Positions 1 through 64,000 of a DNA stretch of 64,000 nucleotides are shown here, piece by piece. The stretch comes from Rhodospirillales bacterium (GTDB lineage Bacteria > Pseudomonadota > Alphaproteobacteria > Rhodospirillales > UBA2165). A program made the translations under genes and the position numbers. Under the pieces are notes generated by a model. The model did no database searches. It had not been told where the DNA came from and saw nothing but the letters and a program-made list of their open reading frames with translations. The stretch is taken from positions 13,044 through 77,043 of the forward strand of contig JAOMCN010000002.1 in NCBI GenBank assembly GCA_028345065.1. Direction: 5' to 3'. Within the stretch, counting starts at the first letter, position 1; the number at the start of each line of letters is the position of its first letter.

Positions 1-67
1 CCATGTGTCACAATAATACACATTTTTATCTCACAGTAGCTTCTTTATTCTTTTCCTGTCGAAAACG

Positions 68-99
68 GAAACCCCTGCAGCCGTTTTCTGACTGCAGGG
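68..99 (-). terminator. Probable intrinsic terminator of the minus-strand small-gene operon
   Basis: Stem ccctgcag (73-80) / ctgcaggg (92-99) lies just past the stop at 107 and is followed on the minus strand by a T-rich tract. Confidence 0.5.
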
Positions 100-106
100 A
101 AAGGGT

Positions 107-352
107 TTAATTGACGAGCTTTTCTCTTGTTTCCGTTGGTAAAATGCAGAAGGCATACGTTTCCACATCCAGTTCATCCTTGAAGATGGTTTGCCACATC
201 TCTGGATGTTCTTCCTTCCATTCCCTACATTCCCTGATCTCTTGCTGGTATTCCTCTAAAGGGGTTTGAGGTTCAACATAGAGGTCAGGTTCATCTATGG
301 AATGGACTTGGTTTTGAAGATCATCCACCACTTCTAAAACGTTCTCCACCAT
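107..352 (-). CDS. Small acidic hypothetical protein (~81 aa), paralogue of 1093..1278
   Basis: ATG at 352 is preceded by AGGAG and lies right after the DUF5710 gene stop, so it is preferred over the track start at 454. The C-terminus EIRECREWKEEHPEMWQTIFKDELDVETYAF matches 1093..1278. Confidence 0.6.
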   Translation of the reverse strand: MVENVLEVVDDLQNQVHSIDEPDLYVEPQTPLEEYQQEIRECREWKEEHPEMWQTIFKDELDVETYAFCILPTETREKLVN

Positions 353-368
353 ATCCAGTAACTCCTGG

Positions 369-554
369 TTATCCGGGAAACATTGACGGGTCGGCGACCA
401 CCTCCTCGGGCCACCACTTCCTGAAGAGATCCGTATCGATATCATCGGGGACAAACCACTTACGGGCTCCTTGATCCCATTTCGCGCCTAATTCCTTGGC
501 GTCGTCTTTCTCGGCGTAGGGGCAGTTCAGATAAAAACGTTTTGTCGTAGTCAT
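369..554 (-). CDS. Stand-alone DUF5710 domain protein
   Basis: YLNCPYAEKDDAKELGAKWD-x4-KWFVP is the DUF5710 signature; AAGGAG RBS upstream. Confidence 0.8.
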   Translation of the reverse strand: MTTTKRFYLNCPYAEKDDAKELGAKWDQGARKWFVPDDIDTDLFRKWWPEEVVADPSMFPG

Positions 555-637
555 TTTACTTCTCCTTGATTTACGGGATGGTTAATGGGACTGACGCCCC
601 GGGGGTAAAGGCTTAATAACGACAACTGACGGTAAAG

Positions 638-904
638 TTATTTGATCCCGCAGATGTCGGTGACGATGTAGCGCTTTGCGAAGTCAACCACGTCTTCGCC
701 GAACCTGACGGAGACCTCGGCTAGAATTTCCGACATACTCCATCCTTTGGTTTTCCTGTTATATTGATTTACAGGCCCGGCATTAGCTTCATCCATCCTG
801 GAACGGATGAAATCCTTAACCTGTTTCCTGATGACTTCTTCAGTCGTGAAGATATGCACGTTCTCATGTTTGAGATTTAAGTCGAGTTTCATGATGATCT
901 CCAT
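638..904 (-). CDS. Hypothetical protein
   Basis: 88-aa ORF, co-oriented with its neighbours, with plausible composition. Confidence 0.55.
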   Translation of the reverse strand: MEIIMKLDLNLKHENVHIFTTEEVIRKQVKDFIRSRMDEANAGPVNQYNRKTKGWSMSEILAEVSVRFGEDVVDFAKRYIVTDICGIK

Positions 905-923
905 TGATTGGGGTTGAATGACA

Positions 924-975
924 TATGCGAACCTCCCAAAGGTTCGTAAGAACTCACCTTTGGGAGGTTCGCATA
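924..975. repeat. Perfect 20-bp inverted repeat with 12-nt spacer
   Basis: tatgcgaacctcccaaaggt (924-943) / acctttgggaggttcgcata (956-975). Confidence 0.9.
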
Positions 976-1052
976 GTGTTTCGACGGTTATTGGGATGAT
1001 TGGGTTAGGAAGAGAGGTAGGTCCAATGCATTCTTAATCGTAACATGACGAG

Positions 1053-1086
1053 TGTGACCATTTTGGTCACATCCACATTGTTTAAT
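1053..1086 (+). promoter_or_regulatory. Palindromic operator plus -10 (copy 1 of GACC-N5-KGTCAC-N10-[-10] motif)
   Basis: TGTGACCA-TTT-TGGTCACA is a perfect palindrome; GGTCAC-N10-TTTAAT; the ATG at 1093 sits at the expected +1 (leaderless). Confidence 0.55.
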
Positions 1087-1092
1087 GAATAC

Positions 1093-1278
1093 ATGGAAGA
1101 TGAAAAAGCCCACCCCCTCACACCTCGAGAGCAATTTGAAAAAGAGATCATGGAGTGCAGAGAATGGAAAGACGACAATCCTGAAATCTGGAAGATTTTG
1201 TTTAAGGAAGAGATCGATGCCGAGACCTTCGCTTTTTACGTTCTCCCGAATGAAACAAAAGAAAAACTGTGGAACTAA
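1093..1278 (+). CDS. Small acidic hypothetical protein, paralogue of 107..352
   Basis: MEDEKAHPLTPREQFEKEIMECREWKDDNPEIWKILFKEEIDAETFAFYVLPNETKEKLWN; the track start is 1045. Confidence 0.6.
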   Translation: MEDEKAHPLTPREQFEKEIMECREWKDDNPEIWKILFKEEIDAETFAFYVLPNETKEKLWN

Positions 1279-1341
1279 ACACGGAAACCGGGAGATCAAA
1301 TTCCAGACCCGGATGCTGAACAAGCTCAAAAGGAGTTTATC

Positions 1342-1722
1342 ATGACTGCCAAAATAATTGAGATGAAGCCAAAGTCTAAAGATACCGATGAAACGTCCAA
1401 TAAAAAAGTTACCTGCTTTGTCTTTGCCAATCCATGCACGGGAATTATTCGAAGGACCATCAAGTTGATGAAGGATGGCGTCCCCGTTCTTAAATATCTG
1501 GGTAAGGAGAAACTCTACAATACCTTTCTATTTACGGGTCAGGCTAATGAGGACACTCCCTTTCTGGCTGCCTTGGTTCCTTCAGACAATCCGTCCGCCA
1601 TCAGGTGGTATGCCAAAGAGTTAGAGACTTTGGCTCAGGATATTGAGAATGGGGTGTACGAGGGCGTTCCTACCTACTCTGCCGTTGAGGGGAATAATGA
1701 AGACGAGGTAGAAGACGACTAA
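1342..1722 (+). CDS. Hypothetical protein
   Basis: 126-aa ORF with AAGGAG RBS and an acidic tail. Confidence 0.65.
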   Translation: MTAKIIEMKPKSKDTDETSNKKVTCFVFANPCTGIIRRTIKLMKDGVPVLKYLGKEKLYNTFLFTGQANEDTPFLAALVPSDNPSAIRWYAKELETLAQDIENGVYEGVPTYSAVEGNNEDEVEDD

Positions 1723-1776
1723 ACTCAAAATACTAGCTAGAACATATGATGATGCCTCTCTGAATTTATCACGAAG

Positions 1777-2481
1777 ATGTGGAAGTGGATACTAGCCGTC
1801 TATGCCTTCACTGTCGGGGTCGGCCTTGAGACCCCGGTTCTACAGATCGTGTTTTGGATTTGTGTACTGATAAGTGTCGCGTGTTTTTTTATCTATTTTC
1901 TTATTGATCCCCTGGATAGCCTGAAAGATTCCCTTACCAAAATTTGGCAGAACTTCTTGGGGCGGATACCATTTGTCTCCTCTCCCAATTACTCACCCGA
2001 CGTCACGGCAATAATTATAGAAAAATATAAAATGGGAGAAAGTCTTGAAGACATTGCCGATCTTACCGGTAAGACAGTGACCTCGATCAGAGGGAAACTC
2101 GTCTCCGAAAATGTCTACTCACAGTTTAAAACGCAGAGGATGAATGCCATCCAGAGAGGGACGTTCCACGACGGTCATGCTCTCACGCCCCTGGAATTAA
2201 AATCCGGCCAGGAGTACCGCTTTGACGACCTCCTATCTTACCTGAATAAAGCCGGATACCTGAGGGTCAACCGAAGTTGTGAGATGGGTTATTATTCCGT
2301 ACATGGCGGCGTCGTGACTATTCATCCATTCGGTTGTTCAAATTCGATCAGTATCGACTACTTCGGAGACACCGTTGAGGCAATAACCGACGATTTGGAG
2401 AAGACCGTTCTACTGACGGTTGTCATCGAACCATTCTCTCCATCAGAGTACGACGCCGGTGAGGCATTTAACTCAGATTAG
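1777..2481 (+). CDS. Membrane-anchored protein with HTH-like segment and UvrB/Mfd domain-2-like (UvrA-interaction) module
   Basis: Two N-terminal hydrophobic helices; ESLEDIADLTGKTVTSIRGKLV; C-terminal LKSGQ...L...GYLRV...GYYSVHGGVVTIHP...IDYFGDTVEAI. Confidence 0.6.
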   Translation: MWKWILAVYAFTVGVGLETPVLQIVFWICVLISVACFFIYFLIDPLDSLKDSLTKIWQNFLGRIPFVSSPNYSPDVTAIIIEKYKMGESLEDIADLTGKTVTSIRGKLVSENVYSQFKTQRMNAIQRGTFHDGHALTPLELKSGQEYRFDDLLSYLNKAGYLRVNRSCEMGYYSVHGGVVTIHPFGCSNSISIDYFGDTVEAITDDLEKTVLLTVVIEPFSPSEYDAGEAFNSD

Positions 2482-2771
2482 ATTTGGCTTATTTTACCTC
2501 CGGTCTTTCCAGGTCTTCCATCCCGTAAACTACTCTCAGTAAAATTTTAGGCAACTGCACTTGACTTCACGATCCGGAAAGTGCATTTACCCGCCATAAC
2601 GTCCAAGGTGGCGCAACAGCGCTGCGATTTTTGAAAGAAAAACAAAGCAAAGAACCCCGGGCGTTCCTTTTTTCTCATACCGTTTTGTCCAATTGCGCTC
2701 GGATGACGGCGACGCGGCAGATTTGCGTGCACTTTAGTGCCCGCCGTTTTGGCGCCTAGGATACTCACGTT

Positions 2772-4064
2772 TTGACAATCATAAAATTCTCCGAGCTCGG
2801 TCTTATCGAGCCACTTACGCACGCCTTAGAAGCACAAAATTATACGACGCCCACACCAATCCAGGAAAAGGCTATCCCACAAATTCTCAATAACGCCGAC
2901 CTTCTGGGGATTGCTCAGACCGGCAGCGGGAAAACTGCTGCTTTCGTATTACCGATCGTACAACACCTGACTAATGGCAAACTCCGTCCCTCGGCGAAGG
3001 GTGCTTTGGTATTGATCCTGGCGCCAACCCGGGAATTGGCGTTACAAATTGGCGTTTTCGTCTCCGCATATGCAAAAAATTTACAGGTTCGACACACGGT
3101 CATCCTCGGCGGTGTAAATCAGAAGCGGCAGGTGAAGGCCTTATCCAGGGGCGTCGACATTTTAATCGCGACACCGGGGCGATTACTCGACCTCAAAAAG
3201 CAGGGACACGTACACTTGAATGATGTTAAATACCTGGTGCTCGATGAAGCTGACCGTATGCTGGACATGGGCTTCATCAAGGACGTACGAAAAATCGTTC
3301 GCGCCACGCCAAGGGACCGGCAAACGCTCTTTTTCTCTGCAACCATGCCGAAGGAAGTGGCCGGTCTGGCGGACGAAATTCTTCACGAACCCGTACGTAT
3401 TGATATTACCCCGAAGGCCATTACCGCTGACCGCATCGAACAACACGTTTACCACGTCCCGGCATTGAAGAAAGGTGCCTTACTTAAAGATCTCCTTTCC
3501 GACAATGCGCTCTACCGCGTGATCGTATTCACGCGAACGAAGCACCGGGCTAATAGGGTCGAAAAGCAATTGGGTCAGGCCAGGATAGAAGCTGCCGCCA
3601 TTCACGGGAATAAATCGCAGGCGGCGCGTCTGCGAGCGCTTGAGGGGTTCAAGGCGAACCGGGTCCGCGTTCTCGTTGCCACAGATATCGCAGCCAGAGG
3701 CATTGATGTCGACGGCGTCACACATGTTATTAATTTTGATCTACCGAACGAACCTGAAAGTTATGTCCATAGAATTGGTCGTACTGCCCGCGCGGGAACC
3801 GAAGGAATTGCACTCTCTTTCTGCGACCCGGAAGAGCGGCATCACCTCCGTGGCATCGAACGCCTGATTAAACGCTCAATCGATGTCGTCGAACACGACC
3901 GGAGCGACGGTGTTGAAAACCAGGAAGCCCCGGACACTCCGCAGGGCAAACCGGTCCAGAGACAACAGCCCAAGCGCCCGGCGGGAGATAACAGAAAACG
4001 CAAAAAGAATAGAAACCGCAGACAGAATAGAAACCGCAACCGGAACAATGCCAAAGCTGCTTAG
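2772..4064 (+). CDS. rhlE: DEAD-box RNA helicase (RhlE-like)
   Basis: Q motif, [39 protein letters not shown]; basic RNA-binding tail. Confidence 0.9.
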
Positions 4065-4079
4065 GTCGTCATTTGACAT

Positions 4080-4134
4080 CACCTATTGCCTACCTACCGT
4101 GATGGAGCACAAAAGATTAGGTAAGCAATAGGTG
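4080..4134. terminator. Inverted repeat between convergent genes (possible bidirectional terminator)
   Basis: cacctattgcctaccta / taggtaagcaataggtg with one G.U wobble. Confidence 0.45.
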
Positions 4135-4152
4135 GGGTTGGGGTCATATTTA

Positions 4153-5145
4153 TTAATGCTCCCTTCTCCTGTATGAAGCTCTCGTCATCCCGGAACGGAA
4201 GTTTCGATGGCGTTCATCTGCCTCGGGTTTCAGGGGAAAGGCGCAGAGGTGGATGACGTCGCCGTCATTTATCAATGCACCGCCTGCAATGGCATCTCCC
4301 TTGAAGCGATAGTCATCTCCCATGCCAACCGACGGGGAGCAGTTGATGTCCCCTGAAGAGAGGATCTTAAGAAATTCATTAATGGTATCTACGCCAATTA
4401 TCGATGGCCGCTGGTGGTGACCTTCTAGAGCATCGAGGGCATAACTCCGTACCAGCTTAGGAAGGAGCTTCCGTAATGTCGACGGCTTATCGAAGGCGTC
4501 GAAACCCGCCACATCTCCGTCGATTGCAAATAAGGCACCGGCCTGTCCTGGGACATGGTGTATGCTTTCGACGAATTCATCAACCCTCCCTCTCTCCGCT
4601 TCGAAGACGTCTGACATCGCATCCGAATCTGAATTAACGGAAAATGCAGCGGCCTTTTCAGCGACGTCCCGCCAAACTTCCCCTTGATCGGATCTCGCCG
4701 CCATTCCGCCGCTTAGGGAGTTTGATACCATTCTCGCTTTCTTTGCACGCCCCTTCGAAAAATAAGATCGATCAGAGGACCTGAAGTAATCGGAATTATA
4801 AGACCACCTCCCCTGCTCGACGCACGATACGGGAATGTCAATCTCGGAGTTCCCGGGTACCAGAATGCTCAAATTCAAAATGCGGTTTTGCTTAGCCCCC
4901 AGGAGTTCCTCTCCATCGAGAAGGAATACGGGCTTATCGCCGTTATTCAGAAACCTGAGGTCGGGAACCGATCCCGATTCCGATACCTCTGAGACGCTGG
5001 CACTCCCGTCTTTATGCGCTTCATCGAGGGTGAGATAGTCGATAGACCGACCCGTTACGCCGGTAAACGGAAACATCGTCAAACTCTTAAAGGAAATCGG
5101 TTTTCCCAACTCTAATTTATTTACAAAACTCTCTATTAACTGCAA
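4153..5145 (-). CDS. ARPP-1 / DUF6569 family protein
   Basis: GSVPxLxxxN...LLDGEELLGAKQNRILN...IPVSCVEQGRW, SDQGEVW. Likely TTG start at 5145 after AGGAGGAG (track start 5181). Confidence 0.75.
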   Translation of the reverse strand: MQLIESFVNKLELGKPISFKSLTMFPFTGVTGRSIDYLTLDEAHKDGSASVSEVSESGSVPDLRFLNNGDKPVFLLDGEELLGAKQNRILNLSILVPGNSEIDIPVSCVEQGRWSYNSDYFRSSDRSYFSKGRAKKARMVSNSLSGGMAARSDQGEVWRDVAEKAAAFSVNSDSDAMSDVFEAERGRVDEFVESIHHVPGQAGALFAIDGDVAGFDAFDKPSTLRKLLPKLVRSYALDALEGHHQRPSIIGVDTINEFLKILSSGDINCSPSVGMGDDYRFKGDAIAGGALINDGDVIHLCAFPLKPEADERHRNFRSGMTRASYRRREH

Positions 5146-5171
5146 TTTTCTCCTCCTATGGTTAGGAGAGG

Positions 5172-5205
5172 AGGATCTCACAGTAATGTGACAGATACGG
5201 TCCTA
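5172..5205 (-). promoter_or_regulatory. Copy 2 of GACC-N5-TGTCAC-N10-[-10] motif
   Basis: The minus strand reads TAGGACC-GTATC-TGTCAC-ATTACTGTGA-GATCCT upstream of the ARPP-1 gene. Confidence 0.45.
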
Positions 5206-5324
5206 CTCAACGGAAAAATTTTTATTTGCCCTAACTATTATTAGTATTATACGCCGGGATTACCTACTGTCGGATGAGAAGGGACAAATTACGGGTCATC
5301 GGACCACAGCCCCATCTAACTCTC

Positions 5325-6110
5325 TTACTCTTTTTTAGGCGGTTGAGGCCGGGAAAAGACGAGTTTATTGCCCGTTGAGGCGATCGCGTCGAGGGTATAG
5401 CCACCGGCATTAAAATCTTTCAAGCCATCAGCCCGATCCACACGGTTTTCCATGATCCAGCGTGCCATGGTACCGCGTGCATGCTTGGCGTAATACATGA
5501 GGGTGCGGGCCTCGCCATCCTTTACGTTCAGGAACTTCGCCTCAATCACCGTCCGTCCAAGCGCTTTGGCATCCACAGCCTTGAAATATTCGTTTGAGGC
5601 GAGATTGACCACGGTTGTGTCGGCATGATCGGCAAGGTCCACATTTAGTCGATCGGCGATGCGTGCGCCCCAGAAATCATAGAGGGATTTCCCGCGGCCA
5701 TTTGCCATTTTGGTGCCCATCTCAAGGCGATAAGGCTGGATCGCATCCATCGGACGTAAAACACCGTAAAGGCCTGAGAGGATGCGTAAATGATCCTGCG
5801 CATATGAGAGCGTGTCCTCGGAGAAGCTGTCAGCCTCCAGCCCCCAATAGACGTCGCCGTCAAAGGCGAGCCCGGCAGGCTTGGCGGTATTGCTCCTATT
5901 GTCGAGATTGAAGGCCTGAAACCGCTCGAAATTCATGGTAGCGAGATTGTCGCTAATATGCATAAGACGTTTCAGGTCTTCCGCAGTCTGGGTTTTAGCG
6001 ACAATCGCAAGCTCGTTCATATCATCGCGCAAGCGCGGCTGTGTAATCGGGACGCCCGTTTCGGTGGGGGCCATATTCATCTTTTTTGCAGGGGAGAGTA
6101 GCGTCAGCAT
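5325..6110 (-). CDS. yaaA: Peroxide stress protein YaaA (DUF328/UPF0246)
   Basis: LLSPAK, AFDGDVY, LRILSGLYGVLRP, YRLEMG, NLASNEY, AKHARG. Confidence 0.92.
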   Translation of the reverse strand: MLTLLSPAKKMNMAPTETGVPITQPRLRDDMNELAIVAKTQTAEDLKRLMHISDNLATMNFERFQAFNLDNRSNTAKPAGLAFDGDVYWGLEADSFSEDTLSYAQDHLRILSGLYGVLRPMDAIQPYRLEMGTKMANGRGKSLYDFWGARIADRLNVDLADHADTTVVNLASNEYFKAVDAKALGRTVIEAKFLNVKDGEARTLMYYAKHARGTMARWIMENRVDRADGLKDFNAGGYTLDAIASTGNKLVFSRPQPPKKE

Positions 6111-6559
6111 GATTTATCCTTTCCTCCTAACATCAACCCGGCAATCCAGGTTCGTATGCGTGGGTCTGTGACCACATGAAACTAAGCCCTTGCGTCAAGA
6201 ATTCAAGGCGCTTGATACGAAAAGTGCCCAGATTACAGTATTTTTCAGGGTCCGCTTTGGGGCGGTTCCCCGGAAATGGAGATGGGCGACCGTCGAGATC
6301 CGTTTGATACCCTTTTAATATTGCGAGGCGGTAACCGCCGGGGGAGCTTCAACGGGTGCGTTGTATTCGTCCTCGGTCATGACGAAATGATATCGGTCAC
6401 CGCGCCTCCGTATACAGCCAGATAGTGACGGGGCCGTCATTCACCAAATGGACACTCATATCTGCGCCAAACTGCCCCGTCTCGACATTGATGCCGTGAT
6501 CGGATAACAGGCTGCTAAATCGTTCGTAGAGCCGCTCTCCCTCCTCAGGATGGGCAGCC

Positions 6560-7279
6560 TCAACTTAATTTACAAATTATGGCCGAAGCGTCGTCACTTC
6601 CCCCGAGACGGTTGGCCTCCTCACAGAGGTTGAAGGCACATTCGGGTGATCTTTCTGAAACAACCGGCTTTATGACGTCGTCCGGAACGGCATCCGTGAT
6701 ACCGTCGGAAACAAGCACTAATATGTCGCCCGATCGGATGTCCTGCTGAATGAGGTGCGGCTTGGGAGCCATAGGATTTCCGCCGCCCAGGCACTGCGTA
6801 ACAATGCCCGTACGTTCCCCTGGATAAACGTCATCCTCCGAAATCTGGTTAATGCCAGCGTCGTGGATCCAATAGGCGCGGCTATCACCGACGTTGAAAA
6901 TGGTGCAACGTTCCTCGTTAATGACGGCTCCGACAATTGTGGTTCCCATGGCGTAGGGACTTCTACTACCTTCTTCCAACTCCCGAATATGATGATGGAC
7001 ATCGGCAATTGCTTCATCGATTTTAACTTCACCCCTGGAACTCTTAAAAAGATCATTCAGATGCTCTATCGCCGTGCGGCTTGCAATGTCGCCGCTACTG
7101 TGACCTCCGAGGCCATCCGCCAAAGTGACCAAGAAGGGCAATTGCGAGAGTTCAACCGATTTCCGACCACTATTTGTATCCTTTCCGAAAAGCAATATAT
7201 CTCCGATACCGCAGGCATCTTCGTTCTGATCCCGCCCAGATCCCCGTCTGGTAAAACCGTTAATCGTGCAAAACGTCAT
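6560..7279 (-). CDS. PP2C-family Ser/Thr protein phosphatase
   Basis: [38 protein letters not shown]. Overlaps the kinase stop by 4 nt. Confidence 0.9.
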
Positions 7280-8538
7280 TCGATACCAAGCGCCTTCCTA
7301 CGATCTTTATTGAGCTTCGTGATATCCTTATGCAATTGCCTGACATCCGACGGTCGTTCATCAGGAACCAAACTAACCGTTCGGGAGAGATAGGTATGAA
7401 GATTCTCACCGACCTCTTCCTTGAATTTAGTATCAAGAAGTCTCTTGGTATCTTCGTAGGTTTCGGGTACTTCCTCGGTTACTAATGCGATCGCAATAAC
7501 GCCCCAGGAGAAGACGTCCCAAGTATTCTGAAAAAGCATTTCGTTAGGGGCATGGGGGTCAGGGGTCCAGGGGGCCGAATAAAAATTGGCAACGGTAACC
7601 TTTTTCTTTCCTTCGAGCTCCCAATTCTTCGAAGCTCCAAAATCTGCCAATTTTATGATGCCCTCCACGTCTTCCTTATCAACTTCATCATTTTCATCCC
7701 TCCCAGAGTAATAATCAAAGAATATATTACTTGGTTTTAAGTCTCGATGTATGATCTCGTGCCCAAAAGCATAAACAAGACCATCCAAAATTGGTTCCAG
7801 TGTATCATAGGCATAAAACCACGGATCATCGTCATCCATGTTTTCTAAAATATCCCTGATTACCTCATCTTCTTCGTCCCGCGAAAGGTCCGGTCGCATG
7901 TTTCTAATTAATTTACGAAAAACCATTTCCTCATCACCAAATATTTCATCCAATGTGAAATCCAGCCAACCTGTAACCGTATACCATCGGTCGCTTCCCT
8001 CGTGCTTTCCGTAGTCGATAATTTCCAGAATATTCTCGTGCCCTTCAAGTTTCTCAAGAGCATTAACTTCCCTCTCGAAAGCCTCCTCACTGACGGGACT
8101 AGACCCGATATTCGGATGAAATAATTTCACGGCACACCAAACGTCCTCGCTGAGATCCCATGCCTTAAAGACGATCGATTGGCCGCTTTTCGCAAACAAT
8201 TTATGACAAACAAAACGATCACTGAAGATGTATTGTTTGAGATCCTTCGGCCACCACTTCGTAAAATTATCAAAATCTAAATCCTTCCCCGCCGGAACTA
8301 TCCACTTTTTGATTTCAGGTATCCACTTTGCCCCCTTTTTCTTCAGGGTTTCCTTATCCTTATAGACGGGGTTCAGGAATGCCCACCAATCTCGAAATTC
8401 CAGAGGATCCAGACCGGTCGGCGCATACCAGAGTTTGTTTTTATTATCCCACCTGGCCCCACGGCTTTTTGCGTCGTCCTTTTCATCAAACGGGACGTTC
8501 AGAAAAAGATTTGAAAGGGTCAAAAATGAAGCAGCCAT
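7276..8538 (-). CDS. Ser/Thr protein kinase with two N-terminal DUF5710 domains
   Basis: FLNVPFDEKDDAKSRGARWD..KLWY and FLNPVYKDKETLKKKGAKWI..KKWIVP; kinase motifs AVK, E(alphaC), HRDLKPSN, DFG, DVFSWG. Confidence 0.88.
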   Translation of the reverse strand: MAASFLTLSNLFLNVPFDEKDDAKSRGARWDNKNKLWYAPTGLDPLEFRDWWAFLNPVYKDKETLKKKGAKWIPEIKKWIVPAGKDLDFDNFTKWWPKDLKQYIFSDRFVCHKLFAKSGQSIVFKAWDLSEDVWCAVKLFHPNIGSSPVSEEAFEREVNALEKLEGHENILEIIDYGKHEGSDRWYTVTGWLDFTLDEIFGDEEMVFRKLIRNMRPDLSRDEEDEVIRDILENMDDDDPWFYAYDTLEPILDGLVYAFGHEIIHRDLKPSNIFFDYYSGRDENDEVDKEDVEGIIKLADFGASKNWELEGKKKVTVANFYSAPWTPDPHAPNEMLFQNTWDVFSWGVIAIALVTEEVPETYEDTKRLLDTKFKEEVGENLHTYLSRTVSLVPDERPSDVRQLHKDITKLNKDRRKALGIE

Positions 8539-8625
8539 TATATCACTCCCTGCAAGACCTAATTCCGTGTATATTGCTGTTTATTTTAGATTTGATAATA
8601 CCTGGAAAAGGGGAAAAACCCTAAC

Positions 8626-10887
8626 ATGTCGGATAAACGAGGGAATAAGCTCAAATGCAGCAGCTGTGGTGCTGCCTTTTACGATCTGAACAAACCCTCT
8701 CCGTCATGCCCTAAATGCGGAACCTTCCACGTACCCGCAAAGGCCGTTCGAAAACGGACGACCGCAAAAGGCAAACTCCCGCATAAGACGGAAAAGAATA
8801 ACAATAAACCAAATTCCGAACTCTGGGTCTGCGTCCTGGAGGGAGGAAGCTCGGAGGCAATCGTCGTTAGTGGTCCGCCTGAATTAAATACGTCAGCCCT
8901 AAGGGAACCGGGGTGGTATTTTTTTAAGCCTCTCAAATCAAGTGAAACAAAACCCCTCTCCCCTAAAACAGCCCTCCACATGATGGAAGAACCGAGTGCC
9001 GGGATACAATCCTACCTCCAGACACATGCCTTTAAAGGCATTGGTCCTGAGACGGCTAGAAAACTAGCCGTTCCCGAAACTGAAAATATATTCCAAGATC
9101 TATCCCGCCCGGCAACAGAAATTTCCGATGCCTACGGCATTAACGCCGCTACGGCGACCCTATTTGAGACGGCGTGGGCAAAAACTTCGGGAACGAGATA
9201 CCTTCAGATCATGCTGCGTCAATTAGGTCTCGGGAACGCCGTGGTTAAGCAAATCCGTGAAACTCTCGGGAGCGACGTTATTGAGCAGATCCTGTCAAAC
9301 CCATATGAACTAGTCAAAAAAATCAAATATTTCACATTTGAAGATGCGGAAAACATTTTCACGGGCCTTAACCTCGATCTCTCCAGTGATCAAAGAATAA
9401 TCTCGGCAATGGAACTCTGTCTCTACCGTATAGAAAAAAATAGAGGCCATACGTGTGCGCCTCTGGAAAGAGCCTTCAAGGATAACGATAAGCTTATTGA
9501 CGTCGATCACGATATCATGGAGGGGGTCCTGAGGTCCGCCACGGAACACTTTAAATTCGCGGAGTATGACGATCGGGAACATATCGCGACGGTCCCCTCC
9601 TTTGAAAGGGAAAATGAAATTGCATCGCGGATCGGGAACCTCCTATCGGTCGGCGCAACTCCCGATGAACACCTGGATTTTGACTTTGATCAACTGAACC
9701 TCCGGGCATCTCTGGAGTTATCCGATGAACAGAAGGAAGCCCTAAACGGCGCCATTAATTCACGGGTCTTTCTGATAACGGGTGGGCCCGGCACCGGAAA
9801 GACGAGAATGGTTGAGGCCATCGTCAAGGCGCTCAAATCCGAGAGCCGATACGTTACGTTATGCGCACCGACGGGGAGAGCCGCAAAGAGGCTTGAAGAG
9901 GAAGGCGGCCTCGGTAGCTTCAACCCGACGACGATCCACCTCCTCTTAACATATGTAAAGTCAGGAAAAGTGAAGGATGTCGGGACACTTATTATTGATG
10001 AGGCATCCATGGTCGATGTCGACCTGATGACTGAAACCCTGGATATACTGAATGAAAATAATCACCTCATTATGATTGGTGACGCTGATCAACTCCCCCC
10101 CGTGGGGCCCGGACAGGTATTTAAGGATCTCCTGAATTCAGATAAAGTACCCTTCGCACGCCTGACCGGTAACTTCCGGCAAACCGAAGGAAGTGAAATC
10201 ATAAAACTGGCTCGTGACGTGATCGCGGGAAACGACCCGCAGTTAAGTCGCGTCACCTCGGAGAAGGGCGTCATCTTTATCCCGGAGAGTGACGAAGATA
10301 AAATGCAGGGTCTCGTATTGGATCTCTATAACAGCAAACTCGTGCGGATGTTCAAACTCGAGACGTCGGATGAAGTCCAGATACTGGCACCTATGCGCAA
10401 GGGTGCCGTCGGTACGGAAGCGCTCAATCAGGAAATTCAGAAAACTCGATGGGTCAATGAGGAACCCCTCTTTCAGGAAGGAAACCGGAAACCCCTATAT
10501 CGGGGTGATAAAGTCATACAGACGTCTAATAATTATGAACTCGATGTAAGGAACGGCGATATTGGAATAATCCGAAGGGGGGGAGACAAAGGAGAGATCT
10601 TTGTTTCATACGCCACCAAGGATGTCGCCTACGACAGAGAGAGTTTGGAGGCACTCGAGCCTGCCTACGCGATTACAATCCACAAATCACAGGGATCCCA
10701 GTATCCAGCCGTCATAATTCCGATCGCTAGATCCCATCAATTCATGCTGGGAAGGAACCTCCTCTATACCGCAATAACAAGGGCCAAGGCCCACGTCGTC
10801 ATCGTCGGAGATGAGGCTGCCTTCAAGGCGGGAGTTAATGCCGCCTATAAGGACTTCCGTTATACGATGTTGAGACATTTTCTTTAA
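8626..10887 (+). CDS. RecD2-like SF1B helicase with N-terminal FYDLN (TIGR02300-like) zinc ribbon
   Basis: CSSCGAAFYDLNK...CPKCG; HhH KGIGPETA; NPY; GGPGTGKT; IIDEASM; GDADQLPPVGPG; AYAITIHKSQGS; LLYTAITRAK. Confidence 0.88.
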   Translation: MSDKRGNKLKCSSCGAAFYDLNKPSPSCPKCGTFHVPAKAVRKRTTAKGKLPHKTEKNNNKPNSELWVCVLEGGSSEAIVVSGPPELNTSALREPGWYFFKPLKSSETKPLSPKTALHMMEEPSAGIQSYLQTHAFKGIGPETARKLAVPETENIFQDLSRPATEISDAYGINAATATLFETAWAKTSGTRYLQIMLRQLGLGNAVVKQIRETLGSDVIEQILSNPYELVKKIKYFTFEDAENIFTGLNLDLSSDQRIISAMELCLYRIEKNRGHTCAPLERAFKDNDKLIDVDHDIMEGVLRSATEHFKFAEYDDREHIATVPSFERENEIASRIGNLLSVGATPDEHLDFDFDQLNLRASLELSDEQKEALNGAINSRVFLITGGPGTGKTRMVEAIVKALKSESRYVTLCAPTGRAAKRLEEEGGLGSFNPTTIHLLLTYVKSGKVKDVGTLIIDEASMVDVDLMTETLDILNENNHLIMIGDADQLPPVGPGQVFKDLLNSDKVPFARLTGNFRQTEGSEIIKLARDVIAGNDPQLSRVTSEKGVIFIPESDEDKMQGLVLDLYNSKLVRMFKLETSDEVQILAPMRKGAVGTEALNQEIQKTRWVNEEPLFQEGNRKPLYRGDKVIQTSNNYELDVRNGDIGIIRRGGDKGEIFVSYATKDVAYDRESLEALEPAYAITIHKSQGSQYPAVIIPIARSHQFMLGRNLLYTAITRAKAHVVIVGDEAAFKAGVNAAYKDFRYTMLRHFL

Positions 10888-11541
10888 ATGACTCGCAAAC
10901 CTCCCGACATCGACTTTGTTCTCAGGCGCCCCTTTATACAGTTTTCCGGAGATGAAATTCTGGCTGCCATCGAAGCCCATATTTTAACCGACGTCGCCAA
11001 TATTGAAATTGCAACTCTAGCCCTTGATGAACTCAAGCTACGAAAGAAAGCCAAACGAATTACGCTGGCGCAGAAACTATTCCGCAGTGCCGGGTTTAAA
11101 CCCATCCCCTGGCTGCAGTCGGCACGCGATAGCCTCACTATTCTGGAACGCCCGAAAAAGGGGAACTACCAAGGGCATTTATATGTCGTTCTTATCGAAG
11201 GATATACGAAGACGAATAAATACTATGGTGCTTATGTAGGTTCATCCAGATACCGCCCTGAGACGCGTTTCAAACAACATAAAGAAGGAAAGCACGCATC
11301 GAATATCGTAAACAGGCGTGGATTACACCCCCTCCAAAGCCTTCTCTGGCCCTGGCAGACAGTGCCGGGTGGCAAGACAGAACGCATACTTTGGGAGAGT
11401 GCTTTGAACAGATGTCTGGACCAAGTCATTCCAAAAGTCTCAGGTGACTTTCGTCCCTCAGGGGAGTGGCCCTCAGAATTTCAGAGACCACTTCAAGCCA
11501 TATTGAACAAAACGGCTGGGAATAATACTCTTGTTCTATAA
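10888..11541 (+). CDS. GIY-YIG-like nuclease
   Basis: HLYVVL...YVGSS...PETRFKQHKEG, plus a later conserved-looking E (LWES). Starts immediately after the RecD2 stop (TAAATG). Confidence 0.65.
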   Translation: MTRKPPDIDFVLRRPFIQFSGDEILAAIEAHILTDVANIEIATLALDELKLRKKAKRITLAQKLFRSAGFKPIPWLQSARDSLTILERPKKGNYQGHLYVVLIEGYTKTNKYYGAYVGSSRYRPETRFKQHKEGKHASNIVNRRGLHPLQSLLWPWQTVPGGKTERILWESALNRCLDQVIPKVSGDFRPSGEWPSEFQRPLQAILNKTAGNNTLVL

Positions 11542-11582
11542 CAATAAATCAACGGGTAATTCACTCAGGGAGGAAACATCGC

Positions 11583-13910
11583 GTGGCATCCTCTATAATG
11601 ATTAAAAATCCCATGTCCGACTTAGACCGGGAATCTTGTCTAAAGTGGTCTAAGTTAGCCAGAGAGAAAAATTATTTGCAGCCCATACAAAGGAAACACT
11701 TGTATGAGGCCGGTCGGTACGACGATTGGTATGTTTCGAAATTAGGTAAGGTTGCCGGAGCACTTAATGACCTTCGTAAACATCTAACCGGAAAAGAACA
11801 GAAAAATATAAATTCTATTCTCAAAAAACTTGATGCACCAAATACTGTCGTTAAATCAAATGACAAGAGTTCTGAACAAACCCCCAAACTTGGTGAGGCT
11901 GCGGAGAGTGGTGATCCGGGAGCCCAGTATATGCTGGGAGAGAGCTATTTTGATGGGGATGCCGATGAAGAAGACGATGCGGAAGCTGTCTCGTGGTTCA
12001 AAAAAGCTGCCGATCAAAATCATGCGGAGGCGCAGTGGCGACTGGGGTTCTGTTATTTGTTTGGATTTGGCGTTGAGGATGACGAAGCGGAAGCTGTCTC
12101 CTGGTATAGAAAAGCTGCCGATCAGGATCATGCGGACGCACAGTTCCAACTTGGGCACTGTTATTATTACGGGTCCGGCGTTGAAGAAGACGATGACGAA
12201 GCTGTCTCCTGGTTCAGAAAAGCTGCCGATCAGGATCATTCAGAAGCCCAGTGTTCGATGGGGTTCTGCTATTTTAACGGACATGGCGTTGAGGAAGACG
12301 AAGCGGAAGCTGTCTCCTGGTAAAGAAAAGCTGCCGATCAGGATGATGCGGAGGCGCAGTGGCGACTGGGAAACTGTTATTTTTACGGATGGGGCGTTGA
12401 AGAAGACGATGACGAAGCTATCTCCTGGCTTAGAAAAGCTGCCGATCAGGATCATCCAGAAGCCCAGTGCCGATTGGGAAACTGTTATCTAGGTGGATAT
12501 GGTGTTGATGAAGACGATGCGGAAGCTGTCTCCTGGTATAGAAAGGCTGCCGATCAGGATGATGCGGAGGCGCAGTGGCGACTGGGAAACTGTTATCTAG
12601 GTGGACATGGTGTTGAGGAAGACGAAGCGGAAGCTGTCTCCTGGTATAGAAAAGCTGCCGATAAAAATCATGCGGTGGCGCAGTGGCGACTGGGAAACTG
12701 TTATCTAGTTGGACTTGGTGTTGAGGAAGACGATGACGAAGCTGTCTCCTGGTATAGAAAAGCTGCTGATCAGGATAATGCTGAGGCGCAGGAACGACTG
12801 GGTAACTGTTATCTTCACGGATGGGGCGTTGAGAAAGACGAAACTGAAGCTGTCTCCTGGTATAAAAAGGCTGCTGATCAGGATAATGCTGAGGCGCAGG
12901 AACGACTGGGCAACTGCTATCTAAGCGGATGGGGCGTTGAGGAAGACGAAGCTGAAGCTGCCTCCTGGTTAAAAAAGGCTGCTGATCAGGATAATGCTGA
13001 GGCTCTCAATATGTTGGGAGCTTGTTATCATCATGGTCACGGTGTCGAACCGGATATTGAAAAAGCAAAAATGTATATCCAAAAATCTTTAGACGCTGGG
13101 TATGAGGAAGACGAAGATGACAAATACGAACGCGCTTTAATCGGGCAAGCTAAAACGAAAGAGGATACTTTAACCAGCGCAAATGTCATCCCACTCTTTC
13201 CCGGAAAGGCAGTCAGTGATTTTCGGTCAGAAGCACTTAACCAAGATAGTGAAATCAAACCTGCTCCCAAAGAAGACACAAAACAGCAAACCGGAACTCG
13301 TAAAAAAGAGGATTTAAGTACACCTGCCCTTCAAATTATGGTTCCCGGGCACAACCTTCGCCAAAAATTTGATGCCCGCCACATACAAACACATGATCTA
13401 CTTAAAGAACCTGAAGGCCTAACACTGGAGTTTAAATCCTCAGCGCGGTGGGACTACCTGCAGGAAAAGGAAACAAAGGTGCCAATCCATGCTGTCATCA
13501 GGACAGTCGGAGGTTTCATGAATGGAAGGGGGGGAACCCTTCTCATCGGCATCGACGATAACGGAAAAATACTAGGTGTCGAGAAGGACATTGAACTTTC
13601 TGCGCCAAAGCAAAACGCGGATGGCTACATGCTTTGGTTAACATCAGTCATCGGGAATACACTTGGCGGGGAATTCCCGAAATCCCTGATTGCGGATATT
13701 CAGTTTGAAGAATTCGAGGGTAAGTCTATCTGTAGGATAGACGTGGATGAATGCCTCCTAGATAAGGGCATCTACGCCAACTCAAACAAACTTGGATTGG
13801 AAAATGACACGTTTTTTCTAAGACAAGGTAACTCCACTCAACCACTAACGCCAAAGGCTACCGCAGATTACCTTGAACAGAGACGCCGAAGAAGAACTTT
13901 GAAGTCTTGA
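11583..13910 (+). pseudogene. Sel1-repeat (x11) - Schlafen/AlbA_2 fusion interrupted by one in-frame TAA (12321-12323)
   Basis: Track ORFs 11583..12323 and 12474..13910 are in the same frame. TGG TAA AGA stands where several sister repeats have TGG TAT AGA. C-terminal EGLTLEFKSS...GGFMNGRGGTLLIGIDD is AlbA_2. Could also be a sequence error. Confidence 0.75.
11910..13097 (+). repeat. Eleven tandem 108-bp Sel1-coding repeats
   Basis: 36-aa units of the form xxAEAQxxLGxCYxxGxGVEEDxxEAVSWYRKAADQ, highly similar at the DNA level. Confidence 0.9.
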
Positions 13911-13935
13911 CCGGAGAAAATAAAAATGAACAACC

Positions 13936-14487
13936 CTACGCCGGAACCACTCCCAACTTCTCATCCCTCTGCCTTATCCACCAAATCACCGGTAATGCGA
14001 TCAAGATCATCCAGGCTTTTCCAATAATCTGGCCACTCAAGTAATCCAAGCTCCCAAATGCCAACTGCAAAAATAGTACACTATCGACGATCAATCCGAC
14101 GATGCCACTCAGGAATACCGCAAGAATAAGTCGTTTCTCCTGGAGTGGTGTATACACGGCAAAGTCAGCTAACTCAGATAACAGGAAAGCCGTACCTGAA
14201 GCTATTACCAATGCAGGGGGGGCAACAAATGCTGACAGAATAGCGCCTGCGATAATAGCACCTAGAGCCCAAACTTTACCCAGACGTCGTTGCACCAAAT
14301 CTCTCAATACAAGGGCCAAACCAATCATAAGGACGCCGCTCGGCGCCATGATATCGAAGCCGACAGGTATCAGGCAGGGACTATTGGGCGGACATACGGC
14401 CCCAAAATTACCTATCATCCAATTTGCGGCAGGAATTGTCAGTATAAATGCGACAAGATATCCGTAACCTTCATTGCGAGCAGTCAC
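13936..14487 (-). CDS. VUT family (YhhQ-like) queuosine-precursor transporter
   Basis: AANW, GLALVLRDLVQ, IASGTAFLLSELADFAVYTPL, VDSVLFLQLAFGS, GQIIGK; multi-TM; adjacent to the dpd/queC cluster. Confidence 0.8.
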   Translation of the reverse strand: MTARNEGYGYLVAFILTIPAANWMIGNFGAVCPPNSPCLIPVGFDIMAPSGVLMIGLALVLRDLVQRRLGKVWALGAIIAGAILSAFVAPPALVIASGTAFLLSELADFAVYTPLQEKRLILAVFLSGIVGLIVDSVLFLQLAFGSLDYLSGQIIGKAWMILIALPVIWWIRQRDEKLGVVPA

Positions 14488-14584
14488 TGAAACCTCCGTA
14501 ATTTCCCATCGTAGAATTAGCTACCCCAATAACCCGATTCGTTCATTTTGAAAACAGTTATTACCGCCATAAGTCAAAATTAAA

Positions 14585-14604
14585 TGTGGATAAACTGTGG
14601 ATAA
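14585..14604. promoter_or_regulatory. Two tandem consensus DnaA boxes
   Basis: TGTGGATAA-ac-TGTGGATAA (reverse complement TTATCCACA twice) in the divergent VUT/dpd intergenic region. Confidence 0.65.
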
Positions 14605-14695
14605 TTAAAACCATCAGAATACGTAATAACTGTAGAAAAACTGACCTATTCTGCTAAAATAGAAACCACTAATAACTGTTTGTTTGTCGATCCTC

Positions 14696-15628
14696 ATGAC
14701 GCTCATTTTAACTTCATGCACCAACCGAAAGCGGTATCAACCGGAACCCTATTTAGATACCTTAAACTTACCGCGTGGAACCTTGGAAAAAACGGCTTCT
14801 AATTGGGTATCTCGACGAAATAAAGCAAACTCACACTACGAAGCGGGATCTCTCTATGTCGGCAGACCTATGAAGGACGCCCGGAATGCCGCCCAACAAA
14901 TCAACACCTCCCTCTACATTATTTCTGCAGGACTGGGCCTGATATCCATCTTGGATACAATTCCCTCGTACAATTTGACTGTCCAAAGCAAGTCACAGGG
15001 ATCAATTCAGAAAAAAATTATTGAACCAATAAGACCAATGGATTGGTGGAGCGCGTTGAATACTACCCTGGACAAGAAAAACCCTATAGCCGGTCTCGTC
15101 AAAATTCACAAAAGGGAACTTACCCTCATCGCGTGCCCCGAAGTTTACGCCCAGATGATTTTGGATGATGTTTTAACTTTAAACGATGAAGATATTAGCA
15201 CCATTCGAATTTTCGGACCGAGAACTCCTGATAACTTCCCCGTCCGTTTTAGAAACCTAATCATGCCGTACGATGAGCGTTTCGACGGTCCTGACAGTCC
15301 GCTACCCGGTACACGGACAGATTACCCCCAGAGGGTACTCTTTCATTTTGTAAAGGACATACTCCCAGGTAGTTCTTCCATGGATGACATTACGGTCCAC
15401 CGAGAAAGTATTAAAGAACGGATGGAAACCATGAGACGTCCAGCATTAATCAGGCGTACACCGTTAAATGACGAACAGATTATAAACCTCATAAGAAATT
15501 GCTGGGAAACAGCTGAAGGTAAATCAAGCAAAATGCTCCGCGTTTTAAGAGACAGGGAAAAAGTTGCCTGCGAGCAGGGTCGCTTTGCCAATTTATTCAA
15601 GCTAGCCAAGGAAAGATACAGTCTATGA
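14696..15628 (+). CDS. DpdC-like / YaaA-DUF6884-like accessory protein of the Dpd modification module
   Basis: N-terminal ILTSCTNRK, LYxG, YIISAGLGL, IPSYNLT resemble the YaaA/DUF328-like fold; first gene of the dpdA operon (track start 14684). Confidence 0.55.
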   Translation: MTLILTSCTNRKRYQPEPYLDTLNLPRGTLEKTASNWVSRRNKANSHYEAGSLYVGRPMKDARNAAQQINTSLYIISAGLGLISILDTIPSYNLTVQSKSQGSIQKKIIEPIRPMDWWSALNTTLDKKNPIAGLVKIHKRELTLIACPEVYAQMILDDVLTLNDEDISTIRIFGPRTPDNFPVRFRNLIMPYDERFDGPDSPLPGTRTDYPQRVLFHFVKDILPGSSSMDDITVHRESIKERMETMRRPALIRRTPLNDEQIINLIRNCWETAEGKSSKMLRVLRDREKVACEQGRFANLFKLAKERYSL

Positions 15629-16755
15629 ACTTGTTCAGTGACCAAGATCGTCTTGTCATACGTGCTTTAAAAACAGAACAAATGAAAGATATCGATACCT
15701 ACGCTTTCTTCGTACCGGGTTCCCAGATCGTGGAAATTGCAGATATCAGTCGCGTCGCCCGCGATAAGAGCGATAAGTTAAAAGGTTTCCAGCGCAAGGA
15801 AATAAAAAACCACGTAAAATCCATTGTTGATTATCTAGATCAGGGGAACATCTTATTCCCTAATGCAATTATTTTAGCTCTCGGTCGAGAGGTCGAATTT
15901 AAACAATCCCGCGGTCCCGCGCCCGAAGGACTAACCAACGTTGCAAGTATGGGGACCCTCCACATCCCGAGGAGAATGGAAGGTGAGCGCGTAGCCTGGA
16001 TTGTCGATGGACAGCAGAGATCCATGGCATTGTCAAAAGCCAAAAACTCTCAGATCCCCGTGCCGGTGGTTGCATTCGTCGCCTCCGACCTGGAAACACA
16101 GCGCTCGCAATTTATTCTAGTAAACAAGGCTCGCCCCCTCCCGAGCGCCCTCATCAATGAACTGCTGCCAGAAGTGAACACACTCCTTCCCAGTGACCTA
16201 ACGGTAAAAATTATTCCCGCTGAATTAACAAACCTCCTAAATAAAGACCCGAATTCTCCATTCCACAAACTCATTATCAGGCCCTCCGATGACAATCGTG
16301 ATCCGGTGATCACTCAATCGGCACTGATTGAAGCCTTTAAGCAAAATCTCCGCCCTCCCCTCGGTGCCCTAAACCAGTTCAAGGGACTAGGAAATGCACC
16401 CTCAGATATGGATGGAATGTACAAGTCCATAATCGTCTACTGGTCTAAAGTTAAAGAAACATTTCCCGAAGCCTGGGGGATCCCCTCCACAAAAAGCCGA
16501 CTGATGCACTCCGCTGGAATTCGCGTCATGGGCGAGTTGATGGACCAGGTGATGCTCCGGGCGGATGGTTCCGTAGACCCCGTCGGAGAGATCAAAAAAT
16601 CATTGGATCGAATTAAACCGCACTGCAGATGGACAGAAGGTACCTGGGAAGAACTTGGCTGGAATTGGAATGACGTCCAAAGTATAGGTCCCCACATAGG
16701 ACGGTTATCCAATTATCTGCTTCAGATTGACCGACAAGGTTCGAGGCAGCATTAA
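15625..16755 (+). CDS. DGQHR-domain (ParB/DndB-like) protein, DpdB paralogue 1
   Basis: GFQR, LFPNAIIL, WIVDGQQRS, QFILVN, SRLMHSAG. Confidence 0.85.
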   Translation: MNLFSDQDRLVIRALKTEQMKDIDTYAFFVPGSQIVEIADISRVARDKSDKLKGFQRKEIKNHVKSIVDYLDQGNILFPNAIILALGREVEFKQSRGPAPEGLTNVASMGTLHIPRRMEGERVAWIVDGQQRSMALSKAKNSQIPVPVVAFVASDLETQRSQFILVNKARPLPSALINELLPEVNTLLPSDLTVKIIPAELTNLLNKDPNSPFHKLIIRPSDDNRDPVITQSALIEAFKQNLRPPLGALNQFKGLGNAPSDMDGMYKSIIVYWSKVKETFPEAWGIPSTKSRLMHSAGIRVMGELMDQVMLRADGSVDPVGEIKKSLDRIKPHCRWTEGTWEELGWNWNDVQSIGPHIGRLSNYLLQIDRQGSRQH

Positions 16756-18125
16756 TGAAATTTTTATACGCCGATGGCTTGGATTTTGTTGATCCAAATT
16801 ACAATTTTTTGGAGGATAGGTCACAACCGGGAAGGGAGCCTTACTGGGATGATGAATTCATGCACGAGCATCTCGAGGAACCGCCGTTTGACGGGTATCT
16901 TGTTTCAAGAAGTATCGTTTTAGGTCATTATATAGAAAATAATTCATTCCCAGCCAAATATACGATGGGGCAGAGTCAAAGATTACTGCGGAAAGGCGTT
17001 AGAAAATTTCTCCGTATAGACAACCCAAAATATGATGACCTCATGATCATGGGTGATTGCGGCGCCTACAGCTATCATAAACTTGAGAAACCGCCCTATA
17101 GCCCAAAAACATTATTAGAATTCTATAGCGACGGTGGTTTTACCCATGGCTGTTCCGTCGACCACATTATTTTTCAGTTTGATCGAAACCTCAGTGGGAT
17201 GGAAGCTTTCAGGGACACGAAAGACCCAGACGCAGGAATTAAAATCAAAGACCGTTGGGACATTACACAGGAAAATGCCGAAGTCTTCCTGAGAGAGAGC
17301 AAACAAATGACAACACCATTTATCCCCCTAGGAGTGATCCAGGGATGGTCACCCGGAAGCATGGCAAAGGCAGCCCATAATTTAGTGGCCATGGGATATG
17401 ACTATTTAGCTTTGGGAGGCATGGCCGTTTCTGCGGTGGACACGATACAGGTCGCACTTGAAGAAATTCGCAAACAGATACCTGACTATATAAAATTACA
17501 TCTTTTAGGGTTCGGAAAAGTTGATCAAATTGATGATATTATGGACTATAATGTCACCAGTATAGATACAACCTCCCCCATGCTTCGTGCATTTAAAGAC
17601 GTTCAAAGAAGTTTTTTCATGCCTGGTGATGACAGTGGACTTAAATATTACGCCAGTGTTCGGATTCCCCAGGCGACTGAAAATGCGGGGCTCAAACTTT
17701 TAGTAAAGAAAGGTGTTTTTTCTCAGGAATACCTCATTCAGCAGGAGAAAGGTGCCCTCACCGCTTTAAGGAACTATGACCAAGGTAAGGTTGATATGGG
17801 GACTGTATTGGGAGCGGTTATGGCATATACGAAAAGTGTCCAAACGAACCCAAAGACGGGAGCACCGCCAACCAAATCGAAGATGTCTGGTATTAAAAAC
17901 CTCTACACTGAACTTCTGAATGATCGTCCCTGGAGTGCCTGCGACTGTGCGGTTTGCAGGAAGGCTTCTATTGAAGTGGCTATATTCAGAGCCAGTAATC
18001 GCAATAAAAGACGCGGTATGCATAATACTTGGGTCTTCAATAACCGTCTCAAGCAATTCAATCAAAAGGGAGGCATTAATGGATCAGCAGATGAAATTTT
18101 CAGCGATCAGAGCAAAGCAAAGTAA
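16755..18125 (+). CDS. dpdA: DpdA DNA-guanine transglycosylase (TGT-like, inserts 7-deazaguanine into DNA)
   Basis: MKFLYADGLDFVDPNY...PYWDD; MGDCGAYSY; SVDHII; GVIQGWSP; ALGGM; HLLGF; SIDTTSP; Zn site CDCAVC...H; NKRRGMHN. Confidence 0.88.
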   Translation: MKFLYADGLDFVDPNYNFLEDRSQPGREPYWDDEFMHEHLEEPPFDGYLVSRSIVLGHYIENNSFPAKYTMGQSQRLLRKGVRKFLRIDNPKYDDLMIMGDCGAYSYHKLEKPPYSPKTLLEFYSDGGFTHGCSVDHIIFQFDRNLSGMEAFRDTKDPDAGIKIKDRWDITQENAEVFLRESKQMTTPFIPLGVIQGWSPGSMAKAAHNLVAMGYDYLALGGMAVSAVDTIQVALEEIRKQIPDYIKLHLLGFGKVDQIDDIMDYNVTSIDTTSPMLRAFKDVQRSFFMPGDDSGLKYYASVRIPQATENAGLKLLVKKGVFSQEYLIQQEKGALTALRNYDQGKVDMGTVLGAVMAYTKSVQTNPKTGAPPTKSKMSGIKNLYTELLNDRPWSACDCAVCRKASIEVAIFRASNRNKRRGMHNTWVFNNRLKQFNQKGGINGSADEIFSDQSKAK

Positions 18126-19161
18126 AGACCATTCAGTTGTTTCTTTTCCCGCAAGAGCATCGGAAATCCTGGAAATCGCTTCGATTGATCGTATTTCACG
18201 CGATCAAGATGGAAAAATCAAAGGATTTCAGAGACCTCAAATTGCCCTCCATATCAATGAAATAAGGGATTACCTATCGCAAGATGATGCCGTCCTGCCA
18301 AATCCTATTGTCCTGGCCTTCACGGAGGCGGTTGAAGTTACCGAAATAGATGGCAAACTTGTCGAATTTACCATTGATATTTCCAAGGGAGCACCAGGTT
18401 TAGTCGTCGACGGACAACAGAGACTTACGGCCTTAAGCGGCATTCCAGGAAAAGACTTTGAGGTATTTGTTTCTGCACTGATTTGCAAAGACGAAGAAGA
18501 ACTCAGAAAACAATTTATCCTCATTAACAACACCAAACCCCTACCAAAGTCTTTGATTTATGAATTGCTTCCCGAGGTCGGTGGTCTGCCTGAAAGGCTT
18601 TCGTCAAGATCGCTGGCTGCTAAACTCATTGAAATGCTCAATTACCAGGAGGGGTCTGCACTTAAGGGGCAGATCAACCAACATACCAATCCAGATGGTG
18701 TATTGGGCGATTACTCCATTCAAAAGTTAATCATGAATTCTTTGAGCGACGGTGCCTGCCGTGAAATGATGTCTGACGACGATGGCATGGAGAAGTGTTT
18801 ATCCCTCGTTAGTGAATTCTTTTTTGCAGTCCAACAGACATTTCCTGAAGCTTGGCATGATCATACCGTGAAGACATCCCGCCTTCTCCACGGAGCTGGT
18901 TTGATTTCCATGGGATATGTAATGGAGTTTTTGTATTTTAGGGATAACGCCAAAACAAGAGGGGACTTTCTGAACGGACTTAAACCTTTTGAGGGGCGTC
19001 TTCCATGGACCAAAGGCGAATGGGTATTTGAAGAAAATGAAACCCGTCCCTGGAATAGCATACAAAATCTAAACCGCGATATTCAGTTACTGGCGTCATA
19101 CTTAACAAGGGAACTCAAAAGGCACTCAAACCAAAAAATAGTCCCACTCCAGACAGCTTAA
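18079..19161 (+). CDS. dpdB: DGQHR-domain protein DpdB (paralogue 2)
   Basis: GFQRPQI, LPNPIVLAF, VVDGQQRL, QFILINNTKPLPKSLIYELLP, SRLLHGAG. ATG at 18079 follows GGGAGG and overlaps the dpdA end. Confidence 0.82.
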   Translation: MDQQMKFSAIRAKQSKDHSVVSFPARASEILEIASIDRISRDQDGKIKGFQRPQIALHINEIRDYLSQDDAVLPNPIVLAFTEAVEVTEIDGKLVEFTIDISKGAPGLVVDGQQRLTALSGIPGKDFEVFVSALICKDEEELRKQFILINNTKPLPKSLIYELLPEVGGLPERLSSRSLAAKLIEMLNYQEGSALKGQINQHTNPDGVLGDYSIQKLIMNSLSDGACREMMSDDDGMEKCLSLVSEFFFAVQQTFPEAWHDHTVKTSRLLHGAGLISMGYVMEFLYFRDNAKTRGDFLNGLKPFEGRLPWTKGEWVFEENETRPWNSIQNLNRDIQLLASYLTRELKRHSNQKIVPLQTA

Positions 19162-19170
19162 TGGCTATTC

Positions 19171-19881
19171 ATGACTAGCGATTTTGAAAACTCAGCGTTG
19201 GTCCTGTTTTCAGGAGGGCAAGACTCAACCACGTGCCTTGCCTGGGCATTAGATAGATATAAGAGAGTGGAAACAGTTGGCTTCGACTACGGACAGAGGC
19301 ATGCAGTTGAATTGGACTGCCGTACAACCATACGCAGCAATATTGCCCCCCTAAAGGAGGAGTGGAAAGATCGCCTAGGAGAAGATCACGTCCTCGACAT
19401 CAAGGTCCTAGGTGAGATAGGCGAGACGGCAATGACGCGAGACGTGGAAATCACTTATGAAGAAACGGGATTACCCAATACCTTTGTTCCAGGACGAAAT
19501 TTAATTTTTTTCAATTTCGCTGCCGCCCTCGCCTATCGCCGTGGCATCAAACATCTCGTAGGTGGAATGTGCGAAACAGATTACTCAGGGTATCCCGACT
19601 GCAGAGATGATACCTTGAAGTCACTGCAGGCGACCTTGAACCTAGGAATGGAAATGAGGTTCGTCGTCCATACCCCACTAATGTGGATTGATAAGGCTGA
19701 AACCTGGAAGATGGCAGAAGAGTTGGGCGGTGGTCCCTTAATCAGTTTAATTATAGAGGAAACTCACACCTGTTATATCGGTGACCGTAAAACCAAATCC
19801 GAATGGGGGTATGGATGCGGAGACTGTCCCGCATGTCAGCTCAGAAAAAATGGGTGGAATGCCTGGAATAATTCCAGCTAA
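19171..19881 (+). CDS. queC: 7-cyano-7-deazaguanine (preQ0) synthase
   Basis: [36 protein letters not shown]...[11 protein letters not shown]. Confidence 0.95.
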
Positions 19882-20028
19882 TAATTGTCGCAAGAATGGC
19901 TAAATCTCGAATAAGATTTGAATACAACTTACACAATTAATTACTCTCCTCTTGTATTCCTATATCTAATTGATTTAAATAGAAAAAATACACGGCAAAA
20001 CCAATTAAATTTCTCTGGGGAGGGAACT

Positions 20029-23000
20029 TTGAGTTGGCCGTATGTCACATCAAGCGACGACCACGCCAAAGATCTTGGTGTTGGGAAGCTTGTTGCCATT
20101 GATGACGTAAAAGCAGTCATTCATTATTTTCACAATCCCGCCGAGACCTCAATTGAAAGAGAAGTGCTGTCGCCAAGCGTTCAACCAGCGGAAATCTTGA
20201 GGCAAACCAGGGCATATTATGACGATCCCCAGAGAGGGTGGCGCGTTGGAAGAGTGATGTCCGCCGATAGACCGGCAAACAGGGTATTTGTTCGCTTCCC
20301 AGGTAGGGTTGAGGAGGATCTGAGTACCGACGATGTTTATGTTCGTTGGAACAAACCGGTTGACGACCCCTCTCATTATCTAGCCGAACTCCTCACTGAA
20401 ACCAGCCGTTTCTCAGTAGCTAGGCATGATTTTATGGCCTCACTTAATCGCCAAAGAACAGCGTGTAGAGGAATGTCCGCCTTAATTTCATCCCAAATTG
20501 AGTTACTGGATCATCAAATCAATGTCATAGAAAAAGTCCTTCAGGATCCGGTACAGCGATACCTGCTAGCCGATGAAGTCGGTCTCGGGAAAACAATTGA
20601 AACTGGGGTTATCATCCGACAAAGGGTCATCGATAATCCTAAAAACCATAAAATATTAATTTTAACGCCCCCACAATTAACTCTCCAGTGGCAATTAGAA
20701 CTCAAAGAAAAGTTTAATTTAACCAGTCAATTGGGGGAAGGTTCCGTTATCATCATTCCGTTTGATAACCCGGAGCAACTCAAACACCATATGGTTGGCG
20801 CTGATATGATCGTAGTGGATGAAGCCCATCATATTGGAACTAATGTTGAGTTACATAAAACACTGCTTAAGAATGTAAAAAGTATTCCCAGCATTATTCT
20901 TCTAACAGCTACCCCTGTCCTAAATAATGAGGAAAAATACCTCCAAATACTTAATTTACTCGATCCCGTTGTTTATTCATTAGATAAAAAAAATGAGTTC
21001 ACGACAAAAATAAAAAACCGGGATGAACTGGCAAGAACTGTAGCGCAATTATTGCCGATTAATTGCCTTATTCTGGACGATTACCTCAATAAATTAAAAA
21101 AAATGTTTCCATCTGATGGCATCTTGTCCGAAACTTGCGCCGCATTAGAAAAAACACTCAAAACAGTTACCGACGAAACCGATCCTGTTTTCTTAGATCA
21201 GTTAGCAGTTCTCAAGGCCCATGTTTCTGAGACTTATCGCCTCGACAGACGAATTCTAAGAAATCGACGACAAAGTGTGGAAGGATTAACTCCTGAACGA
21301 GATGGTGTGGAATTTATAGACTACTCTTCCTCCGACAACGCTCACATCTTTCAACAAATAAATACCTGGCGTACAGAATGTATGAGCGAATTCTATGGAC
21401 GGGATGATAGCCCGGAATACCAAGGTCTAAGAAAAACTTTCGCTGAGATTGTTGATGCAACTCTGACTTCCAGAGAAAAACTATTAACTGTTATTGCTGG
21501 TAGGGAAAGTTCCAATACCCCAGGAACCGTAGATTTATTATTTGAAGCAGAATGGGCAGCTAAAACGATGTCCTACCTGACCAACAATCTCATAGACGAA
21601 GAAAAATGTGATCAGTTACTCCGTTTAGTAGAACAATTAAGAAAAACGCAGAAGATCGTGATATTTTGCAGCGACCGAAAAACAGCCAGGCATATCTCGA
21701 AGTATCTTGATGAGAATACCGATTACGAAATTTGTGAACACATTGACGATACTGATCATAATTCTCCGAACTGGCGACAGTTTCTTGAGAGCGACGATCA
21801 CCCCGTCCTCGTTTGCAGCCAAGTTGCCGAAGAAGGTCTAAATCTGCAAGGTGGTGAAAAATGCGTTATCCACTTTGACCTTCCTATCAACCCGAACCGA
21901 ATTGAACAGCGTATTGGTCGCCTGGACAGATTTGGAACTGGACAAAAAATTAAATCATACGTCTTAAGATGTGAGGACAGCCCCCTGGAAGGTGCTTGGA
22001 GTGAAGTATTAGATGCAGGTTTATCCGTTTTTGATCAATCGATAGCAAGTTTGCAGTATGTCATTGAAGAACAGTTAACCCAAACCCGGGAAAGCCTCCT
22101 GGAAGAGGGGGAAGAGGCCTTTCAGCAACTAACTGAAAAGTTATCCGGAGATGATGGAATTGTTGCCCAGGAACTGGATAAAATTAAAAATCAAGAGATT
22201 TTAGATAGTCTCGAAGAGATTAATGAAGATCGTTATGATGGATTATATGATGTAGACGCTAAAGGACGGGGAATTCAAGCTGCGGTGCAGGGATGGTCCT
22301 GTAAAATCCTTCAGCTAAAAAAGTTCTTTGATGACCCAACCATTGAAGTCTTCAATTACCCTCCTTATTTCAATGATATAAATTTGGACGCGCACCAGAG
22401 GGAAGTACGCCAGATTATAGCTAAATGGCTAAGGGAAAATCCCCAAGAAAGCATTTGGGATCAGACCAAAGCAACTCCCGTTCCTATTGGAAACCAACCA
22501 GATCGGCTTAAGATATTGGAAGATCAGACAATGGATCTTCTATACAGCGAGGCCATTATTCCAGAAAGCCAGAACAATAAGTCCGACCCCAGGGACATAG
22601 ACGACCTTATGGAGTTCTTGAGGTTCAGGCTCAGTCCACTGGTTCTCCAGTTTGCGGGGTCCAAAATTGCACTTGAGGAAACCCATCGATTTAAATACGA
22701 CCCCCTTACATCATTGATTCCCGCCGACAGATTTATTATGGAAATTAGTACGTCAGTAATCCATTCAAATCACCGCCGGGCGGGAAAAGGTTACATGACA
22801 TTTCCATATACGTCGAAACGTCTTACAGCCGTTTCACGAAAACAACCTGATATACGCGTTTTGCGGTATGGAGAAGAATTTATATCAGGTATTATGAAAA
22901 TCACCGAGAGCGAAGACAGAGGAAAGAGTACGGCACTTTGGAGAAGAGTAAACAACTACTCCCCAGACAATGGAACTGCCGATTTATTTTTTCGATGCAG

Positions 23001-23844
23001 TTTTCTCATTGAAACTGATACTGATACCGCCTTAAAACATTTGTCAGACACTGATGACGACGAAGTTGATTCTTCCTTAGAGGCGGTCTTAAAACGCAGA
23101 GGTGACATGGTTTTTCCAGGCTTTTACGAAACAGTGTGGATTAACGAGGAGTTAGAACTTGTCGATGAAACATTTATTACCAATAACCTGATTTGGCAAT
23201 TTGGAGCACGGAACAGAAACGACGACCAGAGAAACTGGGATATAAAAACCAACGAACTTTGGGAAGTGCTATTTTCCAGACTTCCGGATCACAAAAATAT
23301 ATGGAAAGACCTGGTTCTCTCCGTGCCCGGGAAAGGGAGGGAGGCATTGTTAAAAAAAACACAACTTTCCACTAAATCACAAACGGCTATCGACGACATG
23401 CGTGCGATTGATGTGCGACGATTTGCCCAATTAAATACGAGGATTGCAAATCCTGATAACCCGTCGATATTATCGGATCAAGAGGCCCTTAAAAGAGAAC
23501 AGAAAATCTCAAAGTTTCTCGAAAAGGGAATAAAAAACCCCAAAATTATTTTGGACGCAATTTCAGCGGTCTTTTTGTCCAATCAGGATTTTGGGTCTAA
23601 AACTGACATAGTTGAACCTCCAGCCTCGCCTAAACATGTCAAAACGAAAAAAGCCTCGCCTAAACATGTCAAAACGAAGCGAGCCTCAATCCACCCGGTG
23701 GAAGAGATTGTTGGCGAAGTAGTCGAGGAGGCAATCGTCGGCGAGATTGTGAAATCAATCATCAATGGCAGTAGTGATGACGAAGAAGAGAAGAACACCG
23801 AAGATGGAAAAAACCCCCTTAATTTGAACTCAAGACGCTTATAA
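20029..23844 (+). CDS. dpdE: DpdE, SNF2/RapA-like helicase
   Basis: LLADEVGLGKTIE, VVDEAHH, LTATP, EGLNLQ, IEQRIGRLDRFG; position at the head of dpdE-K,D. Likely TTG start after GGGAGGG (track start 19918). Confidence 0.8.
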   Translation: MSWPYVTSSDDHAKDLGVGKLVAIDDVKAVIHYFHNPAETSIEREVLSPSVQPAEILRQTRAYYDDPQRGWRVGRVMSADRPANRVFVRFPGRVEEDLSTDDVYVRWNKPVDDPSHYLAELLTETSRFSVARHDFMASLNRQRTACRGMSALISSQIELLDHQINVIEKVLQDPVQRYLLADEVGLGKTIETGVIIRQRVIDNPKNHKILILTPPQLTLQWQLELKEKFNLTSQLGEGSVIIIPFDNPEQLKHHMVGADMIVVDEAHHIGTNVELHKTLLKNVKSIPSIILLTATPVLNNEEKYLQILNLLDPVVYSLDKKNEFTTKIKNRDELARTVAQLLPINCLILDDYLNKLKKMFPSDGILSETCAALEKTLKTVTDETDPVFLDQLAVLKAHVSETYRLDRRILRNRRQSVEGLTPERDGVEFIDYSSSDNAHIFQQINTWRTECMSEFYGRDDSPEYQGLRKTFAEIVDATLTSREKLLTVIAGRESSNTPGTVDLLFEAEWAAKTMSYLTNNLIDEEKCDQLLRLVEQLRKTQKIVIFCSDRKTARHISKYLDENTDYEICEHIDDTDHNSPNWRQFLESDDHPVLVCSQVAEEGLNLQGGEKCVIHFDLPINPNRIEQRIGRLDRFGTGQKIKSYVLRCEDSPLEGAWSEVLDAGLSVFDQSIASLQYVIEEQLTQTRESLLEEGEEAFQQLTEKLSGDDGIVAQELDKIKNQEILDSLEEINEDRYDGLYDVDAKGRGIQAAVQGWSCKILQLKKFFDDPTIEVFNYPPYFNDINLDAHQREVRQIIAKWLRENPQESIWDQTKATPVPIGNQPDRLKILEDQTMDLLYSEAIIPESQNNKSDPRDIDDLMEFLRFRLSPLVLQFAGSKIALEETHRFKYDPLTSLIPADRFIMEISTSVIHSNHRRAGKGYMTFPYTSKRLTAVSRKQPDIRVLRYGEEFISGIMKITESEDRGKSTALWRRVNNYSPDNGTADLFFRCSFLIETDTDTALKHLSDTDDDEVDSSLEAVLKRRGDMVFPGFYETVWINEELELVDETFITNNLIWQFGARNRNDDQRNWDIKTNELWEVLFSRLPDHKNIWKDLVLSVPGKGREALLKKTQLSTKSQTAIDDMRAIDVRRFAQLNTRIANPDNPSILSDQEALKREQKISKFLEKGIKNPKIILDAISAVFLSNQDFGSKTDIVEPPASPKHVKTKKASPKHVKTKRASIHPVEEIVGEVVEEAIVGEIVKSIINGSSDDEEEKNTEDGKNPLNLNSRRL
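23622..23688 (+). repeat. 30-bp tandem duplication (ASPKHVKTKK) in the DpdE tail
   Basis: agcctcgcctaaacatgtcaaaacgaa at 23622 and 23652; partial third copy at 23682. Confidence 0.85.
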
Positions 23845-23845
23845 T

Positions 23846-26452
23846 ATGGCATTTGACTATCTGTTCATTAACAAAATTTTTTCCGAATGGGAAAATACAA
23901 CGATCGAAGAGATTAAAGCTGCCTCACCGCAATCAACTGATGATGAGCTTCTCATGCGGATTAAACTTCACGTTATGGAGATTAAGGAGAAAGGTAGAAT
24001 ATTAAGTAAAGCTGACTTCATTCCTCTTATCAGGCAACTTTTATTAAATCAGAAGGCCAAAAATCTATCGGACAAATTGACGGTCCCCACAAATGACGGT
24101 TGGCCCACCAAAAAAGAATGGGCAAACTCATCTTTTCAGATTGTAGAAACTGGTTCTCAATATGAGATAAGGCCCAAAGGTTGGCGACCAAAATGGCTTC
24201 GTGGTCCCGACAGGAAAGACGACATCTATCTGGACCTTCTTGAGGAGGGTGACCGCGATCCACCACCAAGTTTTTCAATGGAATGGTTTTTAAAATGTGC
24301 GACGGGCTACGAAACCTATCAAAACTTGGTACAGCGGGAAGCCTTAAGAAGTATATTCCTTATGCCCCTTGGCTCGACCTTAATTGTCAACATACCGACC
24401 GGATCTGGTAAGACAACACTTGCCCAGGCAGAATTCTTAACTCTTGCCGATAGATCGCAGGTACCGCTTACCATCGTCGCGGTTCCAACGACATCCCTTG
24501 CAATTGACTTAGAACGGCGAACAAAAGATTTATTAGAGAAAACCGGTAAAACCCGTTGGAAAAACCATCATTTTACTTTTTACACAGGGATGAAAGGTCA
24601 AGAACAAGTTCGACAAACAATCAAGAAAAATATCCGACACGGCACCCAGGGAATTCTATTTGCCAGTCCCGAGACAATTGTTGGATCGTTTTCTCCGGCC
24701 CTTTTTGACGCAGTTAAAAGCGATAACCTGTCACTTTTTGTGGTAGATGAAGCGCATATGGTCTGCGAGTGGGGAGATGACTTTCGGAGTGAATACCAGG
24801 TCCTCCCCGGTTTGCGGCGCGGTCTATTAAAACATTGTCCAAATAAAAAATTCCGCACAATCTTGATGTCCGCGACCCTTACGCCGTCCAATTTGGACAC
24901 TCTCGAAGAACTATTTGGGCCAAAAGACGAAGTCCAAATTTTCTCTGCCGTCTCATTACGGAGGGAACCCACCTACTGGAGTAATTTTGCAGAGAGCAAA
25001 GCAAAAAAAGACGAACGCCTGGATGAGGCACTACGTCACGTACCGCGACCATTTATTTTATATATGTCGAAACCAGAGGACGTGAAAAATTATACACGCA
25101 GCTTAAAAAACAAGCATGGTTATCGCCGGATAGAGGAATTCCACGGCGGGACCAACGGCAAAGAACGGGAACGGATTATCAAGCAATGGCAAAAAGATGA
25201 AATTGACGGTATCATCGCAAATTCTGCCTTTGGCTTGGGAATTGACAAGTCCAATGTCCGCACCGTTATACACGGCGCCCTCCCGGAAACACTGGACCGC
25301 TTTTACCAGGAGGTAGGTCGGGGTGGAAGAGACGGAAAGCCCTCTGCATCAATTTCTATTTACTGCGATGAAGACATTTCTATAGCTAAAAACTTGGCTA
25401 AAGATAGTGTCATTGGGACCGATAGATCTTTCGAACGATGGGAAACAATGTGGAACCAAAAAGACGACGGAAAAACTCTGAGAAATGATTTATTTGTCTT
25501 GGACTACACTATACCCCCGAAAGACATCTCCCAAATAACACCTGCAAACAATGCGTGGAATTTAAAAATTATAAACTCTCTAAACCGCTGCGGCATGATT
25601 GAAACGGATTTTGAACCGATTGATTTATCACAAACACAACTTTTTGAGGGTAGTGATGAGGAAAAACAGGAGTTGCTCGATAAGGAGTGGAAAAATTATC
25701 ATAATAGGATCTTCATTCGTATTGAAGATGAGAACCATCTAGACAAAGAATATTTTGCTCAGAAATTACGTCACCTCTGGGATGATGAGAAAAATGACGG
25801 AGAGGCGTCTCTCGAGAAACTTCAACAGGCCCTTAACGGCGATCAGGAGATGGGACAAATCTTATCTGGATTATATACTGATGACGTCCGCGGAATTAAT
25901 GTCTCACATTCCTGCCGAGGATGCCCGGGAAAATGCGATCGTGAGACCAGGCGAATTTCCAACGGATTGCAATATATAAAGCCATTAAAGCAGCTGGAAC
26001 CGTCGCTGTGCAATATCGAAAAGTTAAGCAAGAAAGATATAACTGAATTCTATTTGTTTTATGAAGAAGGGCAACTGGAACCCAATATATATGAATTAAT
26101 CGATAAACTGATTAAGGAATATGGCGTCAGATACGTTTTATTCTCCAACACCCAATTTAAGGACCGTGTTGAGGCAAAATTATTGGAAAACACTTATTTT
26201 GATGAAATTCTGTTTCTTGGGGACTTAAACATAGAGACAAATTATTGGAACAGGACAATAAAAATTCCGACGGCGCAGATTTATTACCCGCACGAAACAG
26301 ATCGCTTGCCGAATACCCGACTAGACCTCCTGAACCCCTACCCCTCTGTCTCCGTCGTCCCGTCAAAAATCAAAAGCCATAAACATGATCATCGTCTTTT
26401 AATTGAAGACGTACCCTTCAAAAACCATTTGTCCGTTGGGGAGTTTCTCTAA
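23846..26452 (+). CDS. dpdF: DpdF, RecQ-like helicase
   Basis: IPTGSGKT, SPE, VVDEAH..EWGDDFR, MSAT, AFGLGIDK, FYQEVGRGGRDG; synteny. Confidence 0.8.
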   Translation: MAFDYLFINKIFSEWENTTIEEIKAASPQSTDDELLMRIKLHVMEIKEKGRILSKADFIPLIRQLLLNQKAKNLSDKLTVPTNDGWPTKKEWANSSFQIVETGSQYEIRPKGWRPKWLRGPDRKDDIYLDLLEEGDRDPPPSFSMEWFLKCATGYETYQNLVQREALRSIFLMPLGSTLIVNIPTGSGKTTLAQAEFLTLADRSQVPLTIVAVPTTSLAIDLERRTKDLLEKTGKTRWKNHHFTFYTGMKGQEQVRQTIKKNIRHGTQGILFASPETIVGSFSPALFDAVKSDNLSLFVVDEAHMVCEWGDDFRSEYQVLPGLRRGLLKHCPNKKFRTILMSATLTPSNLDTLEELFGPKDEVQIFSAVSLRREPTYWSNFAESKAKKDERLDEALRHVPRPFILYMSKPEDVKNYTRSLKNKHGYRRIEEFHGGTNGKERERIIKQWQKDEIDGIIANSAFGLGIDKSNVRTVIHGALPETLDRFYQEVGRGGRDGKPSASISIYCDEDISIAKNLAKDSVIGTDRSFERWETMWNQKDDGKTLRNDLFVLDYTIPPKDISQITPANNAWNLKIINSLNRCGMIETDFEPIDLSQTQLFEGSDEEKQELLDKEWKNYHNRIFIRIEDENHLDKEYFAQKLRHLWDDEKNDGEASLEKLQQALNGDQEMGQILSGLYTDDVRGINVSHSCRGCPGKCDRETRRISNGLQYIKPLKQLEPSLCNIEKLSKKDITEFYLFYEEGQLEPNIYELIDKLIKEYGVRYVLFSNTQFKDRVEAKLLENTYFDEILFLGDLNIETNYWNRTIKIPTAQIYYPHETDRLPNTRLDLLNPYPSVSVVPSKIKSHKHDHRLLIEDVPFKNHLSVGEFL

Positions 26453-27348
26453 TGGCTATCCTGAATGTTGATTGCCAGCTTAACGTCCTTTTACTGATTT
26501 GCGATGTGCTATCGGAAGTCGGACCTACTCCAAAGAAAGAGTTAGTCACCCTTTGTGTGTCTGGCGTCGAAAACGATCCAAACAAACGAACCTTGGGAAG
26601 TATCAACCAATTTAATAATATAGGAGAGGGTGTAGGCCTCTTTGATGAAGATACCAATCAGACAATCTCCTTTGCCAAAGAATACCAGGAAATAGACAAG
26701 TGCCCCCCCCAAGAACGCCTCGAAAAACTTCCCAAATTATTAAGGCGTGCAATCTTTAGCAACCAGTTAAAGGACGACTTCATGACCAGTAACGAAGGCT
26801 CCAATGACATAAACCGAGCCTTCGCCTGGTTACTATCCCAGGATGTTTATACCATGTCTCTGGCAAACAATCCCATGTTTGAATTGGAGAGAGAGCAGTT
26901 TAAAAAGACAAGAGAGCGGGTTCTGGACGATAACAGTTCCAGGACACGTAATATGAGAGAGTGGGGCACCTTCCTGGGGTTTATTGATCAGTCCTCTAAT
27001 GACGCTATCATTGACCCTACAAGGGCAATTCAGGAAACTCTTCCAGATGTCTTCGGAAGGAAGAAAGAACTAAAGGCAGAGGAGTTTATCAAACGTCTCG
27101 CCGAAGAACTTCCCCCTTTAGATGGAGGTAAATTCCGAAACGCCGTTGAAAAATGTCTAGATACGAAATCTTGGAACAAACCTGAGGACGGCGTTTTATC
27201 AAAGTCACTGTCCAGGGCACTCTGGCGCCTTCACAAAAATCCAAAAACACAATTTCAGATGGAACCCAGAGCGGATGCCGGATCGTGGGGCCTAGATTTA
27301 CCACAAGGCGCCAACCCTAGAAGCTTTAGCCATGTGAGAGGGAGTTAA
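26452..27348 (+). CDS. dpdG: DpdG
   Basis: MAILN start; DPTRAI, LPPLDGGKFR, SLSRAL; size and synteny between dpdF and dpdH. Confidence 0.7.
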   Translation: MAILNVDCQLNVLLLICDVLSEVGPTPKKELVTLCVSGVENDPNKRTLGSINQFNNIGEGVGLFDEDTNQTISFAKEYQEIDKCPPQERLEKLPKLLRRAIFSNQLKDDFMTSNEGSNDINRAFAWLLSQDVYTMSLANNPMFELEREQFKKTRERVLDDNSSRTRNMREWGTFLGFIDQSSNDAIIDPTRAIQETLPDVFGRKKELKAEEFIKRLAEELPPLDGGKFRNAVEKCLDTKSWNKPEDGVLSKSLSRALWRLHKNPKTQFQMEPRADAGSWGLDLPQGANPRSFSHVRGS

Positions 27349-27354
27349 TCGAGT

Positions 27355-30300
27355 TTGACTGAACTAATTCAATTTTGGCCAAGTATCGACAACATTTCCG
27401 ATTGCATTGTTGATCGCCAGGAAGCCGTCACGAGCAACGCGATCCTCCTGGCCATCCACAGACCTATGGCACTTCAATGGCAGGAAGAAAATACCGATAG
27501 CCTAATAAATAAAATAGAGACGGACGTCCTTTTGGAATTAACGAAGCCAAATCCAGATGCAGGCGGCCAATGTGTCACGATCACAGGTGCCTCCGGGTCA
27601 GGTAAAACGCATTTGGTCCGTTGGTTGGAAGCGCAAATTGTCAGAGATCCGAAGTTGAGAGAGAGATATAAGTGCATAAGGGTTCCAAAATCGGCGAGCC
27701 TTAGAAGCGTCGTCGAACATATAATTCAGCCTCTAGAGGGAGATCCCGCCTACGATAACATCCGCAGTACGCTGGAAAACGTAATACCAGACCTGGACGA
27801 GAGGGCAGCGGCAAACGATTTAACTAGCAAACTCCGAACCCGGTTAGAAAATAAGGAAATAGAGATAGAAAAAAACGAGGGAGATAGTGGTCAACTCAGC
27901 AAAGAGGATAGATTAAATAAATTTCACTGCCAACGCCTCAGGGCGTACATCAATGAATTGACTATAGAAGAGCACATCCGTGATTCCGTTCTCATGCGCA
28001 TTGTGCGCCAGGCTACCTCAAGACACAACGAATTGGGTGCAGATGACCAAAGCGACTTCGAGCAGTTTGAGCCCGAAGATTTTAATCTCCCCGATCATAT
28101 AGACGTTCAGGCTGCTAGTAACAGCGTTATATCATACTATGATAACTTGAGAGACCCTTCCGCCCGTCAAAGAGCCTGCGATATACTAAATTCTGTTTTA
28201 AGCGACGCCGTTGGAGATGTCTTTAATATACAACAACTCGCAGACGGCAGAACGTGGGGAGAATTATTTGGGGAAATAAGAAGAATATTTAAGCAAAAGG
28301 AACAGGAATTAGTGTTTCTTGTTGAGGACTTCTTCGCCCTTACGGGAATGCAAAAACCCCTTGTGTCAGTACTCATCGGAGAGAGTGAAAGTGAAGAGTG
28401 GTGTAACATCCGCTCCGCCATCGGCGTCACAGATGGTTACAGAGCTGAAAACATCAATAGTTATATTTCTCGAGGTGGGGGACAATTTCTAGTCAGCAAC
28501 TTATACGAGACCCAGGAAGAGGCCCTTACATTTGCGGTTAACATGGTAGGTGGCTACCTAAATGCCGGTCGTTGGGGAAAAGATAACCTGGAAAGGGAAT
28601 TAAATAATTATCAGGAGGGGGACGGGGGCTGGAAAAACTTCTATAATGACGGGGACCTCTCAGAACAGGACAAAACCATAATCGAGAAATTTGGCCTCTC
28701 AGATGATGGTTACCCTCTGTTTCCTCTGAATAAAGATGCCATCAAAACGCTGGCGAAGCATCACTTGCTCCCTGGTGATCGCAAAACCTTTGAACCCAGA
28801 ATACTTATAAAATTTATTTTACAGAAGACGTTAAGACTGAGAGAGAAATTCGAGAACAAGGCATTCCCGCCATTGAATTTGTCAGAAGGTATAAACAGGC
28901 AAGCGGCCATAGATCAGTATATCATGGGCCAGAATTGTCCAGACGGGGACAAAGAAAGATTAAAATCGTTTGTTTCACTTTGGTGCGGTAATCCCCAACA
29001 ACGTGATCAACTCCGCGCAGATGAAATCATTTTAAAGACCTTTAACCTCCCGAAGATGAGCGGCGTTTTGGAACCCGTTACCGAGGATCCACCAACAGTT
29101 GACCCTCCAACTGGTGACGACCCACCGCCACCTAAACTAAACTTACCTACCCAAGTGTGGGAGGGTAAATTAGAAAATTGGGTTAACGGACAGAGTGTTT
29201 CTGCAAAGGATGCCAACGAACTTCGAATATCCATTCGAGATTTTATAATCAATCGAATTAGATGGGATGTCATCAGGGTAAAAATACCGTCGCAGGACAA
29301 CTTTGATCAAAGCCTCATTGGTATCCCTATAGCGCAAGGTGGGGGTCGACCACCATTTAGAATTTTCATCGAAGGGGATGCCAATACAACAGAAATAAAC
29401 GATATCGATGGATCCTTACGGCAGGAAATGACAGCAATTGGACACTATATCGAAATGGGGGGTTGGGAATATGAAGGGGGAGAACTGGAAAGAGCCCAAG
29501 CTTATAATCTGATCGATCGCATGGTCCCGGAATTTGAAGCTTATTTCATTGAGAAGGCGACAAAGGAGCTCTCACCATTATTGGTTGCGGCTGGGGCAAT
29601 GGCAACTTTACGGGGAACCCCGATAGAAGGCAAAAATGATTGGAATGCCCTATTTTTGGGAAACACTACAGAAGCTCCAAAAGGATATACATTTGACACC
29701 CCTAGCTATCAGGAAGTGTATGATTTGCAACGAAATTCGTTTATTCATGCGAAGGGTTTAGAAAGTTTAATTTTTGACCGGTGTGGTTGCTACCAGGGAG
29801 CAGGCAATACCGCCTACGCTGTTGACGTTGCACGACTTAAGAATGTCCCCGAAGATATCCCTTTGAATACTATAAAACATTTGTTTCCAGAGAACTTTGC
29901 CTTTTTTCAAAGCATCCGAGAAAACCAACTTTCAAGCAAAGCAAGAAATTTTGTGAAACAAATTGGTCAGGACCTAAGGGCGTGCGGGGATGTATTTAAA
30001 ACGCTGGAGACGGGTGATCCAGTAATCATTGCAAGCCTTTTAACAAACGCCCAGGGAAATAACATGTTGAAGGGGAATAGAGCATTTTTACAAACCGCAT
30101 TTGACACGCTGAACAATAGTCAAATTAAAAAAAGCACGTTGGAAAAAATTGAAAAAACCATTTCCAAAGATCAACCAGAAATTCTCAAGATGGGCCAAAT
30201 ACTTGCCCAAATTGATCTGACGGAATTTGTAAAAGTTCAGAAGAATTGTCTGATCGTCAGCGAATTCCTGGAATCTCTATCAAAAAATATGGAGCAACAC

Positions 30301-30402
30301 GCGGGAACTGCTGCGGGTGCCGAACTGACTAAAAGGCAAGAGGACATCAAGAAAGACTTAGAAGAGATCAAAAGTACAGTTGAAAATATGGTTAATGTCT
30401 GA
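27355..30402 (+). CDS. dpdH: DpdH, P-loop ATPase
   Basis: FWPS, LLAIHRPM, GASGSGKTHLVRWL, LVFLVEDF, AIGVTDGY, GYLNAGRWG, LFPLN; Pro-rich linker. Confidence 0.75.
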   Translation: MTELIQFWPSIDNISDCIVDRQEAVTSNAILLAIHRPMALQWQEENTDSLINKIETDVLLELTKPNPDAGGQCVTITGASGSGKTHLVRWLEAQIVRDPKLRERYKCIRVPKSASLRSVVEHIIQPLEGDPAYDNIRSTLENVIPDLDERAAANDLTSKLRTRLENKEIEIEKNEGDSGQLSKEDRLNKFHCQRLRAYINELTIEEHIRDSVLMRIVRQATSRHNELGADDQSDFEQFEPEDFNLPDHIDVQAASNSVISYYDNLRDPSARQRACDILNSVLSDAVGDVFNIQQLADGRTWGELFGEIRRIFKQKEQELVFLVEDFFALTGMQKPLVSVLIGESESEEWCNIRSAIGVTDGYRAENINSYISRGGGQFLVSNLYETQEEALTFAVNMVGGYLNAGRWGKDNLERELNNYQEGDGGWKNFYNDGDLSEQDKTIIEKFGLSDDGYPLFPLNKDAIKTLAKHHLLPGDRKTFEPRILIKFILQKTLRLREKFENKAFPPLNLSEGINRQAAIDQYIMGQNCPDGDKERLKSFVSLWCGNPQQRDQLRADEIILKTFNLPKMSGVLEPVTEDPPTVDPPTGDDPPPPKLNLPTQVWEGKLENWVNGQSVSAKDANELRISIRDFIINRIRWDVIRVKIPSQDNFDQSLIGIPIAQGGGRPPFRIFIEGDANTTEINDIDGSLRQEMTAIGHYIEMGGWEYEGGELERAQAYNLIDRMVPEFEAYFIEKATKELSPLLVAAGAMATLRGTPIEGKNDWNALFLGNTTEAPKGYTFDTPSYQEVYDLQRNSFIHAKGLESLIFDRCGCYQGAGNTAYAVDVARLKNVPEDIPLNTIKHLFPENFAFFQSIRENQLSSKARNFVKQIGQDLRACGDVFKTLETGDPVIIASLLTNAQGNNMLKGNRAFLQTAFDTLNNSQIKKSTLEKIEKTISKDQPEILKMGQILAQIDLTEFVKVQKNCLIVSEFLESLSKNMEQHAGTAAGAELTKRQEDIKKDLEEIKSTVENMVNV

Positions 30403-30407
30403 AGATC

Positions 30408-31148
30408 ATGACTACATTTAACTTAAAAGACATTAACAAAAAGCTCTCCGATATCAAAGGTGCGGAGGGGAATATTGCGGAGGAAAAAGCGCTGGGGGAG
30501 CGCCTTTCTGAACTCCAGGGCAGCAGAAATCATTTATCAGAGGTACAAGAAAAAATTAATACGCTTAAGCAAGCGGCAAGCGAAGGCGAAGATGAAATCT
30601 CCATTGCTATAAATCTTGATGTTAACCAGTTTCAATCTATCCAAAACCAGTTGCAGGACAGGTTAGACAAATTTGATCAAGATCCAACAAACGAAAATTT
30701 TATGGGCGGAAACAAATGGAATAGATTAGTAAGTCTTATTAGAGATAGCTGCAACACCGCAATCTCGGCGTTTGAGAAAAACTGGGAAACGATCGTTAGA
30801 GAAAAACTGGGATCGTCCCCGGAAGAACTCGAGCGCGTCATGGGAAAAGAAGGCCCAAACGTTGGGACGATGGCAAAATACAAACAAACCTATTATGAAG
30901 GGTTTGCCGCCGTAGAAAAGTTTACTGAAGAAAACCAAATTAACATCAAGTTACTCCTTCAAATCGCGGAAAAACTGATACAAATTCGAAAAATATTTGT
31001 AAATATTCCTGACGACTTAAAAGAATTTTTCGAAGATGCAGCGAGAAGTGGTTTTCCCCTCGAAAAATACACGGCCGAGATAGAGGAGTGGCTAAAGGAA
31101 AACAAAGTCATTGATCGTTACGTTATCGGGTCACGTCGTGATCATTAA
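30408..31148 (+). CDS. dpdI: DpdI-like coiled-coil protein
   Basis: Helical 246-aa ORF ending FF..A...GFPLE.Y..EIEEWL; synteny between dpdH and dpdJ. Confidence 0.6.
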   Translation: MTTFNLKDINKKLSDIKGAEGNIAEEKALGERLSELQGSRNHLSEVQEKINTLKQAASEGEDEISIAINLDVNQFQSIQNQLQDRLDKFDQDPTNENFMGGNKWNRLVSLIRDSCNTAISAFEKNWETIVREKLGSSPEELERVMGKEGPNVGTMAKYKQTYYEGFAAVEKFTEENQINIKLLLQIAEKLIQIRKIFVNIPDDLKEFFEDAARSGFPLEKYTAEIEEWLKENKVIDRYVIGSRRDH

Positions 31149-34100
31149 CAACACAGATGATATTCTAAGATTAATTCTTGATGAGATTGAACGCCGGGAA
31201 AATTCTCTCCTGGTCTGGGGTGTTGTTGACGGTTCTTCCAGCGAAACAGAAATTTTAGCTGTTATTTCAGATATCATAGACGACAACTGGAAAAGAGTTG
31301 AAGAAATTGATGATAGGTTCACGGATACGGGATTTGTCCTCAAAAAACTCACAGAAAAGTGCCTCATCTTTGAGATCCCGTTTACCGATGATCAAAGACA
31401 ATTTAGATCGAGAATGGCGGAGACCGTTCGCCTTCTTTTTCACCTTAGGCAATTGTTTCCCCTGCATGATCGAGTTGGCGGCTATAATGCTGCAAATACG
31501 CTGGTAGCCGATTACCGATTTAAGCGGGTAAGCCGGTCTTACCCAAAACGAGACCAGACGTTATCAGACTTTTTTGAGGTATTATGTGCAGAGAACCCTA
31601 ATATTCGGGCGGCTCTTGAAGCCCAATCTGAGAGACGTCCTGGCATTGAACGTTTTATGCTAGCGAATTTTCAGGTTGAGGCAACTAAGGCTATTTTAGA
31701 CAGCATCGCAACCAAGAACGACCAGGGAATTCTCATATCTGCAGGAACGGGAAGTGGAAAAACCCTCGCATTCTACCTGCCTGCCCTCTCGCGCATAAGC
31801 GATCTTATTCAACAAGAAGACAACACTGACAGATGGGTAAAGGCGGTGGCTATTTACCCCAGAAACGAACTGCTAAAGGACCAATTTAGAGAAGTCTTCA
31901 CTGAAGCGCGATTACTCGATGACCTTTTAAAGGCGAAGAACAAAAGAAAAATTCAAATTGGAGCCCTATTCGGTCCAACACCAAATTCATCGGGCGGTCC
32001 TAAATATAAGGACGATTGGATAGATGATGGAGCGGGTTACATCTGTCCATATATTAACTGCATTCAATGTGGCGGATTAATGGTTTGGCGGCATGAGGAT
32101 CTGCGTCGAAACAGGGAAGTTCTATGCTGCCAAGGAGATGAGTGTGATTTTGAAATTAACGAAGACGAAATAATTTTGACACGGAAGAGGATCGCCAAAT
32201 CCCCGCCGGATATCCTTTTTACGTCCACTGAAATGATGAACCGCCATCTGAGTAACAAGATTTTAAGAAGTGCCTTCGGAGCTTTCCCCCACGCCCAAAG
32301 GGCACCAGAAATGATGCTCCTCGACGAAGTTCACACTTACCAAAGCTTTACGGGTGCTCAGATCGCCTTTCTGTTACGACGTTGGAGAAATGCACTTCCG
32401 AATGGTTCAGACGTCACCTTCATTGGGCTTTCGGCAACCCTGAAAGATGGGGAGGTTTTCTTTGCAGAATTGTGCGGGCTTAGTGCCGACAACGTAACTG
32501 AAATCAAGCCCCGCCCTTCGGAAATGGAAAAGGAAGGCGCCGAATATACCATTGCCCTCCGCGGAGATCCCGTATCAAGGGCAGCTCTCCTCTCAACGAC
32601 CATTCAGACTGGAATGCTGTTATCTCGAACTTTAGATGAAAGAAACTCGCGAGTGAGCGACGGCATATTTGGGACGAAACTTTTCGCCTTTACGGATAAA
32701 CTGGACGTCATCAACCGCCTAGAACCAGATATGCTGGATGCAGAGGGGCGAGATAGAGATGGAACCCCCCTTCGAAAACCTCCTTTAGCATTTTTACGGC
32801 AACCTCAGAACGATAAAACTCGCTACACAAATGGCCAGGATTGGCTGATGTGCAGGCAGATTGGCCATTTCCTGGATAACAAAAAGAATATTTCCAAAAC
32901 GACCTCCCAAGATCCGGGTGTTAATCTTGAAGCAGAGGTCATCATAGCGACGTCGACACTTGAAGTGGGTTTTAATGAAACGAACGTTGGCGCCGTAATC
33001 CAGCACAAAGCCCCAAGAGGCATGGCGTCGTACGTACAGAGAAAGGGTCGTGCCGGAAGAACCCGAAAAATGAGACCTTGGACGGCAATTGTCCTATCGG
33101 ACTATGGTCGCGATCGCCTGATTTATATGGCGTATGAACAACTTTTCGATCCGGAATTACCTGCAAATTCTCTTCCCATTGGTAACCGATATATCTCAAG
33201 GATCCAGGCGGTCTACTGTCTGATCGAGTATTTGTCGAAAGAGGTAGGAAACATTTGGTCCGGTCGCCCTATACGGAAATGGCTATCTCAACCCTACGAA
33301 CCGGATAATCGAGAAGAAACACTTAAAAAAGAACGGTTATTTCATAAGAAACTTCGGGAAATTCTGACAAATATACTTGAAGACACTGTTGTTTTTGATG
33401 ACTTTTCTTCTTACCTCGGTAAATCTCTTCAACTCCAAAACGATGAAATTCAGGCAATTCTGTGGGATCACCCGCGTCCCCTCATAACTGCCGTCATCCC
33501 CACCGCCTTGAGACGCCTTGCAACCAACTGGAAAAATGAGAACGGAGATGAAGACCATTATTTACGTGATGCCCCCCTTCCGGAATTCGCAACGCAGACT
33601 TTGTTTAATGACTTAAACCTTCCCGAAGTTATTTTAAAGATGCCTGAACAGCAACTGGGAGACGACGAAACCATGGCACTTTCCCAAGCGATGAGGGAAT
33701 TTGCCCCTGGGAGAATATCAAAACGATTTGCTGCAACCGGAAGAGCTAACTTAAAACATTGGGTGTGTCCTGAGGATTTAACGGAGAATGAATGCCTCCT
33801 AGAGTTCACAAATCCATATGAATTATCCGAACTGGGAAGGTGGTCGTTAGTTGAAAGATCTGATGTCGTTTCTCTGCCAGTCTTCCGGCTATTATCCATT
33901 CAACTTAAACAGGCAGATCCGGATTACGGTGATACCTCTAATGCCCGACTAAACTGGCATACTCAAATCATTGCCAGAGAGAGAGGAACCCCACTGGCAC
34001 CACCCGTCGGTGTGCCTCTTGAACAACTAATCGAAGACATCCAAATTTTCACTCATGAAGATCAAAATCCTGTTGAAATTCGTCGATTTTCAGATCATTC

Positions 34101-35718
34101 CAACGCGGATATAAGGCGGCCTAAAGAGGAGGATTTTAGAACACGGATAAATTTCGTTCGGGATGGCGTTCCTGCCGCATTGGGAATGTCGATGACGGTA
34201 GATGCCCTCCGTATTAAGATCCCATCTTCATTTAATTTTTTAGACAATCTCAACCTCACCGAAGCGGCAATTCGAGGGTTGAGGACCGCACGATACTTAT
34301 CTGAGGCAAAGACAGGAGAAACTTTATCAGCGGTAGCAAACCCGTTCCTCAAGGAATGGCTGGCTAACATTTATATGACGACTGTCATCCACCAAGCCAT
34401 TTTAACTTCAACAAACCTAGAAGTTGCCGCTGAAGAAGTCTTTAACGATGCATCTGAGTTATTGGTTACACAGGTGCTAAATACTGTTTTTCAATCTTAT
34501 CATGAAGTCGACCCAGATGCAGACGATGAAGCCGAACCGGAAAGAGACACATTACATGTTGAATTAAATCATCTTCTAACAACACCTGATATACGGCAAG
34601 ACTTACACAATCTAATTTCGCTCCTATGGACCGATATTGATGAGAGTTGGAATACGTGGCTCCGGGACAAGGTAAAGGTAACACTTGCAGGTGCCGTCTA
34701 CTATACTATCCAAACCCTCTGCCCCCAAATTGACATAGAAAATCTAACCACGGACATCTTCCCCGGACCAAGAGAAGTGGGGGATGTATTTGTCGAAGAA
34801 GATATCAATTATGAGATTTGGGTCAGTGAAACGTCACCAGGCGGTAATGGACTTATTCAAACCTTCAACCAGTCATTTAATGAGGAACCGGGCCTCTTTT
34901 TCAAATTACTTCATTCTACCTTAGAGGCTAATGAGTTTGAGGTTATTGACAGGCAAATGACACGATATTTGAATGAAAGCGAACCAACCGCTAGTTCATC
35001 ACTCTACGACAGTGTTGAAGAATATCGTTCAGCTGACAGCCTCGACCAACAAGAAGCTTCATTTACAGAAATTCGTCGTTCTCTAGTTGAAAATGGTTAC
35101 TCCATTTTTCACAGTTTTTTGTCTTCATTTTCAGCTCGGATCATGAGACCCGGATCAAGTGATGATAGTGATCATTTTTTTAGATTGGGAATTACCGAAT
35201 GGATCGAAGAGGAAGAACGTTTAGGTACGGAGATAGATGCCCGAATTTTCTCATACTACTGGAGCCAAACGGACGCAGCCGAGAATTTTATGGCCTCATT
35301 CGACACCCAGAATACAGGCACACATGATAGGAATTGGCTCTACAATGTAATTTATGGAGTGTTCTGGCCTCGGGGCAGATTGGTGAGAGAGAGTAGCCTT
35401 AAACTGTATAACGAATTTGTTGAGTTACCAGATCCTGAACGACTGCTCTTTGCCAATCTAAGTCGCGTAAATCCCAAGACTGTTCAATGCTCCAGTCAAG
35501 ACTGGTTAGAGGAAACAAAGCTTGTCTTGCAGGAAGAGGGAACCGTTATCGTCGAAAGCTCCGTGAAGGAACAAAAAGACCTGTCTAAAGCAATTAACCA
35601 GTTAGCTGTCGAACCAATAGAGGTGAGCTATCTGAAATCCTTCGCAAGGATTATAGAACTGGACCGATCTGAAGAAGTTATACGTGCTAGGTTTGAATTG
35701 CCGGAGATATTTTGGTGA
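31138..35718 (+). CDS. dpdJ: DpdJ, large DEAD/DEAH (Lhr-like) helicase
   Basis: LLVWG, RSRMAETVRL, AGTGSGKTLAFYLP, IYPRNELLKDQ, Cys cluster, LLDEVH, GLSATL, TSTLEVG, QRKGRAGR. Start uncertain (31111-31138). Confidence 0.82.
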   Translation: MIINNTDDILRLILDEIERRENSLLVWGVVDGSSSETEILAVISDIIDDNWKRVEEIDDRFTDTGFVLKKLTEKCLIFEIPFTDDQRQFRSRMAETVRLLFHLRQLFPLHDRVGGYNAANTLVADYRFKRVSRSYPKRDQTLSDFFEVLCAENPNIRAALEAQSERRPGIERFMLANFQVEATKAILDSIATKNDQGILISAGTGSGKTLAFYLPALSRISDLIQQEDNTDRWVKAVAIYPRNELLKDQFREVFTEARLLDDLLKAKNKRKIQIGALFGPTPNSSGGPKYKDDWIDDGAGYICPYINCIQCGGLMVWRHEDLRRNREVLCCQGDECDFEINEDEIILTRKRIAKSPPDILFTSTEMMNRHLSNKILRSAFGAFPHAQRAPEMMLLDEVHTYQSFTGAQIAFLLRRWRNALPNGSDVTFIGLSATLKDGEVFFAELCGLSADNVTEIKPRPSEMEKEGAEYTIALRGDPVSRAALLSTTIQTGMLLSRTLDERNSRVSDGIFGTKLFAFTDKLDVINRLEPDMLDAEGRDRDGTPLRKPPLAFLRQPQNDKTRYTNGQDWLMCRQIGHFLDNKKNISKTTSQDPGVNLEAEVIIATSTLEVGFNETNVGAVIQHKAPRGMASYVQRKGRAGRTRKMRPWTAIVLSDYGRDRLIYMAYEQLFDPELPANSLPIGNRYISRIQAVYCLIEYLSKEVGNIWSGRPIRKWLSQPYEPDNREETLKKERLFHKKLREILTNILEDTVVFDDFSSYLGKSLQLQNDEIQAILWDHPRPLITAVIPTALRRLATNWKNENGDEDHYLRDAPLPEFATQTLFNDLNLPEVILKMPEQQLGDDETMALSQAMREFAPGRISKRFAATGRANLKHWVCPEDLTENECLLEFTNPYELSELGRWSLVERSDVVSLPVFRLLSIQLKQADPDYGDTSNARLNWHTQIIARERGTPLAPPVGVPLEQLIEDIQIFTHEDQNPVEIRRFSDHSNADIRRPKEEDFRTRINFVRDGVPAALGMSMTVDALRIKIPSSFNFLDNLNLTEAAIRGLRTARYLSEAKTGETLSAVANPFLKEWLANIYMTTVIHQAILTSTNLEVAAEEVFNDASELLVTQVLNTVFQSYHEVDPDADDEAEPERDTLHVELNHLLTTPDIRQDLHNLISLLWTDIDESWNTWLRDKVKVTLAGAVYYTIQTLCPQIDIENLTTDIFPGPREVGDVFVEEDINYEIWVSETSPGGNGLIQTFNQSFNEEPGLFFKLLHSTLEANEFEVIDRQMTRYLNESEPTASSSLYDSVEEYRSADSLDQQEASFTEIRRSLVENGYSIFHSFLSSFSARIMRPGSSDDSDHFFRLGITEWIEEEERLGTEIDARIFSYYWSQTDAAENFMASFDTQNTGTHDRNWLYNVIYGVFWPRGRLVRESSLKLYNEFVELPDPERLLFANLSRVNPKTVQCSSQDWLEETKLVLQEEGTVIVESSVKEQKDLSKAINQLAVEPIEVSYLKSFARIIELDRSEEVIRARFELPEIFW

Positions 35719-36275
35719 CAGAACTTAGACGCATATTCCAAACCAAAACAACGAGCCAAGGAGAAATCCGGGATCTCCTGCAGATGATATTTGCCAATGA
35801 ACTGCTAACACCGAGTGAGGAGTTGTGGTTGGTAAGTCCCTGGATCAGCGATATCCCAATTCTGGATAACCGTATGGGGGGGTTTGATGCAATTAACCCC
35901 GAGTGGAAAGGAAGGGAAATTCGGTTAACGGAAGTTCTTCTCCAATTGATGTCCGTTGGTAGTAAAGCATTTATCGTTACCATTAGCCCAACTGACGTGG
36001 ACACAAATCGTTATTTTGTTAATAGGCTATCTTCTCTTTCTGAGGAAACCGGTCTAACCAACAAGAAAATAATTATTGAGGTGCCAAAACCTGAAGATTT
36101 TACTGGTCTTCATTATAAGGGAATACTGACAGCCAGAGGTTTTCTCGAAGGTTCAATGAATATCAGTCATAACGGATTAAAGCTGAACGACGAACAGGTT
36201 ACTTATGACATTAATAGGGAAAGAATTACAGACGCTCGGGTTCACTTTGAGGAAACCCACGGGGAAGGTTCCTAA
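35712..36275 (+). CDS. dpdK: DpdK, phospholipase-D-family nuclease
   Basis: LWLVSPWISDIPILDNR; HYKGIL...GSMNIS..G...NDE (single HxK motif). Confidence 0.82.
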   Translation: MVTELRRIFQTKTTSQGEIRDLLQMIFANELLTPSEELWLVSPWISDIPILDNRMGGFDAINPEWKGREIRLTEVLLQLMSVGSKAFIVTISPTDVDTNRYFVNRLSSLSEETGLTNKKIIIEVPKPEDFTGLHYKGILTARGFLEGSMNISHNGLKLNDEQVTYDINRERITDARVHFEETHGEGS

Positions 36276-36278
36276 TTA

Positions 36279-38525
36279 ATGAACAACCCAAATAAAATTG
36301 AAGAAGGTCTGGTAGAGTTTTTATCATCTCCCAATGAAATTTCTCTTCACGATCTCGAACAGAGAGAATTTCTTTACCCGTGGTGTGAGGAGGTTGCGGA
36401 GTGGTGGGAATTAGGAAAAACAACAAACTGGAACGCACCGATTATCCTCCCCCTCAAACTTTCTGAGGAAAACACAATCTGGTTTGCCAGTGCCCTCGAT
36501 TCAAGAATAGCCAATCAGTTAGGCATCGAGTTACTGGCGCACGTCGGTCCCTCCTTCTCTGATTTTAATGGAAATATTTGGGAAAAAGATAGCCAAACAT
36601 CATCCGATAAGAATTTTTTTCATAGTCTCGAGCACAATGTCTACCGATTTACAACGTCTTCACCGGACAGTGACGAAAAGATAGCGAAATACCTGCGACT
36701 TTTTAGGGGTTCCGTTCAGAAAAGACCACCAAGTCAAAAGATCGTCTCTACGTCCAGCCAATTGATGCGGTCGGAATTTGATAAGGCATTGATGCTAGGT
36801 GATGGGGTCCAAGCACTTTTCTTAAAGAATGAACTTTTGAAGACGGGTCGCTTAAGTGCGGAAAATCAAATCTATTTAGAAGTTCGCTATCTGGCTGGGT
36901 TAAGCAAGTCGCCGGATTTAATAACGAACGAAAAGTTACTAAATAAATTAACAGACCGTAAGCTGCCAAAGCAAATCCTTCTCGATCTAATGACTTCCTA
37001 TCACGCTGTTTTTGTTGAGGAAATCGAAGACGGAGAAAAGCCTGAAAAAAAAATTGAAGAATTCAGAACATCAACACGATCTTTTGGCACATTTTTTAGA
37101 ACACGCAGGGGTCTAAAAGATTCCAAGCTGTTAAAAACATTTCTCCTGTATGAAGTTTGCCATAGAGAAATCAAGGATGATGATTTCGAAAAACTTGCCA
37201 GTGAAGTTACTGATGGCGATAAGTTTATCCAAGCTTTAAGGGACTTTCTCTCCCCGCCATCCGTCACTCCCGTGGTTGTAGATAGCGATCCAGACATAGT
37301 TCCGGATCAACTGGAGAGAGCGAATGCCGCCTTTCTAGCAATGGATTGGGATTTAGCTTTTTCTTTGTTCCTGCAATTGGAACCAACCAAGGATACTGTC
37401 AATAAAGCCCTTACATGTGCGGAACTGCTTAAAAACACAGAAGCGAACGCAGAAGTTTGTCGTTTTATTGAAAGTTCCAATATAAATTTGAAAACGGAAC
37501 TGGCACCCAATCCAAAAGAATTTTACCTAAAAATCTCCTCGAAAATTAATAACCCAGTTAAGGGAGTTGCGGGTTGGTTAGAATGGCTTGAATTAATTTC
37601 GATTGAAAAAGACATGGAGGAAGTTGAAAAATTACTGGAACATGAGAGCGGAACTTGGTCCATCAAACCACTCTGCTCTGATGATAGCGCCAACGCATTA
37701 ATCGATGCTCACGAGGTTCGCAGAGACCTCATTGAAAAAGCAATAATAACAATTGTAACGCAATTGCAAGAGGAGGAAGAGAACCAAAGTACAATTGCAA
37801 AACCTTTAATAGACACCATGCTAATCATAAATTTGACAAAAGACGCTCACTCCGCCTCCGACCTGGAAATTATTAATCAATTAACTCAATTATTTTTAAC
37901 GACAGGTCTTAGCGCCGAAGAATACCTAGAATTAATCAAAGAGTTGAACCAGCTATTCGATGATAATTCCTCCTACAATAACCTTTCATGGGCCCTAGAT
38001 TTACTCGATATTTTGGCAACTCATCCATGTCCCAGTGATGAGGCTCGTCTGCGTTTGTTCAGTTCTGTCATTGAATTTTCAAGTCGACAAATTCATCGCT
38101 TAAATTTTGCACACTATAAAACCCTGCAATTTCTGAGTTCAGACTATAGCACACCATTACCTAAAGCATTCGATCAAGTGGCAAATCAAACTGGCGATGA
38201 AGAGGTACGTAACTATGACAATATTAAGATTGGCATTTACACTCTAATAGAACAAGCAGGGCAAAGGGCGGCCGATTTACTCAAGGAATTGTACCCAAAT
38301 ATTTCTGTTAATACGAACAACGATCACGCCTGCACAGATAGGCTCCGAGCAATCGCAAGAAATTCAGATATTTTTGTTTTTTGCGCGAGGGTTAGTACCC
38401 ATCAGGCTTACTACTGCGTAAAAGATCACAGACCAACTGAAAATTTGTTCCTTCAACCGCCTGGCAGAGGCAGAACAAGTATAATCAATATCGTTGCAGA
38501 TAATATTGCAAAGGTTTTAAATTAA
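36279..38525 (+). CDS. dpdD: DpdD
   Basis: LSAEN..YLEV; C-terminal IGIYTL.E.A..RA...NNDHACTDRL..IAR..DIFVF....STHQA; last canonical dpd gene. Confidence 0.72.
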   Translation: MNNPNKIEEGLVEFLSSPNEISLHDLEQREFLYPWCEEVAEWWELGKTTNWNAPIILPLKLSEENTIWFASALDSRIANQLGIELLAHVGPSFSDFNGNIWEKDSQTSSDKNFFHSLEHNVYRFTTSSPDSDEKIAKYLRLFRGSVQKRPPSQKIVSTSSQLMRSEFDKALMLGDGVQALFLKNELLKTGRLSAENQIYLEVRYLAGLSKSPDLITNEKLLNKLTDRKLPKQILLDLMTSYHAVFVEEIEDGEKPEKKIEEFRTSTRSFGTFFRTRRGLKDSKLLKTFLLYEVCHREIKDDDFEKLASEVTDGDKFIQALRDFLSPPSVTPVVVDSDPDIVPDQLERANAAFLAMDWDLAFSLFLQLEPTKDTVNKALTCAELLKNTEANAEVCRFIESSNINLKTELAPNPKEFYLKISSKINNPVKGVAGWLEWLELISIEKDMEEVEKLLEHESGTWSIKPLCSDDSANALIDAHEVRRDLIEKAIITIVTQLQEEEENQSTIAKPLIDTMLIINLTKDAHSASDLEIINQLTQLFLTTGLSAEEYLELIKELNQLFDDNSSYNNLSWALDLLDILATHPCPSDEARLRLFSSVIEFSSRQIHRLNFAHYKTLQFLSSDYSTPLPKAFDQVANQTGDEEVRNYDNIKIGIYTLIEQAGQRAADLLKELYPNISVNTNNDHACTDRLRAIARNSDIFVFCARVSTHQAYYCVKDHRPTENLFLQPPGRGRTSIINIVADNIAKVLN

Positions 38526-38528
38526 TAC

Positions 38529-40214
38529 ATGGCAATTTCTGTTGATACTTCTGGTGGCTGGATGCCGGAGAAAAGTTTACTGGACTCCCAACAAGTGGCT
38601 ATCCTGGATAATCTAATTCGGTGGGCTGAGGAATCCAAAATGCCTGATGACGCCAAATCTCAGACACACTGGATACAAGGTTTTGCCGGATCCGGAAAAA
38701 CTATTTTGCTCATCTATGCCATGCTGCAAACAATAAGGCTTCAACCCGACGCTAAAATCTGTTTTGTGACTTACACCTCAGCCTTAAAGGACTTGGTCCT
38801 TTCTGCCCTGAAACCTGATGGTGATGAAGCTGTAGAAATCATCAGATTCGATCAAATGGCAGAAGCCATCAAATCACAAAATAGGTTTGATTACGTCTTC
38901 GTCGATGAAGTGCAGGATATAAAAAAATCTCACCTAAAATTATTAATAAGGAGTACCAATAGACTTGTTATAGCCGGTGACCCGGACCAAAGTATTTATC
39001 AAAACAGGGTGTCCGAAAAAGAGTTACAAGAAGCACTTAAGGTTCCAGACGATTGCCTTTATGAACTGTCTATACTCTACCGACTGCCCCCGAAGGTTGT
39101 AGCGATTGCCAACACTATACTTCCCGAAACTAAAATGATTTTTGCAGAAAATGGTCGACGAGGAGAACCAGGAACAGCTATCACAACGCATTACACAAAT
39201 AAACAGAAGGAGGCCGAAACCGTCTATAAATACGCAGACGAGTTATCAACTCCCAAGAAGCCTTCTCTAATTCTATTGCCATCACACGGTGGTATTTATG
39301 ACTTTGCTAAATTAGTCTGCAAGTCCAGAGATCTCCCACCCCCACCAGAATCCGTATACAGGGGAATGCGCGATTATTCGGAATTCAACCAAAGTTTGAA
39401 GGATAACGGCCTAAATTTAATGTATTTTGGAAATGATAACGGTGACTTAAATGTCTCGAAAGTTCATGGACAAACTTACATAATGACATACCACAGTGCC
39501 AAGGGTCTCGATTTTCCTCAAGTTTTCCTGCCAGGATTGAACGTCGACCTTACCATTTGGAGGGACAACGAAATAATATCCAAGAGGTTATTTTTTGTAG
39601 GTATTACCAGAACCTCAAAGGATCTCTACATGTCATTTAATTCACATGAACCTCACCGTTACTTAAATGAAGTAGAAAAGTTAACTGGTGGTATGATTGA
39701 ATTTGAAGGAACCTCTGAACCAGAAAAAGCGACGCAAGCCTCCCCTAACCCGGTGGAAGCGCTTATTGGGGAAGTGGTCGAAGATGCAATTTCTGACAAG
39801 ATAGTGGAAGAACTCAAGGACGCAATTGCTGACGAGATAGCAGAAGGACTCGTCAATGGCATTGATGACGATGAAGAGAAGAAAGGGGAAGATGAAATAC
39901 CCTCCTCAACTGGCATAGTTGAACCTACTTCCTCCCCTGAACCGGTAAAAACGAAGGAGGCCCCCCCTGAACCAGTGAAAAAGAAGCAGGCGTCAACTTC
40001 TAAACCAGCGAAAAAGAAGCAAGCGTCACCTTTTAAACCCGTGAAAAAGAAACAGGCGTCTACTTCTAAACCCGTGAAAAAGAAACAGGCGTCTACTTCT
40101 AAACCTGTGAAAAAGAAACAGGCGTCTACTTCTAAACCCGTGGAAACGAAACAGGCTTCCCCTGAACCAGTGAAAAAGAAGCAGGCTTGGTGGAAACGAC
40201 TTTTCGGAGACTAG
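38529..40214 (+). CDS. UvrD-like SF1 helicase with acidic and Lys-rich low-complexity tail
   Basis: GFAGSGKT, VFVDEVQD, AGDPDQSIY, TYHSAKGLDF, FFVGITR; 3 nt after the dpdD stop. Confidence 0.85.
   Translation: MAISVDTSGGWMPEKSLLDSQQVAILDNLIRWAEESKMPDDAKSQTHWIQGFAGSGKTILLIYAMLQTIRLQPDAKICFVTYTSALKDLVLSALKPDGDEAVEIIRFDQMAEAIKSQNRFDYVFVDEVQDIKKSHLKLLIRSTNRLVIAGDPDQSIYQNRVSEKELQEALKVPDDCLYELSILYRLPPKVVAIANTILPETKMIFAENGRRGEPGTAITTHYTNKQKEAETVYKYADELSTPKKPSLILLPSHGGIYDFAKLVCKSRDLPPPPESVYRGMRDYSEFNQSLKDNGLNLMYFGNDNGDLNVSKVHGQTYIMTYHSAKGLDFPQVFLPGLNVDLTIWRDNEIISKRLFFVGITRTSKDLYMSFNSHEPHRYLNEVEKLTGGMIEFEGTSEPEKATQASPNPVEALIGEVVEDAISDKIVEELKDAIADEIAEGLVNGIDDDEEKKGEDEIPSSTGIVEPTSSPEPVKTKEAPPEPVKKKQASTSKPAKKKQASPFKPVKKKQASTSKPVKKKQASTSKPVKKKQASTSKPVETKQASPEPVKKKQAWWKRLFGD
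39936..40187 (+). repeat. 30/33-bp tandem repeats encoding KPVKKKQASTS-like units (~8 copies)
   Basis: aaacccgtgaaaaagaaacaggcgtctacttct near-identical at 40035, 40068 and 40101, with degenerate flanking copies. Confidence 0.9.
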
Positions 40215-40344
40215 TCGGGGGATTTGGAGAAATATTAAGGGGAATAAATAACTGAAATTATTGAGTAACAACTTAAATAAGGCATGAACTACGATAGGAA
40301 CTAACAAAGCCGAGTAAAATTAATAAGATTTATAATTCTAGGTT

Positions 40345-41568
40345 ATGGATATGAAAAAAGGCTTTTACTCCTGTATATCGATCACTGTTTCTGAATGGCA
40401 AACTTGGCAGTTATTTCGGGAACTAAGAACCTCCGCAAATCGCTGGGTAGAAATTCAAATCGATGAACAAGGTAATATAAGTGACGACAGGGCAATTATA
40501 GAATTGTTTAACCGAGGCCCAGACCTAACCCCTGATTTTGAGCAAGATATTCTTATTGTTGTTGCTAAAGTTTTTGATGATCAGATGCAGGAGCGACTAA
40601 CTCATGATACAAACGACATCTACTATTGTGGTATTGATTTAGTAGATTCTGTATTTGCGGTCACGGAACGCAATACTAAACTACTCGAGGTTCGGGGAAT
40701 AAATTTACAAAAACCCTTGTTTGAACAACAGTGGTTAAAGTTCCGTTCCAACGATGATATAAGCAGATCATTAAAAAATGGAAACTACTTTGATATCATC
40801 GAACAGAATGAAGACAATACTAAATCAGTTGGCATTGGAGATCCGGTAAAAGACCAAGTAGCCAATGCTTTGGGGTTTCGATTTTATCCAGATATATCAG
40901 ATAACAATTGGACGCCATCTGCCTTAACTGAGTTATTTAGTTTTCAAAGAAAACTACCCATCTCCGGAGGGGACGACCCCACCCCTACTCACACTGATCT
41001 TGACTACTGTATTGACCTTGGCCTTCTAGCAAGACGACGTTTAGATAAGAAACTCACCAAAAGCTTTCTCGAATATGGTGGATATATTAATTATAAAACT
41101 GTCGATGACTTAGTAGCTTTTGTTTTGGATACAAACGTCGAAGCGATTTTCGATAAAATTCAAGAAGATGAACCGCTAGATTTTATAGTGCGTCCCGAGG
41201 CGCATTTGTTATTTTTGAAGTGGAAGGAAAAGTTTTTTGAAAACTCAAAGATCGAATGGGAAGGTCTAAGAAGCGACGTAAAACGTCTTATCGAAGGCGA
41301 CAAAAACGTGATTTCCCAACAAGCCCTCTTCTTACTCACGTGTTATGGTGGTCCAGCCGCCTTATCAAACCTCCCCAAAGACTTTAAAAAAGAAGTTGGA
41401 CTGGAGACTTCTCCCCCTTTCTCAGAAATTATCGATCCTGTAACACCTTTCCAACTCACTTGGGGCCAAGTTTTCATCGAAAAAAACCAGGATCTACTCG
41501 GGAAAATAACCATATACTTTGCATATGCCGTATTACTTTTGCAGGTCGTTTTGATTTTATTTTTTTAA
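40345..41568 (+). CDS. Hypothetical protein with C-terminal TM anchor
   Basis: 407-aa ORF co-oriented with the dpd operon; ends ITIYFAYAVLLLQVVLILFF. Confidence 0.7.
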   Translation: MDMKKGFYSCISITVSEWQTWQLFRELRTSANRWVEIQIDEQGNISDDRAIIELFNRGPDLTPDFEQDILIVVAKVFDDQMQERLTHDTNDIYYCGIDLVDSVFAVTERNTKLLEVRGINLQKPLFEQQWLKFRSNDDISRSLKNGNYFDIIEQNEDNTKSVGIGDPVKDQVANALGFRFYPDISDNNWTPSALTELFSFQRKLPISGGDDPTPTHTDLDYCIDLGLLARRRLDKKLTKSFLEYGGYINYKTVDDLVAFVLDTNVEAIFDKIQEDEPLDFIVRPEAHLLFLKWKEKFFENSKIEWEGLRSDVKRLIEGDKNVISQQALFLLTCYGGPAALSNLPKDFKKEVGLETSPPFSEIIDPVTPFQLTWGQVFIEKNQDLLGKITIYFAYAVLLLQVVLILFF

Positions 41569-41699
41569 ACTCTCCGTATGCATTAATTACTACAATGACA
41601 TCTGCGAAAACAAATCTCTCTAATATGCTTTTTTGAGAGTATCCACGACCCTAGACATTTGCTGCGATACCTTCCCTTCCTTCATAAGAAGGTTATGCC

Positions 41700-42128
41700 C
41701 TATCGCTTCGAACCAAAAGTGATCTGGGTTTTACCGAGGTTAATGTAAATAGTATTACCTTCATTTCTACAGGTGGGGCATTGGTTTCTACGTTTGAGTA
41801 CAATTAGCTGGCTCTCGCAATTGCCTTGTGCAAATTGATGGGCAAAGGTAACCGCTGTTTGCGGTTTTGTCCCCAGACCACATTTGTAGCATTTTATAGA
41901 CATTTTTGCATTACAGGCATCAAATCTTCGCGCCGTCCAACCTCCCAACCGCCTTCTATAACCTTCGTCCCTTATTTTGTTTCGATCTCTTTGGATCTGC
42001 CTTTCAATACGCCGATCGTCAGCTTCGGTTTGCAACTTTATTCGTTGCTTTCTGGATAAATGATCTCCATTTGATTTTCTGCTCATTTCGAGACCACGCT
42101 GTATGTTACGGGACAGTGTTTTGTACAT
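41700..42128 (-). CDS. Basic hypothetical protein with zinc ribbon
   Basis: CYKC...CPTC; AGGAG RBS. Confidence 0.6.
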   Translation of the reverse strand: MYKTLSRNIQRGLEMSRKSNGDHLSRKQRIKLQTEADDRRIERQIQRDRNKIRDEGYRRRLGGWTARRFDACNAKMSIKCYKCGLGTKPQTAVTFAHQFAQGNCESQLIVLKRRNQCPTCRNEGNTIYINLGKTQITFGSKR

Positions 42129-42189
42129 TTATAAAACTCCTCTTTATGTATTAGAGACGTTACTTTTCTGGAAAACTAATTGGTTCCGG

Positions 42190-42564
42190 TTAGTTCAATG
42201 AATTCAGCCAGATCCACGTGAACTCCCAGTGGCTTAATTCGAAAACCACTAGCGTAATCCCGTCGATGGTTTCAAGAAGCCTCACTCCACCATCATCAGC
42301 GACGGCATCAAAAGCCTGTACTGCCCACAAAGCCTCTCGACCCCATAAATTGGCGGTTTCCTTGAGCAGGATCCCGGCGTTTAATGTATCGCCGTAATTA
42401 TGGACCAATACCCCTTCGTAGAATGCCCGCACGAGAAATTGCTGGACATCCTGTAGGGCTTCGATGGTGTAACCGCGAGCCACTGCTTTTTCGACCTCAC
42501 TATTTGGCAATCCGTAAGTGTCTATTTTTTGGGAAATTAGGTCCTTAGAAATGATTTTGTTCAT
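42190..42564 (-). CDS. Hypothetical protein
   Basis: Likely start MNKIIS after AAGGA, downstream of the terminator hairpin at 42601-42632 (track start 42630). Confidence 0.55.
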   Translation of the reverse strand: MNKIISKDLISQKIDTYGLPNSEVEKAVARGYTIEALQDVQQFLVRAFYEGVLVHNYGDTLNAGILLKETANLWGREALWAVQAFDAVADDGGVRLLETIDGITLVVFELSHWEFTWIWLNSLN

Positions 42565-42600
42565 GCGAGCTTTCCTTTTACAAAAGTTGTGGGAAAATAA

Positions 42601-42632
42601 AAAAAAGTGCCGACCATGAATGACCGGCACTT
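42601..42632 (-). terminator. Intrinsic terminator
   Basis: Stem aagtgccg / cggcactt with an A-run on the plus strand (U-tail on the minus strand). Confidence 0.55.
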
Positions 42633-42740
42633 ACTCATTATCTGCAAACCAGAACCACTTACGTGCTTCCGGCATTTTGTGTAACTAATTATCCTGCTTG
42701 AATTCTTTTTTCCTCATTCAGTGTATTCTCCTTACTGCAT

Positions 42741-42773
42741 AAAAAAAGGCGCTGGTCTTAAACGACCACCGCC
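42741..42773 (-). terminator. Intrinsic terminator ending a putative ncRNA
   Basis: Minus strand GGCGGUGGUC-GUUUAA-GACCAGCGCC-UUUUUUU. Confidence 0.55.
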
Positions 42774-43080
42774 GGCGCACCTCACCCACTTACTTGCTTT
42801 ACGGTGCCAATGGAGTTCACTTTCCCCTACGCAGAGCGCCTCGCCACGAAGACGCAAAAACCCCTAGGCGGGCTAATGCCTATCGTATTAGCAGAAACAT
42901 TGCGCTCTAGTGAGACATATACAGCGAGAAACTCATTTTAGTTGATAGAAAAGCTCGCGTTTCCCAAGGCTGGTTAGCCCTGATCAACAACGCTGTTAAT
43001 ATAATTACATTTGATTGTCGGGGCAACATTTAAATCCTGTCAATTTTACGGCAAAACACTCTTATCGGCCCTTTTCCCGC

Positions 43081-43102
43081 AAAAAAGGGGCCGAAGCCCC
43101 TT
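43081..43102 (-). terminator. Intrinsic terminator with cUUCGg tetraloop
   Basis: Minus strand AAGGGGC-UUCG-GCCCCUU-UUUU, right at the stop of 43101..43466. Confidence 0.8.
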
Positions 43103-43466
43103 AATGACATTTACGAAAACAGATCTCTCGAAGCTTTTCTTCCGGGAAATTGAACGACCCGAAGCACTTCTTTACCAGTTTATTCCCCTTACAGGGATCT
43201 GCCTCATCCAGGTCTTCATAAATTTCATAAATGAACCTTATTTCGACACTTTCCGTCTCCCTGTCGAAGCGGCCGATACACGTGTGGCGGTCGTTATAGT
43301 ATTGATCCCATTTAGATCTATCGGTTATGAACCTCGTTTGTTCGAGCCGGATTTCCCATTCCCACCGTGTTTCAAGGTAATCCCTGTAGACATGGAGAGC
43401 CATCTTCTCAAGAACCTGCCGACCGTCGGCACCGAGTCCTTCTGGGATATTCTCCTGATTTTCCAT
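43101..43466 (-). CDS. Hypothetical protein, tandem paralogue A
   Basis: GGAGGT RBS; MENQENIPEGLGADGRQVLEKMALHVY...FPEEKLREICFRKCH. Confidence 0.7.
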   Translation of the reverse strand: MENQENIPEGLGADGRQVLEKMALHVYRDYLETRWEWEIRLEQTRFITDRSKWDQYYNDRHTCIGRFDRETESVEIRFIYEIYEDLDEADPCKGNKLVKKCFGSFNFPEEKLREICFRKCH

Positions 43467-43555
43467 TAAAAATACACCTCCTCAGGTTTCGTGCGAACGG
43501 GAGACGTCCCCCTGCCCGCATTCAGGGCCCCGGTTGTTGAAAGCCCCCCTCTCCC

Positions 43556-43888
43556 CTAGTGACACTTCTGTAGCCAGAGCTCCTTAATTTTTGCTTCCGG
43601 AAAGACAACTGAGCCGTCATATCTGATATTCCCGGGGTAACGATCACACCCTGGAACCTCAAACATGATTTCAACACTTCCATGTTCCGGGTGCATCCGA
43701 CCGTAATAACAATATTCCTCGTCGGGGTAATGTCGTCCATCAGCACCAAAATGCAGTGGATTGAGTTCTTCCGGGTAGTAAACAATCTCGCTTTCGATCC
43801 ACCACGAGTAAACATAGAGAGCCATTTCCTTGAGAACCCGATGCCCGTTGGGGCCGAGTTCCCGGGGGATATTCTCCCGTTTTTCCAT
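43556..43888 (-). CDS. Hypothetical protein, tandem paralogue B
   Basis: GGAGGT RBS; MEKRENIPRELGPNGHRVLKEMALYVY...FPEAKIKELWLQKCH. Confidence 0.7.
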   Translation of the reverse strand: MEKRENIPRELGPNGHRVLKEMALYVYSWWIESEIVYYPEELNPLHFGADGRHYPDEEYCYYGRMHPEHGSVEIMFEVPGCDRYPGNIRYDGSVVFPEAKIKELWLQKCH

Positions 43889-43983
43889 AAATCAGACACC
43901 TCCAAAGGTATACGCGCGCCCAATTGCGCAACGTTCATAAGAGATGTTTTTAGAGCGAAGGGGGTATCCCCCTTTCCTGAATT

Positions 43984-44535
43984 TTATCCGGGTTCATATT
44001 TGCCTCCGTCATCCTTGACCGGAAAGTTCCTTTTGTACCAGTCCTCCACGCGACCGCTCCCCCAGATGCAATAATATCTGTCCCACGGCTGGCTCGACGC
44101 CACCACCCTTGCTGGCTCCCCCATCTCCCTGAGATGTGCCTGAAGGAGTGATATACTGAGGTCCTTCTGACCTGCACCGCGGCCTGCACAACGGGCGCTT
44201 ATCTGAAGACCCTTGTTGTAAATCTTATGAACAAAGTCCAGTCCCCCGACCTCCCCATTCCGGCCCCTGAGTTTCTCCCCGATATTCAGATCATGAAGAA
44301 GCTTGTACGCTTCCGCGTAGGGACTTCCGCTATCTCCCCAGACCGGAAGACCGTCACGCCAAAGTCCAATCATGTGGGACCATTCTCCAGTGATAACGAC
44401 CAGTTTATAATCAGTCCGAATGGGGGCGTCTATGACCGGCCCCGAACCGGACCCTATGGCGGCGATGTAGCGTTGAAGCGTTGCAGCGGTCACGAGCTGC
44501 CCTGCCCCGACGAGAAACGTACGACGACTTATCAT
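43984..44535 (-). CDS. Hypothetical protein with twin-arginine-like N-terminus
   Basis: MISRRTFLVGAG (SRRxFL); directly downstream of the SAM-V-like leader. Confidence 0.65.
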   Translation of the reverse strand: MISRRTFLVGAGQLVTAATLQRYIAAIGSGSGPVIDAPIRTDYKLVVITGEWSHMIGLWRDGLPVWGDSGSPYAEAYKLLHDLNIGEKLRGRNGEVGGLDFVHKIYNKGLQISARCAGRGAGQKDLSISLLQAHLREMGEPARVVASSQPWDRYYCIWGSGRVEDWYKRNFPVKDDGGKYEPG

Positions 44536-44543
44536 TTAATCTT

Positions 44544-44604
44544 TCCTTCTCTTTAGTGCTTTCGGCTGGATGCCGCGGCGCACAATCTGAAGATCAAATG
44601 CCGT
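44544..44604 (-). ncRNA. SAM-V-like riboswitch
   Basis: ACGGC-AUUUGAUCUUCAGAUUGUGC-GCCG-CGGCAUCCAGCCG-AAA-GCAC-UAAAGAGAAGGA: P1 CGGC/GCCG, pseudoknot GUGC/GCAC, AUUUGA and ACUAAA cores, abutting the SD. Confidence 0.7.
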
Positions 44605-44611
44605 AAATCGG

Positions 44612-44645
44612 AACCTACCTTTTCAATGTGACAAATTTGGTCATA
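44612..44645 (-). promoter_or_regulatory. Copy 3 of GACC-N5-TGTCAC-N10-[-10] motif
   Basis: TATGACC-AAATT-TGTCAC-ATTGAAAAGG-TAGGTT; the predicted +1 (~44604) coincides with the riboswitch start. Confidence 0.6.
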
Positions 44646-44664
44646 CGTAGAGTAATTACCTTAT

Positions 44665-45144
44665 TCATCCTAATCTCTCCTCACTAAGAAAAGTCCCATA
44701 GACCTGCACCCAATCCAGCCTGAGTGACTGACCAATAATAGCGCTGACAAAATTTGCATGTTCAAATTCAACATCGGTTTCCAGAGAAGCCCCCTGCTCG
44801 TCTGTAAATTGAGGTGGAAACACCATCACAGCAGGTATTTCTACATACTCTTCTTCAGGTGACACAAAGAACTTTTCAAATCGCTCTTCGCGACCTCGCC
44901 AGTGTTGATATGTAGGAAAGATTTTGTTGACTTTGAGTTCAGGTCCAACCGCACCTGAGAAAGCATGATCAAAGACGCCTTCTCCATGTAATCCAAGGAG
45001 GATCTCGTCCATGTAAGTACGATAGACTGCAGAAAAACTCAGGTTTTTGTGGTGGGCCGTTTCTTTCAGCATTTCATAGCGATCCCCATCAGGGGCACCG
45101 AAAACAAAAGTAATGTCGCGATATGTTTGAGTAAGCATGGTCAT
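44665..45144 (-). CDS. Hypothetical protein
   Basis: 159-aa ORF with AAGGG RBS. Confidence 0.65.
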   Translation of the reverse strand: MTMLTQTYRDITFVFGAPDGDRYEMLKETAHHKNLSFSAVYRTYMDEILLGLHGEGVFDHAFSGAVGPELKVNKIFPTYQHWRGREERFEKFFVSPEEEYVEIPAVMVFPPQFTDEQGASLETDVEFEHANFVSAIIGQSLRLDWVQVYGTFLSEERLG

Positions 45145-45404
45145 ATTCCCTTTTCAAAATTGCAAAGAACTGCAATCCGCAAAGAGAATGATTGGTATTG
45201 GGAAGGTTTAGAACGTGTGAGGTCGTTACTACACCAGAACGATTAGGTCGTTACTATTCCAATCCAAACATTCGTTTGGGATTAAGTATTATATAGGCCT
45301 GGGTGGGATGAAATTCAACGGCAGTGGTTCGTTGTAGAAGAAGCAAAGCTGTTCATGGTCTGCTATGCTTTTAATGACCTGGCTAAATAAAGGGGAAGTT
45401 AATT

Positions 45405-45614
45405 ATGAGACTGGAATTTGTAGTCGTAATTGGAATTGTTCTACTTATGCATAGTATTTATTGGGCAGGTGCAATTGCCAGTAGAAAAGAACAAGGAGAT
45501 CGTTGGAGTGATTTAAAACTCATGGCCTTCTCCTTTCCGTTGTATACAGTGGCATCCTCAATCCCAACATTCATAGTCGTAGGTTTACTATATTGGTGGC
45601 TTTACGCATTTTAG
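45405..45614 (+). CDS. Small two-TM membrane protein
   Basis: Two hydrophobic segments; AGGGG RBS. Confidence 0.55.
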   Translation: MRLEFVVVIGIVLLMHSIYWAGAIASRKEQGDRWSDLKLMAFSFPLYTVASSIPTFIVVGLLYWWLYAF

Positions 45615-45687
45615 AGGAGAGGTGAAAATGGTTGATTTCCGCAGCAACGTTACGTTGTAATATGTATGAAGGAAGCCGCTCCTGGCT

Positions 45688-46326
45688 TCACATCCGCAGG
45701 AAGATCAGGTGATTATGGTACCAACCTGGATCTTCGGCAGGTTTTTGGTAGGCAACGATTGCTCTTGCTCCAAGAATGACCTTGAGATGCTTTGCAAGCG
45801 ATAAGCCCCGCCCATTAAAGTCATCCCAGTTGATGTCGCCCTCTCTCTCTGAATAACAACCGAGGTTCTCAAATTCCAGCTGCCAGAACGCCAGTTTTTG
45901 TGCAATCTCACGAACTTGCGGCCAATTGGGAAATTTCTCGACGAGGCTCGTGTGACTGTGACCATCGATGGCAAAAGAGCCGCAATCACAACAGACAGAG
46001 ATCTGGATGAATGTAATGTCCTGCCTGGAGTTATCACCGAAGGCTTCTTCCCAGTGATAACCATGCCTACGGAAGACTATTTCTCTCCAGGACGTGGTAA
46101 TTTCTTCGCCGTCAACAACGTAGCGATCAGTGAACCTTGCGATGACGTGGCGACGTCCCTCAAGAATTCCCATCTCCTTTAGGTCTGATTTGCGGAAGCG
46201 GAAAGAACTGTTTTTGTATTTGGGATGTGAAAAGGAATACGGAAGGAGATCCTCACGCGTATCTCCATCCCGGATTTGGATTACATGTCGATAGTCTTTC
46301 GCAACAACAGCGTTAATTTCAGACAA
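45688..46326 (-). CDS. Hypothetical protein
   Basis: AGGAGG RBS before TTG; C-terminal W..FN..G..LA..LK..LG motif. Confidence 0.6.
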   Translation of the reverse strand: MSEINAVVAKDYRHVIQIRDGDTREDLLPYSFSHPKYKNSSFRFRKSDLKEMGILEGRRHVIARFTDRYVVDGEEITTSWREIVFRRHGYHWEEAFGDNSRQDITFIQISVCCDCGSFAIDGHSHTSLVEKFPNWPQVREIAQKLAFWQLEFENLGCYSEREGDINWDDFNGRGLSLAKHLKVILGARAIVAYQKPAEDPGWYHNHLIFLRM

Positions 46327-46424
46327 ATTGACCTCCTACGCACGTAAAGCATCGGCAAAATGCCGACGACGTTCATAGTAGAATCAATGTGTCGATGAAC
46401 TCAGATAGGAATATCCATGCCCCT

Positions 46425-47774
46425 TCATTCCGTCTCATCGGCAAATAAAGAGGGATCCTGCTCGATTAACGGCAATTCGAGACCTTCAATTTCCTGGAGG
46501 CCTCGACCCGCTATACCTTGTAAATCGCCATACATCCCGACGGTCGCCTCAATGACGTTCTGGATCTGGGTGTCACGCTTCGCCCATGAACGCATCATTG
46601 CTTTTTTTTCACGATCGAGGTCACCTTGCATATCCGAGATTTTTTCGACGATTGCCTCGACGCGATGCCGAAAATTCGGTCCCATCAGGTAGCCGTAGAC
46701 TAACTCCATTTTAGTCTGCTGCCCCTCCTGAGATTGTTTTGATTGAGCGACGTCTATGAGACTTTGCCTCAGGGCCATTGCGAGCGGCAGAAAATATTGC
46801 GGCGCCGAAACCCAGACGCCTTCAATCTGATCGAAATTATCAACTTCCTTAGGCAATGCCGTAGAGACGAGTATCGAGAATTCCGCTTTTGCGGAGCGCT
46901 GGTCATTTCGTAATTTGGCAAGCCAACCTTCACTCCAGTTCTTGGTGCGCTTCAATTCCCACAGGATAATGCCGCTTGCCTGACCTGTCGGTGACGTGAC
47001 GCGTTGTATGATGTCACCACCGAATTCCCCCTTCGGAACGGGTTCAATGCTATCAAAGGGGAACTTTGCCTTTAACATCTCCTCGAGCTCGAGTTCGAGA
47101 ACCTCACCCTGGAGTTGCTGGGAGCCCTGCTCCGCCCTTTTCTTCAGGTCCTCTATCTGACGTGTCATCGATGCGATCTTCTCTTCCCTTTCCGAGATTT
47201 TAAGATTTAGAGCACCTTCCGCTTCGAGCTTTGCCTTTTTCCGGACTTCCTCAACGGAATTCAGGACACGCGTCTCAACCGTCAACTCCAGTTCACGTTT
47301 TGCGTCATCGAGTGCACGCTTCTGCTTCAGGATGTCGGCTTGAGCTTTCTGCGCTTCCGCCAACTTCTCGTCGCGCTGCTGCAGGACACCCTGGAGTTCG
47401 GTGACTTCTTCGGTTTTTGCAGTCAATTCACCGGCAGTCGCTAATTTCGCTTTTTTCGCCTCATTTTCGACGATTTTAATCCGTTCTTCCTTCACCTTTT
47501 CGGAAACCTCGTCCTCGAGGTTTTTCCGGGCGGCGGCAATCTCGTTTTCCTTTTTCTTAAGGACGCCCTCCCTCTCACTTACCTTTTCAGCCTGTTCAGC
47601 CAGTTTGACCTCAAATTCCTGGCGTGTTGCCTCGATGAGAGGGCCTGCCAGTGACTCCGTCAACTTTATTTCCGTTGAGCAGGACGGACACGTGATCGTT
47701 GGTTCTGTCATTGGATCTGTCATTCTGCAGTCTCCATAGTCGATATTTTGTAATGCGGAATTCCGGGGTTCCAT
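46425..47774 (-). CDS. DUF2130 domain coiled-coil protein
   Basis: ITCPSCSTEIKLTESLA; QGSQQLQGEVLE; FPFDSIEPVPKG; ILWELKRTKNWS; MYGDLQGIAG. The true start may be ~50 nt downstream. Confidence 0.85.
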   Translation of the reverse strand: MEPRNSALQNIDYGDCRMTDPMTEPTITCPSCSTEIKLTESLAGPLIEATRQEFEVKLAEQAEKVSEREGVLKKKENEIAAARKNLEDEVSEKVKEERIKIVENEAKKAKLATAGELTAKTEEVTELQGVLQQRDEKLAEAQKAQADILKQKRALDDAKRELELTVETRVLNSVEEVRKKAKLEAEGALNLKISEREEKIASMTRQIEDLKKRAEQGSQQLQGEVLELELEEMLKAKFPFDSIEPVPKGEFGGDIIQRVTSPTGQASGIILWELKRTKNWSEGWLAKLRNDQRSAKAEFSILVSTALPKEVDNFDQIEGVWVSAPQYFLPLAMALRQSLIDVAQSKQSQEGQQTKMELVYGYLMGPNFRHRVEAIVEKISDMQGDLDREKKAMMRSWAKRDTQIQNVIEATVGMYGDLQGIAGRGLQEIEGLELPLIEQDPSLFADETE

Positions 47775-47993
47775 AAACTACCATTCAATTCCCGGAAGCA
47801 TATGTTTTTTCTTAATGACAATATGACCTCATTTCTTTTTCAGGCGGCGTTCCGGTCATTTAAGGAGAGAAGTTCGATGTACCTGGTTTATAGGCATTGA
47901 CTGCAGTTGAATGTTTTCAGACATTTGAAGACCCATTCCACCTGCCGAATATAATAAAAACGTGCGTTGAATAGTGATCAATCGGGTATGTCC

Positions 47994-48350
47994 CTACCCC
48001 GTCAGGGTGTAGCCCCTTCCATCCAGACAACCGGCGATTTCGTCGTCGTATTTTTTTCTTTCCGTCTCGAACCCTGCTGCCAGACCGATGACCCCGCCTA
48101 AGGACGCGAAGGCGATAATTCCCTCCACTCCGGTTACCAATAATGAGGCACCATAGAATGCCCCGATGAGAGACCCGACGGTCCCGAGAACGACGGTCGT
48201 AGTCGTCGCCTTGAGAACGTTTCTCCCCCGGCACTCGAGGAGATCCGTCTCGTATTTCGCCTGATCGAAGTTCATCGCAGTACGATCCACCTCCGGGGAA
48301 GCGCAGGCAGCGAGAAGAATGGTCAATGAGATAATGATAAAATTATTCAA
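47994..48350 (-). CDS. Glycine-zipper lipoprotein
   Basis: TTG start MNNFIIISLTILLAAC (lipobox); DLLEC...Gly zipper...CLDGRGY. Confidence 0.7.
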   Translation of the reverse strand: MNNFIIISLTILLAACASPEVDRTAMNFDQAKYETDLLECRGRNVLKATTTTVVLGTVGSLIGAFYGASLLVTGVEGIIAFASLGGVIGLAAGFETERKKYDDEIAGCLDGRGYTLTG

Positions 48351-48443
48351 GGCGTTATTTCCTCTGACGCTTCCTATAGGGGAACCATAAAGTAGAACCA
48401 AAGCGCCATGGAGATACCGCCGACCCAATTGACCACATCAAAG

Positions 48444-48503
48444 TCCTCTCTTTAGTGCTTTAGGCTCGAACCCTGGGGGTACAAGCTGAAGTTCAAATAG
48501 CTT
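48444..48503 (-). ncRNA. Degenerate SAM-V-like element (second copy)
   Basis: AUUUGAACUUCAGCUUGUAC...AAAGCACUAAAGAGAGGA is homologous to 44544-44604, but P1 pairing is lost and the pseudoknot has a mismatch. Confidence 0.45.
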
Positions 48504-48508
48504 AAAAT

Positions 48509-48542
48509 ATATTAGGGGGTGTATGTGACAGAAATGGTCACG
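48509..48542 (-). promoter_or_regulatory. Copy 4 of GACC-N5-TGTCAC-N10-[-10] motif
   Basis: CGTGACC-ATTTC-TGTCAC-ATACACCCCC-TAATAT. Confidence 0.6.
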
Positions 48543-48768
48543 GACTTTACCTGAATATTATCTTCCGGGCATAAACCGGCGTCTGACGGGGTGTCCGATC
48601 TCTGATCTCAAACCAGTAAATTTAGCATATGTGGTGACGACGGTCCTGAATGTGGTGCAATATTCCCTTCGGCCTACTCAAGTATGTCTAACTCGCGTTG
48701 ATCTTCTCCCTGGGGCGTCATACCCTATCCTCAATGCAGGGCAATTCTAGGATTTGGAGAAATAAATT

Positions 48769-49641
48769 ATGAACAATGTCGCGTTCATCGGATTGGGCGT
48801 CATGGGATATCCCATGGCGGGACATTTATCAAAGGCCGGCAAAAACGTCTCCGTCTACAACCGGACAGCCTCCAGGGCAAACGATTGGTTAAAGGAGTAT
48901 ACCGGAATTGCACACAACACTCCTGCAGGAGCATCTCAAGACGCCGAGATTGTTTTCACGTGCGTCGGAAATGATGCAGATGTCAGGAATGTCATCTATG
49001 GCGATGAAGGTGCCCTCGCGGGAATGAGCGAAGGCTTTGTTCTAGTGGACCACACGACAGCATCGCCGGAACTTGCAATCGAGCTGGCTGAAGCGGCGGC
49101 TGAAAAAGGTGTCGATTTTCTGGATGCACCTGTTTCCGGGGGCCAGGCGGGAGCGGAAAACGGGACTTTGGCCATAATGGTAGGGGGAGAAAAAGAGGCA
49201 TTCAATAAAGCAGAGGCCGTCATGGATTTATATGCCCGCGCCGCAACATTAATGGGACCGACGGGATCCGGTCAATTGACGAAGGCTGCCAATCAGATTG
49301 CCATAGCAGGTCTCGTACAGGGATTATCGGAAGCGCTCAACTTTGCCAGTTGCTCAGGCCTTGACGGTAAGCAGGTTGTCGATGTGATCTCTAAAGGCGC
49401 CGCGGGATCCTGGCAGATGGAGAACCGTGGCTACACGATGGTTGAAGATGAGTTTGATTTCGGATTTGCTGTAGACTGGATGTGCAAAGACCTGGATATA
49501 GCGTTGAAAGTAGGGCTAAACAATGGTTCCACCCTTCCGGTCACGGCATTGGTCAACCAGTATTACAGAGAAGTCCAGAGTATGGGCGGTGGGCGATGGG
49601 ACACGTCAAGCCTCATCCGTCGACTGACCCGAATTAGCTAG
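48769..49641 (+). CDS. NAD(P)-dependent oxidoreductase, 3-hydroxyisobutyrate dehydrogenase/tartronate semialdehyde reductase family
   Basis: FIGLGVMGYPMA, YNRT, FLDAPVSGG, GSGQLTK. Confidence 0.9.
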   Translation: MNNVAFIGLGVMGYPMAGHLSKAGKNVSVYNRTASRANDWLKEYTGIAHNTPAGASQDAEIVFTCVGNDADVRNVIYGDEGALAGMSEGFVLVDHTTASPELAIELAEAAAEKGVDFLDAPVSGGQAGAENGTLAIMVGGEKEAFNKAEAVMDLYARAATLMGPTGSGQLTKAANQIAIAGLVQGLSEALNFASCSGLDGKQVVDVISKGAAGSWQMENRGYTMVEDEFDFGFAVDWMCKDLDIALKVGLNNGSTLPVTALVNQYYREVQSMGGGRWDTSSLIRRLTRIS

Positions 49642-49672
49642 ATTTGGGATAGAAGATGAACCGCTTTTCTCG

Positions 49673-49996
49673 TCACTCCGGTCGATTTAACTTCTCAAAT
49701 CTCTCTATCGAAGATTGAAGGTGCTCCATTGCCGTTTTGAGTTCATCGATACTTCGGAAATTATAAAGTGGTTTCTCTCCGCGCTGCCACTTCTCCATGT
49801 CGGCTTTAAAGTTTTCCAATGACGCCTTCCATAAGCGGACTTTTTCTTCCCGGTCCTCTATATCAAGGAGATCATTAATCTCCATAATAGTCATACCGGA
49901 ATTTTCTGACTTACTCTTTGACTGACCTTCCGGGTGAACCATTTCCTGGATGAAAGAGGTCTCCCGGGGTGGTTTATCGCCATCAATATAAGACAT
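49673..49996 (-). CDS. Hypothetical protein
   Basis: 107-aa ORF, 3 nt downstream of 50000..50248. Confidence 0.55.
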   Translation of the reverse strand: MSYIDGDKPPRETSFIQEMVHPEGQSKSKSENSGMTIMEINDLLDIEDREEKVRLWKASLENFKADMEKWQRGEKPLYNFRSIDELKTAMEHLQSSIERFEKLNRPE

Positions 49997-49999
49997 CGT

Positions 50000-50248
50000 C
50001 TAAGGCATCTGAATTGCAGGCGGTTCGAGACGAATAACCTCAGGAGACTTCCTCCTATTCCCTTTAGGACCCTTCAAACGGCGGCGAAGCCTGATAATCC
50101 AGTAGGCAAGAAAAAGCGTAACCAACGGATGGATGACGACAAACACCCAGACGTTGAGTTCCTGGTATGAAATCCCCATCCAGGCACTCATGTCCTGAAG
50201 GAGGTGGACACACCACGAGAAATAGGCATTGATTGTTGCTGAATACAT
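50000..50248 (-). CDS. Small membrane protein
   Basis: F.WCV.LL...A..G.SYQE.NVW.FVV..P plus a TM segment and basic tail. Confidence 0.6.
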   Translation of the reverse strand: MYSATINAYFSWCVHLLQDMSAWMGISYQELNVWVFVVIHPLVTLFLAYWIIRLRRRLKGPKGNRRKSPEVIRLEPPAIQMP

Positions 50249-50481
50249 TCATGTCTCCATACGTTTGATTTTGCACGTTACGCATGGAGTTGGGCAAAAT
50301 CGTGCATGGAATGTGGCAAAACCGTGATTTATTCATGAATTACCGCGTGATCTTGATTTTTTCCTGGTGGTGGAAACGGTCCCCTATATAGAAACCTACG
50401 ACAGGGAGGTGTCTCTTCTTCTCCAAAATGCCTTATTCCGTGAATTGACTTGAGGCCTACTAGGCAAGACTGGATCGGCTT

Positions 50482-51288
50482 TTATATTAAATTCAGCTTA
50501 TCCATCAGCGCTCGGAATATGGCACCTTCACTATCCATCAACTCATCGAGAACATCAAAGTGGCCCCTATTACTTACCGGCAGCAATACGGTGTCCGAAG
50601 CTTCGGAGACAAGGCCCTGATAATAACCGATGGATTGTTCTCTGAATGTCTTCAACTCCAGTTCGCCATAGGCGATAAGAGCAAAACTCTGGTAACGTTT
50701 AGGATCTAATGCAGGACTGTTACGTTTCGCCATCTCCTCATCCAGACCAACGACGTCATTAACGTAAATTTGGATGACCGGCCGGAGGTCATAGATACCA
50801 CTAGTCAAAACAGTTCCGATGACATTTGTCTCACTCTGGCACATTGCAGCAAGATGCGCCCCTGAAGAGTGACCGGAAACAACGATATCGGGGTTCTCTA
50901 TACCAAATTCGTGGCGGTGTAATTTAAACCACGATAGCCCCGCCCTTACCTCAGCGACAATCTCGTCCATCGTGGCGTCAGGGGCCAGCGTGTGTTCAAC
51001 GAATACGGTATTTAGCCCCATCCGGTGAAGGGCCTCGCCCACACAAAGATAATCTTCCTTATTATTCCATTGCCAGTATCCACCGTGAATATGGAAGAAA
51101 GTCGGCAAACCTGTCTTCCCCGGTAATACATCAATCCGGTTTCGGGGTTGGGAGCCGTAGGCGTTATCCATCTGAAAACTGACAGAGCGAGAGAAAACCA
51201 GAGAACGCTCCCTGCACTTCTCGTTCCACGCTTCAACCTCTGGAAAGGCTTTTCGATTATCCCAATCGTCATCATACTTTTTTGACAT
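50482..51288 (-). CDS. Alpha/beta hydrolase (arylformamidase-like)
   Basis: HIHGGYW, GHSSGAHL, SGIYDL, GHFD. Confidence 0.85.
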   Translation of the reverse strand: MSKKYDDDWDNRKAFPEVEAWNEKCRERSLVFSRSVSFQMDNAYGSQPRNRIDVLPGKTGLPTFFHIHGGYWQWNNKEDYLCVGEALHRMGLNTVFVEHTLAPDATMDEIVAEVRAGLSWFKLHRHEFGIENPDIVVSGHSSGAHLAAMCQSETNVIGTVLTSGIYDLRPVIQIYVNDVVGLDEEMAKRNSPALDPKRYQSFALIAYGELELKTFREQSIGYYQGLVSEASDTVLLPVSNRGHFDVLDELMDSEGAIFRALMDKLNLI

Positions 51289-51570
51289 CAGTGATCCCTT
51301 TCCCGGCTAATAAATTAGTGCAATCGTTTCATCGCGTCTTAGTTTTCCGATTCAGAATTAAGTTTGATCAAGCGCGCATACATAGGCGAACCTTTATGAA
51401 TTTTAAAATTGAGATCTGTGTTTACAATTATATATTTTTGTAAATTATTATCAATTTAACACTATGTGAATGTCATGCTTGATACCCATTGCCGTCAAGC
51501 GTGACAAATCATATGACTTTATTTTAATTTATTGGTTTGTGATCCGACAGAAAAGCTCCACCGTAAAATT

Positions 51571-51677
51571 AAGTTGTGTCTGCGTAATTCCTCCCTGGAC
51601 TGTTGTGGATGCAGCTTACTGGCCGTCGTGCATGCGCGGGAACTCCCTTAGTTCTCCGGTAGCATGACGGCCTTTTT
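51571..51677 (+). ncRNA. Candidate sRNA with UUCCUCCC loop (suhB/MmgR- or cuckoo-like)
   Basis: Hairpin aagttgtgtctgc/gtggatgcagctt enclosing ttcctccctggact, then a long hairpin ggccgtcgtgc/gcatgacggcc followed by TTTTT. Confidence 0.5.
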
Positions 51678-51886
51678 ATTTACTGGCTTGGAACTCATAA
51701 ATAAAAATTCTTCAACAAATTGAAATTTGAGTAATTCCAAAATTGCATGGCTGTATTGCCCTGCACACATCCGAATTTTTGCATGGCTGTCGTGATGAAT
51801 GAGCGCTACTGCAACATGAATTACGAAGGTATAAACTTATCAATAATTGATGCAACGTGAAGCCATACTGAAGAAAGGAGTTTGTT

Positions 51887-52048
51887 ATGACCACTATCAC
51901 TTACCGTAGCCCAATAGCAGACCGAGGCGTGGATGATACAATTCATCCAGCAACCAGTATCCTTCAACGGATTTCCAGATTTATGGATGAGTGGATCCAC
52001 TATAGCTACGAAGCCTGGGTAAAAGCCGGGAGACCAAATAGTTATTAG
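51887..52048 (+). CDS. Unannotated 53-aa small protein
   Basis: AAGGAG RBS; MTTITYRSPIADRGVDDTIHPATSILQRISRFMDEWIHYSYEAWVKAGRPNSY*; below the track cut-off. Confidence 0.6.
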   Translation: MTTITYRSPIADRGVDDTIHPATSILQRISRFMDEWIHYSYEAWVKAGRPNSY

Positions 52049-52059
52049 CCGTTTTAAAC

Positions 52060-52137
52060 TAGATCAAATTTTTACCTCCCTGTTTGATTTGATCTAAAGA
52101 CTAGCCGCCTGAACTGTAAAGTTTAGGCGGCTTTTTT
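52060..52137 (+). ncRNA. 3'-UTR sRNA candidate (ACCUCCCU loop) plus terminator
   Basis: tagatcaaat/atttgatcta stem around acctccct; agccgcctgaac/gtttaggcggct followed by a T-run. Confidence 0.5.
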
Positions 52138-52218
52138 CTTACATTAAAATAATCACGATCAAAGTGAAAAACTCCGAGTTTACAAGGATAACCCACAGGA
52201 GAGCATAAATTATTTTTG

Positions 52219-53007
52219 CTATTCCCTTGGCCTTTTGAGGGGTACACTTGGTACGGAACCCCTGTTCCTTCTAAATCCCCTAACGCGGGAATGCGAGAAG
52301 GCGGTCGTATGTTTCCCCTGAAACAATTTCACACCAGGCTTTTTGAATATTGGAGTGAGAATAAGGCCACAGACGAACCCCCCGAGGTGAGCGGCTATGG
52401 CAACACCACCTTGCATCTTCAGGGCTGCGGGAAGGGCAATGAACTGCTCGAACAACCAAAAGCCGAGGACAACAAAGGCAGGTACATTTATCGTTCCAAA
52501 GAATATGATCCACCAGTAAAATACCCTGATATTGGCCCGCGGCCAGATCATGAGATAGGCGGCTATGACGCCGCTTATGGCCCCTGAGGCACCAATCAGA
52601 GGAACTTTACTCCCCGGATCAATGAAGGCATGTGTAAGTGTCCCCGCACAACCGCATATAACATAAAATGCCAGATAACGGTAACGTCCAAGTGCTTCCT
52701 CGACATTGTCGCCGTAAAGCCAAAGAAACCACATATTTCCGACAAGATGCATTAATCCGCCGTGTAAGAACATACAGGTAATTAATGTCGTTGCTGCCGG
52801 AATACGCGATAGTCCGGCTGGCAGGTTCGCATCTCCAAAAAAAATAACAGGAATAAATCCGAAGCCGTAGACGTGGGCCTGTTCTGCACGTCCATCCATA
52901 GGAAGTTGGACGAAAAGGTATAATAAGGCACAGGTCGCTATGATGGAGATCGTAATAACGGGGGGGCCGTGGTGAAGTGGGTTGTCATCGCGATAGGGAA
53001 AAAACAT
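52219..53007 (-). CDS. Rhomboid intramembrane serine protease
   Basis: MFLHGG..HL.GNM, GASGAI, AHLGGF. Confidence 0.92.
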   Translation of the reverse strand: MFFPYRDDNPLHHGPPVITISIIATCALLYLFVQLPMDGRAEQAHVYGFGFIPVIFFGDANLPAGLSRIPAATTLITCMFLHGGLMHLVGNMWFLWLYGDNVEEALGRYRYLAFYVICGCAGTLTHAFIDPGSKVPLIGASGAISGVIAAYLMIWPRANIRVFYWWIIFFGTINVPAFVVLGFWLFEQFIALPAALKMQGGVAIAAHLGGFVCGLILTPIFKKPGVKLFQGKHTTAFSHSRVRGFRRNRGSVPSVPLKRPRE

Positions 53008-53226
53008 ATTTAAAAGACCCGGACGAAAGAAGAAATCAATACGTAAGACAATGCTACTTTAATTATAAAATGAAGAAGGCGTAAGCCCAAAAGGGCGTCG
53101 AAAAGCTGAAAGTTTGTCCGGTAGATCGCGTAAAACAGTAATAGCTACTAATTTGGGTTGTTCCAATTCACAAATATCTGCCTGGAAAATTCAGGTCTTC
53201 ACGGGTTGAACGTCAAAAACCCGCCT

Positions 53227-54132
53227 TTAGCTGTCTTTTTTAGGACCTTTGATCGTACGTACAGTATCAGCATAGATATTTATAGTCTGATCGAGTGTCC
53301 TGTCTTGGTTGAGGGTTTCCCGTGTCTCAGCGCCGAGGGGGGAAGCGTCCAATAGCCTGAATACCTCGGCTGCCCCGCGGTGGAGGTTACCGGAGACACC
53401 CGCACCCATGAAAGTCTTCGATATCTCGTCCATCTCGCCTGCCCATCTACCTGCATCGGCCGCATAAAACGGTACACGCTTATTCATCAAATCCCAATGG
53501 AACTTTTGACTGTCAGAAAACTCCGCCTGCAATTCATCGCTGATGCCTAAAAGTTCACCGACGGTCAATACGGAAGTCTGTAGTGTCATCGTCCCTTTGG
53601 TCAAACCGGCATAACACATTTTGAGGGCGGCAGCGCGCGTAATTTCATCACCTAGAGGTCGATAAGAGATGCCATCACCGTCCAGAAACGCCAGTTGGCC
53701 AGTGTGAAGGCCGCTCGCGTAAAACTTTGTCGCAACTCCCCTTCCGGGGGGTGGCCCGATGATGCCAACTTTCACAAAGGAAGAACCCGCATTTTTCATC
53801 AGTGTATCGATTTTCAGTGTCGTCTCGGGAGATATGGCGTTGCAGTCAGAAAATAGAGGAGAAGCTCCCAGATCTCGCATGCAATCCGCTGCTTCCCCTG
53901 CAAAATCCAAAGCTATCTCGGGGGGTAAAATTGAAAGTACGACGTCGGCTTCTCTGATGAGGTTCTCCAGGGAACCCACGTCTTCCATATTAGATCTCTC
54001 TGCCCGCCTACGGGTTAAGTCACTTCGCCCCTCCAAGAACGTAATGACGCGGTATCCCTTATTTGCGATGACGCTCCCAACCACGTGCCCCATGTCACCG
54101 GGGCTTACGACACCGAGTATTCCTTTAGACAT
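53227..54132 (-). CDS. NAD(P)-dependent oxidoreductase, DUF1932 family
   Basis: SPGDMG, DCNAISP, IIGPPP, ALKMCYA..TKG, RW.GEM.EI. Confidence 0.85.
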   Translation of the reverse strand: MSKGILGVVSPGDMGHVVGSVIANKGYRVITFLEGRSDLTRRRAERSNMEDVGSLENLIREADVVLSILPPEIALDFAGEAADCMRDLGASPLFSDCNAISPETTLKIDTLMKNAGSSFVKVGIIGPPPGRGVATKFYASGLHTGQLAFLDGDGISYRPLGDEITRAAALKMCYAGLTKGTMTLQTSVLTVGELLGISDELQAEFSDSQKFHWDLMNKRVPFYAADAGRWAGEMDEISKTFMGAGVSGNLHRGAAEVFRLLDASPLGAETRETLNQDRTLDQTINIYADTVRTIKGPKKDS

Positions 54133-54135
54133 ACT

Positions 54136-55788
54136 CTATCCTCTTATTTGGGAGATGGTAGTAAAAGCAGAGATGTACTCGAGACTGGTCTTCACTTCCA
54201 CTAAGGACGGGCCATCGACTTTAAACGCTTCATCGATTACGGATTTGATTTCTTCGTCTCTTTCAATTTTGAACCCCCTGATACCGTAGGCTTCGGCAAC
54301 CGCCGCAAAGTCGGGATTAGTGAGGTCAGTGGCGATGGACCTATCTGGGTGGTTACGCTCCTGATAAAGACGGATGGTGCCGTAGCTGCTGTTATTGGAG
54401 ACAATAAACCGTATCGGCAAATTGCGTTCCACGGCTGCAATCATTTCATTTCCGGTCATGAGAAACCCTCCATCACCCACGAAACAGACTACCTGCCTTT
54501 CTGTGTTACGAAGTGAAGATGCAACGGCAGAAGGCACCCCCATCCCCATTGCGCCCGCGGCACTGGCCATCTGAACGTGGGATGTTTTGTAGGGAAATAG
54601 TCTCTGTACCCAGGTCGCAAAATTACCGGCATCCATGGCCGTGACCGCGTCGTCTTCTAATTTATCCACCAAATGGGATATGACATTCCCAAATACAACA
54701 CCGTCATCCGCACTCTTCCAGTCCCAGTTCATCCGATCGGCGGACAAACTATGAACTTTCTTGATCCATTCTATTCGTCCTGCAGGTAGTTCAGGAGCGT
54801 TAGTTCCGGCAACAGCCTGAAGGGTTTCGGTCGCATCTGCCTGTATTGCGAGCTCCGTTTCAAATGTCGTTCCCAGGCAATCATCATCCGGGTATACATG
54901 TATCAGTGACTGCCTGGGTTTTGGCGCCGTCGGGATCTGGTACCCCTGCGTCGTAACATCTCCGAGACGGGTACCGATGGCAACGACTAGATCCGCCTCA
55001 TTTAGAGTTTCTCTAAAGACTGGCGGCGAGTTGAACGCCAGGTGGCAGGCAAAGTTAGGGTGGCTATGATCAAATATATCCTGCCGCCTCCACGCTACTG
55101 CAACGGGTAGGCCCCAGATTTCGGCCACTGAGCGTAAAGCCTCACGCCCTTCTTCAAAACCAACTTGCCCGCCGGCGATTATAATTGGCCTCTCTGCAAT
55201 TGCGAGACGCTTGCAAAGTTCAGAGATCTCTCCGGCGTTTGGTTTTGGCATCACTTCTCGGGAAGCTGGTTTGGCACCTACCTGTGTTTCTTCAAGAAGC
55301 ATATCTTCGGGTAGGGAGACCACCACCGGCCCCGGCGTCCCGGCATTAGCTGTATAAAATGCCTGTTGCACCGAACCCGCGAGTTTATCCGGATCTCTGA
55401 TCTCGATGACTAACTTTGCCATGTCACTGAATGTCTTGACGTAATCCACCTCTTGGAATGCACCGCGCCCGATATCGCCGCGCGCTACCTGTCCCACAAA
55501 CAAAACAATTGGCACGGCATCCTGCTGAGCAACATGTACACCAATGGAGGCGTTTGTAGCTCCCGGACCGCGACTAACGAATTCCACGCCGGTTCGACCG
55601 GTATATTTGGCGTCTGCAACCGCCATGAAACCACCGCCACCTTCGTGGCGCACTCTAACGATATCTATTTCCGGAGCGTCATAGAGAGCGTCTATTGCCC
55701 CTAAATAACTCTCACCCGGCACACAAAATACACGGTCGACGTCTTGGACTTTTAGTGAATCAATTAGAACATCTGCAGCTCTCGGCAT
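54136..55788 (-). CDS. Thiamine-pyrophosphate-binding enzyme (acetolactate synthase-like)
   Basis: FCVPGESY, RHEGG, RGPGATN, GDGGFLM...NNSSYGTIR. Confidence 0.9.
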   Translation of the reverse strand: MPRAADVLIDSLKVQDVDRVFCVPGESYLGAIDALYDAPEIDIVRVRHEGGGGFMAVADAKYTGRTGVEFVSRGPGATNASIGVHVAQQDAVPIVLFVGQVARGDIGRGAFQEVDYVKTFSDMAKLVIEIRDPDKLAGSVQQAFYTANAGTPGPVVVSLPEDMLLEETQVGAKPASREVMPKPNAGEISELCKRLAIAERPIIIAGGQVGFEEGREALRSVAEIWGLPVAVAWRRQDIFDHSHPNFACHLAFNSPPVFRETLNEADLVVAIGTRLGDVTTQGYQIPTAPKPRQSLIHVYPDDDCLGTTFETELAIQADATETLQAVAGTNAPELPAGRIEWIKKVHSLSADRMNWDWKSADDGVVFGNVISHLVDKLEDDAVTAMDAGNFATWVQRLFPYKTSHVQMASAAGAMGMGVPSAVASSLRNTERQVVCFVGDGGFLMTGNEMIAAVERNLPIRFIVSNNSSYGTIRLYQERNHPDRSIATDLTNPDFAAVAEAYGIRGFKIERDEEIKSVIDEAFKVDGPSLVEVKTSLEYISAFTTISQIRG

Positions 55789-55925
55789 GTCAATCCCCGG
55801 GATAGTCTGAAATTAGCTATATCGATATTGTACTATATACATTCCTGCTGATAGGTCCCTCAAAGCTGGAAAAAGGCAAGCCCCATTATACAATTGATAG
55901 GGTGCTGGCTAGACCGTGAAAATGT

Positions 55926-56903
55926 CTATAAAGCAAATATATTTTCCGCGGCTTTACCCAGAACCTTAACCGCCTGATCTGACGGCAAAGCCCCGGCCAA
56001 ACTCTTCAATACCGGAATATCCGCCGCATGGGGATAGTCAGTACCGAACAAAACACGGTCTGCGCCGGCAAGATTAATCAAGGATTGCAGGCCGTCTCCC
56101 TGATAAATGATCGAATCGTAATAAATTCGCTCAAGATAAGTGCTCGGAAGGTTTGTAATCTGTTTCTCGGAATCAGTCTTTTCAAAAAAAAGGTCCATTC
56201 GCTTCGATACATAAGGTAGATACCCTCCGGCATGCGAAGCGATGACCTTAATGTCAGAATACCGGTCAAAAAAGCCATCCATAATCATACGGGCTATCGC
56301 GAGTGTGGTATCAAACATAAACCCAACCGGCCCCAATAAACTGTGGGTTCCAAGATCCATTCTCTCCGAACCAGGCGGCACGGTAGGGTGAATTAGAACC
56401 GGCATACCACGTCTCTCGACATCTGCCCAGATAGGATCGAATTTAGGATCGTTTAAAAATTTTCCCCGGACATTGGCGAGGGTCATGACACCGACGGCGC
56501 CGAGTTGGAACGCACGCTCCAGCTCCCGGACCGCCTTTTCAGGAAATTCCCAGGGTAAAGTCGCGAAAAAGCGGATGCGGTCGGGGTAGTATCTCTGGGC
56601 CGCTGCCATGTCGTCATTCATAATGCGTGCGCATTCCGTGCTAATTTCTTCCGTGCCCCAAAATGCATTGGGAGATGTCAGGGAAACGACAGATACATCG
56701 ATGGCCTCGGCGTCCATATCTCTGATACGTTGCTCGTAATCGAACATCGCCTTGTGAAATGCCATAGATGGCGTTCCAAACTCGACAAGAAATTCTCCAC
56801 CTTTTGCATTTTTTCCAATTTCAAGTTCAGGTCTACCCCTCTCCCTTACAAGTTTAAGCCAGTTATCTGAAAGAGAGTGGGTATGAATATCAATCACAGG
56901 CAT
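55926..56903 (-). CDS. Amidohydrolase-2 family (ACMSD-like) protein
   Basis: IDIHTH, IHP, SHAGGYLP, YYDS, LFGTDYPH. Start MPVID preferred over the track start at 57029. Confidence 0.88.
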   Translation of the reverse strand: MPVIDIHTHSLSDNWLKLVRERGRPELEIGKNAKGGEFLVEFGTPSMAFHKAMFDYEQRIRDMDAEAIDVSVVSLTSPNAFWGTEEISTECARIMNDDMAAAQRYYPDRIRFFATLPWEFPEKAVRELERAFQLGAVGVMTLANVRGKFLNDPKFDPIWADVERRGMPVLIHPTVPPGSERMDLGTHSLLGPVGFMFDTTLAIARMIMDGFFDRYSDIKVIASHAGGYLPYVSKRMDLFFEKTDSEKQITNLPSTYLERIYYDSIIYQGDGLQSLINLAGADRVLFGTDYPHAADIPVLKSLAGALPSDQAVKVLGKAAENIFAL

Positions 56904-57237
56904 TTTTCTTTTCCTCTGAAATAAGGCGCAATTCCCCACTCCCAAGGCTTTTATAGCCAGTGCGGTCGCTAGGTGTTTTAAATAAATGAAATCTCCCTCG
57001 CGCCCCAGGGAACGTAACCACTTTAGCAATTATAGAGAAGTTTAGGGAGCGAGCAATAGGAGGGTATTTGGTTCAGCACCTGCAAACAAGACGAAATACC
57101 AATTCTTCAAAATCATCATAGAATATCCCCAACAAATACGGTTCATGAAACCAACAACATACTAAATATAGTAATTTTATCCATTCTTTAACGAATTCCA
57201 TTGCAGAATCCGCACTGAAATTACAATAATTAGGAGT

Positions 57238-58539
57238 TTGGTGATGGGTCAGATAAGGCGGCATATGGTCGCTATAATAACACTGGCCATATCGGCCTTT
57301 TTGGCATGTATTCCGTTAGGAACTGGAGCGCTTGGCACGGAAATAGCTGCCCGGCAATCTACCAAATCAATTGTTACGAACGTACGGGTAGGAGCACACA
57401 CCGATAAGACCCGCGTTGTATTAGACATAAGCAAACCCACGGACCTTCACTATGATGTTTCGGACAATGGAAAAGCTGTTTTCATTCAATTGCCTGGTAT
57501 CGAGTGGTCTGCCTCCTCCTTTGAACCTCGGCATTCCAAGGGCAGCGTTTTGGAATTCCGTTATTCACCGTTGGCTTCGGGAGGAAGCTTTAATATCCTG
57601 ACCGATCAACCGGTAAGTATCGCAAAGCCTTTTATGGTAGAACCAGGCGGAGGACGTGGTCACCGTATCGTAATCGACCTTATTCCTTCAAATCTATCGA
57701 ACCCAGTTGCCAAAAAAGAAATTTTCCCCAGAGAAATAATACAAAACGCTAATTTTTCTACTTCGAATCCGGCACTGGGTTCTGGAGAGATGATAGCGGG
57801 TCTAGCCAACATTGGCGCGACAAGTGAAGATCCGCCTGTAATCAAGGTAGTGCTTCCCAATGCCACTAGGGAACACAAAGAAGTTGCACAAGCTCAACAA
57901 AATAACCCTTTCCTCAATCCCCTCATACAGGAACGTCAGAGCGGTTTCCTGGGCTATCAAAACATTTATTTTAAGGGTGGCGCCGGAATTAACAGTTTGC
58001 CGGAGGTAGTCACCACCGGTTCATCGGGCAATGACAACACAATGGAGTTCGATCCCGGTTTTGCCTTATCCGGGGGGATAGGTGTTGATCTCGAGAATGA
58101 TTTCCGTCTCGAAGGGGAAGTTATTTGGGCCTCCTTCAACACTCTTGACCAATTAGTCGGTACCGCGAATGGAACTCAATTCAACTCGACCAGCACGGAA
58201 GGCTCCATATCCTCGCTCGCATTTATGGCCAATGCAGCTTACGATTTCTCCAACCAGGGGTCGTATATTCCATTTGTATATGGAGGAGTTGGTATGGCCG
58301 GCGTCTTCATGAATGACCTGAAGGTGGAAGGAACTCTTATCGCTGACAGTAAAGATTGGGTGTTTGCCATGCAAACGGGCGGGGGAATATCCGTCCCAAT
58401 TGATCCCGGTACTACGCTGGAAGCCAGTTACAGGTATTTCCAAACAAGAGACCCGGAATTCGGGGATGAACGAGCTCAACCTTTCACATCGACACTCTCC
58501 AGCCACAGTATGATGATAGGTGCCCGATTAAAATTCTGA
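57238..58539 (+). CDS. AMIN-domain / outer-membrane beta-barrel fusion
   Basis: Signal peptide; VRVG.H..KTRVVLD...RIVIDL (AMIN); FRLEGE, MANAAYDF, PFVYGGVG, YRYF, terminal Phe. Confidence 0.75.
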   Translation: MVMGQIRRHMVAIITLAISAFLACIPLGTGALGTEIAARQSTKSIVTNVRVGAHTDKTRVVLDISKPTDLHYDVSDNGKAVFIQLPGIEWSASSFEPRHSKGSVLEFRYSPLASGGSFNILTDQPVSIAKPFMVEPGGGRGHRIVIDLIPSNLSNPVAKKEIFPREIIQNANFSTSNPALGSGEMIAGLANIGATSEDPPVIKVVLPNATREHKEVAQAQQNNPFLNPLIQERQSGFLGYQNIYFKGGAGINSLPEVVTTGSSGNDNTMEFDPGFALSGGIGVDLENDFRLEGEVIWASFNTLDQLVGTANGTQFNSTSTEGSISSLAFMANAAYDFSNQGSYIPFVYGGVGMAGVFMNDLKVEGTLIADSKDWVFAMQTGGGISVPIDPGTTLEASYRYFQTRDPEFGDERAQPFTSTLSSHSMMIGARLKF

Positions 58540-58658
58540 TTTCAATTTTGGATTGTTTGACCCTATATTCACTGGCGTGACAGTTTGAAACGCACCTGCT
58601 AACTCTTATACTATCACAAAAGAGCAAACAGCCACGGCCCACCTACTTCGGAAAATTT

Positions 58659-59588
58659 ATGATAAACCCAGGCGGCGCTCAGCATCCAGTGCCATCGTTT
58701 CTTTTGGCGGCGGGTCTTACCGTATTGAGTGGATTGTTTTTCACGCTCTCTCACGGGATCATTCGCCATATAGGCGGATTTGGAATATCACTTCATCCCT
58801 TTGAGATTGCATTTTTCTCTAATTTTTTTTCCGCATTATTTTACATTCCTTTTCTATTAAGGCGCGGAACGCAAATACTTCATACAAGCAAACTTTTGAT
58901 ACACATTATTAGAGCGTTTTTTAACGCGGCATCTCTTACAACATTTTACGTGGCCTTGGCATATACTCCTCTTGCTGATGTAACTGCATTAGCGTTGGCT
59001 GGACCACTATTTGTGACGGTCGGTGCACTATTCTTTCTCGGAGAGATAATTCGGGCACGACGATGGATTGCACTGTCGTTTGGTGCATTCGGAGCCCTCA
59101 TTATTATTCGCCCCGGCCTCGAAGGAATTAGCATTGGTTTTTTGTTCGTCATCCTCTCTCAAATTTGCGCTGCAGGATCAAAGCTATTCGCCAAACACCT
59201 TACCCGAAGCGATAGTGCCATAACATGCAGTGCTTACGTTGCAATTCTCCAAACACCGATTACTTTGATAACGGCGCTTTTTGTTTGGGTAACACCGTCA
59301 ATAGAGCAACTCTTCTGGCTAGCGGCAATCGGAATATTAGTGGCAATGGCCCATATTTCTATGGTTCAGGCCTTTAAATTTGCCGATGTCAGCGCTATGG
59401 AACCGTTCCACTTTCTACGCCTGATTTGGGCAGCAGCGATTGGGCTCGTAGTTTTTGGCGAACTTCCTGGCTTATGGACTTGGGGAGGTGGATTAATCAT
59501 TGTAGCTTCATCTAGTTATATCGCTCGCCGAGAGGCTAGATCAAATAATTCAACTATAGCTTTACCTCCCGCACTAGGGGGCACTTAA
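58659..59588 (+). CDS. DMT/EamA family transporter
   Basis: About 10 TM helices; PLFVT..A..FLGE...RRW, FGELP. Confidence 0.88.
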   Translation: MINPGGAQHPVPSFLLAAGLTVLSGLFFTLSHGIIRHIGGFGISLHPFEIAFFSNFFSALFYIPFLLRRGTQILHTSKLLIHIIRAFFNAASLTTFYVALAYTPLADVTALALAGPLFVTVGALFFLGEIIRARRWIALSFGAFGALIIIRPGLEGISIGFLFVILSQICAAGSKLFAKHLTRSDSAITCSAYVAILQTPITLITALFVWVTPSIEQLFWLAAIGILVAMAHISMVQAFKFADVSAMEPFHFLRLIWAAAIGLVVFGELPGLWTWGGGLIIVASSSYIARREARSNNSTIALPPALGGT

Positions 59589-59695
59589 AAATTATTAGTT
59601 GATGACATTAAAGTATTTTCTTCTGGCCACTTATGAGATCAAAAGGCTAGTCTATTCACACGGTTTTCAAAAAATCCACTCGGTGAACCAATAAG

Positions 59696-60715
59696 ATGAC
59701 AGAAACGGGAAAGATCAACGGACACCGGCCTAGCGGTCTGCTACATCTTCTGGATCCATCATTGAAATTGGCACCCCATCCCCAGCAGGATCAAGTAGAC
59801 TTTGATCTTGAATCGGGTCTATCTGCCGTAGTCCGACTGTCGTCTAACGTGTCGGAAGAAGCCTTCAGCGCCCGGGTGCTTGGCACAGAACGTGAAGGTA
59901 ACGCTATTCTTTTGGGAAAAGACAATATTCTTGTTACTATCGGCTATTTGGTGGTGGATGCGCATACCATCACCCTACAAGCAAAAGGAGGGAAAAAAGT
60001 CCAAGCGGAAATTATAGGGTACAACCATGAATCAGGCTTGGCATTAATCCATACTCTTTCTGGTCTAGATATCCCCTTCATAAAGCAGGGTACTGCAGAT
60101 GATTTAGAAGAAAATGAACCAGTAATAATAGCACCTTACGGTGGAGTTGATCATGCTATTAGTGCGTGTGTTGTATCACGTCGAGAATTTGCCGGTTCTT
60201 GGGAATATCTTCTCGATCGTGCTATTTTCACATCCCCGATCCATCCCAATTGGAGCGGCGCAGCTTTAATACGACGAGATGGCACATTATGCGGCGTCGG
60301 GTCACTATGGATTAATGACGCAGAGGAGGGAAAAAGCGATAGCCCGGGAAATTTGTTTGTTCCAATCGACCTTCTTGAACCTATCTACGATGATATGGTG
60401 AGCTCCGGATTGGCTCAAGGACCCTATCGGCCATGGCTCGGGATGTACACCGCAGAAGCGATGAACAGCTTATTTGTTTCCGGCGTAATTCCGGACGCTC
60501 CAGCGGATTTAGCCGGTGTTGAGGTTGGCGACGTTATTGCTGGATTGGAAGATGAACCCATCAACTCCTTATCAGGTATGTATCGGAAACTTTGGTCTTT
60601 GGGAAATGCTGGCGTCACAGTCATGCTTAATATAAAACGCGACGGTGAGGATATGGATGTATCTGTAAAATCGGATAGCCGCTATAACCTGATGTCAAAA
60701 CGCAGCAACCATTAA
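59696..60715 (+). CDS. S1C trypsin-like protease-family protein with PDZ domain
   Basis: LGTEREG, TIGYL, REFAGSWEYLL, HPNWSGAAL, RPWLG, PADLAG. Confidence 0.8.
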   Translation: MTETGKINGHRPSGLLHLLDPSLKLAPHPQQDQVDFDLESGLSAVVRLSSNVSEEAFSARVLGTEREGNAILLGKDNILVTIGYLVVDAHTITLQAKGGKKVQAEIIGYNHESGLALIHTLSGLDIPFIKQGTADDLEENEPVIIAPYGGVDHAISACVVSRREFAGSWEYLLDRAIFTSPIHPNWSGAALIRRDGTLCGVGSLWINDAEEGKSDSPGNLFVPIDLLEPIYDDMVSSGLAQGPYRPWLGMYTAEAMNSLFVSGVIPDAPADLAGVEVGDVIAGLEDEPINSLSGMYRKLWSLGNAGVTVMLNIKRDGEDMDVSVKSDSRYNLMSKRSNH

Positions 60716-60802
60716 ATCTAATATTAAGCTGGATAAGCGTCTAACGAAGTAGTATCGCTTCGCCACAATTGTCTAATAATTTTCACCAGATTAAATTTTG
60801 AA

Positions 60803-62407
60803 ATGTCCCCACTTGGCGAGCAGATATCAAAGCGGCGTACCTTCGCAATTATTTCTCATCCCGACGCCGGTAAGACGACACTGACGGAGAAACTTTTACT
60901 ATTCGGGGGAGCAATCCAGTTGGCGGGTGCAGTAAAAGCACGCGGCAAGGCCCGTCGTGCCCACTCCGATTGGATGAAGGTAGAAAGGGAACGAGGCATC
61001 TCTGTTGCCTCCTCCGTGATGACGTATGAATATGATGGATACACATTCAACTTGCTTGATACTCCTGGACACGAAGATTTCAGCGAGGATACGTATCGCA
61101 CATTAACCGCGGTTGACTCTGCCGTAATGGTAATAGACGCGGCAAAGGGTATCGAAAGCCAAACCTTAAAATTATTCGAAGTCTGTCGATTGCGGGATGT
61201 CCCAATTATAACTTTTATCAACAAAATGGATAGAGAGAGCCGTGATCCTTTTGATCTTCTTGATGAGATTGAACAAACCCTAGCCCTCGACGTAACTCCG
61301 GCAAGCTGGCCCATAGGTATGGGACGAGAATTTAAGGGTTGTTACGACGTCCTAGGCAGGCGATTGCTTCTGATGCCTAAGGGACATGCCAGTGGTGCTT
61401 TGGAACAGAACGATGGTGAAGTCAAAGAGTTCAATGGCTTAAATGATAGCAAACTGGATGTCATGCTCCCCCATGGCTTTAGCGATAAGCTAAGAGAAGA
61501 AGTGGAAATGATTAAAGGCCTCTGCCCAGAATTTAGCATTGCCCCATATAGGGAGGGACATTTGAGCCCGGTATTTTTTGGAAGCGCCATAAATAATTTT
61601 GGTGTCCTGGAATTACTGGAAGGGCTGGCCAAGTTGGCACCATCGCCAGGAGCCCAATCAGCCGAGACACGGGAGGTTCAGCCAGAAGAGGAAAAAGTCA
61701 CTGGTTTTGTTTTCAAGATCCAAGCTAATATGGACCCTAGACACCGTGACCGGATTGCTTTTTTTAGACTTTCATCGGGCCATTTCAAGAAAGGCATGAA
61801 ACTTTATCATGTCCGAAGCGGCAAACCAATCAACCTGCACAATCCCGTGTTGTTTTTAGCCCAAGATAGGGAAACGGCAAATGAAGCGTGGCCCGGGGAT
61901 ATAATAGGGATCCCTAATCATGGCAATCTGCGCATCGGTGATACGTTAACTCAAGGAGAGAGAATCCAATTCGCTGGGATTCCTATTTTTGCACCGGAAC
62001 TCCTTCAGTCTGTCCGCCCGGAGGATCCGATGCGCGCCAAACACCTTGGCCGAGCGCTGCAACAGATGGCCGAGGAGGGAGCAGCCCGTGTCTTTAAACC
62101 AAGATCTGGAGCAGATTGGATTGTTGGAGTTGTAGGCTCTTTGCAGTTTGATGTACTGGCCGATAGAATCCGAACAGAGTATGAAGTCCCGGTTATTTTT
62201 GAGGGAACGTCTTTATATACAGCACGATGGGTGGAAGCGGATGACAATTTAACACTAAAAAGGTTCATTGACGACAACAGCACCACAATAGCCGAAGACC
62301 ATGACCGATCGCCAGTGTTTCTGGCGCGAAATGCCTGGCACCTGGATAAGGCAACGGAAGAATGGCCCGATATCCGGTTTCTTAAAACTAAAGAGCAAAC
62401 AAATTAG
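60803..62407 (+). CDS. prfC: Peptide chain release factor 3
   Basis: RRTFAIISHPDAGKTTLTEK, SDWM, DTPGHEDFSEDTYR, FKIQANMDPRHRDRIAF. Confidence 0.97.
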   Translation: MSPLGEQISKRRTFAIISHPDAGKTTLTEKLLLFGGAIQLAGAVKARGKARRAHSDWMKVERERGISVASSVMTYEYDGYTFNLLDTPGHEDFSEDTYRTLTAVDSAVMVIDAAKGIESQTLKLFEVCRLRDVPIITFINKMDRESRDPFDLLDEIEQTLALDVTPASWPIGMGREFKGCYDVLGRRLLLMPKGHASGALEQNDGEVKEFNGLNDSKLDVMLPHGFSDKLREEVEMIKGLCPEFSIAPYREGHLSPVFFGSAINNFGVLELLEGLAKLAPSPGAQSAETREVQPEEEKVTGFVFKIQANMDPRHRDRIAFFRLSSGHFKKGMKLYHVRSGKPINLHNPVLFLAQDRETANEAWPGDIIGIPNHGNLRIGDTLTQGERIQFAGIPIFAPELLQSVRPEDPMRAKHLGRALQQMAEEGAARVFKPRSGADWIVGVVGSLQFDVLADRIRTEYEVPVIFEGTSLYTARWVEADDNLTLKRFIDDNSTTIAEDHDRSPVFLARNAWHLDKATEEWPDIRFLKTKEQTN

Positions 62408-62479
62408 GAAAACTAAACAACCAAATAAAAACATATCAAAAACTGCACCAGCTGGACGAGTTTAGAAACCTGGAGATCA

Positions 62480-62890
62480 ATGTTGCCTTTCATTTTGGAC
62501 GACCGCCTTGTCAAGGATACAATACACCTTCTGGAATTACCTTTGTGTCGTTTTCTTTTAATGAATGATAGACGTTTTCCATGGTTGATACTCGTTCCGC
62601 GGTACAATGACTTGTCAGAAATTCACGATCTGGGTGACAAGGATCAAACTACACTAATTTCCGAGGTCACAGTTGCAACACGGGCCCTTGAAAAACTCTT
62701 CCAACCGGAAAAGATTAATGTCGCGGCGCTTGGAAATATGGTTTCGCAACTCCATGTTCATGTCATTGCCAGGTTCGAGGAGGACGAGGCGTGGCCCAAT
62801 CCAGTTTGGGGTATCGGCAAAAGCGAAAGTTATTCAAGAAACGAAAGAAAACGCTTAGTCAATCAACTAACCACCACGCTATCGGTTTGA
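62480..62890 (+). CDS. HIT family protein
   Basis: PWLILVP, KINVAALGNMVSQLHVHVIAR, AWPNPVWG. Confidence 0.9.
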   Translation: MLPFILDDRLVKDTIHLLELPLCRFLLMNDRRFPWLILVPRYNDLSEIHDLGDKDQTTLISEVTVATRALEKLFQPEKINVAALGNMVSQLHVHVIARFEEDEAWPNPVWGIGKSESYSRNERKRLVNQLTTTLSV

Positions 62891-62891
62891 T

Positions 62892-64000
62892 TCATTCAAA
62901 AATAATTACAGATTGGTTTTCCGAATATAACTTATCAATCAGGTCTGCACGACGAGCTAAGACAGCTCGTTGGTTAAGATACCCTTTATCGGTGATCTCT
63001 CCAGCGTCGATACTGGGGGGTTCCTCCATCATGAGAGCTCTGGAAATGCGGGTACTACTAGCGGGATTATCAATGTTGTAGTTCTTTATAGCTGCCTTTA
63101 GTGGATTCTGAACATCTCCCATTTGAATTAATTCCGCCAGAGAAACTTCTTGTTTTAAACTGCGACATAACATTCGGCACCCGGCTACATTTGGAAAAAT
63201 CAAAAGACCTAGTGCCTCTCGATCATGTCCAGTAATGACGGCATCCTGAATAATATTTGGAGCGACTGAGACAACTTCAGTCCTTAAACCACCAACAAAC
63301 ACCCATGTACCGGAAGATAATTTAAAATTCTCGGACACCCGCCCATCAAATATAATACCCTTTTTGGGGTCATTTCGATCTTCAAACCTGGCTGCATCTC
63401 CAATACAGTAAAACCCGTCTTCATCAAATGCATCCTCTGTTAGGTCGTCCCTTTTCCAATAACCGGGAGTGACATTTGGGCCGCGAACTCTAATTTCCAG
63501 TTTTTCCTCATTGGGAACAAGCTTGAGTTCGGTTCCAGGAATGGGCAGCCCTATAACGCCGGCCTTTTGAATAGGCCAATATACCTGTGTACAATCAGGT
63601 GCCGTCTCGGTCGCGCCCCAACCGGCTAACATCATCACGCGCTTGCCAATAACTGATTCTGACTGCTGTTCCAACCTTTCCCAAGCGTTCTGGGTGAGGG
63701 CTGCAGCGGCATAAAACAATATATCCATATCACCAAAAAAAGACTGACGAAGTTCCTCATCTTTCTCTAAATAGGGTAGAAGCATGTCATAGCCCCGAGG
63801 GACATTGTAATAGATTGTAGGTGATATTTCCTTCAGGTTAGCTACCGTCTGCTCAATCAAACCAGCTGCAGGCTTTCCACTGTCCACGTAGATCGTACCA
63901 CCATTACACAGCATCATGTTAAGATTATGATTACCTCCGAAGGTGTGGTTCCAGGGAAGCCAATCTACCGTTAACGGAGGTCGTTCTTTCAAGAAGGTCC
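62892..64000 (-). CDS. Feruloyl-CoA synthase-like acyl-CoA ligase (5' end outside the window)
   Basis: DWLPWNHTFGGN, NVPRGY, GWGATETAP, GPNVTPGYW, FDGRVSENFKL, EITDKGYLNQ. Confidence 0.85.
   Translation of the reverse strand, partial: TFLKERPPLTVDWLPWNHTFGGNHNLNMMLCNGGTIYVDSGKPAAGLIEQTVANLKEISPTIYYNVPRGYDMLLPYLEKDEELRQSFFGDMDILFYAAAALTQNAWERLEQQSESVIGKRVMMLAGWGATETAPDCTQVYWPIQKAGVIGLPIPGTELKLVPNEEKLEIRVRGPNVTPGYWKRDDLTEDAFDEDGFYCIGDAARFEDRNDPKKGIIFDGRVSENFKLSSGTWVFVGGLRTEVVSVAPNIIQDAVITGHDREALGLLIFPNVAGCRMLCRSLKQEVSLAELIQMGDVQNPLKAAIKNYNIDNPASSTRISRALMMEEPPSIDAGEITDKGYLNQRAVLARRADLIDKLYSENQSVIIFE

Follow-up and report, generated by a model that had tools for sequence, protein, structure and literature searches.

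Several described defence systems resemble parts of the locus analysed here. A report on KKP, carried by Pf prophages, describes a phosphorylation-based toxin/antitoxin directed against lytic phages, in which the phosphatase is the point struck by a phage protein (Nat Commun 2024, PMC11341870). Single-gene pSlfn defence, with its Ex4(E/D)xK motif, is defined by Perez Taboada et al. (Nat Microbiol 2026, PMC13056530). Finally, a paper on ARG-centred ARPP systems (Iyer, Burroughs, Anantharaman and Aravind, Viruses 2022, PMC9503650) proposes that ARPP acts on sugar moieties and reports its co-occurrence with the DNA-end-binding HIRAN domain.

We analysed a 64,000-nucleotide stretch of a Rhodospirillales contig (the window), in which an earlier note had proposed a single six-gene module. 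Six ORFs were confirmed in the ORF list of the window, with their positions, spacing, domain calls and in-frame TAA. The tight packing described in the note holds: the kinase and PP2C genes overlap (-4 nt), 87 nt separate the two divergent operons, the RecD2 and GIY-YIG-like genes abut (0 nt) and 41 nt precede the Sel1 gene. Pfam and NCBIfam also bear out the gene content, with the GIY-YIG match below threshold. As a single six-gene system, the locus is not supported. We see an about even chance that it marks a hot spot of recombination within a defence island, holding three separable modules rather than one system. All families of the three modules are tiny and metagenome-only.

The 87-nt divergent intergenic region (8539..8625) is a recombination boundary, because blastn homology to the related locus L004 begins only at 8634, approximately at the RecD2 start codon. 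Promoter and terminator patterns were scanned for and did not exceed those in shuffled sequence (12 versus 10.7 and 6 versus 10.2), and no promoter-like match among those listed falls inside the 87 nt. On the other side, the setting beside a Dpd island is as the note had placed it: Dpd genes are found from 13936, right after the frame that ends at 13910. This 7-deazaguanine DNA modification island, context only for our purposes, spans 13936..40214 with its YhhQ-like transporter. It includes a Vut_1/YhhQ-like gene (13936-14487), DndB-like and TGT-like genes, QueC (3.8e-72) and the NCBIfam equivalogs DpdG (223.9 bits) and DpdD (451.6 bits); Dpd models are matched by 0 of the 6 proteins of the locus. 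The defence island runs at least from the ARPP-1 gene, at ~4.1 kb, to the end of Dpd.

The first module (A) lies on the minus strand. The 239-aa PP2C-type Ser/Thr phosphatase (6560..7279; Pfam PP2C_2 8.9e-14, PP2C 5.2e-9) belongs to the PP2C family, with a PP2C_2 score of 52 bits against the Pfam cut-off of 24, and falls below the Stp1/IreP equivalog cut-off (126.7 versus 230 bits). Its translation contains what we take to be the acidic metal-binding motifs of PP2C. The overlapping 420-aa protein (7276..8538, minus strand) carries two DUF5710 repeats (1.7e-20) and a Hanks-type Ser/Thr kinase domain (Pkinase 1.8e-21), and K138, E157, H264-R265-D266, N271 and D299-G301 are invariant in its alignment (A3). 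Its relatives are eight full-length or near-full-length DUF5710-kinases plus one weak 241-aa match (10 proteins including the query), and the family occurs in 0 of 400 class genomes. Identity to one kinase allele (P0037) is 87-92% at residues 1-80 and 361-400 and 32-52% at 121-320, placing strong allele-to-allele variation in the predicted catalytic core. Domain-wise mosaicism affects both the kinase and the GIY-YIG-like protein. We considered MADS MAD6 as an identity for the kinase and rejected it (79.4 bits against an NCBIfam equivalog cut-off of 460). By analogy with KKP, the putatively translationally coupled kinase and phosphatase may form a switch, separable from the other modules, in which the kinase would be the toxic or effector activity and PP2C would restrain it until infection upsets the balance.

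Further along the minus strand is an ARPP-1 gene (4153..5181; PF20208, 6.7e-97, 324.8 bits), which lay outside the interval considered in the note and was missed there. The protein is 42% identical to an ARPP-1 encoded divergently from a Zn-ribbon RecD2 (Zn-RecD2) at locus L021 (G478), which makes ARPP-1 the only window neighbour that recurs beside a distant Zn-RecD2 orthologue. The family occurs in 7 of 401 class genomes. The YaaA/DUF328-type gene between ARPP-1 and PP2C (5325..6110, minus strand; Pfam H2O2_YaaD 6.9e-84) is probably context rather than a module member. Metagenomic contigs join 5205 to 6559 and 4142 to 6560, so the YaaA stretch appears to be skipped or replaced in some variants.

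The second module (B) opens with a 753-aa helicase (8626..10887, plus strand) that combines a Zn-ribbon (CxxC...CxxC) with an SF1B RecD2. It exceeds the RecD2 equivalog cut-off of NCBIfam TIGR01448 (552.9 versus 500 bits) and contains AAA_30 (5.1e-38), HHH_RecD2 (2.3e-15), SH3_13 (2.5e-11) and UvrD_C_2 (3.8e-20), with FYDLN_acid (2.8e-9) matching the N-terminal Zn-ribbon. Alignment A4 shows no variation at cysteines C11, C14, C28 and C31, in Walker A and B or in the later motifs, and the protein is predicted to unwind DNA 5'-3' in an ATP-dependent manner. In PADLOC it comes closest to the defence helicases typeIV_RecD (240.3 bits) and PDC-S68 (219.8 bits), and none of 40 relatives has it at E<=1e-30.

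The start of the next gene (10888..11541, plus strand) abuts the RecD2 stop. It encodes a two-domain protein of 217 aa, in which a helical N-terminal part precedes a putative nuclease domain, GIY-YIG-like and divergent. The Pfam GIY-YIG model (PF01541) does not reach its gathering threshold (18.9 versus 22.6 bits, E 0.0019); it matches 24 of 30 family members at E<=0.05, the best at 5.8e-4. Residues Y99, Y116, G118, R127 and H131 do not vary, E170 is at least 90% conserved, and the predicted C-domain core is beta-beta-alpha-alpha-beta-alpha with the pattern Y...Y-x-G...R-x3-H...E. When the full model (pLDDT 90.1) was compared, only Slx1 chains covered the C-domain (Z 2.7-3.8). With the low-confidence C-domain model (pLDDT 56.7), the four best-scoring of 48,161 chains, at Z 4.5-5.1, all belonged to GIY-YIG enzymes: HIGLE, Slx1 (two entries) and I-TevI. 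Foldseek gave no match at E<=0.001. With Pfam matches below threshold and low Z-scores, the GIY-YIG assignment is tentative, which counts against our reading of the module. The family is found in 0 of 100 relatives, and PADLOC models for such a GIY-YIG-like nuclease cover 0 families. Together the two proteins would act as a helicase and nuclease that load onto DNA, foreign or damaged, and then cut it, with the helical domain as adaptor and the nuclease domain as an effector that can be exchanged. Judged from sequence, Zn-RecD2 and its partner appear to be a rare pairing of helicase and nuclease that has not been described before, and ARPP-1 may be linked to it as a further member of the module.

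The third module (C) is a fusion of 11 Sel1 repeats (4+7) to a C-terminal Schlafen/AlbA_2 domain (11583..13910, plus strand; SLFN_AlbA_2 2.5e-14). As the note had recognised, a stop codon interrupts it: the assembled sequence contains an in-frame TAA at 12321-12323, which ends a first ORF of 246 aa (11583-12323), and the frame then continues to 13910. The other Sel1 repeats carry Y, F or L at the TAA position, and the consensus of the 108-bp repeat has TAT there. The reading frame is thus not intact in the window, and the related gene in L004 is; a TTG at 12474 could still yield a 478-aa product. Tandem Repeats Finder reports the 108-bp repeat at 11959..13003 (plus strand; 9.7 copies, 82% matches). 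This repeat, which codes for the Sel1 array, readily recombines and is easily misassembled. The Ex4ExK motif reads EGLTLEFK and also occurs in L004, with E332, E337 and K339 invariant across 120 relatives. Sel1 repeats are found in 2 of the 117 nearest Schlafen representatives, one of which is the window's own cluster. The gene sits in a swappable cassette slot (11485..13811), the flanks of which are ~90-91% identical to L004 by blastn and the content of which is replaced there. We suggest that this one gene encodes a Schlafen defence protein like the pSlfn proteins already published, cut in the window by a nonsense codon, whose Sel1 repeats would sense a phage protein and whose Schlafen domain would cleave tRNA.

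Which of these genes travel together? Often, but not always, the helicase and nuclease do. They are paired in the window, L004 and L005, three of the four loci with a visible Zn-RecD2 3' end, a small and non-independent sample in that the close comparison loci (L004, L005, L007) all come from one marine lineage. Nucleotide identity to the window is 90.5% for L004 and 88.9% for L005 up to mid-GIY-YIG gene. A search for conserved synteny, proposed in the note, thus bore out the helicase-nuclease pair and nothing wider. Kinase/PP2C is absent upstream of Zn-RecD2 in both other visible loci (2 of 2; L004 and G478/L021), although kinase and RecD2 may be linked repeatedly elsewhere, and Sel1-Schlafen is swapped, replaced or missing. 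In L004, the end of a Sel1-like ORF takes the place of kinase/PP2C, and an intact 574-aa Sel1-Schlafen gene (33% identical, 9 Sel1 repeats) lies downstream on the opposite strand. In L005, PsyrA (482.9 bits) and PsyrT (264.6 bits) occupy the Sel1-Schlafen position. L007 has frameshifted GIY-YIG remnants beside DISARM DrmA (743.8 bits) and DrmB (265.1 bits). L006 encodes a GIY-YIG-like protein with 50% amino acid identity and no nucleotide match, with Sel1 repeats and the start of a Schlafen domain upstream. Just one distant Zn-RecD2 orthologue came to light, on the 8-kb G478 contig, where ARPP-1 lies divergent from it. Genes for a PD-(D/E)xK nuclease and then a DEDDh exonuclease come next, and the contig has no kinase, PP2C, GIY-YIG or Schlafen gene. 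Known defence systems (Dpd, PsyrTA or DISARM) adjoin every related locus; the stretches seen of L005, L007 and G478 contain no Dpd.

Seawater contigs also favour separable modules. Their depth is high across PP2C and RecD2, drops in the kinase core (7609-8410) and is near zero for Sel1-Schlafen, and one contig joins 10953 to 13881 and so has neither the GIY-YIG nor the Sel1-Schlafen gene. A piece from a near relative, 8422-8640, runs across the intergenic region from the kinase N-terminus to the beginning of RecD2, indicating that the divergent kinase/RecD2 arrangement is stable within the population, which counts against separate modules.

That bridging piece, and the 87 nt common to both operons, favour the note's proposal of a phosphorylation-gated immunity system in which kinase/PP2C switches helicase, nuclease and RNase. 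A kinase and an SF1 helicase in one defence protein also have precedent, in that PADLOC MkoA (Mokosh) is matched by both the window kinase (99.7 bits, model positions 7-283) and the helicase P-loop (36 bits, model positions 613-655). Against it, the neighbours differ in L004, L005, G478 and the contig variant, L004 homology starts at the RecD2 start with kinase/PP2C absent there and in G478, and the families are unequal in size (8 DUF5710-kinase relatives, 10 proteins including the query, versus 32 GIY-YIG clusters). Gating of the helicase and nuclease by phosphorylation draws on adjacency in one lineage, since only RecD2 and GIY-YIG recur as a pair, and we consider the six-gene proposal improbable. 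A smaller grouping, of Zn-RecD2, GIY-YIG and Sel1-Schlafen as one three-gene system with the Sel1 protein as sensor/RNase arm and kinase/PP2C separate, is unlikely but deserves more credence. Modules B and C may act jointly, given that a Sel1-Schlafen gene or remnant adjoins the GIY-YIG gene in three of five loci (window, L004, L006). A Sel1-like ORF also ends upstream of RecD2 in L004, and the supplement of PMC13056530 includes a GIY-YIG-pSlfn fusion, pSlfn43 (1 member). However, Sel1-Schlafen may be downstream on the same strand, downstream on the opposite strand or upstream; PsyrTA replaces it in L005, and the G478 contig and one contig variant lack Schlafen. In addition, a stop codon interrupts the copy in the window, where RecD2 and GIY-YIG have intact genes, and the published pSlfn proteins act as single genes (PMC13056530).

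Could the locus have nothing to do with immunity? RecD2, ARPP-1 and YaaA might serve DNA repair or damage tolerance, with kinase/PP2C as ordinary signalling and Dpd adjacent by chance. The RecD2 equivalog assignment, the YaaA-type and ARPP-1 neighbours (considering the sugar proposal and HIRAN link in PMC9503650) and a PP2C and RecD2 depth that resembles flanking genes in four seawater runs are all consistent with this. We nevertheless hold it to be very doubtful, given that the locus genes were not found in 40-100 relatives, that allelic mosaicism is extreme, that Dpd, PsyrTA and DISARM are neighbours in related loci, and that the closest PADLOC matches of the helicase are to defence proteins. 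More speculatively, and rather unlikely in our view, ARPP-1, Zn-RecD2 and a nuclease that can be exchanged (GIY-YIG in the window, PD-(D/E)xK with DEDDh in G478) may constitute an undescribed helicase-nuclease immunity system that in this lineage recruited a DUF5710-kinase/PP2C switch, with a hypervariable core under arms-race selection, and a Sel1-Schlafen arm. If so, it would be a modular, phosphorylation-tuned defence with dual DNA and RNA targets.

The reading of three separable modules in a recombination hot spot has implications of its own. Cassette swapping at fixed breakpoints among near-identical marine genomes offers a natural experiment in the rebuilding of defence islands. What the sequences themselves show is the gene content, the catalytic motifs, how rare the genes are, the RecD2-GIY-YIG pairing and the swapping of cassettes. 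We infer every activity and trigger of the modules; should the parts work in this way, the RecD2-GIY-YIG pair would be a candidate absent from defence catalogues, and the enigmatic ARPP-1 would gain its first genomic link to a helicase. The Schlafen tRNase would be joined to a sensor of Sel1 repeats in a domain order that is not listed, and the kinase/phosphatase pair would be hypervariable in its catalytic core, not in a sensor domain.

So, is this a known system? As the note had suspected, no named system fits: PADLOC gave no system-specific match and none was found in the literature. A Ser/Thr kinase beside a phosphatase recalls KKP, a likeness of description, with PfkA, PfkB and PfpC not compared by sequence. 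Unlike KKP, which has two Ser/Thr kinases and a phosphatase, the window encodes one kinase, with two DUF5710 repeats, and one PP2C, and no prophage setting was seen. ARG-centred ARPP systems, as described in the available part of PMC9503650, likewise place ARPP-1 with a phosphatase, nucleases and a helicase in variable, rapidly evolving neighbourhoods. The canonical form is exemplified by G373; the window differs in having a PP2C instead of the rhodanese-type phosphatase, and its ORFs of at least 150 aa include no ADP_ribosyl_GH and no rhodanese-phosphatase. The three two-gene neighbourhoods that this part of the paper names do not include an ARPP-RecD2 pair. As in pSlfn1-55 (RorSlfn5, EcoSlfn7; PMC13056530), a Schlafen/AlbA_2 domain is joined to a variable putative sensor in a defence island. 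The nearest listed class, pSlfn9 (36 members, defence score 0.75), is a Slfn then TPR fusion, whereas in the window Sel1 is N-terminal and Schlafen C-terminal, and the copy has an in-frame stop. The fusion fits none of the 55 architectures in supplementary file 21, and no 'Sel1' or 'TPR.pSlfn' class occurs in that file or 11 others of the 26. An SF1 helicase with a nuclease is common to Mokosh type I (MkoA/MkoB), typeIV_RecD, PDC-S68, Gabija GajB, Nhi, AbiO and the window. MkoA adds a kinase domain, and the window kinase and helicase each match it in part. Unlike Mokosh, the locus has no PLD nuclease and no long MkoA-type protein (MkoB matches 0 of 6 proteins, which sets Mokosh type I aside), and its RecD2 has an N-terminal Zn-ribbon. 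The putative nuclease may share its core and conserved residues with I-TevI, Slx1, HIGLE, the UvrC N-domain and the defence enzyme PD-T4-3, and is set apart from these GIY-YIG enzymes by an extra N-terminal helical domain and by a gene coupled to RecD2.

The earlier note read 6560-13910 as a single undescribed defence or signalling module beside a 7-deazaguanine DNA modification (Dpd) island. An ORF scan reproduces its six ORF positions exactly, and Pfam and NCBIfam scans place the Dpd island where it was said to be. A PP2C gene (6560-7279, minus strand; ORF scan and Pfam) overlaps by 4 nt a kinase gene with two DUF5710 domains (7276-8538, minus strand), and these form module A. Across a divergent intergenic gap of 87 nt, module B comprises a Zn-ribbon RecD2 helicase gene (8626-10887, plus strand) and a 217-aa GIY-YIG-like ORF (10888-11541, plus strand) that starts at the base directly after RecD2. 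Module C, a Sel1-repeat/Schlafen frame (11583-13910, plus strand), follows 41 nt later and is interrupted by a TAA at 12321-12323. Pfam and NCBIfam firmly support the assignments of kinase, PP2C, Sel1 and SLFN_AlbA_2, and the helicase scores above the NCBIfam TIGR01448 equivalog cut-off (552.9 vs 500 bits); the Pfam GIY-YIG match is sub-threshold (18.9 vs 22.6 bits). PADLOC returned generic domain matches only, in keeping with the expectation that no full system would be hit: the kinase matches the MkoA, mad6 and PD-T4-6 models, the helicase matches typeIV_RecD and PDC-S68, and the GIY-YIG-like protein and Schlafen part have no PADLOC match. Promoter and terminator patterns in the window are not above chance, and no tRNA gene was found there.

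The findings are best explained by three separable modules that adjoin one another at a recombination hot spot within a defence island. The window was compared at ≥85% identity with contigs from four seawater runs, and depth is used only qualitatively because contig depth sums over organisms. Compared with the flanks, summed depth is similar for PP2C and for RecD2 together with the first half of the GIY-YIG gene; across the kinase core (7609-8410) it drops about ten-fold, and over Sel1-Schlafen it is near zero. Among the contig joints, one (7256 to 8546) skips or replaces the kinase, and another (10953 to 13881, with 37 other letters) lacks GIY-YIG and Sel1-Schlafen. Further joints connect 4039 to 8641, 4142 to 6560 and 5205 to 6559. 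Protein alignments agree with the depth pattern, as identity is mosaic: the kinase allele P0037 has 87-92% identity at its two ends vs 32-52% across the catalytic core, and in one group of GIY-YIG proteins the helical domain is 70-86% identical vs 36-63% for the nuclease domain.

Related loci have different neighbours, among them the known systems Dpd, PsyrTA and DISARM. One metagenome scan yielded four loci with a GIY-YIG family gene (L004-L007). L004 is ~90-91% identical to the window over two stretches, RecD2 plus GIY-YIG (8634-11484) and the part that runs from 13812 into Dpd. Its RecD2 start is preceded by the end of a same-strand Sel1-like ORF and by no kinase; the space between GIY-YIG and YhhQ is taken up by a Sel1-Schlafen gene of 574 aa that is intact, opposite in strand and only 33% identical to that of the window. 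L005 is 88.9% identical as far as the middle part of the GIY-YIG gene, where the similarity ends; PsyrA (482.9 bits) and PsyrT (264.6 bits) lie downstream. The complete PsyrA and the C-terminal part of PsyrT, cut by the contig end (L005:1564-3537), are convergent to the RecD2/GIY-YIG pair, so that PsyrTA, a known defence toxin-antitoxin system, fills the slot of the window's Sel1-Schlafen. In L006 (50% amino acid identity), Sel1 repeats and the first Schlafen residues lie upstream of the GIY-YIG gene. In L007, frameshifted GIY-YIG fragments adjoin a NERD-helicase, DrmA (743.8 bits) and DrmB (265.1 bits). The order there (L007:2-14337) is an 843-aa unknown ORF, the NERD-helicase (RTasNERD-Hel model, 112.8 bits), DrmA, DrmB, the GIY-YIG pseudogene fragments and an open-ended 1215-aa ORF with no Pfam or PADLOC match.

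So, is this one system? Few loci are informative, and most of these come from a single marine lineage. A 219-nt contig piece spans the kinase N-terminus to the RecD2 start, and the divergent arrangement therefore exists in near relatives; that all six genes act as one phosphorylation-gated system, as the earlier note inferred, is possible, but finds no support outside this lineage. Coupling of modules B and C is a serious rival, because Sel1-Schlafen adjoins the GIY-YIG gene in three of the five GIY-YIG loci; L005, with PsyrTA in that place, and the contig joint that lacks Sel1-Schlafen count against it. We nevertheless prefer three separable modules, whose mechanisms we infer from domain content and by analogy.

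The genes are accessory, since GIY-YIG, kinase and RecD2 are missing from nearly all reference genomes searched. The GIY-YIG family was found in none of 100 relatives and as one weak match among 400 other class genomes, the kinase in none of 400 class genomes, and RecD2 in none of 40 relatives at E≤1e-30. All families here are small and metagenomic: the GIY-YIG family comprises 32 clusters, the kinase family 10 proteins listed at E≤1e-10 (query included), and seven RecD2s have the N-terminal 200 residues in common. A genome contig scan added two weak GIY-YIG-only matches (L001 and L002), and one genome (G297) has a 126-aa GIY-YIG ORF (L009). Scans of viral contigs with the GIY-YIG and kinase family alignments found no relatives; phages have only distant kinase domains, as do plasmids (at most 28.6% identity), which matched neither the protein P0004 nor the Zn-RecD2 N-terminus. 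The window genome is 66.75% complete in 116 contigs. Island borders were not found by synteny: no part of the same-genus genome G001 matches at the DNA level and it lacks YaaA, and in relatives the DEAD helicase shares only 43-46% identity. Upstream of this DEAD-box helicase stands, alone, a 234-aa ORF (1777-2481) whose sole Pfam match is the UvrB interaction domain (2.4e-11). Weak DUF6884 matches occur in the YaaA-type protein (5325-6110, 1.5e-8) and the first Dpd-cluster ORF (14684-15628, DpdC position, 1.2e-6), which hints that the two are distantly related. After the DpdK-like gene (38529-40214) come five ORFs without Pfam match at 1e-8 (40345-46326), a DUF2130 protein (46425-47774, 4.1e-81) and, from 48769, metabolic genes.

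RecD2-like genes turned up in 27 of 401 class genomes when these were searched with the RecD2 alignment; a full-length match that includes the Zn-ribbon occurs in only one of the 27 (G478, 2.6e-216). On its 8-kb contig, ARPP-1 is oriented divergently to the helicase and shares 42% identity with the ARPP-1 of the window (4153-5181); downstream, the helicase is followed by two short unknown ORFs and by two nuclease genes, PD-(D/E)xK and DEDDh exonuclease. This contig has no kinase, PP2C, GIY-YIG family member or Schlafen, one candidate for a GIY-YIG member (orf201) being rejected at an hhalign probability of 0.08. ARPP-1 is rare (7 of 401 class genomes), and its other contexts are those published (PMC9503650): G173 and G342 have a WYL regulator, and G373 has ARG with a Nudix regulator. 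That it adjoins both Zn-RecD2 loci is therefore unlikely to be a coincidence, albeit with n=2. A DUF2130 gene lies two genes from ARPP-1 in G437 (L032:9069-10040). Just upstream of the window (L035, G000:C29:1-13100) is a second ARPP-1 copy (L035:1530-2591, 9.5e-92). Behind it lie an unknown ORF of 231 aa and a vWA/YfbK protein; a WYL-WCX regulator (9188-10168), then a TPR-methyltransferase and a PD-(D/E)xK protein (12289-13047) are located farther along. Accessory, conflict-type sequence thus continues well to the left of the window.

In module B, all members of the RecD2 alignment keep the four cysteines of the Zn-ribbon and both Walker motifs (A and B) unchanged. The 217-aa protein, modelled confidently from a 30-member alignment (pLDDT 90.1), combines a helical domain at the N-terminus with a beta-beta-alpha-alpha-beta-alpha domain, in which Y99, Y116, G118, R127 and H131 are invariant and E170 nearly so. 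Weak GIY-YIG matches occur in 24 of the 30 family members. Foldseek against the PDB gave nothing at E≤0.001 and a PDB sequence profile search nothing relevant, and in a wide structural search with the full model matches fell on the helical domain (Z≤7.3); on a second look only Slx1 chains cover the C-domain (Z 2.7-3.8). A poor C-domain-only model (pLDDT 56.7) has GIY-YIG nucleases as the top four of 48,161 chains (HIGLE, Z 5.1; Slx1, 4.7 and 4.5; I-TevI, 4.7). All ESM Atlas clusters recovered are labelled 'hypothetical protein', and in one of them 14% of members have GIY-YIG. We read the protein as a putative divergent GIY-YIG nuclease, which the predicted 5'-3' helicase would deliver, with the conserved helical domain perhaps serving as docking part and ARPP-1 as a possible third component. 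Complex prediction for the pair scored 0.00, which gives no verdict for or against pairing. Literature searches for RecD2 plus GIY-YIG as a defence system returned only unrelated work, and PMC13462974 does not mention Sel1, TPR or RecD.

The kinase of module A keeps K138, E157, HRD (264-266), N271 and DFG (299-301) invariant across its family, and DUF5710 appears in the literature searched only in unrelated genomics. Two distant homologues (P0040, P0041) carry a ~60-residue insertion inside the kinase domain, annotated Sigma70_r1_1 (PF03979), a domain also seen on one of the nearest Schlafen representatives. According to PMC11341870, kinase and phosphatase genes in one cassette can by themselves make up a full defence system, as in the kinase-kinase-phosphatase (KKP) module of Pf prophages, with kinases as toxin and phosphatase as antidote. 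Module A may likewise act through kinase toxicity, or an effector action, freed once infection upsets the kinase/PP2C balance.

The Sel1 array of module C is a 108-bp tandem DNA repeat (9.7 copies, 82% matches) whose consensus has TAT at the site of the TAA; seawater contig depth is low at 12323, where the window sequence reads this stop. The stop would disable or truncate the window's copy, although translation from a TTG at 12474 could yield a product of 478 aa. The Ex4ExK motif, catalytic in Schlafen domains (PMC13056530), is kept here and in the L004 homologue, and E332, E337 and K339 are invariant among 120 relatives. Of 4,791 Schlafen-domain representatives at E≤0.001, domains were scanned in 117 of the top 150, after 30 short ones (~240 aa or less) and 3 of >1,000 aa were dropped. 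All 117 have SLFN_AlbA_2; only two have Sel1, one being the window's own cluster, and other partners are very diverse (bPH, BrxL ATPase, GmrSD_N, REC, STAND, LRR, TIR, WD40). A Sel1 sensor would activate the Schlafen tRNase. Literature searches combining Schlafen, Sel1 and anti-phage found only unrelated work. Single-gene Schlafen proteins fused to varied sensors are published as anti-phage tRNases (PMC13056530). Supplementary file 21 and 11 other files of that paper's 26 list no Sel1 or N-terminal-repeat class; file 21 has one GIY-YIG fusion (pSlfn43) and 558 'unannotated fusion' clusters, among which the Sel1-Schlafen type could be hidden, and the paper's table defines pSlfn9 as Slfn-TPR, with 36 members.

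Follow-up and report, generated by a model that had tools for sequence, protein, structure and literature searches.

The window, that is the whole stretch of 64,000 nucleotides analysed, very probably carries at positions 13936-41568 a Dpd restriction-modification island of the widespread two-DpdB form, which is complete and appears intact. It is an ordinary member of a known system; its only unusual features are two rare extra genes and an isolated gene of precursor synthesis. According to the ORF list, a VUT gene on the minus strand is followed by 15 co-oriented genes, giving the order VUT(-), dpdC, dpdB1, dpdA, dpdB2, queC, dpdE-F-G-H-I-J-K-D, X1, X2 (Table 1). The packing is operon-like: from dpdC through X1 adjacent ORFs overlap or are separated by at most 36 nt, and a gap of 130 nt precedes X2. 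All eleven dpd families were matched, ten of them above the curated cut-offs, together with a second DpdB and a QueC (NCBIfam, Pfam, PADLOC). The elements named in the original prediction, i.e. the dpdEFGHIJKD block, the modification arm, the divergent VUT gene and two extra genes, were all found in place. The region is also AT-richer than its flanks, as had been supposed by eye, but the difference is modest, with a GC content of 0.433 for 13936-41568 compared to 0.484 (1-13935) and 0.472 (41569-64000).

Table 1 Features of the Dpd island with their positions in the window
Feature	Positions	Strand	Length	Assignment	Evidence
VUT gene	13936-14487	-	183 aa	VUT/YhhQ-like membrane protein, predicted importer of 7-deazaguanine precursor	Pfam Vut_1 40.8 bits (cut-off 27.2)
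dpdC	14684-15628	+	314 aa	predicted conversion of DNA preQ0 to 7-amido-7-deazaguanine (dADG)	PADLOC PDLC02815 302.6 bits, residues 4-307
dpdB1	15625-16755	+	376 aa	ParB/DndB-like DGQQR ATPase	NF041060 431 bits (cut-off 300)
dpdA	16755-18125	+	456 aa	predicted DNA-guanine transglycosylase (guanine to preQ0)	NF041059 484.6 bits (cut-off 200)
dpdB2	18079-19161	+	360 aa	second DpdB, from ATG 18079 (frame open from 17920)	NF041060 379.5 bits (cut-off 300)
queC	19171-19881	+	236 aa	7-cyano-7-deazaguanine synthase (CDG to ADG to preQ0)	TIGR00364 213.8 bits (cut-off 150.3)
dpdE	19918-23844	+	1308 aa	SNF2-type helicase	NF041062 854.7 bits; Pfam SNF2-rel_dom, Helicase_C
dpdF	23846-26452	+	868 aa	RecQ-like DEAD/DEAH helicase	NF041063 732.1 bits
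dpdG	26452-27348	+	298 aa		NF041064 223.9 bits
dpdH	27355-30402	+	1015 aa	AAA-type ATPase	NF041065 497.9 bits; Pfam AAA_22
dpdI-like	30408-31148	+	246 aa	divergent DpdI-like protein	NF041066 57.1 bits (cut-off 150), full length covered
dpdJ	31111-35718	+	1535 aa	YprA-family helicase	NF041067 1626.6 bits
dpdK	35712-36275	+	187 aa	small phospholipase-D-type nuclease	NF041068 180.9 bits
dpdD	36279-38525	+	748 aa		NF041061 451.6 bits
X1	38529-40214	+	561 aa	minimal SF1 UvrD-like helicase core (about residues 1-390) and lysine-rich repeat tail	Pfam UvrD-helicase, UvrD_C, AAA_19
Repeat in X1	39970-40186	+	33 nt, 6.7 copies	tandem repeat encoding the KKKQASTSKPV tail	Tandem Repeats Finder, score 287
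X2	40345-41568	+	407 aa	near-orphan protein with hydrophobic C-terminal end	3 relatives among 5.8 billion proteins

In the restriction block, DpdE, F, G, H, J, K and D all scored above their NCBIfam cut-offs; DpdE exceeds its profile of 1048 positions by about 260 aa. DpdJ belongs to the YprA family by the assignment given in 10.1101/2025.09.15.676423, and DpdK is the probable cutter of the system. The gene between dpdH and dpdJ occupies the place of dpdI in the annotated Enterobacter island. For this gene no PADLOC, Pfam or PHROG match was obtained. DpdC was recognized by the PADLOC search which had been suggested as a check; it has no NCBIfam match, and its Pfam match (DUF6884, 29.1 bits) lies just below the cut-off of 30. 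Its role is taken from work on Salmonella Montevideo (PMC10164549).

The function of the island can be modelled by homology with this one studied system, whose enterobacterial-type DpdA shares about 34% identity with that of the window. QueC, the VUT transporter or both would supply preQ0. With the help of a ParB-like DpdB ATPase, DpdA would replace guanines in the cell's own DNA by preQ0, and DpdC would hydrate the DNA-borne nitrile to dADG. Incoming DNA without this mark would be attacked by DpdD-K, comprising the helicases DpdE, DpdF and DpdJ, the ATPase DpdH, the PLD nuclease DpdK and the other proteins of the block.

The families dpdA-K are the same as in S. enterica serovar Montevideo and in near-identical enterobacterial islands (Enterobacter cloacae pPOL9A, NZ_CP086409.1). 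The order E-F-G-H-(I)-J-K-D of the restriction block also agrees, and the DpdA of S. Montevideo has its fold family and catalytic residues in common with the DpdA of the window. In contrast, the enterobacterial form has one DpdB, located after dpdA, a restriction block converging on the modification genes, and neither queC nor a VUT gene inside the island. The window contains two DpdBs, queC and a VUT gene, with the dpd genes on one strand and two extra genes after dpdD. Since a second DpdB, queC and VUT are present, the original prediction of an expanded Dpd subtype was right in so far as the island differs from the Salmonella model. Its layout, however, turned out to be common and documented, so that little is left of the presumed novelty of the gene order.

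This was examined with the best 80 of 290 confirmed loci, ranked by likeness to the DpdA of the window. A B1-type copy upstream and a B2-type copy downstream of dpdA were found in 73 of these 80 loci; as the sample was chosen by DpdA likeness, the layout is common within this DpdA clade (45-67% identity) and not for Dpd in general. Three of the seven exceptions are truncated at contig ends. In the other four only the B2-type copy (two loci), only the B1-type copy (one locus) or no DpdB in view (one locus) was detected, and among the 73 loci B1 is broken in one and B2 is split in another. In the same best 80 of 290 loci queC occurs in 68, a VUT gene in 27 and a downstream, co-oriented dpdE, as in the window, in 24. 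In RefSeq, plasmids of Agrobacterium and Sinorhizobium have a DpdB annotated on both sides of dpdA. Furthermore, in a survey from 2025 additional copies were most numerous for dpdB among the dpd genes (n=801, 2335 unique islands), and YhhQ was reported for about 9% of the islands (PMC12235509). Genes for preQ0 synthesis and yhhQ were already noted within dpd clusters (PMC5699537).

The RefSeq two-DpdB arm of Sinorhizobium americanum CCGM7 plasmid B (NZ_CP013053.1) and Agrobacterium vitis (CP146243.1) corresponds to that of the window, with a hypothetical protein (DpdC), DpdB, DpdA (about 48% identical), DpdB, preQ0 genes and VUT. The Sinorhizobium locus differs by queE-queD-queC with VUT after queC, whereas in the window queC stands alone and VUT lies upstream on the other strand. 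It also has no dpdD-K within 12 kb, in contrast to the full restriction block of the window. The nearest relative found is a locus of another Rhodospirillales assembly (OZ243926.1), which has the same order VUT(-), dpdC, B1, A, B2, queC with identities of 80, 48, 77, 67, 73 and 75%. There the restriction genes (dpdH and dpdG were seen) are on the opposite strand, unlike in the window.

The two DpdB proteins are old paralogues. They share 34% identity, and both contain the motifs DGQQR and GFQR (IVDGQQRS in B1, VVDGQQRL in B2). DGQQR is kept in 77 of 79 aligned upstream copies and 81 of 82 downstream copies, the three misses being fragments. A tree calculated from 63 rows (36 sources) separates the upstream copies (SH-aLRT 99) and the downstream copies (97) into two clades, whose sub-groupings agree; B1 of the window falls into the former and B2 into the latter. 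The neighbouring ORFs overlap here: dpdB1 shares 4 nt with dpdC and 1 nt with dpdA, and dpdB2 shares 47 nt with the 3' end of dpdA. The start of dpdB2 at 18079 is preceded by a strong ribosome-binding site (GGGAGG, 7 nt 5' of the ATG) and is shared by orthologues; in the long ORF the NF041060 profile sets in at residue 58. Among 27 longer relatives of B1, 23 are natural fusions of an N-terminal DpdC and a C-terminal DpdB. They score 393-442 bits to B1 versus 152-197 to B2, and B1 is 52-58% identical to their C-terminal half. Gene order and these fusions suggest that the two copies may divide the work, B1 serving DpdC and B2 serving DpdA. DpdC of S. Montevideo was reported to be active in vitro without DpdA or DpdB (PMC10164549); thus, the known mechanism can do without a DpdB that is reserved for DpdC.

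Further observations run counter to such a division. The single enterobacterial DpdB, which serves DpdA, groups beside B1 and not B2, although with a support of only 88 and on long branches. Two longer relatives of B1 are fusions of an N-terminal DpdA and a C-terminal DpdB with similar scores to B1 and B2. Moreover, loci with one copy exist.

The two extra genes after dpdD are real, but not part of the subtype at large; X1, an SF1 helicase, and X2, an orphan, are lineage-specific add-ons. X1 begins 3 nt past the dpdD stop. Its best PDB relatives are UvrD and Rep, with partial coverage only. An SF1 UvrD-type motor is common to X1, Gabija GajB and other UvrD-like defence helicases; the accessory subdomains of helicases of UvrD/Rep size are missing from X1, which carries a repeat tail of its own. 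Gabija GajB was rejected as an identity for X1, since the matches are weak and partial (at most 68.7 bits; GajB in PDB E about 1e-3) and no GajA-like neighbour was found with Pfam and PADLOC. The wider family of X1 has more than 1000 members of about 385 aa. X2 gave no Pfam, NCBIfam, PADLOC or PHROG match and a poor AlphaFold2 model (mean pLDDT 43.7).

Next to dpdD, X1 and X2 were found on one other contig only (L114), where a copy of X1 directly follows dpdD and X2 is next. The identities of this allele to the window are 61% for DpdJ, 59% for DpdK, 51% for DpdD and 49% for X1. Its flank is 91% identical in DNA, and the joint with the diverged cassette lies at about 40847, inside X2 (blastn). 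A diverged allele adjoining a flank of such identity fits an exchange of the island as a cassette. Because X1 diverged about as much as DpdD (49% and 51%), it seems to have travelled with this cassette, and X1 probably travels with the restriction operon. Beside Dpd, X1 was not found in five genomes with related islands, among the related loci it is absent wherever DNA after dpdD is in view, and at E <= 1e-20 it was not found in 300 other genomes of the order. The genome of OZ243926.1 contains no X1 homologue, either.

It is quite possible, though short of probable, that X1 and X2 lie at the island's edge by chance, either as unrelated cargo or as a small defence module of their own. The DNA around them is variable and rich in defence genes, with a Schlafen AlbA_2 protein, a Ser/Thr kinase (PD-T4-6/MkoA-like) and a RecD-like helicase (PADLOC typeIV_RecD, 240 bits). 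The gap ahead of X2 and the lower GC content of X1/X2 (0.409; Dpd core 0.436) point in the same direction. However, two diverged alleles both show a close coupling of X1 to dpdD, and known defence families match X1 poorly (in PADLOC GajB, Nhi and AbiO, all weak) and X2 not at all (PADLOC, PHROG).

Rather doubtful is a role of X1, and perhaps X2, as a working accessory of Dpd restriction, providing an extra SF1 motor with a basic tail that holds DNA, which would make the island a truly enlarged Dpd variant. The close spacing to dpdD and the recurrence of X1 and X2 in this place in L114 agree with it. On the other hand, the arrangement is limited to two loci in spite of the genomes searched, the repeat tail of X1 has no counterpart in L114, where the match stops at residue 397, and two thirds of X2, at its 3' end, lie outside the cassette in the flank of 91% identity. 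In addition, a family of more than 1000 members for X1 and three relatives for X2 indicate that both are not a fixed pair, which also counts against an accessory.

The modification arm was further suspected to write a different 7-deazaguanine derivative or to target a different motif than in Salmonella. We consider this improbable; no sequence evidence for it was found. DpdA of the window aligns to the S. Montevideo enzyme (PDB 7UI4) with E = 2.3e-73, and the catalytic residues D95, D130 and D256 are kept as D101, D136 and D271, as are L236, the G206/G207 of the Gly-rich loop and F265. Two base-contacting positions differ from the solved enzyme, with Q196 instead of H181 and Y105 instead of F99. 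The former is Q in all of the best 80 of 290 loci and H in two enterobacterial-type loci; the latter is F in 79 of these 80. A second DpdB could alter the choice of site, and the low identity to the enterobacterial DpdA mentioned above would also fit a change. Against this, the only genes for base tailoring in the 15-gene array are those of a full-length DpdC and a canonical QueC; queF, Gat-QueC or another tailoring gene was not detected there (NCBIfam, Pfam, PADLOC), and in bacterial tRNA TGT the H181 position is likewise occupied by Gln. DNA of Kineococcus radiotolerans was reported to contain dADG and dPreQ0 (PMC12235509).

It is hardly credible that the complete island found here is a decaying remnant which no longer works: queE and queD, which most relatives carry between dpdB2 and queC, are absent here and DpdI is very divergent, but none of the 16 genes has a stop or frameshift (ORF list, NCBIfam), every motif checked is intact, and the form with queC only recurs in 11 of the best 80 of 290 loci. 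The gene queC directly follows dpdB2 and is an orphan last-step gene. Besides the TIGR00364 match, a Pfam QueC match of 242.6 bits was obtained, and SGGQDS and the C-terminal Cys cluster are readable in the translation. It is the sole strong QueC match in the assembly. QueD and QueE were found neither in this host assembly (67% complete) nor in two other hosts of such islands; for the host of OZ243926.1 there was no match to either.

For the divergently transcribed VUT gene the Vut_1 match spans only profile positions 62-151, the C-terminal part, and TIGR00697 gave 31 bits versus a cut-off of 50.95. The copy in OZ243926.1 occupies the same upstream place on the opposite strand. In the 27 of the best 80 of 290 loci with VUT homologues these mostly stand after queC, and the homologue of the Sinorhizobium plasmid is annotated as 'VUT family protein'.

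The island belongs to the known Dpd system and represents its common two-DpdB form, complete and intact. The dpd gene array of the original prediction was borne out gene by gene with the ORF listing and three profile libraries, and PADLOC, run as proposed there, matched DpdC. Curated cut-offs were passed by ten of the eleven dpd families; the exception, DpdI, also had no match in PHROGs. All genes from dpdC to X1, the first of two extra genes (X1 and X2) behind dpdD, overlap or are spaced by at most 36 nt. As noted before, the island is AT-richer than its surroundings, with a GC content of 0.433 versus 0.484 and 0.472 beside it. The assembly (2.2 Mb, 116 contigs) is estimated to be 67% complete. 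For dpdB2, position 17920 was dropped as the true start, as orthologues have a stop upstream and a ribosome-binding site lies at 18079. DpdE comprises 1308 aa compared with 1048 positions of the family profile, which matches in two stretches, with an inserted region after about residue 815. Relatives likewise align in two pieces.

Genes of the island and of its left flank
Feature	Position	Strand	Evidence or remark
ARPP-1 protein	4153-5181		
YaaA-family (peroxide stress) protein	5325-6110		also weak DUF6884 match, 35.3 bits
PP2C phosphatase	6560-7279		
Ser/Thr kinase with DUF5710	7276-8538		MkoA/PD-T4-6-like matches; adjoins PP2C phosphatase
RecD2-like helicase, N-terminal FYDLN_acid zinc ribbon	8626-10887		PADLOC typeIV_RecD, 240 bits
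Unknown 217-aa protein			left flank
Sel1-repeat protein			left flank
Sel1 + Schlafen AlbA_2 protein	12474-13910		
VUT-family membrane protein	13936-14487	-	ORF and profiles
dpdC	14684-15628	+	PADLOC 302.6 bits; just below Pfam DUF6884 cut-off
dpdB1 (first DpdB)	15625-16755	+	ORF and profiles
dpdA	16755-18125	+	ORF and profiles
dpdB2 (second DpdB)	frame open from 17920, likely start 18079, end 19161	+	
queC	19171-19881	+	equivalog cut-off passed
dpdE	19918-23844	+	ORF and profiles
dpdF	23846-26452	+	ORF and profiles
dpdG	26452-27348	+	ORF and profiles
dpdH	27355-30402	+	ORF and profiles
dpdI, weak	30408-31148	+	57 bits vs cut-off 150
dpdJ	31111-35718	+	ORF and profiles
dpdK	35712-36275	+	ORF and profiles
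dpdD	36279-38525	+	ORF and profiles
X1	38529-40214	+	ORF listing
X2	40345-41568	+	ORF listing

The island had been read as an expanded Dpd subtype. Its genes were seen correctly, but its rarity was over-rated. GTDB (one genome per species) was scanned with an alignment of the window's DpdA with those of three genomes from its phylum, and DpdA relatives were found encoded in 290 stretches. The best 80 of these 290 loci (DpdA 45-67% identical) were retained with 10-kb flanks and examined by tblastn with the proteins of the window. In 73 of these 80 loci, dpdA is preceded by a DpdB of the B1 type and followed by one of the B2 type. Among the seven exceptions, L058, L090 and L096 are short contigs (2-3 kb) that end on the relevant side; the order is dpdC-dpdA-B2 in L035 and L085 and dpdC-B1-dpdA in L071, and no DpdB was seen in L084. 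Damaged copies occur in two of the 73: B2 is split in L064, and in L073 the B1 gene beside dpdA is in two pieces, with a further B1-type match 2 kb upstream. A queC gene (>50% identity) was present in 68 of the 80 loci, in 11 directly after B2 as in the window. VUT homologues occurred in 27, in two of them (L034 and L062) upstream on the opposite strand as in the window. Downstream, co-oriented dpdE was found in 24 loci, convergent dpdD or dpdJ in 17 and neither in 39 flanks. The hosts are mostly Alphaproteobacteria, besides Methylococcaceae, Rhodocyclales, Comamonadaceae, Terriglobia and one Verrucomicrobiaceae assembly. In a separate, evenly drawn set of 401 genomes from the window's phylum, DpdB exceeded the cut-off in four: in the window's assembly and in G159, two copies lie 2.4 kb from each other, in G198 several contigs carry copies, and in G265 there is a single one.

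Public annotation shows the same arrangement. Twenty-six plasmids had a DpdA match, the best two of which are annotated 'DpdB (x2)'; for the Sinorhizobium americanum CCGM7 plasmid the order hypothetical-DpdB-DpdA-DpdB-queE-queD-queC-VUT is given. The enterobacterial form (Enterobacter plasmid pPOL9A) differs, with hypothetical-dpdA-dpdB followed by convergent dpdD-K-J-(hyp)-H-G-F-E. According to the accessible text of a survey of 2335 unique dpd islands (PMC12235509), dpdB has the most extra copies (n = 801), QueC occurs in >20% of the islands and YhhQ in ~9%. The accessible text of an earlier report describes preQ0 genes and yhhQ within dpd clusters (PMC5699537). A literature search on paired DpdB or dpdB1 and dpdB2 returned nothing relevant. 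From the locus counts, the public annotation and the published surveys, this gene order is therefore largely common and documented already. The two-DpdB layout with queC and VUT is the standard Dpd form in Alphaproteobacteria and several other groups, not an exotic one.

The only biochemically studied Dpd model, by contrast, has one DpdB. Thus, the second DpdB is a widespread, puzzling component of a large defence system. The two paralogues of the window share 34% identity, and each is 47-77% identical to its orthologues in other loci. A maximum likelihood tree (quick search, SH-aLRT) was calculated with 63 of 168 DpdB rows, from 36 sources picked for diversity. Three DndB-like outgroups were included. 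The 27 upstream copies all fell into one clade (support 99), and all 28 downstream copies together with one copy of G198 into another (support 97). The same host pairs cluster in both clades, as expected if the B1/B2 pair was inherited together. The single enterobacterial DpdB was placed on the B1 side with a support of only 88 and flagged long branches. The NTPase motif DGQQR is kept in 77 of 79 upstream and 81 of 82 downstream rows, the three misses being fragments, and GFQR is likewise kept in both types. Neither of the two has the appearance of a dead paralogue.

When longer relatives of B1 were searched for, 27 proteins were obtained. Twenty-three of them (665-698 aa, DUF6884 and DndB domains) are fusions of an N-terminal DpdC with a C-terminal DpdB of the B1 type, scoring 393-442 bits to B1 versus 152-197 bits to B2. 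One of these fusions, named from a Candidatus Accumulibacter assembly, was found on 12 contigs. Two further proteins are fusions of an N-terminal DpdA with a C-terminal DpdB that scores alike to B1 and B2; the remaining two are an odd three-part protein and a weak match. The fusions and the gene order suggest a partnership of B1 with DpdC and of B2 with DpdA. Against this, the accessible text of PMC10164549 states that DpdC of S. Montevideo acts without DpdB in vitro and that DpdB is a homodimer serving DpdA. The natural fusions of DpdC and B1 provide a concrete, testable hypothesis for the role of the second DpdB. This role, now tied to DpdC by the fusions, is the part of the island's remaining interest that is generic to the subtype.

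Further DpdB-like genes were observed. A third, very divergent one lies a few kb from the dpdC-B1-A-B2 arm in L057 (~3456), L074 (~6017) and L110 (~14962), with 24-25% identity to B2; two of these were placed in the tree, on long branches. The window's own assembly encodes a third DGQHR/DndB-like protein (L003, G000:C95:47065-47895, 457-aa frame). With 56 bits to DpdB it is far below the cut-off and probably represents a DndB-type protein from a different system.

A different modification or motif had also been considered possible. The DpdA of the window aligns to that of S. Montevideo (7UI4) over residues 1-433. Residues named in the structure paper were compared, with the numbering offset fixed from the GDCGAF motif. 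D95, D130 and D256 of 7UI4 correspond to D101, D136 and D271, and L236, G206/G207 and F265 are kept. F99 is replaced by Y105, with F in 79 of 80 relatives. H181 corresponds to Q196; Q is found in 80 of 80 relatives and H in two enterobacterial-type loci. This clade-wide difference at a base-contacting residue is the sole hint of altered recognition. QueC contains SGGQDS and the Cys cluster, and no further tailoring enzyme was found in the gene array of the window by profile searches. With a canonical QueC and no other tailoring enzyme, dPreQ0 and dADG would be expected in the host DNA.

The origin of the QueC substrate is less obvious. In most relatives about 1 kb separates B2 from queC. In L037 this interval encodes QueE (TIGR04508, 355 bits) and a QueD-like protein, matching the Sinorhizobium annotation, whereas the window is without these two genes. 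Its 67% complete assembly has no strong QueC match besides the island's queC and contains a normal tgt, and PF01242 (QueD) gave no match. QueD was also not found in a genome of the same genus (G406, 89% complete). Among 20 relatives, QueD was detected in only three and a strong QueC in eight. Five of these (G412, G417, G418, G419 and G421) had a strong QueC match without a PF01242 match; therefore, a lone queC may be common in this order.

Five hosts of islands with queC directly after B2 (G404, G405, G426, G427 and G428) were examined for QueD. None was found in G427 or in G405, the host of the nearest relative L034 (4.6-Mb assembly, record titled 'chromosome: 1'). In G426, the island's contig carries a QueD interrupted by two TGA stops, within the range of L036; G428 has QueD-like frames close to the island and G404 a separate queC-queD-queE group. 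Searches with a QueE protein, TIGR04322 and a QueD protein found nothing in the window's assembly, G405, G406 and G427, where the absences refer to draft assemblies and, for QueE, to one family model and one protein search; the control G404 was found. G405 and G427, too, have no strong QueC other than that of their island. So an intact last-step enzyme and a transporter are located in genomes apparently unable to make CDG. Of the six arm genes compared between the window and L034, only VUT is better conserved than queC (QueC 75%, DpdA 67% and DpdC 48% identity). We infer that the pair of queC and VUT may serve precursor salvage or recycling. In this case, 7-carboxy- or 7-amido-7-deazaguanine would come from the VUT transporter or from turnover of the host's own DNA carrying dADG, and QueC would convert it to preQ0 for DpdA. 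The reaction of QueC passes through ADG, according to the accessible part of the literature, in which no statement on such a salvage by queC and VUT was found. In hosts seemingly incapable of producing its substrate, the orphan queC poses a small, testable puzzle on the source of 7-deazaguanine. Together with VUT it is, like X1 and X2, a small, local point of interest.

X1 consists of a minimal SF1 UvrD-like motor (~390 aa) and a tail encoded by 6.7 copies of a 33-nt repeat (KKKQASTSKPV). Its family has >1000 members of ~385 aa, mostly unnamed, only five of them at 45-65% identity. Membership in Gabija was ruled out (weak matches, no GajA). X2 has three relatives in 5.8 billion proteins and a hydrophobic C-terminal end. 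It gave no family match in NCBIfam, Pfam, PADLOC and PHROGs and nothing usable in the ESM Atlas (best feature score 0.77, TM <=0.28), and its AlphaFold2 model from a 4-row alignment was unusable (mean pLDDT 43.7). Neither gene was found in the 80 related loci, including those with the DNA after dpdD in view. For X1, five genomes with related islands contained only weak matches in large housekeeping helicases, and 300 other genomes of the order had no match at E <= 1e-20.

Both genes are present on a metagenome contig (L114), which carries DpdH, DpdJ (61%), DpdK (59%), DpdD (51%), X1 (49%, helicase part only) and X2 (67%), followed by the two genes that come next in the window, with 94-95% protein identity. 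The DNA identity rises from ~65-73% across the Dpd genes to 91% (window 40847-43873, L114 10467-13517), with the jump inside X2. Therefore, two diverged Dpd alleles, each with X1, adjoin the same flank with an exchange joint within X2. This joint looks like a recombination point swapping whole Dpd alleles between related strains, and X1 most likely travels with the restriction operon of this lineage. It seems rather improbable that queC and VUT form a salvage branch, B1 and B2 are dedicated DNA-loading ATPases for DpdC and DpdA, and X1 is a new motor subunit of the restriction complex, all at once.

When both flanks were searched as DNA against 20 relatives, two housekeeping genes were the only matches, which left neither an empty site nor a left boundary to be recognized. 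No tRNA, integrase or Rfam element was detected at the ends of the island. The whole window had no Rfam match, hence no preQ1 riboswitch, and promoter and terminator scans remained at background level. The flanks look like a defence-rich variable region. On the left, 4153-13910 is a run of candidate defence genes (see table). The DUF6884 match of the YaaA-family protein suggests a relation between YaaA and DUF6884, the family of DpdC. A homologue of the Sel1/AlbA_2 protein with 37% identity is located close to the Dpd locus L081. On the right, 41700-48428 contains nine ORFs (138-449 aa), eight of them on the minus strand. Except for a DUF2130 protein at 46425-47774 they had no Pfam, PADLOC or PHROG match; the first two are those 94-95% identical to L114 genes. 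Outside the window, G000:C29:1694-2527 on the same contig shows 68% DNA identity to 4214-5047, part of the ARPP-1 gene.

What the first reader, a model, noticed from the sequence alone, without database searches (positions are those of the whole stretch)
43984..44645. SAM-V-like riboswitch controlling a non-metabolic, Tat-like unknown gene behind a WYL-type promoter
Seen: the leader has intact P1, pseudoknot and AUUUGA/GCACUAAA cores ending at the SD. Established (recalled, not searched): SAM-V of marine alphaproteobacteria reads roughly GGCAUUUGAACUGUAUUGUGCGCC...AAAGCACUAAAAAGGAG and normally precedes methionine/SAM genes. Here it precedes an unknown island gene. Inference: an AND-gate, transcribed on DNA damage or infection and translated only when SAM is low. 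That could sense phage SAM-lyase activity or mark a variant-ligand riboswitch.
Basis: partly seen in the sequence, partly recalled or inferred. Interest (0 to 1): 0.75.

Follow-up and report, generated by a model that had tools for sequence, protein, structure and literature searches.

The report
SAM riboswitch gating an island gene
A genuine SAM-sensing RNA switch of the marine SAM-V type sits in front of an unknown accessory gene, and the same switch type turns out to stand before many unrelated small genes on genomic islands and ocean phages, which is not what SAM riboswitches are known for.

Summary
Confirmed. On the minus strand, 44543-44608 is a SAM-V-type (SAM-II class) aptamer ending in the Shine-Dalgarno of a 183-aa ORFan (43984-44535). 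Rfam SAM_V scores it 31.5 bits (cut-off 41), but leaders of this type before metK, metY and bhmT elsewhere score 31-43 too. Every nucleotide that contacts SAM in the crystal structure is kept; P1, P2, P3 and an SD-sequestering helix P2a covary across 117 distinct relatives. It most likely binds SAM and blocks translation when SAM is plentiful. A decayed second copy lies at 48442-48512. The same leader type precedes about 100 diverse small unknown genes, SNF2 helicases and an Mrr-like nuclease in marine Alpha-/Gammaproteobacteria, and stands in 22 viral contigs beside portal, capsid, terminase and lysis genes; only 21 of 120 downstream genes are Met/SAM enzymes. The promoter does fit the spacing of the PafBC (WYL) -26-element promoter and is conserved in four metagenome variants, but nothing links it to a WYL protein. 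The SAM-lyase/defence reading is untested; a variant ligand is unlikely. Earlier notes of this scan (e1-2564546, e1-1013097) report other SAM riboswitch classes before unknown or mobile genes on other DNA.

The parts
44626..44643 (-). Shared promoter block TGACCAAATTTGTCACAT: imperfect dyad (A/G)TGAC-N7-GTCAC; contains TGTCAC (44628-44633) at the place of a -26 element
   Evidence: Only 2 matches in the window, 0 expected, and only these 2 in the whole assembly; arms invariant in 4 metagenome variants
44612..44617 (-). -10-like hexamer TAGGTT, 10 nt after TGTCAC and 8 nt before P1
   Evidence: Read; invariant; the consensus promoter scan did not call it; inferred
44543..44608 (-). SAM-V-type aptamer with expression platform (Rfam RF01826 match)
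   Evidence: 31.5 bits, E 0.0026; 79.4 bits on own model R1, of which it is a training sequence
44600..44603 (-). P1 5' strand CGGC
   Evidence: Pairs with GCCG 44576-44579; P1 covaries (pair 5-39: GC 52, CG 36, AU 15, UA 4; pair 8-35: CG 77, GC 21)
44595..44599 (-). Third (triplex) strand AUUUG = A7-G11 of the metY structure
   Evidence: Mapped on Table S4 of PMC6061858
44589..44593 (-). P2a 5' strand UCUUC in the turn
   Evidence: Pairs with GAAGG 44545-44549; all 5 P2a pairs show changes on both sides (pair 22-78: UA 50, CG 41, UG 18)
44580..44585 (-). P2 5' strand UUGUGC (U19, U20, G21 ...); A18 at 44586
44576..44579 (-). P1 3' strand GCCG
44563..44575 (-). P3 hairpin CGGC-AUCCA-GCCG
   Evidence: All 4 P3 pairs covary; only its loop varies among close variants
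44552..44562 (-). AAA linker (A40-A42), P2 3' strand GCAC-U-AA with U47 (44555), and A50 (44552)
   Evidence: SAM contacts U47 and A50 per PMC6061858
44545..44549 (-). Shine-Dalgarno GAAGG = P2a 3' strand
43984..44535 (-). 183-aa ORFan with twin-arginine-like N-terminus
43957..43975 (.). G+C-rich palindromic hairpin just after the stop codon (terminator-like)
   Evidence: called on the + strand; the stem is palindromic; the role on the - strand is inferred
48442..48512 (-). Second, degenerate SAM-V-type leader
   Evidence: 22 bits on RF01826, 52.7 bits on R1, in whose training set it was not; P1 has 1 of 4 pairs, A-C mismatch in P2
48523..48540 (-). Same promoter block at the second leader (TGACCATTTCTGTCACAT), followed by N-TAATAT

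Best explanation
[quoted passage not shown] Transcription probably starts a few bases before P1. When SAM is bound, the H-type pseudoknot (P1 CGGC/GCCG, P2 UUGUGC/GCAC-U-AA) closes, the AUUUG strand lies in the major groove of P2 around the ligand, and the turn UCUUC pairs with the SD GAAGG (P2a), so that ribosomes cannot load. When SAM falls, the 3' strand is free and the 183-aa protein is made. The promoter, leader and gene form one movable cassette at the edge of a defence-rich island. It belongs to a large, patchily spread population of such SAM-V-gated cassettes in marine bacteria and their phages, whose cargo is mostly unknown small proteins. Shown: sequence, architecture, covariation, gene contexts. 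Inferred by homology: SAM binding, OFF logic, transcription start. Unknown: what the protein does.
For: Rfam SAM_V match over the full model. Every ligand-contacting or triplex nucleotide named in the 6FZ0 structure paper (U8, U9, U10, A18, U19, U20, G21, U47, A48, A49, A50) is present. In alignment A3 (118 matches, 117 distinct) the four helices form standard pairs in 91.4% of cells against 81.1% in shuffles, 14 of 19 pairs change on both sides, 0 of 500 shuffles reach any measure, and slid partners give 36-63%. P1's 5' strand, P2a and P3 were in neither the search pattern nor, for P1 and P2a, the model. The three positions that form the A52:U17.G11 triple in the crystal covary three ways: G/G/A in 83 and A/A/C in 24 of 117. 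The same aptamer type precedes 8 MetK, 8 MetY-type and 5 BhmT-type genes (21 of 120 downstream ORFs), which ties the class to SAM. Those bona fide leaders score no better on Rfam (1 of 13 reaches 41 bits; 7 reported at 31.1-43.3). Two other members of the window protein's family (L006, L108) have the same leader. In 4 metagenome variants of 95-98% protein identity the aptamer is invariant from P1 to the SD except in the P3 loop, while the SD-AUG spacer and promoter spacers vary. A 292-nt contig of an RNA library covers 44285-44576, from ORF into leader (weak, since DNA can be in such libraries).
Against: Below Rfam's gathering score. No binding or reporter data. The conservation of third strand, P2 and CUAAAG in A3 is partly by construction, since 124+22 loci were fetched with a pattern that fixes them. 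No Met/SAM gene at this locus. The MFE fold of this leader alone pairs the third strand with the SD-AUG region (11 bp), which could mean a different switch logic, though that pairing is lost in close variants. The assembly holds no metK or SAM-II for comparison (67% complete).
Confidence: 0.8

Rival explanations
1. One reading: a damage- or infection-responsive WYL-type regulator turns on transcription, and the riboswitch lets the mRNA be translated only if SAM has been depleted, for instance by a phage SAM lyase. The cassette would then be an infection sensor.
For: Promoter fits tGTCgg(N10)tA(N3)T in spacing and GTC triplet at both leaders, with conserved blocks. A WYL+WCX protein is encoded on the same contig. 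The cassettes lie next to a long run of defence-type genes (Dpd-like genes, helicases, ARPP-1, kinase with PP2C, SLFN). Elsewhere the same leader type precedes SNF2 helicases (4 of 120), an Mrr-like nuclease and an HD-domain protein.
Against: No site of this kind at the WYL gene's own promoter. The PafBC mechanism is described for Actinobacteria and a heterodimer. The leaders also sit on phage genomes themselves, and most cargo has no defence signature in Pfam or PHROGs (PADLOC was not run). No search found SAM riboswitch, SAM lyase and phage together in print.
Confidence: 0.15
2. Sulfur or methionine limitation regulon: the cargo genes serve cells short of reduced sulfur, as the SAM-V-controlled genes in a hypervariable region of Pelagibacter do. 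SAM is simply the nutritional signal.
For: In Ca. P. ubique, SAM-V-controlled bhmT, metY, mmuM and osmC rise under sulfur limitation, and many lie in a hypervariable region (PMC5069961, passages). Cargo here includes OmpW-type porins, AhpC, a desaturase and FGase. Cargo ORFs have less Met than long control ORFs (1.48% against 1.99%, p 0.007).
Against: Met+Cys together differ little (2.66% against 3.07%, p 0.12; Cys no different). 67 clusters with 46 singletons among 115 cargo ORFs is far more diverse than a nutritional regulon should be. Phage structural modules carry them.
Confidence: 0.25
3. Moron control by mobile elements: phages and islands use the SAM-V leader as a portable translational gate, so that accessory genes are made only in a given host state (low SAM during starvation or late infection). 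The window's cassettes are island-borne copies of such modules.
For: 22 viral contigs carry the leader. Of 13 examined, 9 have phage hallmark genes within 2.5 kb (portal, major head, scaffold, terminase, holin, endolysin, DNA polymerase exonuclease), often on the opposite strand to the small gene. Arrays of 2-4 leader+ORF units occur. The SNF2 cargo matches phage helicase phrog_62 at E 4e-106. Fragments of the window protein's family lie beside tRNA genes. L208 has the same cassette behind a different neighbour.
Against: No PHROG hit for any of 13 window ORFs around the leaders. No integrase or tRNA gene in the window. The benefit to a phage is unexplained.
Confidence: 0.3
4. Variant-ligand riboswitch: the aptamer has drifted to sense something other than SAM.
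For: Non-metabolic gene context; a turn two bases longer than in metY; G instead of A at position 51.
Against: All contact nucleotides are kept. Identical cores, with G51 and the long turn, precede metK, metY-type and bhmT-type genes.
Confidence: 0.04
5. Dead relic or chance look-alike with no regulatory role.
For: Sub-threshold Rfam score; the second copy in the window is visibly decayed.
Against: Leader 1 has perfect P1, P2, P3 and P2a, and is invariant in four variants whose flanks vary.
Confidence: 0.04

Closest known systems
SAM-V riboswitches of Candidatus Pelagibacter ubique (metY, bhmT, mmuM; PDB 6FZ0; Rfam RF01826)
   Same: H-type pseudoknot with 4-bp P1, 6-bp P2 with U47 left for the ligand's adenine, AUUUG triplex strand, P3, A-rich linker, SD at the 3' end with a short P2a; translational OFF logic (PMC6061858, sections and supplement).
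   Different: Turn of 9 rather than 7 nt; P2a of 5 bp rather than about 3; G51; higher G+C (0.49); 31.5 bits on the Rfam model; precedes an unknown accessory gene, not a Met/SAM enzyme.
Tandem SAM-II/SAM-V arrangement before bhmT of Pelagibacter
   Same: 22 of 115 relatives with enough upstream DNA have a SAM-II-like CAGCUAAA core and a T-run before the SAM-V leader (motif count; Rfam SAM_alpha 27-35 bits at some; 28-46 bits in the window's family).
   Different: The window's two leaders have no SAM-II. A conserved protein-operator-like promoter block stands there instead. PMC5069961 (passage) called the pairing unique to Pelagibacter among sequenced organisms.
SAM-II riboswitch (Rfam RF00521) of Alphaproteobacteria
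   Same: Same fold class (McCown 2017, PMC5473149, passage). In the window's family it is the housekeeping switch: 35 of 39 genomes, before a Cys/Met PLP enzyme gene in the 2 loci scanned with Pfam.
   Different: Longer P1, 4-bp P2, no P3; not found in this assembly.
PafBC (WYL) '-26 element' promoters of Actinobacteria
   Same: TGTC..-N10-TAnnnT spacing, GTC triplet, no good -35 at 17 bp.
   Different: 'AC' instead of 'gg'. The element is one arm of a dyad, which suggests a homodimer. The host is not shown to be an actinobacterium. No regulator is tied to it.
Riboswitches on phages (c-di-GMP-I in C. difficile prophages, glutamine riboswitch in cyanophages)
   Same: Metabolite-sensing leaders on phage genomes.
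   Different: McCown 2017 (passage) reports only these few and concludes that phages rarely use riboswitches. Here one pattern alone finds 22 viral contigs with a SAM-V-type leader.

Membership tests
SAM-V riboswitch (RF01826; SAM-II class) | Score at or above Rfam's gathering cut-off (41 bits): an operational threshold, not a structural feature | tested here: not met
   31.5 bits; nothing at gathering level in the window. Of 13 leaders of the same type before metK, metY-type or bhmT-type genes, only 1 reaches 41 bits, 6 more score 31.1-39.5, and 6 are not reported at E<=1. I therefore treat the cut-off as too strict for this G+C-richer clade and file the element by architecture.
SAM-V riboswitch (RF01826; SAM-II class) | H-type pseudoknot: 4-bp P1 and 6-bp P2 with one unpaired U (U47) | tested here: met
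   CGGC/GCCG and UUGUGC/GCAC-U-AA; covariation in P1 and P2
SAM-V riboswitch (RF01826; SAM-II class) | Major-groove third strand A7-U8-U9-U10-G11 and the base triples | tested here: met
   AUUUG at 44595-44599; three-way covariation at the G11/U17/A52 positions (107 of 117 in two states)
SAM-V riboswitch (RF01826; SAM-II class) | Ligand-contact nucleotides U47 and A50, with A18, U9, U20 around the sulfonium and the amino acid | tested here: met
   All present. In relatives position 18 is C in 92 and A in 25 of 117; the window has A.
SAM-V riboswitch (RF01826; SAM-II class) | P3 hairpin and A40-A42 linker | tested here: met
   CGGC-AUCCA-GCCG then AAA; 4 of 4 P3 pairs covary
SAM-V riboswitch (RF01826; SAM-II class) | SD at the 3' end, occluded through P2a | tested here: met
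   UCUUC/GAAGG; 5 of 5 P2a pairs change on both sides, 81.7% of cells paired
SAM-V riboswitch (RF01826; SAM-II class) | Selective binding of SAM over SAH | not testable with these tools
   Needs in-line probing or ITC
SAM-V riboswitch (RF01826; SAM-II class) | Stands before methionine or SAM metabolism genes | tested here: not met
   No family hit for the 183-aa protein. For the aptamer type as a whole, 21 of 120 downstream ORFs are such genes.
PafBC/WYL-type -26-element promoter | tGTCgg(N10)tA(N3)T | tested here: met
   TGTCAC-N10-TAGGTT and TGTCAC-N10-TAATAT against the consensus in PMC8635444; 'gg' is 'AC'
PafBC/WYL-type -26-element promoter | A cognate WYL regulator that binds it | tested here: inconclusive
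   One WYL+WCX ORF of 326 aa on the contig, about 3 kb before the window; none in the window; no similar site at its own promoter; binding not testable
PafBC/WYL-type -26-element promoter | Induction by DNA damage or ssDNA | not testable with these tools
   -
Tat (twin-arginine) signal peptide | S/T-R-R-x-F-L motif at the N-terminus | tested here: met
   M-I-S-R-R-T-F-L; R4, R5, F7 invariant in 24 sequences
Tat (twin-arginine) signal peptide | Match to a Tat-signal profile (PF10518, TIGR01409) | tested here: inconclusive
   None for the window protein at E<=0.1; 1 of 24 relatives at E 0.0098
Tat (twin-arginine) signal peptide | Export by the Tat pathway | not testable with these tools
   -

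The most novel reading that the evidence does not exclude
SAM-V leaders are a portable 'SAM-depletion gate' used in the arms race between marine bacteria and their phages. Island cassettes such as this one keep ready-made mRNAs silent until SAM collapses (through a phage SAM lyase or the metabolic drain of infection), here combined with a damage-responsive WYL-type promoter. Phages in turn carry the same gate on morons that act in that state. The diverse ORFan cargo would then be a reservoir of unknown defence and counter-defence proteins, addressable by one RNA motif.
Probability: 0.15. Interest if true: 0.9.

Novelty: new variant of a known kind. Interest (0 to 1): 0.68.

Why it matters
SAM riboswitches are textbook feedback controls of methionine and SAM genes, and surveys have dropped hits with 'unreasonable gene association' and concluded that phages rarely use riboswitches (PMC5473149, passages). 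Here one riboswitch type stands mostly before unknown accessory genes, in arrays, in tandem with SAM-II or SAM-I/IV aptamers, and inside phage genomes. That gives (1) a handle to find and study dozens of unknown small-protein families that cells or phages want only at low SAM; (2) a testable link between the SAM pool and phage-host conflict or starvation physiology in abundant ocean bacteria; (3) a reason to recalibrate the Rfam SAM-V model, which misses even metK and metY leaders of these clades.

Tried and rejected
Function of the 183-aa protein. No Pfam, PHROGs or NCBIfam family. AlphaFold2 model at pLDDT 72.7, pTM 0.64. Best Foldseek match against PDB E 0.018. Best VIA-align match Z 3.6. 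No conclusion.

The profile found 0 of 400 other genomes of the class. In the family it found only 1 intact relative plus fragments.

Island test by DNA synteny with the same-genus genome G001: only a 77-base match in 19 kb, housekeeping part included, so it is uninformative. G+C is lower over 14-42 kb (0.40-0.46) than in the flanks, but 42-48 kb is 0.46-0.49.

Comparison with the host's own Met leaders: no SAM-II and no metK in this 67%-complete assembly.

Alternative fold: an 11-bp helix between the third strand and the SD-AUG spacer (z -2.65) is not kept in close variants. I treat it as fortuitous.

Sulfur-sparing test: the first control set was inflated by spurious short ORFs. With ORFs of 200 aa or more the Met+Cys difference is not significant.

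RNA libraries: contigs only, depth about 3, no strand or start information. Uncovered parts mean nothing.

The consensus sigma-70 scan did not call a promoter at either leader.

Even sample of the class with model R1: 1 of 150 other genomes. The element is patchy, not general.

Literature. Searches for SAM-V riboswitch, SAM riboswitch + SAM lyase + phage (0 papers), SAM-V + SAR116 (1 unrelated), SAM-V + riboswitch + phage (none on this), and riboswitch + auxiliary metabolic gene + SAM-II found no description of SAM-V leaders on phages or before ORFans. Poiata et al. 2009, the defining SAM-V paper, is not held, so its gene-context statements were not seen.
Full report
OBSERVATION. The finding's span holds, on the minus strand, a 183-codon ORF (43984-44535), its 5' leader and a promoter-like block. 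The leader reads CGGC AUUUG AUCUUCAGA UUGUGC GCCG CGGCAUCCAGCCG AAA GCAC-U-AAA G A GAAGG AAAGAUUAA AUG. A scan of the whole window at Rfam's gathering thresholds lists nothing. With E-value reporting, the SAM_V model RF01826 matches 44543-44608(-) over all 66 model positions at 31.5 bits, against a cut-off of 41. The E-value is 0.0026 for the 401 bases searched and 0.0033 for the whole 2.2-Mb assembly.

ANATOMY AGAINST THE CRYSTAL STRUCTURE. I read the results and discussion-relevant sections and the supplement of Huang and Lilley 2018 (PMC6061858). These give the metY 53-mer, its numbering and every contact.
- Mapped on that numbering, the window leader has a 4-bp P1 (CGGC/GCCG) and the third strand A7-U8-U9-U10-G11.
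- It has A18, and a P2 of U19 U20 G21 U22 G23 C24 with G43 C44 A45 C46 / A48 A49, with U47 unpaired for the adenine of SAM.
- It has A50 for the amino-acid end, a 4-bp P3 and the A40-A42 linker.
- The differences are a turn of 9 rather than 7 nt, G at position 51, and a longer P2a. The turn's UCUUC can pair with the SD GAAGG (5 bp), where the paper proposes about 3 bp.

RELATIVES AND COVARIATION. With the Rfam model, 9 of 36 other genomes of the window's family had sub-threshold matches (20-38 bits). None of 24 genomes of other families of the order did, and none of the 14 controls.

I built a model, R1, from 14 of these sequences, using P2 and P3 only. In the 39 genomes of the family it finds 21 hits in 13 genomes. 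Nineteen are strong (52-80 bits, 12 genomes). Two, at 27-28 bits, coincide with SAM-II matches.

The tool's estimate for the whole collection is about 240. The records are labelled SAR116, Rhodobacterales, Rhodospirillaceae, SAR92/Porticoccaceae, Halieaceae, Gemmatimonadota and others. The same pattern found 22 viral contigs.

R1 aligned 118 matches (117 distinct) from 100 of these sources. On that alignment I counted a structure with all four helices.
- 91.4% of cells pair, against 81.1% in shuffles.
- 14 of 19 pairs change on both sides, in 233 cells against 61 in shuffles.
- 0 of 500 shuffles reach any measure, and slid partners pair in 36-63% of cells.
- P1 covaries: pair 5-39 is GC 52, CG 36, AU 15, UA 4; pair 8-35 is CG 77, GC 21.
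- P2a covaries: pair 22-78 is UA 50, CG 41, UG 18; pair 25-77 is CG 110, UG 4, UA 3.
- P3 covaries in 4 of 4 pairs.

P1's 5' strand and P2a were in neither the pattern nor the model, so these are fair tests. The near-invariance of the third strand, P2 and CUAAAG is partly by construction.

The three positions that form the A52:U17.G11 triple in 6FZ0 covary three ways: G/G/A in 83 and A/A/C in 24 of 117.

WHY BELOW THE RFAM CUT-OFF. I gave Rfam 20 loci, 13 with Met/SAM genes behind the leader. Only 1 of the 13 reaches 41 bits (bhmT-type, 43.3). Six more score 31.1-39.5 (metY-type 31.1, 31.7 and 38.7; metK 35.9 and 38.1; bhmT-type 39.5). Six are not reported at E<=1. The window's 31.5 bits is thus typical of genuine members of these G+C-richer clades.

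WHAT THE LEADERS CONTROL. The genome scan gave 131 leader instances. For 120 of them a simple rule found an ORF: the first ATG/GTG/TTG 2-40 nt after the match that opens 30 codons or more. The other 11 had none by that rule; 9 of these are the Gemmatimonadota-type leaders.

Pfam on the 120 ORFs gives these counts.
- 8 MetK, 8 Cys/Met PLP enzymes (MetY-type) and 5 homocysteine S-methyltransferases (BhmT-type), which is 21 Met/SAM genes.
- 4 SNF2 helicases.
- One each of Mrr_cat nuclease, N-formylglutamate amidohydrolase, AhpC, fatty-acid desaturase and HD_4.
- OmpW twice (one below its cut-off).
- Two further sub-cut-off hits.
- 86 with nothing.

BLAST clustering of 115 downstream ORFs gives 67 clusters, 46 of them singletons. 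PHROGs on 52 representatives names only the SNF2 (phrog_62 DNA helicase, E 4e-106), the HD protein, and a moron-category hit on the Mrr-like protein.

In the viral contigs, 21 ORFs were called. Twenty are of 42-134 aa and one is MetK-like. Of 13 loci examined, 9 have phage hallmark genes within 2.5 kb: portal x3, major head x2, scaffold, large terminase, holin+endolysin x2, DNA polymerase exonuclease.

Leaders often come in arrays of 2-4 units. Twenty-two of 115 have a SAM-II-like core and a T-run just upstream. Two SNF2 genes and three metK genes have a SAM-I/IV aptamer upstream as well.

In the window's own family the housekeeping switch is SAM-II. It occurs in 35 of 39 genomes (33 over the cut-off), and in the 2 loci scanned it stands before a Cys/Met PLP enzyme gene. 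None of the 19 strong SAM-V-type hits there precedes a gene that clusters with the Met/SAM enzymes.

In an even sample of the class, only 1 of 150 other genomes has an R1 hit, before an OmpW-like gene. The element is patchy, and concentrated in certain marine lineages.

THE PROTEIN. It has few relatives.
- 6 in the word-indexed search of 5.8 billion clusters.
- 23 at E<=0.001 among 1.84 billion representatives.

The family is about 190 aa long. R4, R5, F7 and P33 are invariant, and it has an LSxSLLQ motif. The window's member lacks about 50 central residues and has its own C-terminal tail.

The N-terminus looks like a twin-arginine signal, but no profile confirms it for this protein. The AlphaFold2 model (pLDDT 72.7) has an N-terminal helix and a small alpha/beta domain with no informative structural neighbour.

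Two other family members (L006, L108) have the same leader. Three further copies in the family are fragments, two of them beside tRNA genes.

PROMOTER. Both leaders in the window are preceded by TGACC(A)WWWTYTGTCACAT. That block gives 2 matches in the window against 0 expected, and the same 2 are its only matches in the assembly. It is an imperfect dyad, (A/G)TGAC-N7-GTCAC. It is followed after 10 nt (counted from TGTCAC) by TAGGTT or TAATAT, 7-8 nt before the aptamer.

That spacing and the GTC triplet fit the PafBC motif tGTCgg(N10)tA(N3)T, the '-26 element' with a canonical -10 (PMC8635444, passages). In four metagenome variants of the cassette (95-98% protein identity) the blocks TATGACC, TGTCACATT and TAGGTT are invariant while the bases between them vary. 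One variant (L208) has a different upstream neighbour from about 20 nt before the block. So promoter, leader and gene travel as a unit, and the blocks are under constraint.

Whether a WYL protein reads them is open. The only WYL gene (WYL+WCX, 326 aa) lies about 3 kb before the window on the same contig and has no similar site upstream. DriD's published site (PMC9186387, passages) is not alike in sequence.

SECOND LEADER. 48442-48512(-) scores 22 bits on Rfam and 52.7 on R1. It has 1 of 4 P1 pairs, an A-C mismatch in P2 and a G-G in P3. Its well-placed AUG opens only 27 codons. The 144-codon lipoprotein-like ORF behind it is in another frame with a TTG start. I read it as a decaying copy, or an assembly frameshift.

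EXPRESSION. Runs from marine or seawater metagenomes of several studies hold half or more of the sampled words. Contigs of RNA libraries of three studies lie on the gene. One of 292 nt spans 44285-44576, from ORF into leader. Three others match only the aptamer core 44549-44604 and run on unlike on both sides, so they come from other leaders of this type. These are contigs at depth of about 3 and cannot show a start or a strand.

MECHANISM AND ROLE. I commit to a SAM-binding translational OFF switch (0.8).

What low-SAM expression of this cargo is for is not shown. I rank the readings as follows:
- A portable gate of mobile elements and phage morons: 0.3.
- A sulfur/methionine-limitation regulon: 0.25.
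The three are not exclusive.

NOVELTY. The aptamer is a member of a known class. The gene association, the arrays, the tandem forms outside Pelagibacter and the phage-borne copies are not described in the papers I could search. They run against statements in PMC5473149 and PMC5069961. The defining 2009 paper could not be read.

CAVEATS.
- Loci were selected by a pattern.
- ORF calling was naive.
- MAG and viral labels are as deposited.
- Related genomes are not independent.
- There are no wet-lab data.

Noticed in passing
window 48442-48512 (-) and 47994-48428 (-): Second SAM-V-type leader with the same promoter block but broken P1 and mismatches in P2 and P3. Its AUG opens only 27 codons, and the 144-aa lipoprotein-like ORF (LAAC lipobox) is in another frame with a TTG start. 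It is either a decaying cassette or an assembly frameshift.
   Followed up: partly
window 14684-41568 (+): Long same-strand gene run. It holds a TGT/DpdA-like gene, two DndB-like genes, QueC, several DEAD/SNF2/UvrD-type helicases and a HerA-like ATPase. It looks like a 7-deazaguanine (Dpd-type) DNA-modification/defence island with lower G+C (0.40-0.46).
   Followed up: partly
window 4153-13910: More defence-style genes: ARPP-1, PP2C phosphatase with a Ser/Thr kinase, a RecD2-like helicase, and Sel1-repeat proteins, one of them with a Schlafen AlbA_2 domain. A WYL+WCX regulator and a methyltransferase lie just before the window.
   Followed up: no
window 43101-43466 (-) and 43556-43888 (-): Two paralogous small ORFs (121 and 110 aa; MENQENIPEGLG... 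and MEKRENIPRELG...) just downstream of the riboswitch gene. No family in Pfam or PHROGs.
   Followed up: no
L106:1301-1556, L071, L051, L087, L056: A SAM-I/IV aptamer (55-76 bits) stands upstream of a SAM-V-type leader before SNF2 helicase genes and metK genes. In L106 the two are only about 85 nt apart. This would be a tandem of two different SAM classes.
   Followed up: no
L017, L012, L108, L047 and 18 more loci: A SAM-II-like core with an intrinsic terminator, then a small hairpin (AUCC-ACCUNAC-GGAU, with ACCC/GGGU variants), then the SAM-V leader, mostly before ORFans. The SAM-II/SAM-V tandem is therefore not confined to Pelagibacter.
   Followed up: partly
alignment A3, columns 13, 27 and 76: Three-way covariation (G/G/A in 83, A/A/C in 24 of 117) at the positions of the G11:U17:A52 triple of the crystal structure. 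This suggests an isosteric alternative triple.
   Followed up: partly
window 44533-44599 (-): In this leader the third strand plus turn (CAUUUGAUCUU) is complementary to AAGAUUAAAUG, which includes the start codon (11 bp with one G-U). Close variants lose most of it.
   Followed up: yes
L187 and L188: Broken or partial copies of the window protein's family lie directly beside tRNA genes in two family genomes, as expected for remnants of integrated elements.
   Followed up: partly
L070, L156, L116, L210: OmpW-family outer-membrane protein genes behind SAM-V-type leaders in several small-genome marine bacteria. This is a recurrent non-Met association that may point to uptake of a sulfur compound.
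   Followed up: no
window 46425-47774 (-): A 449-aa DUF2130 protein with a long coiled-coil N-terminal half lies between the two leader cassettes.
   Followed up: no
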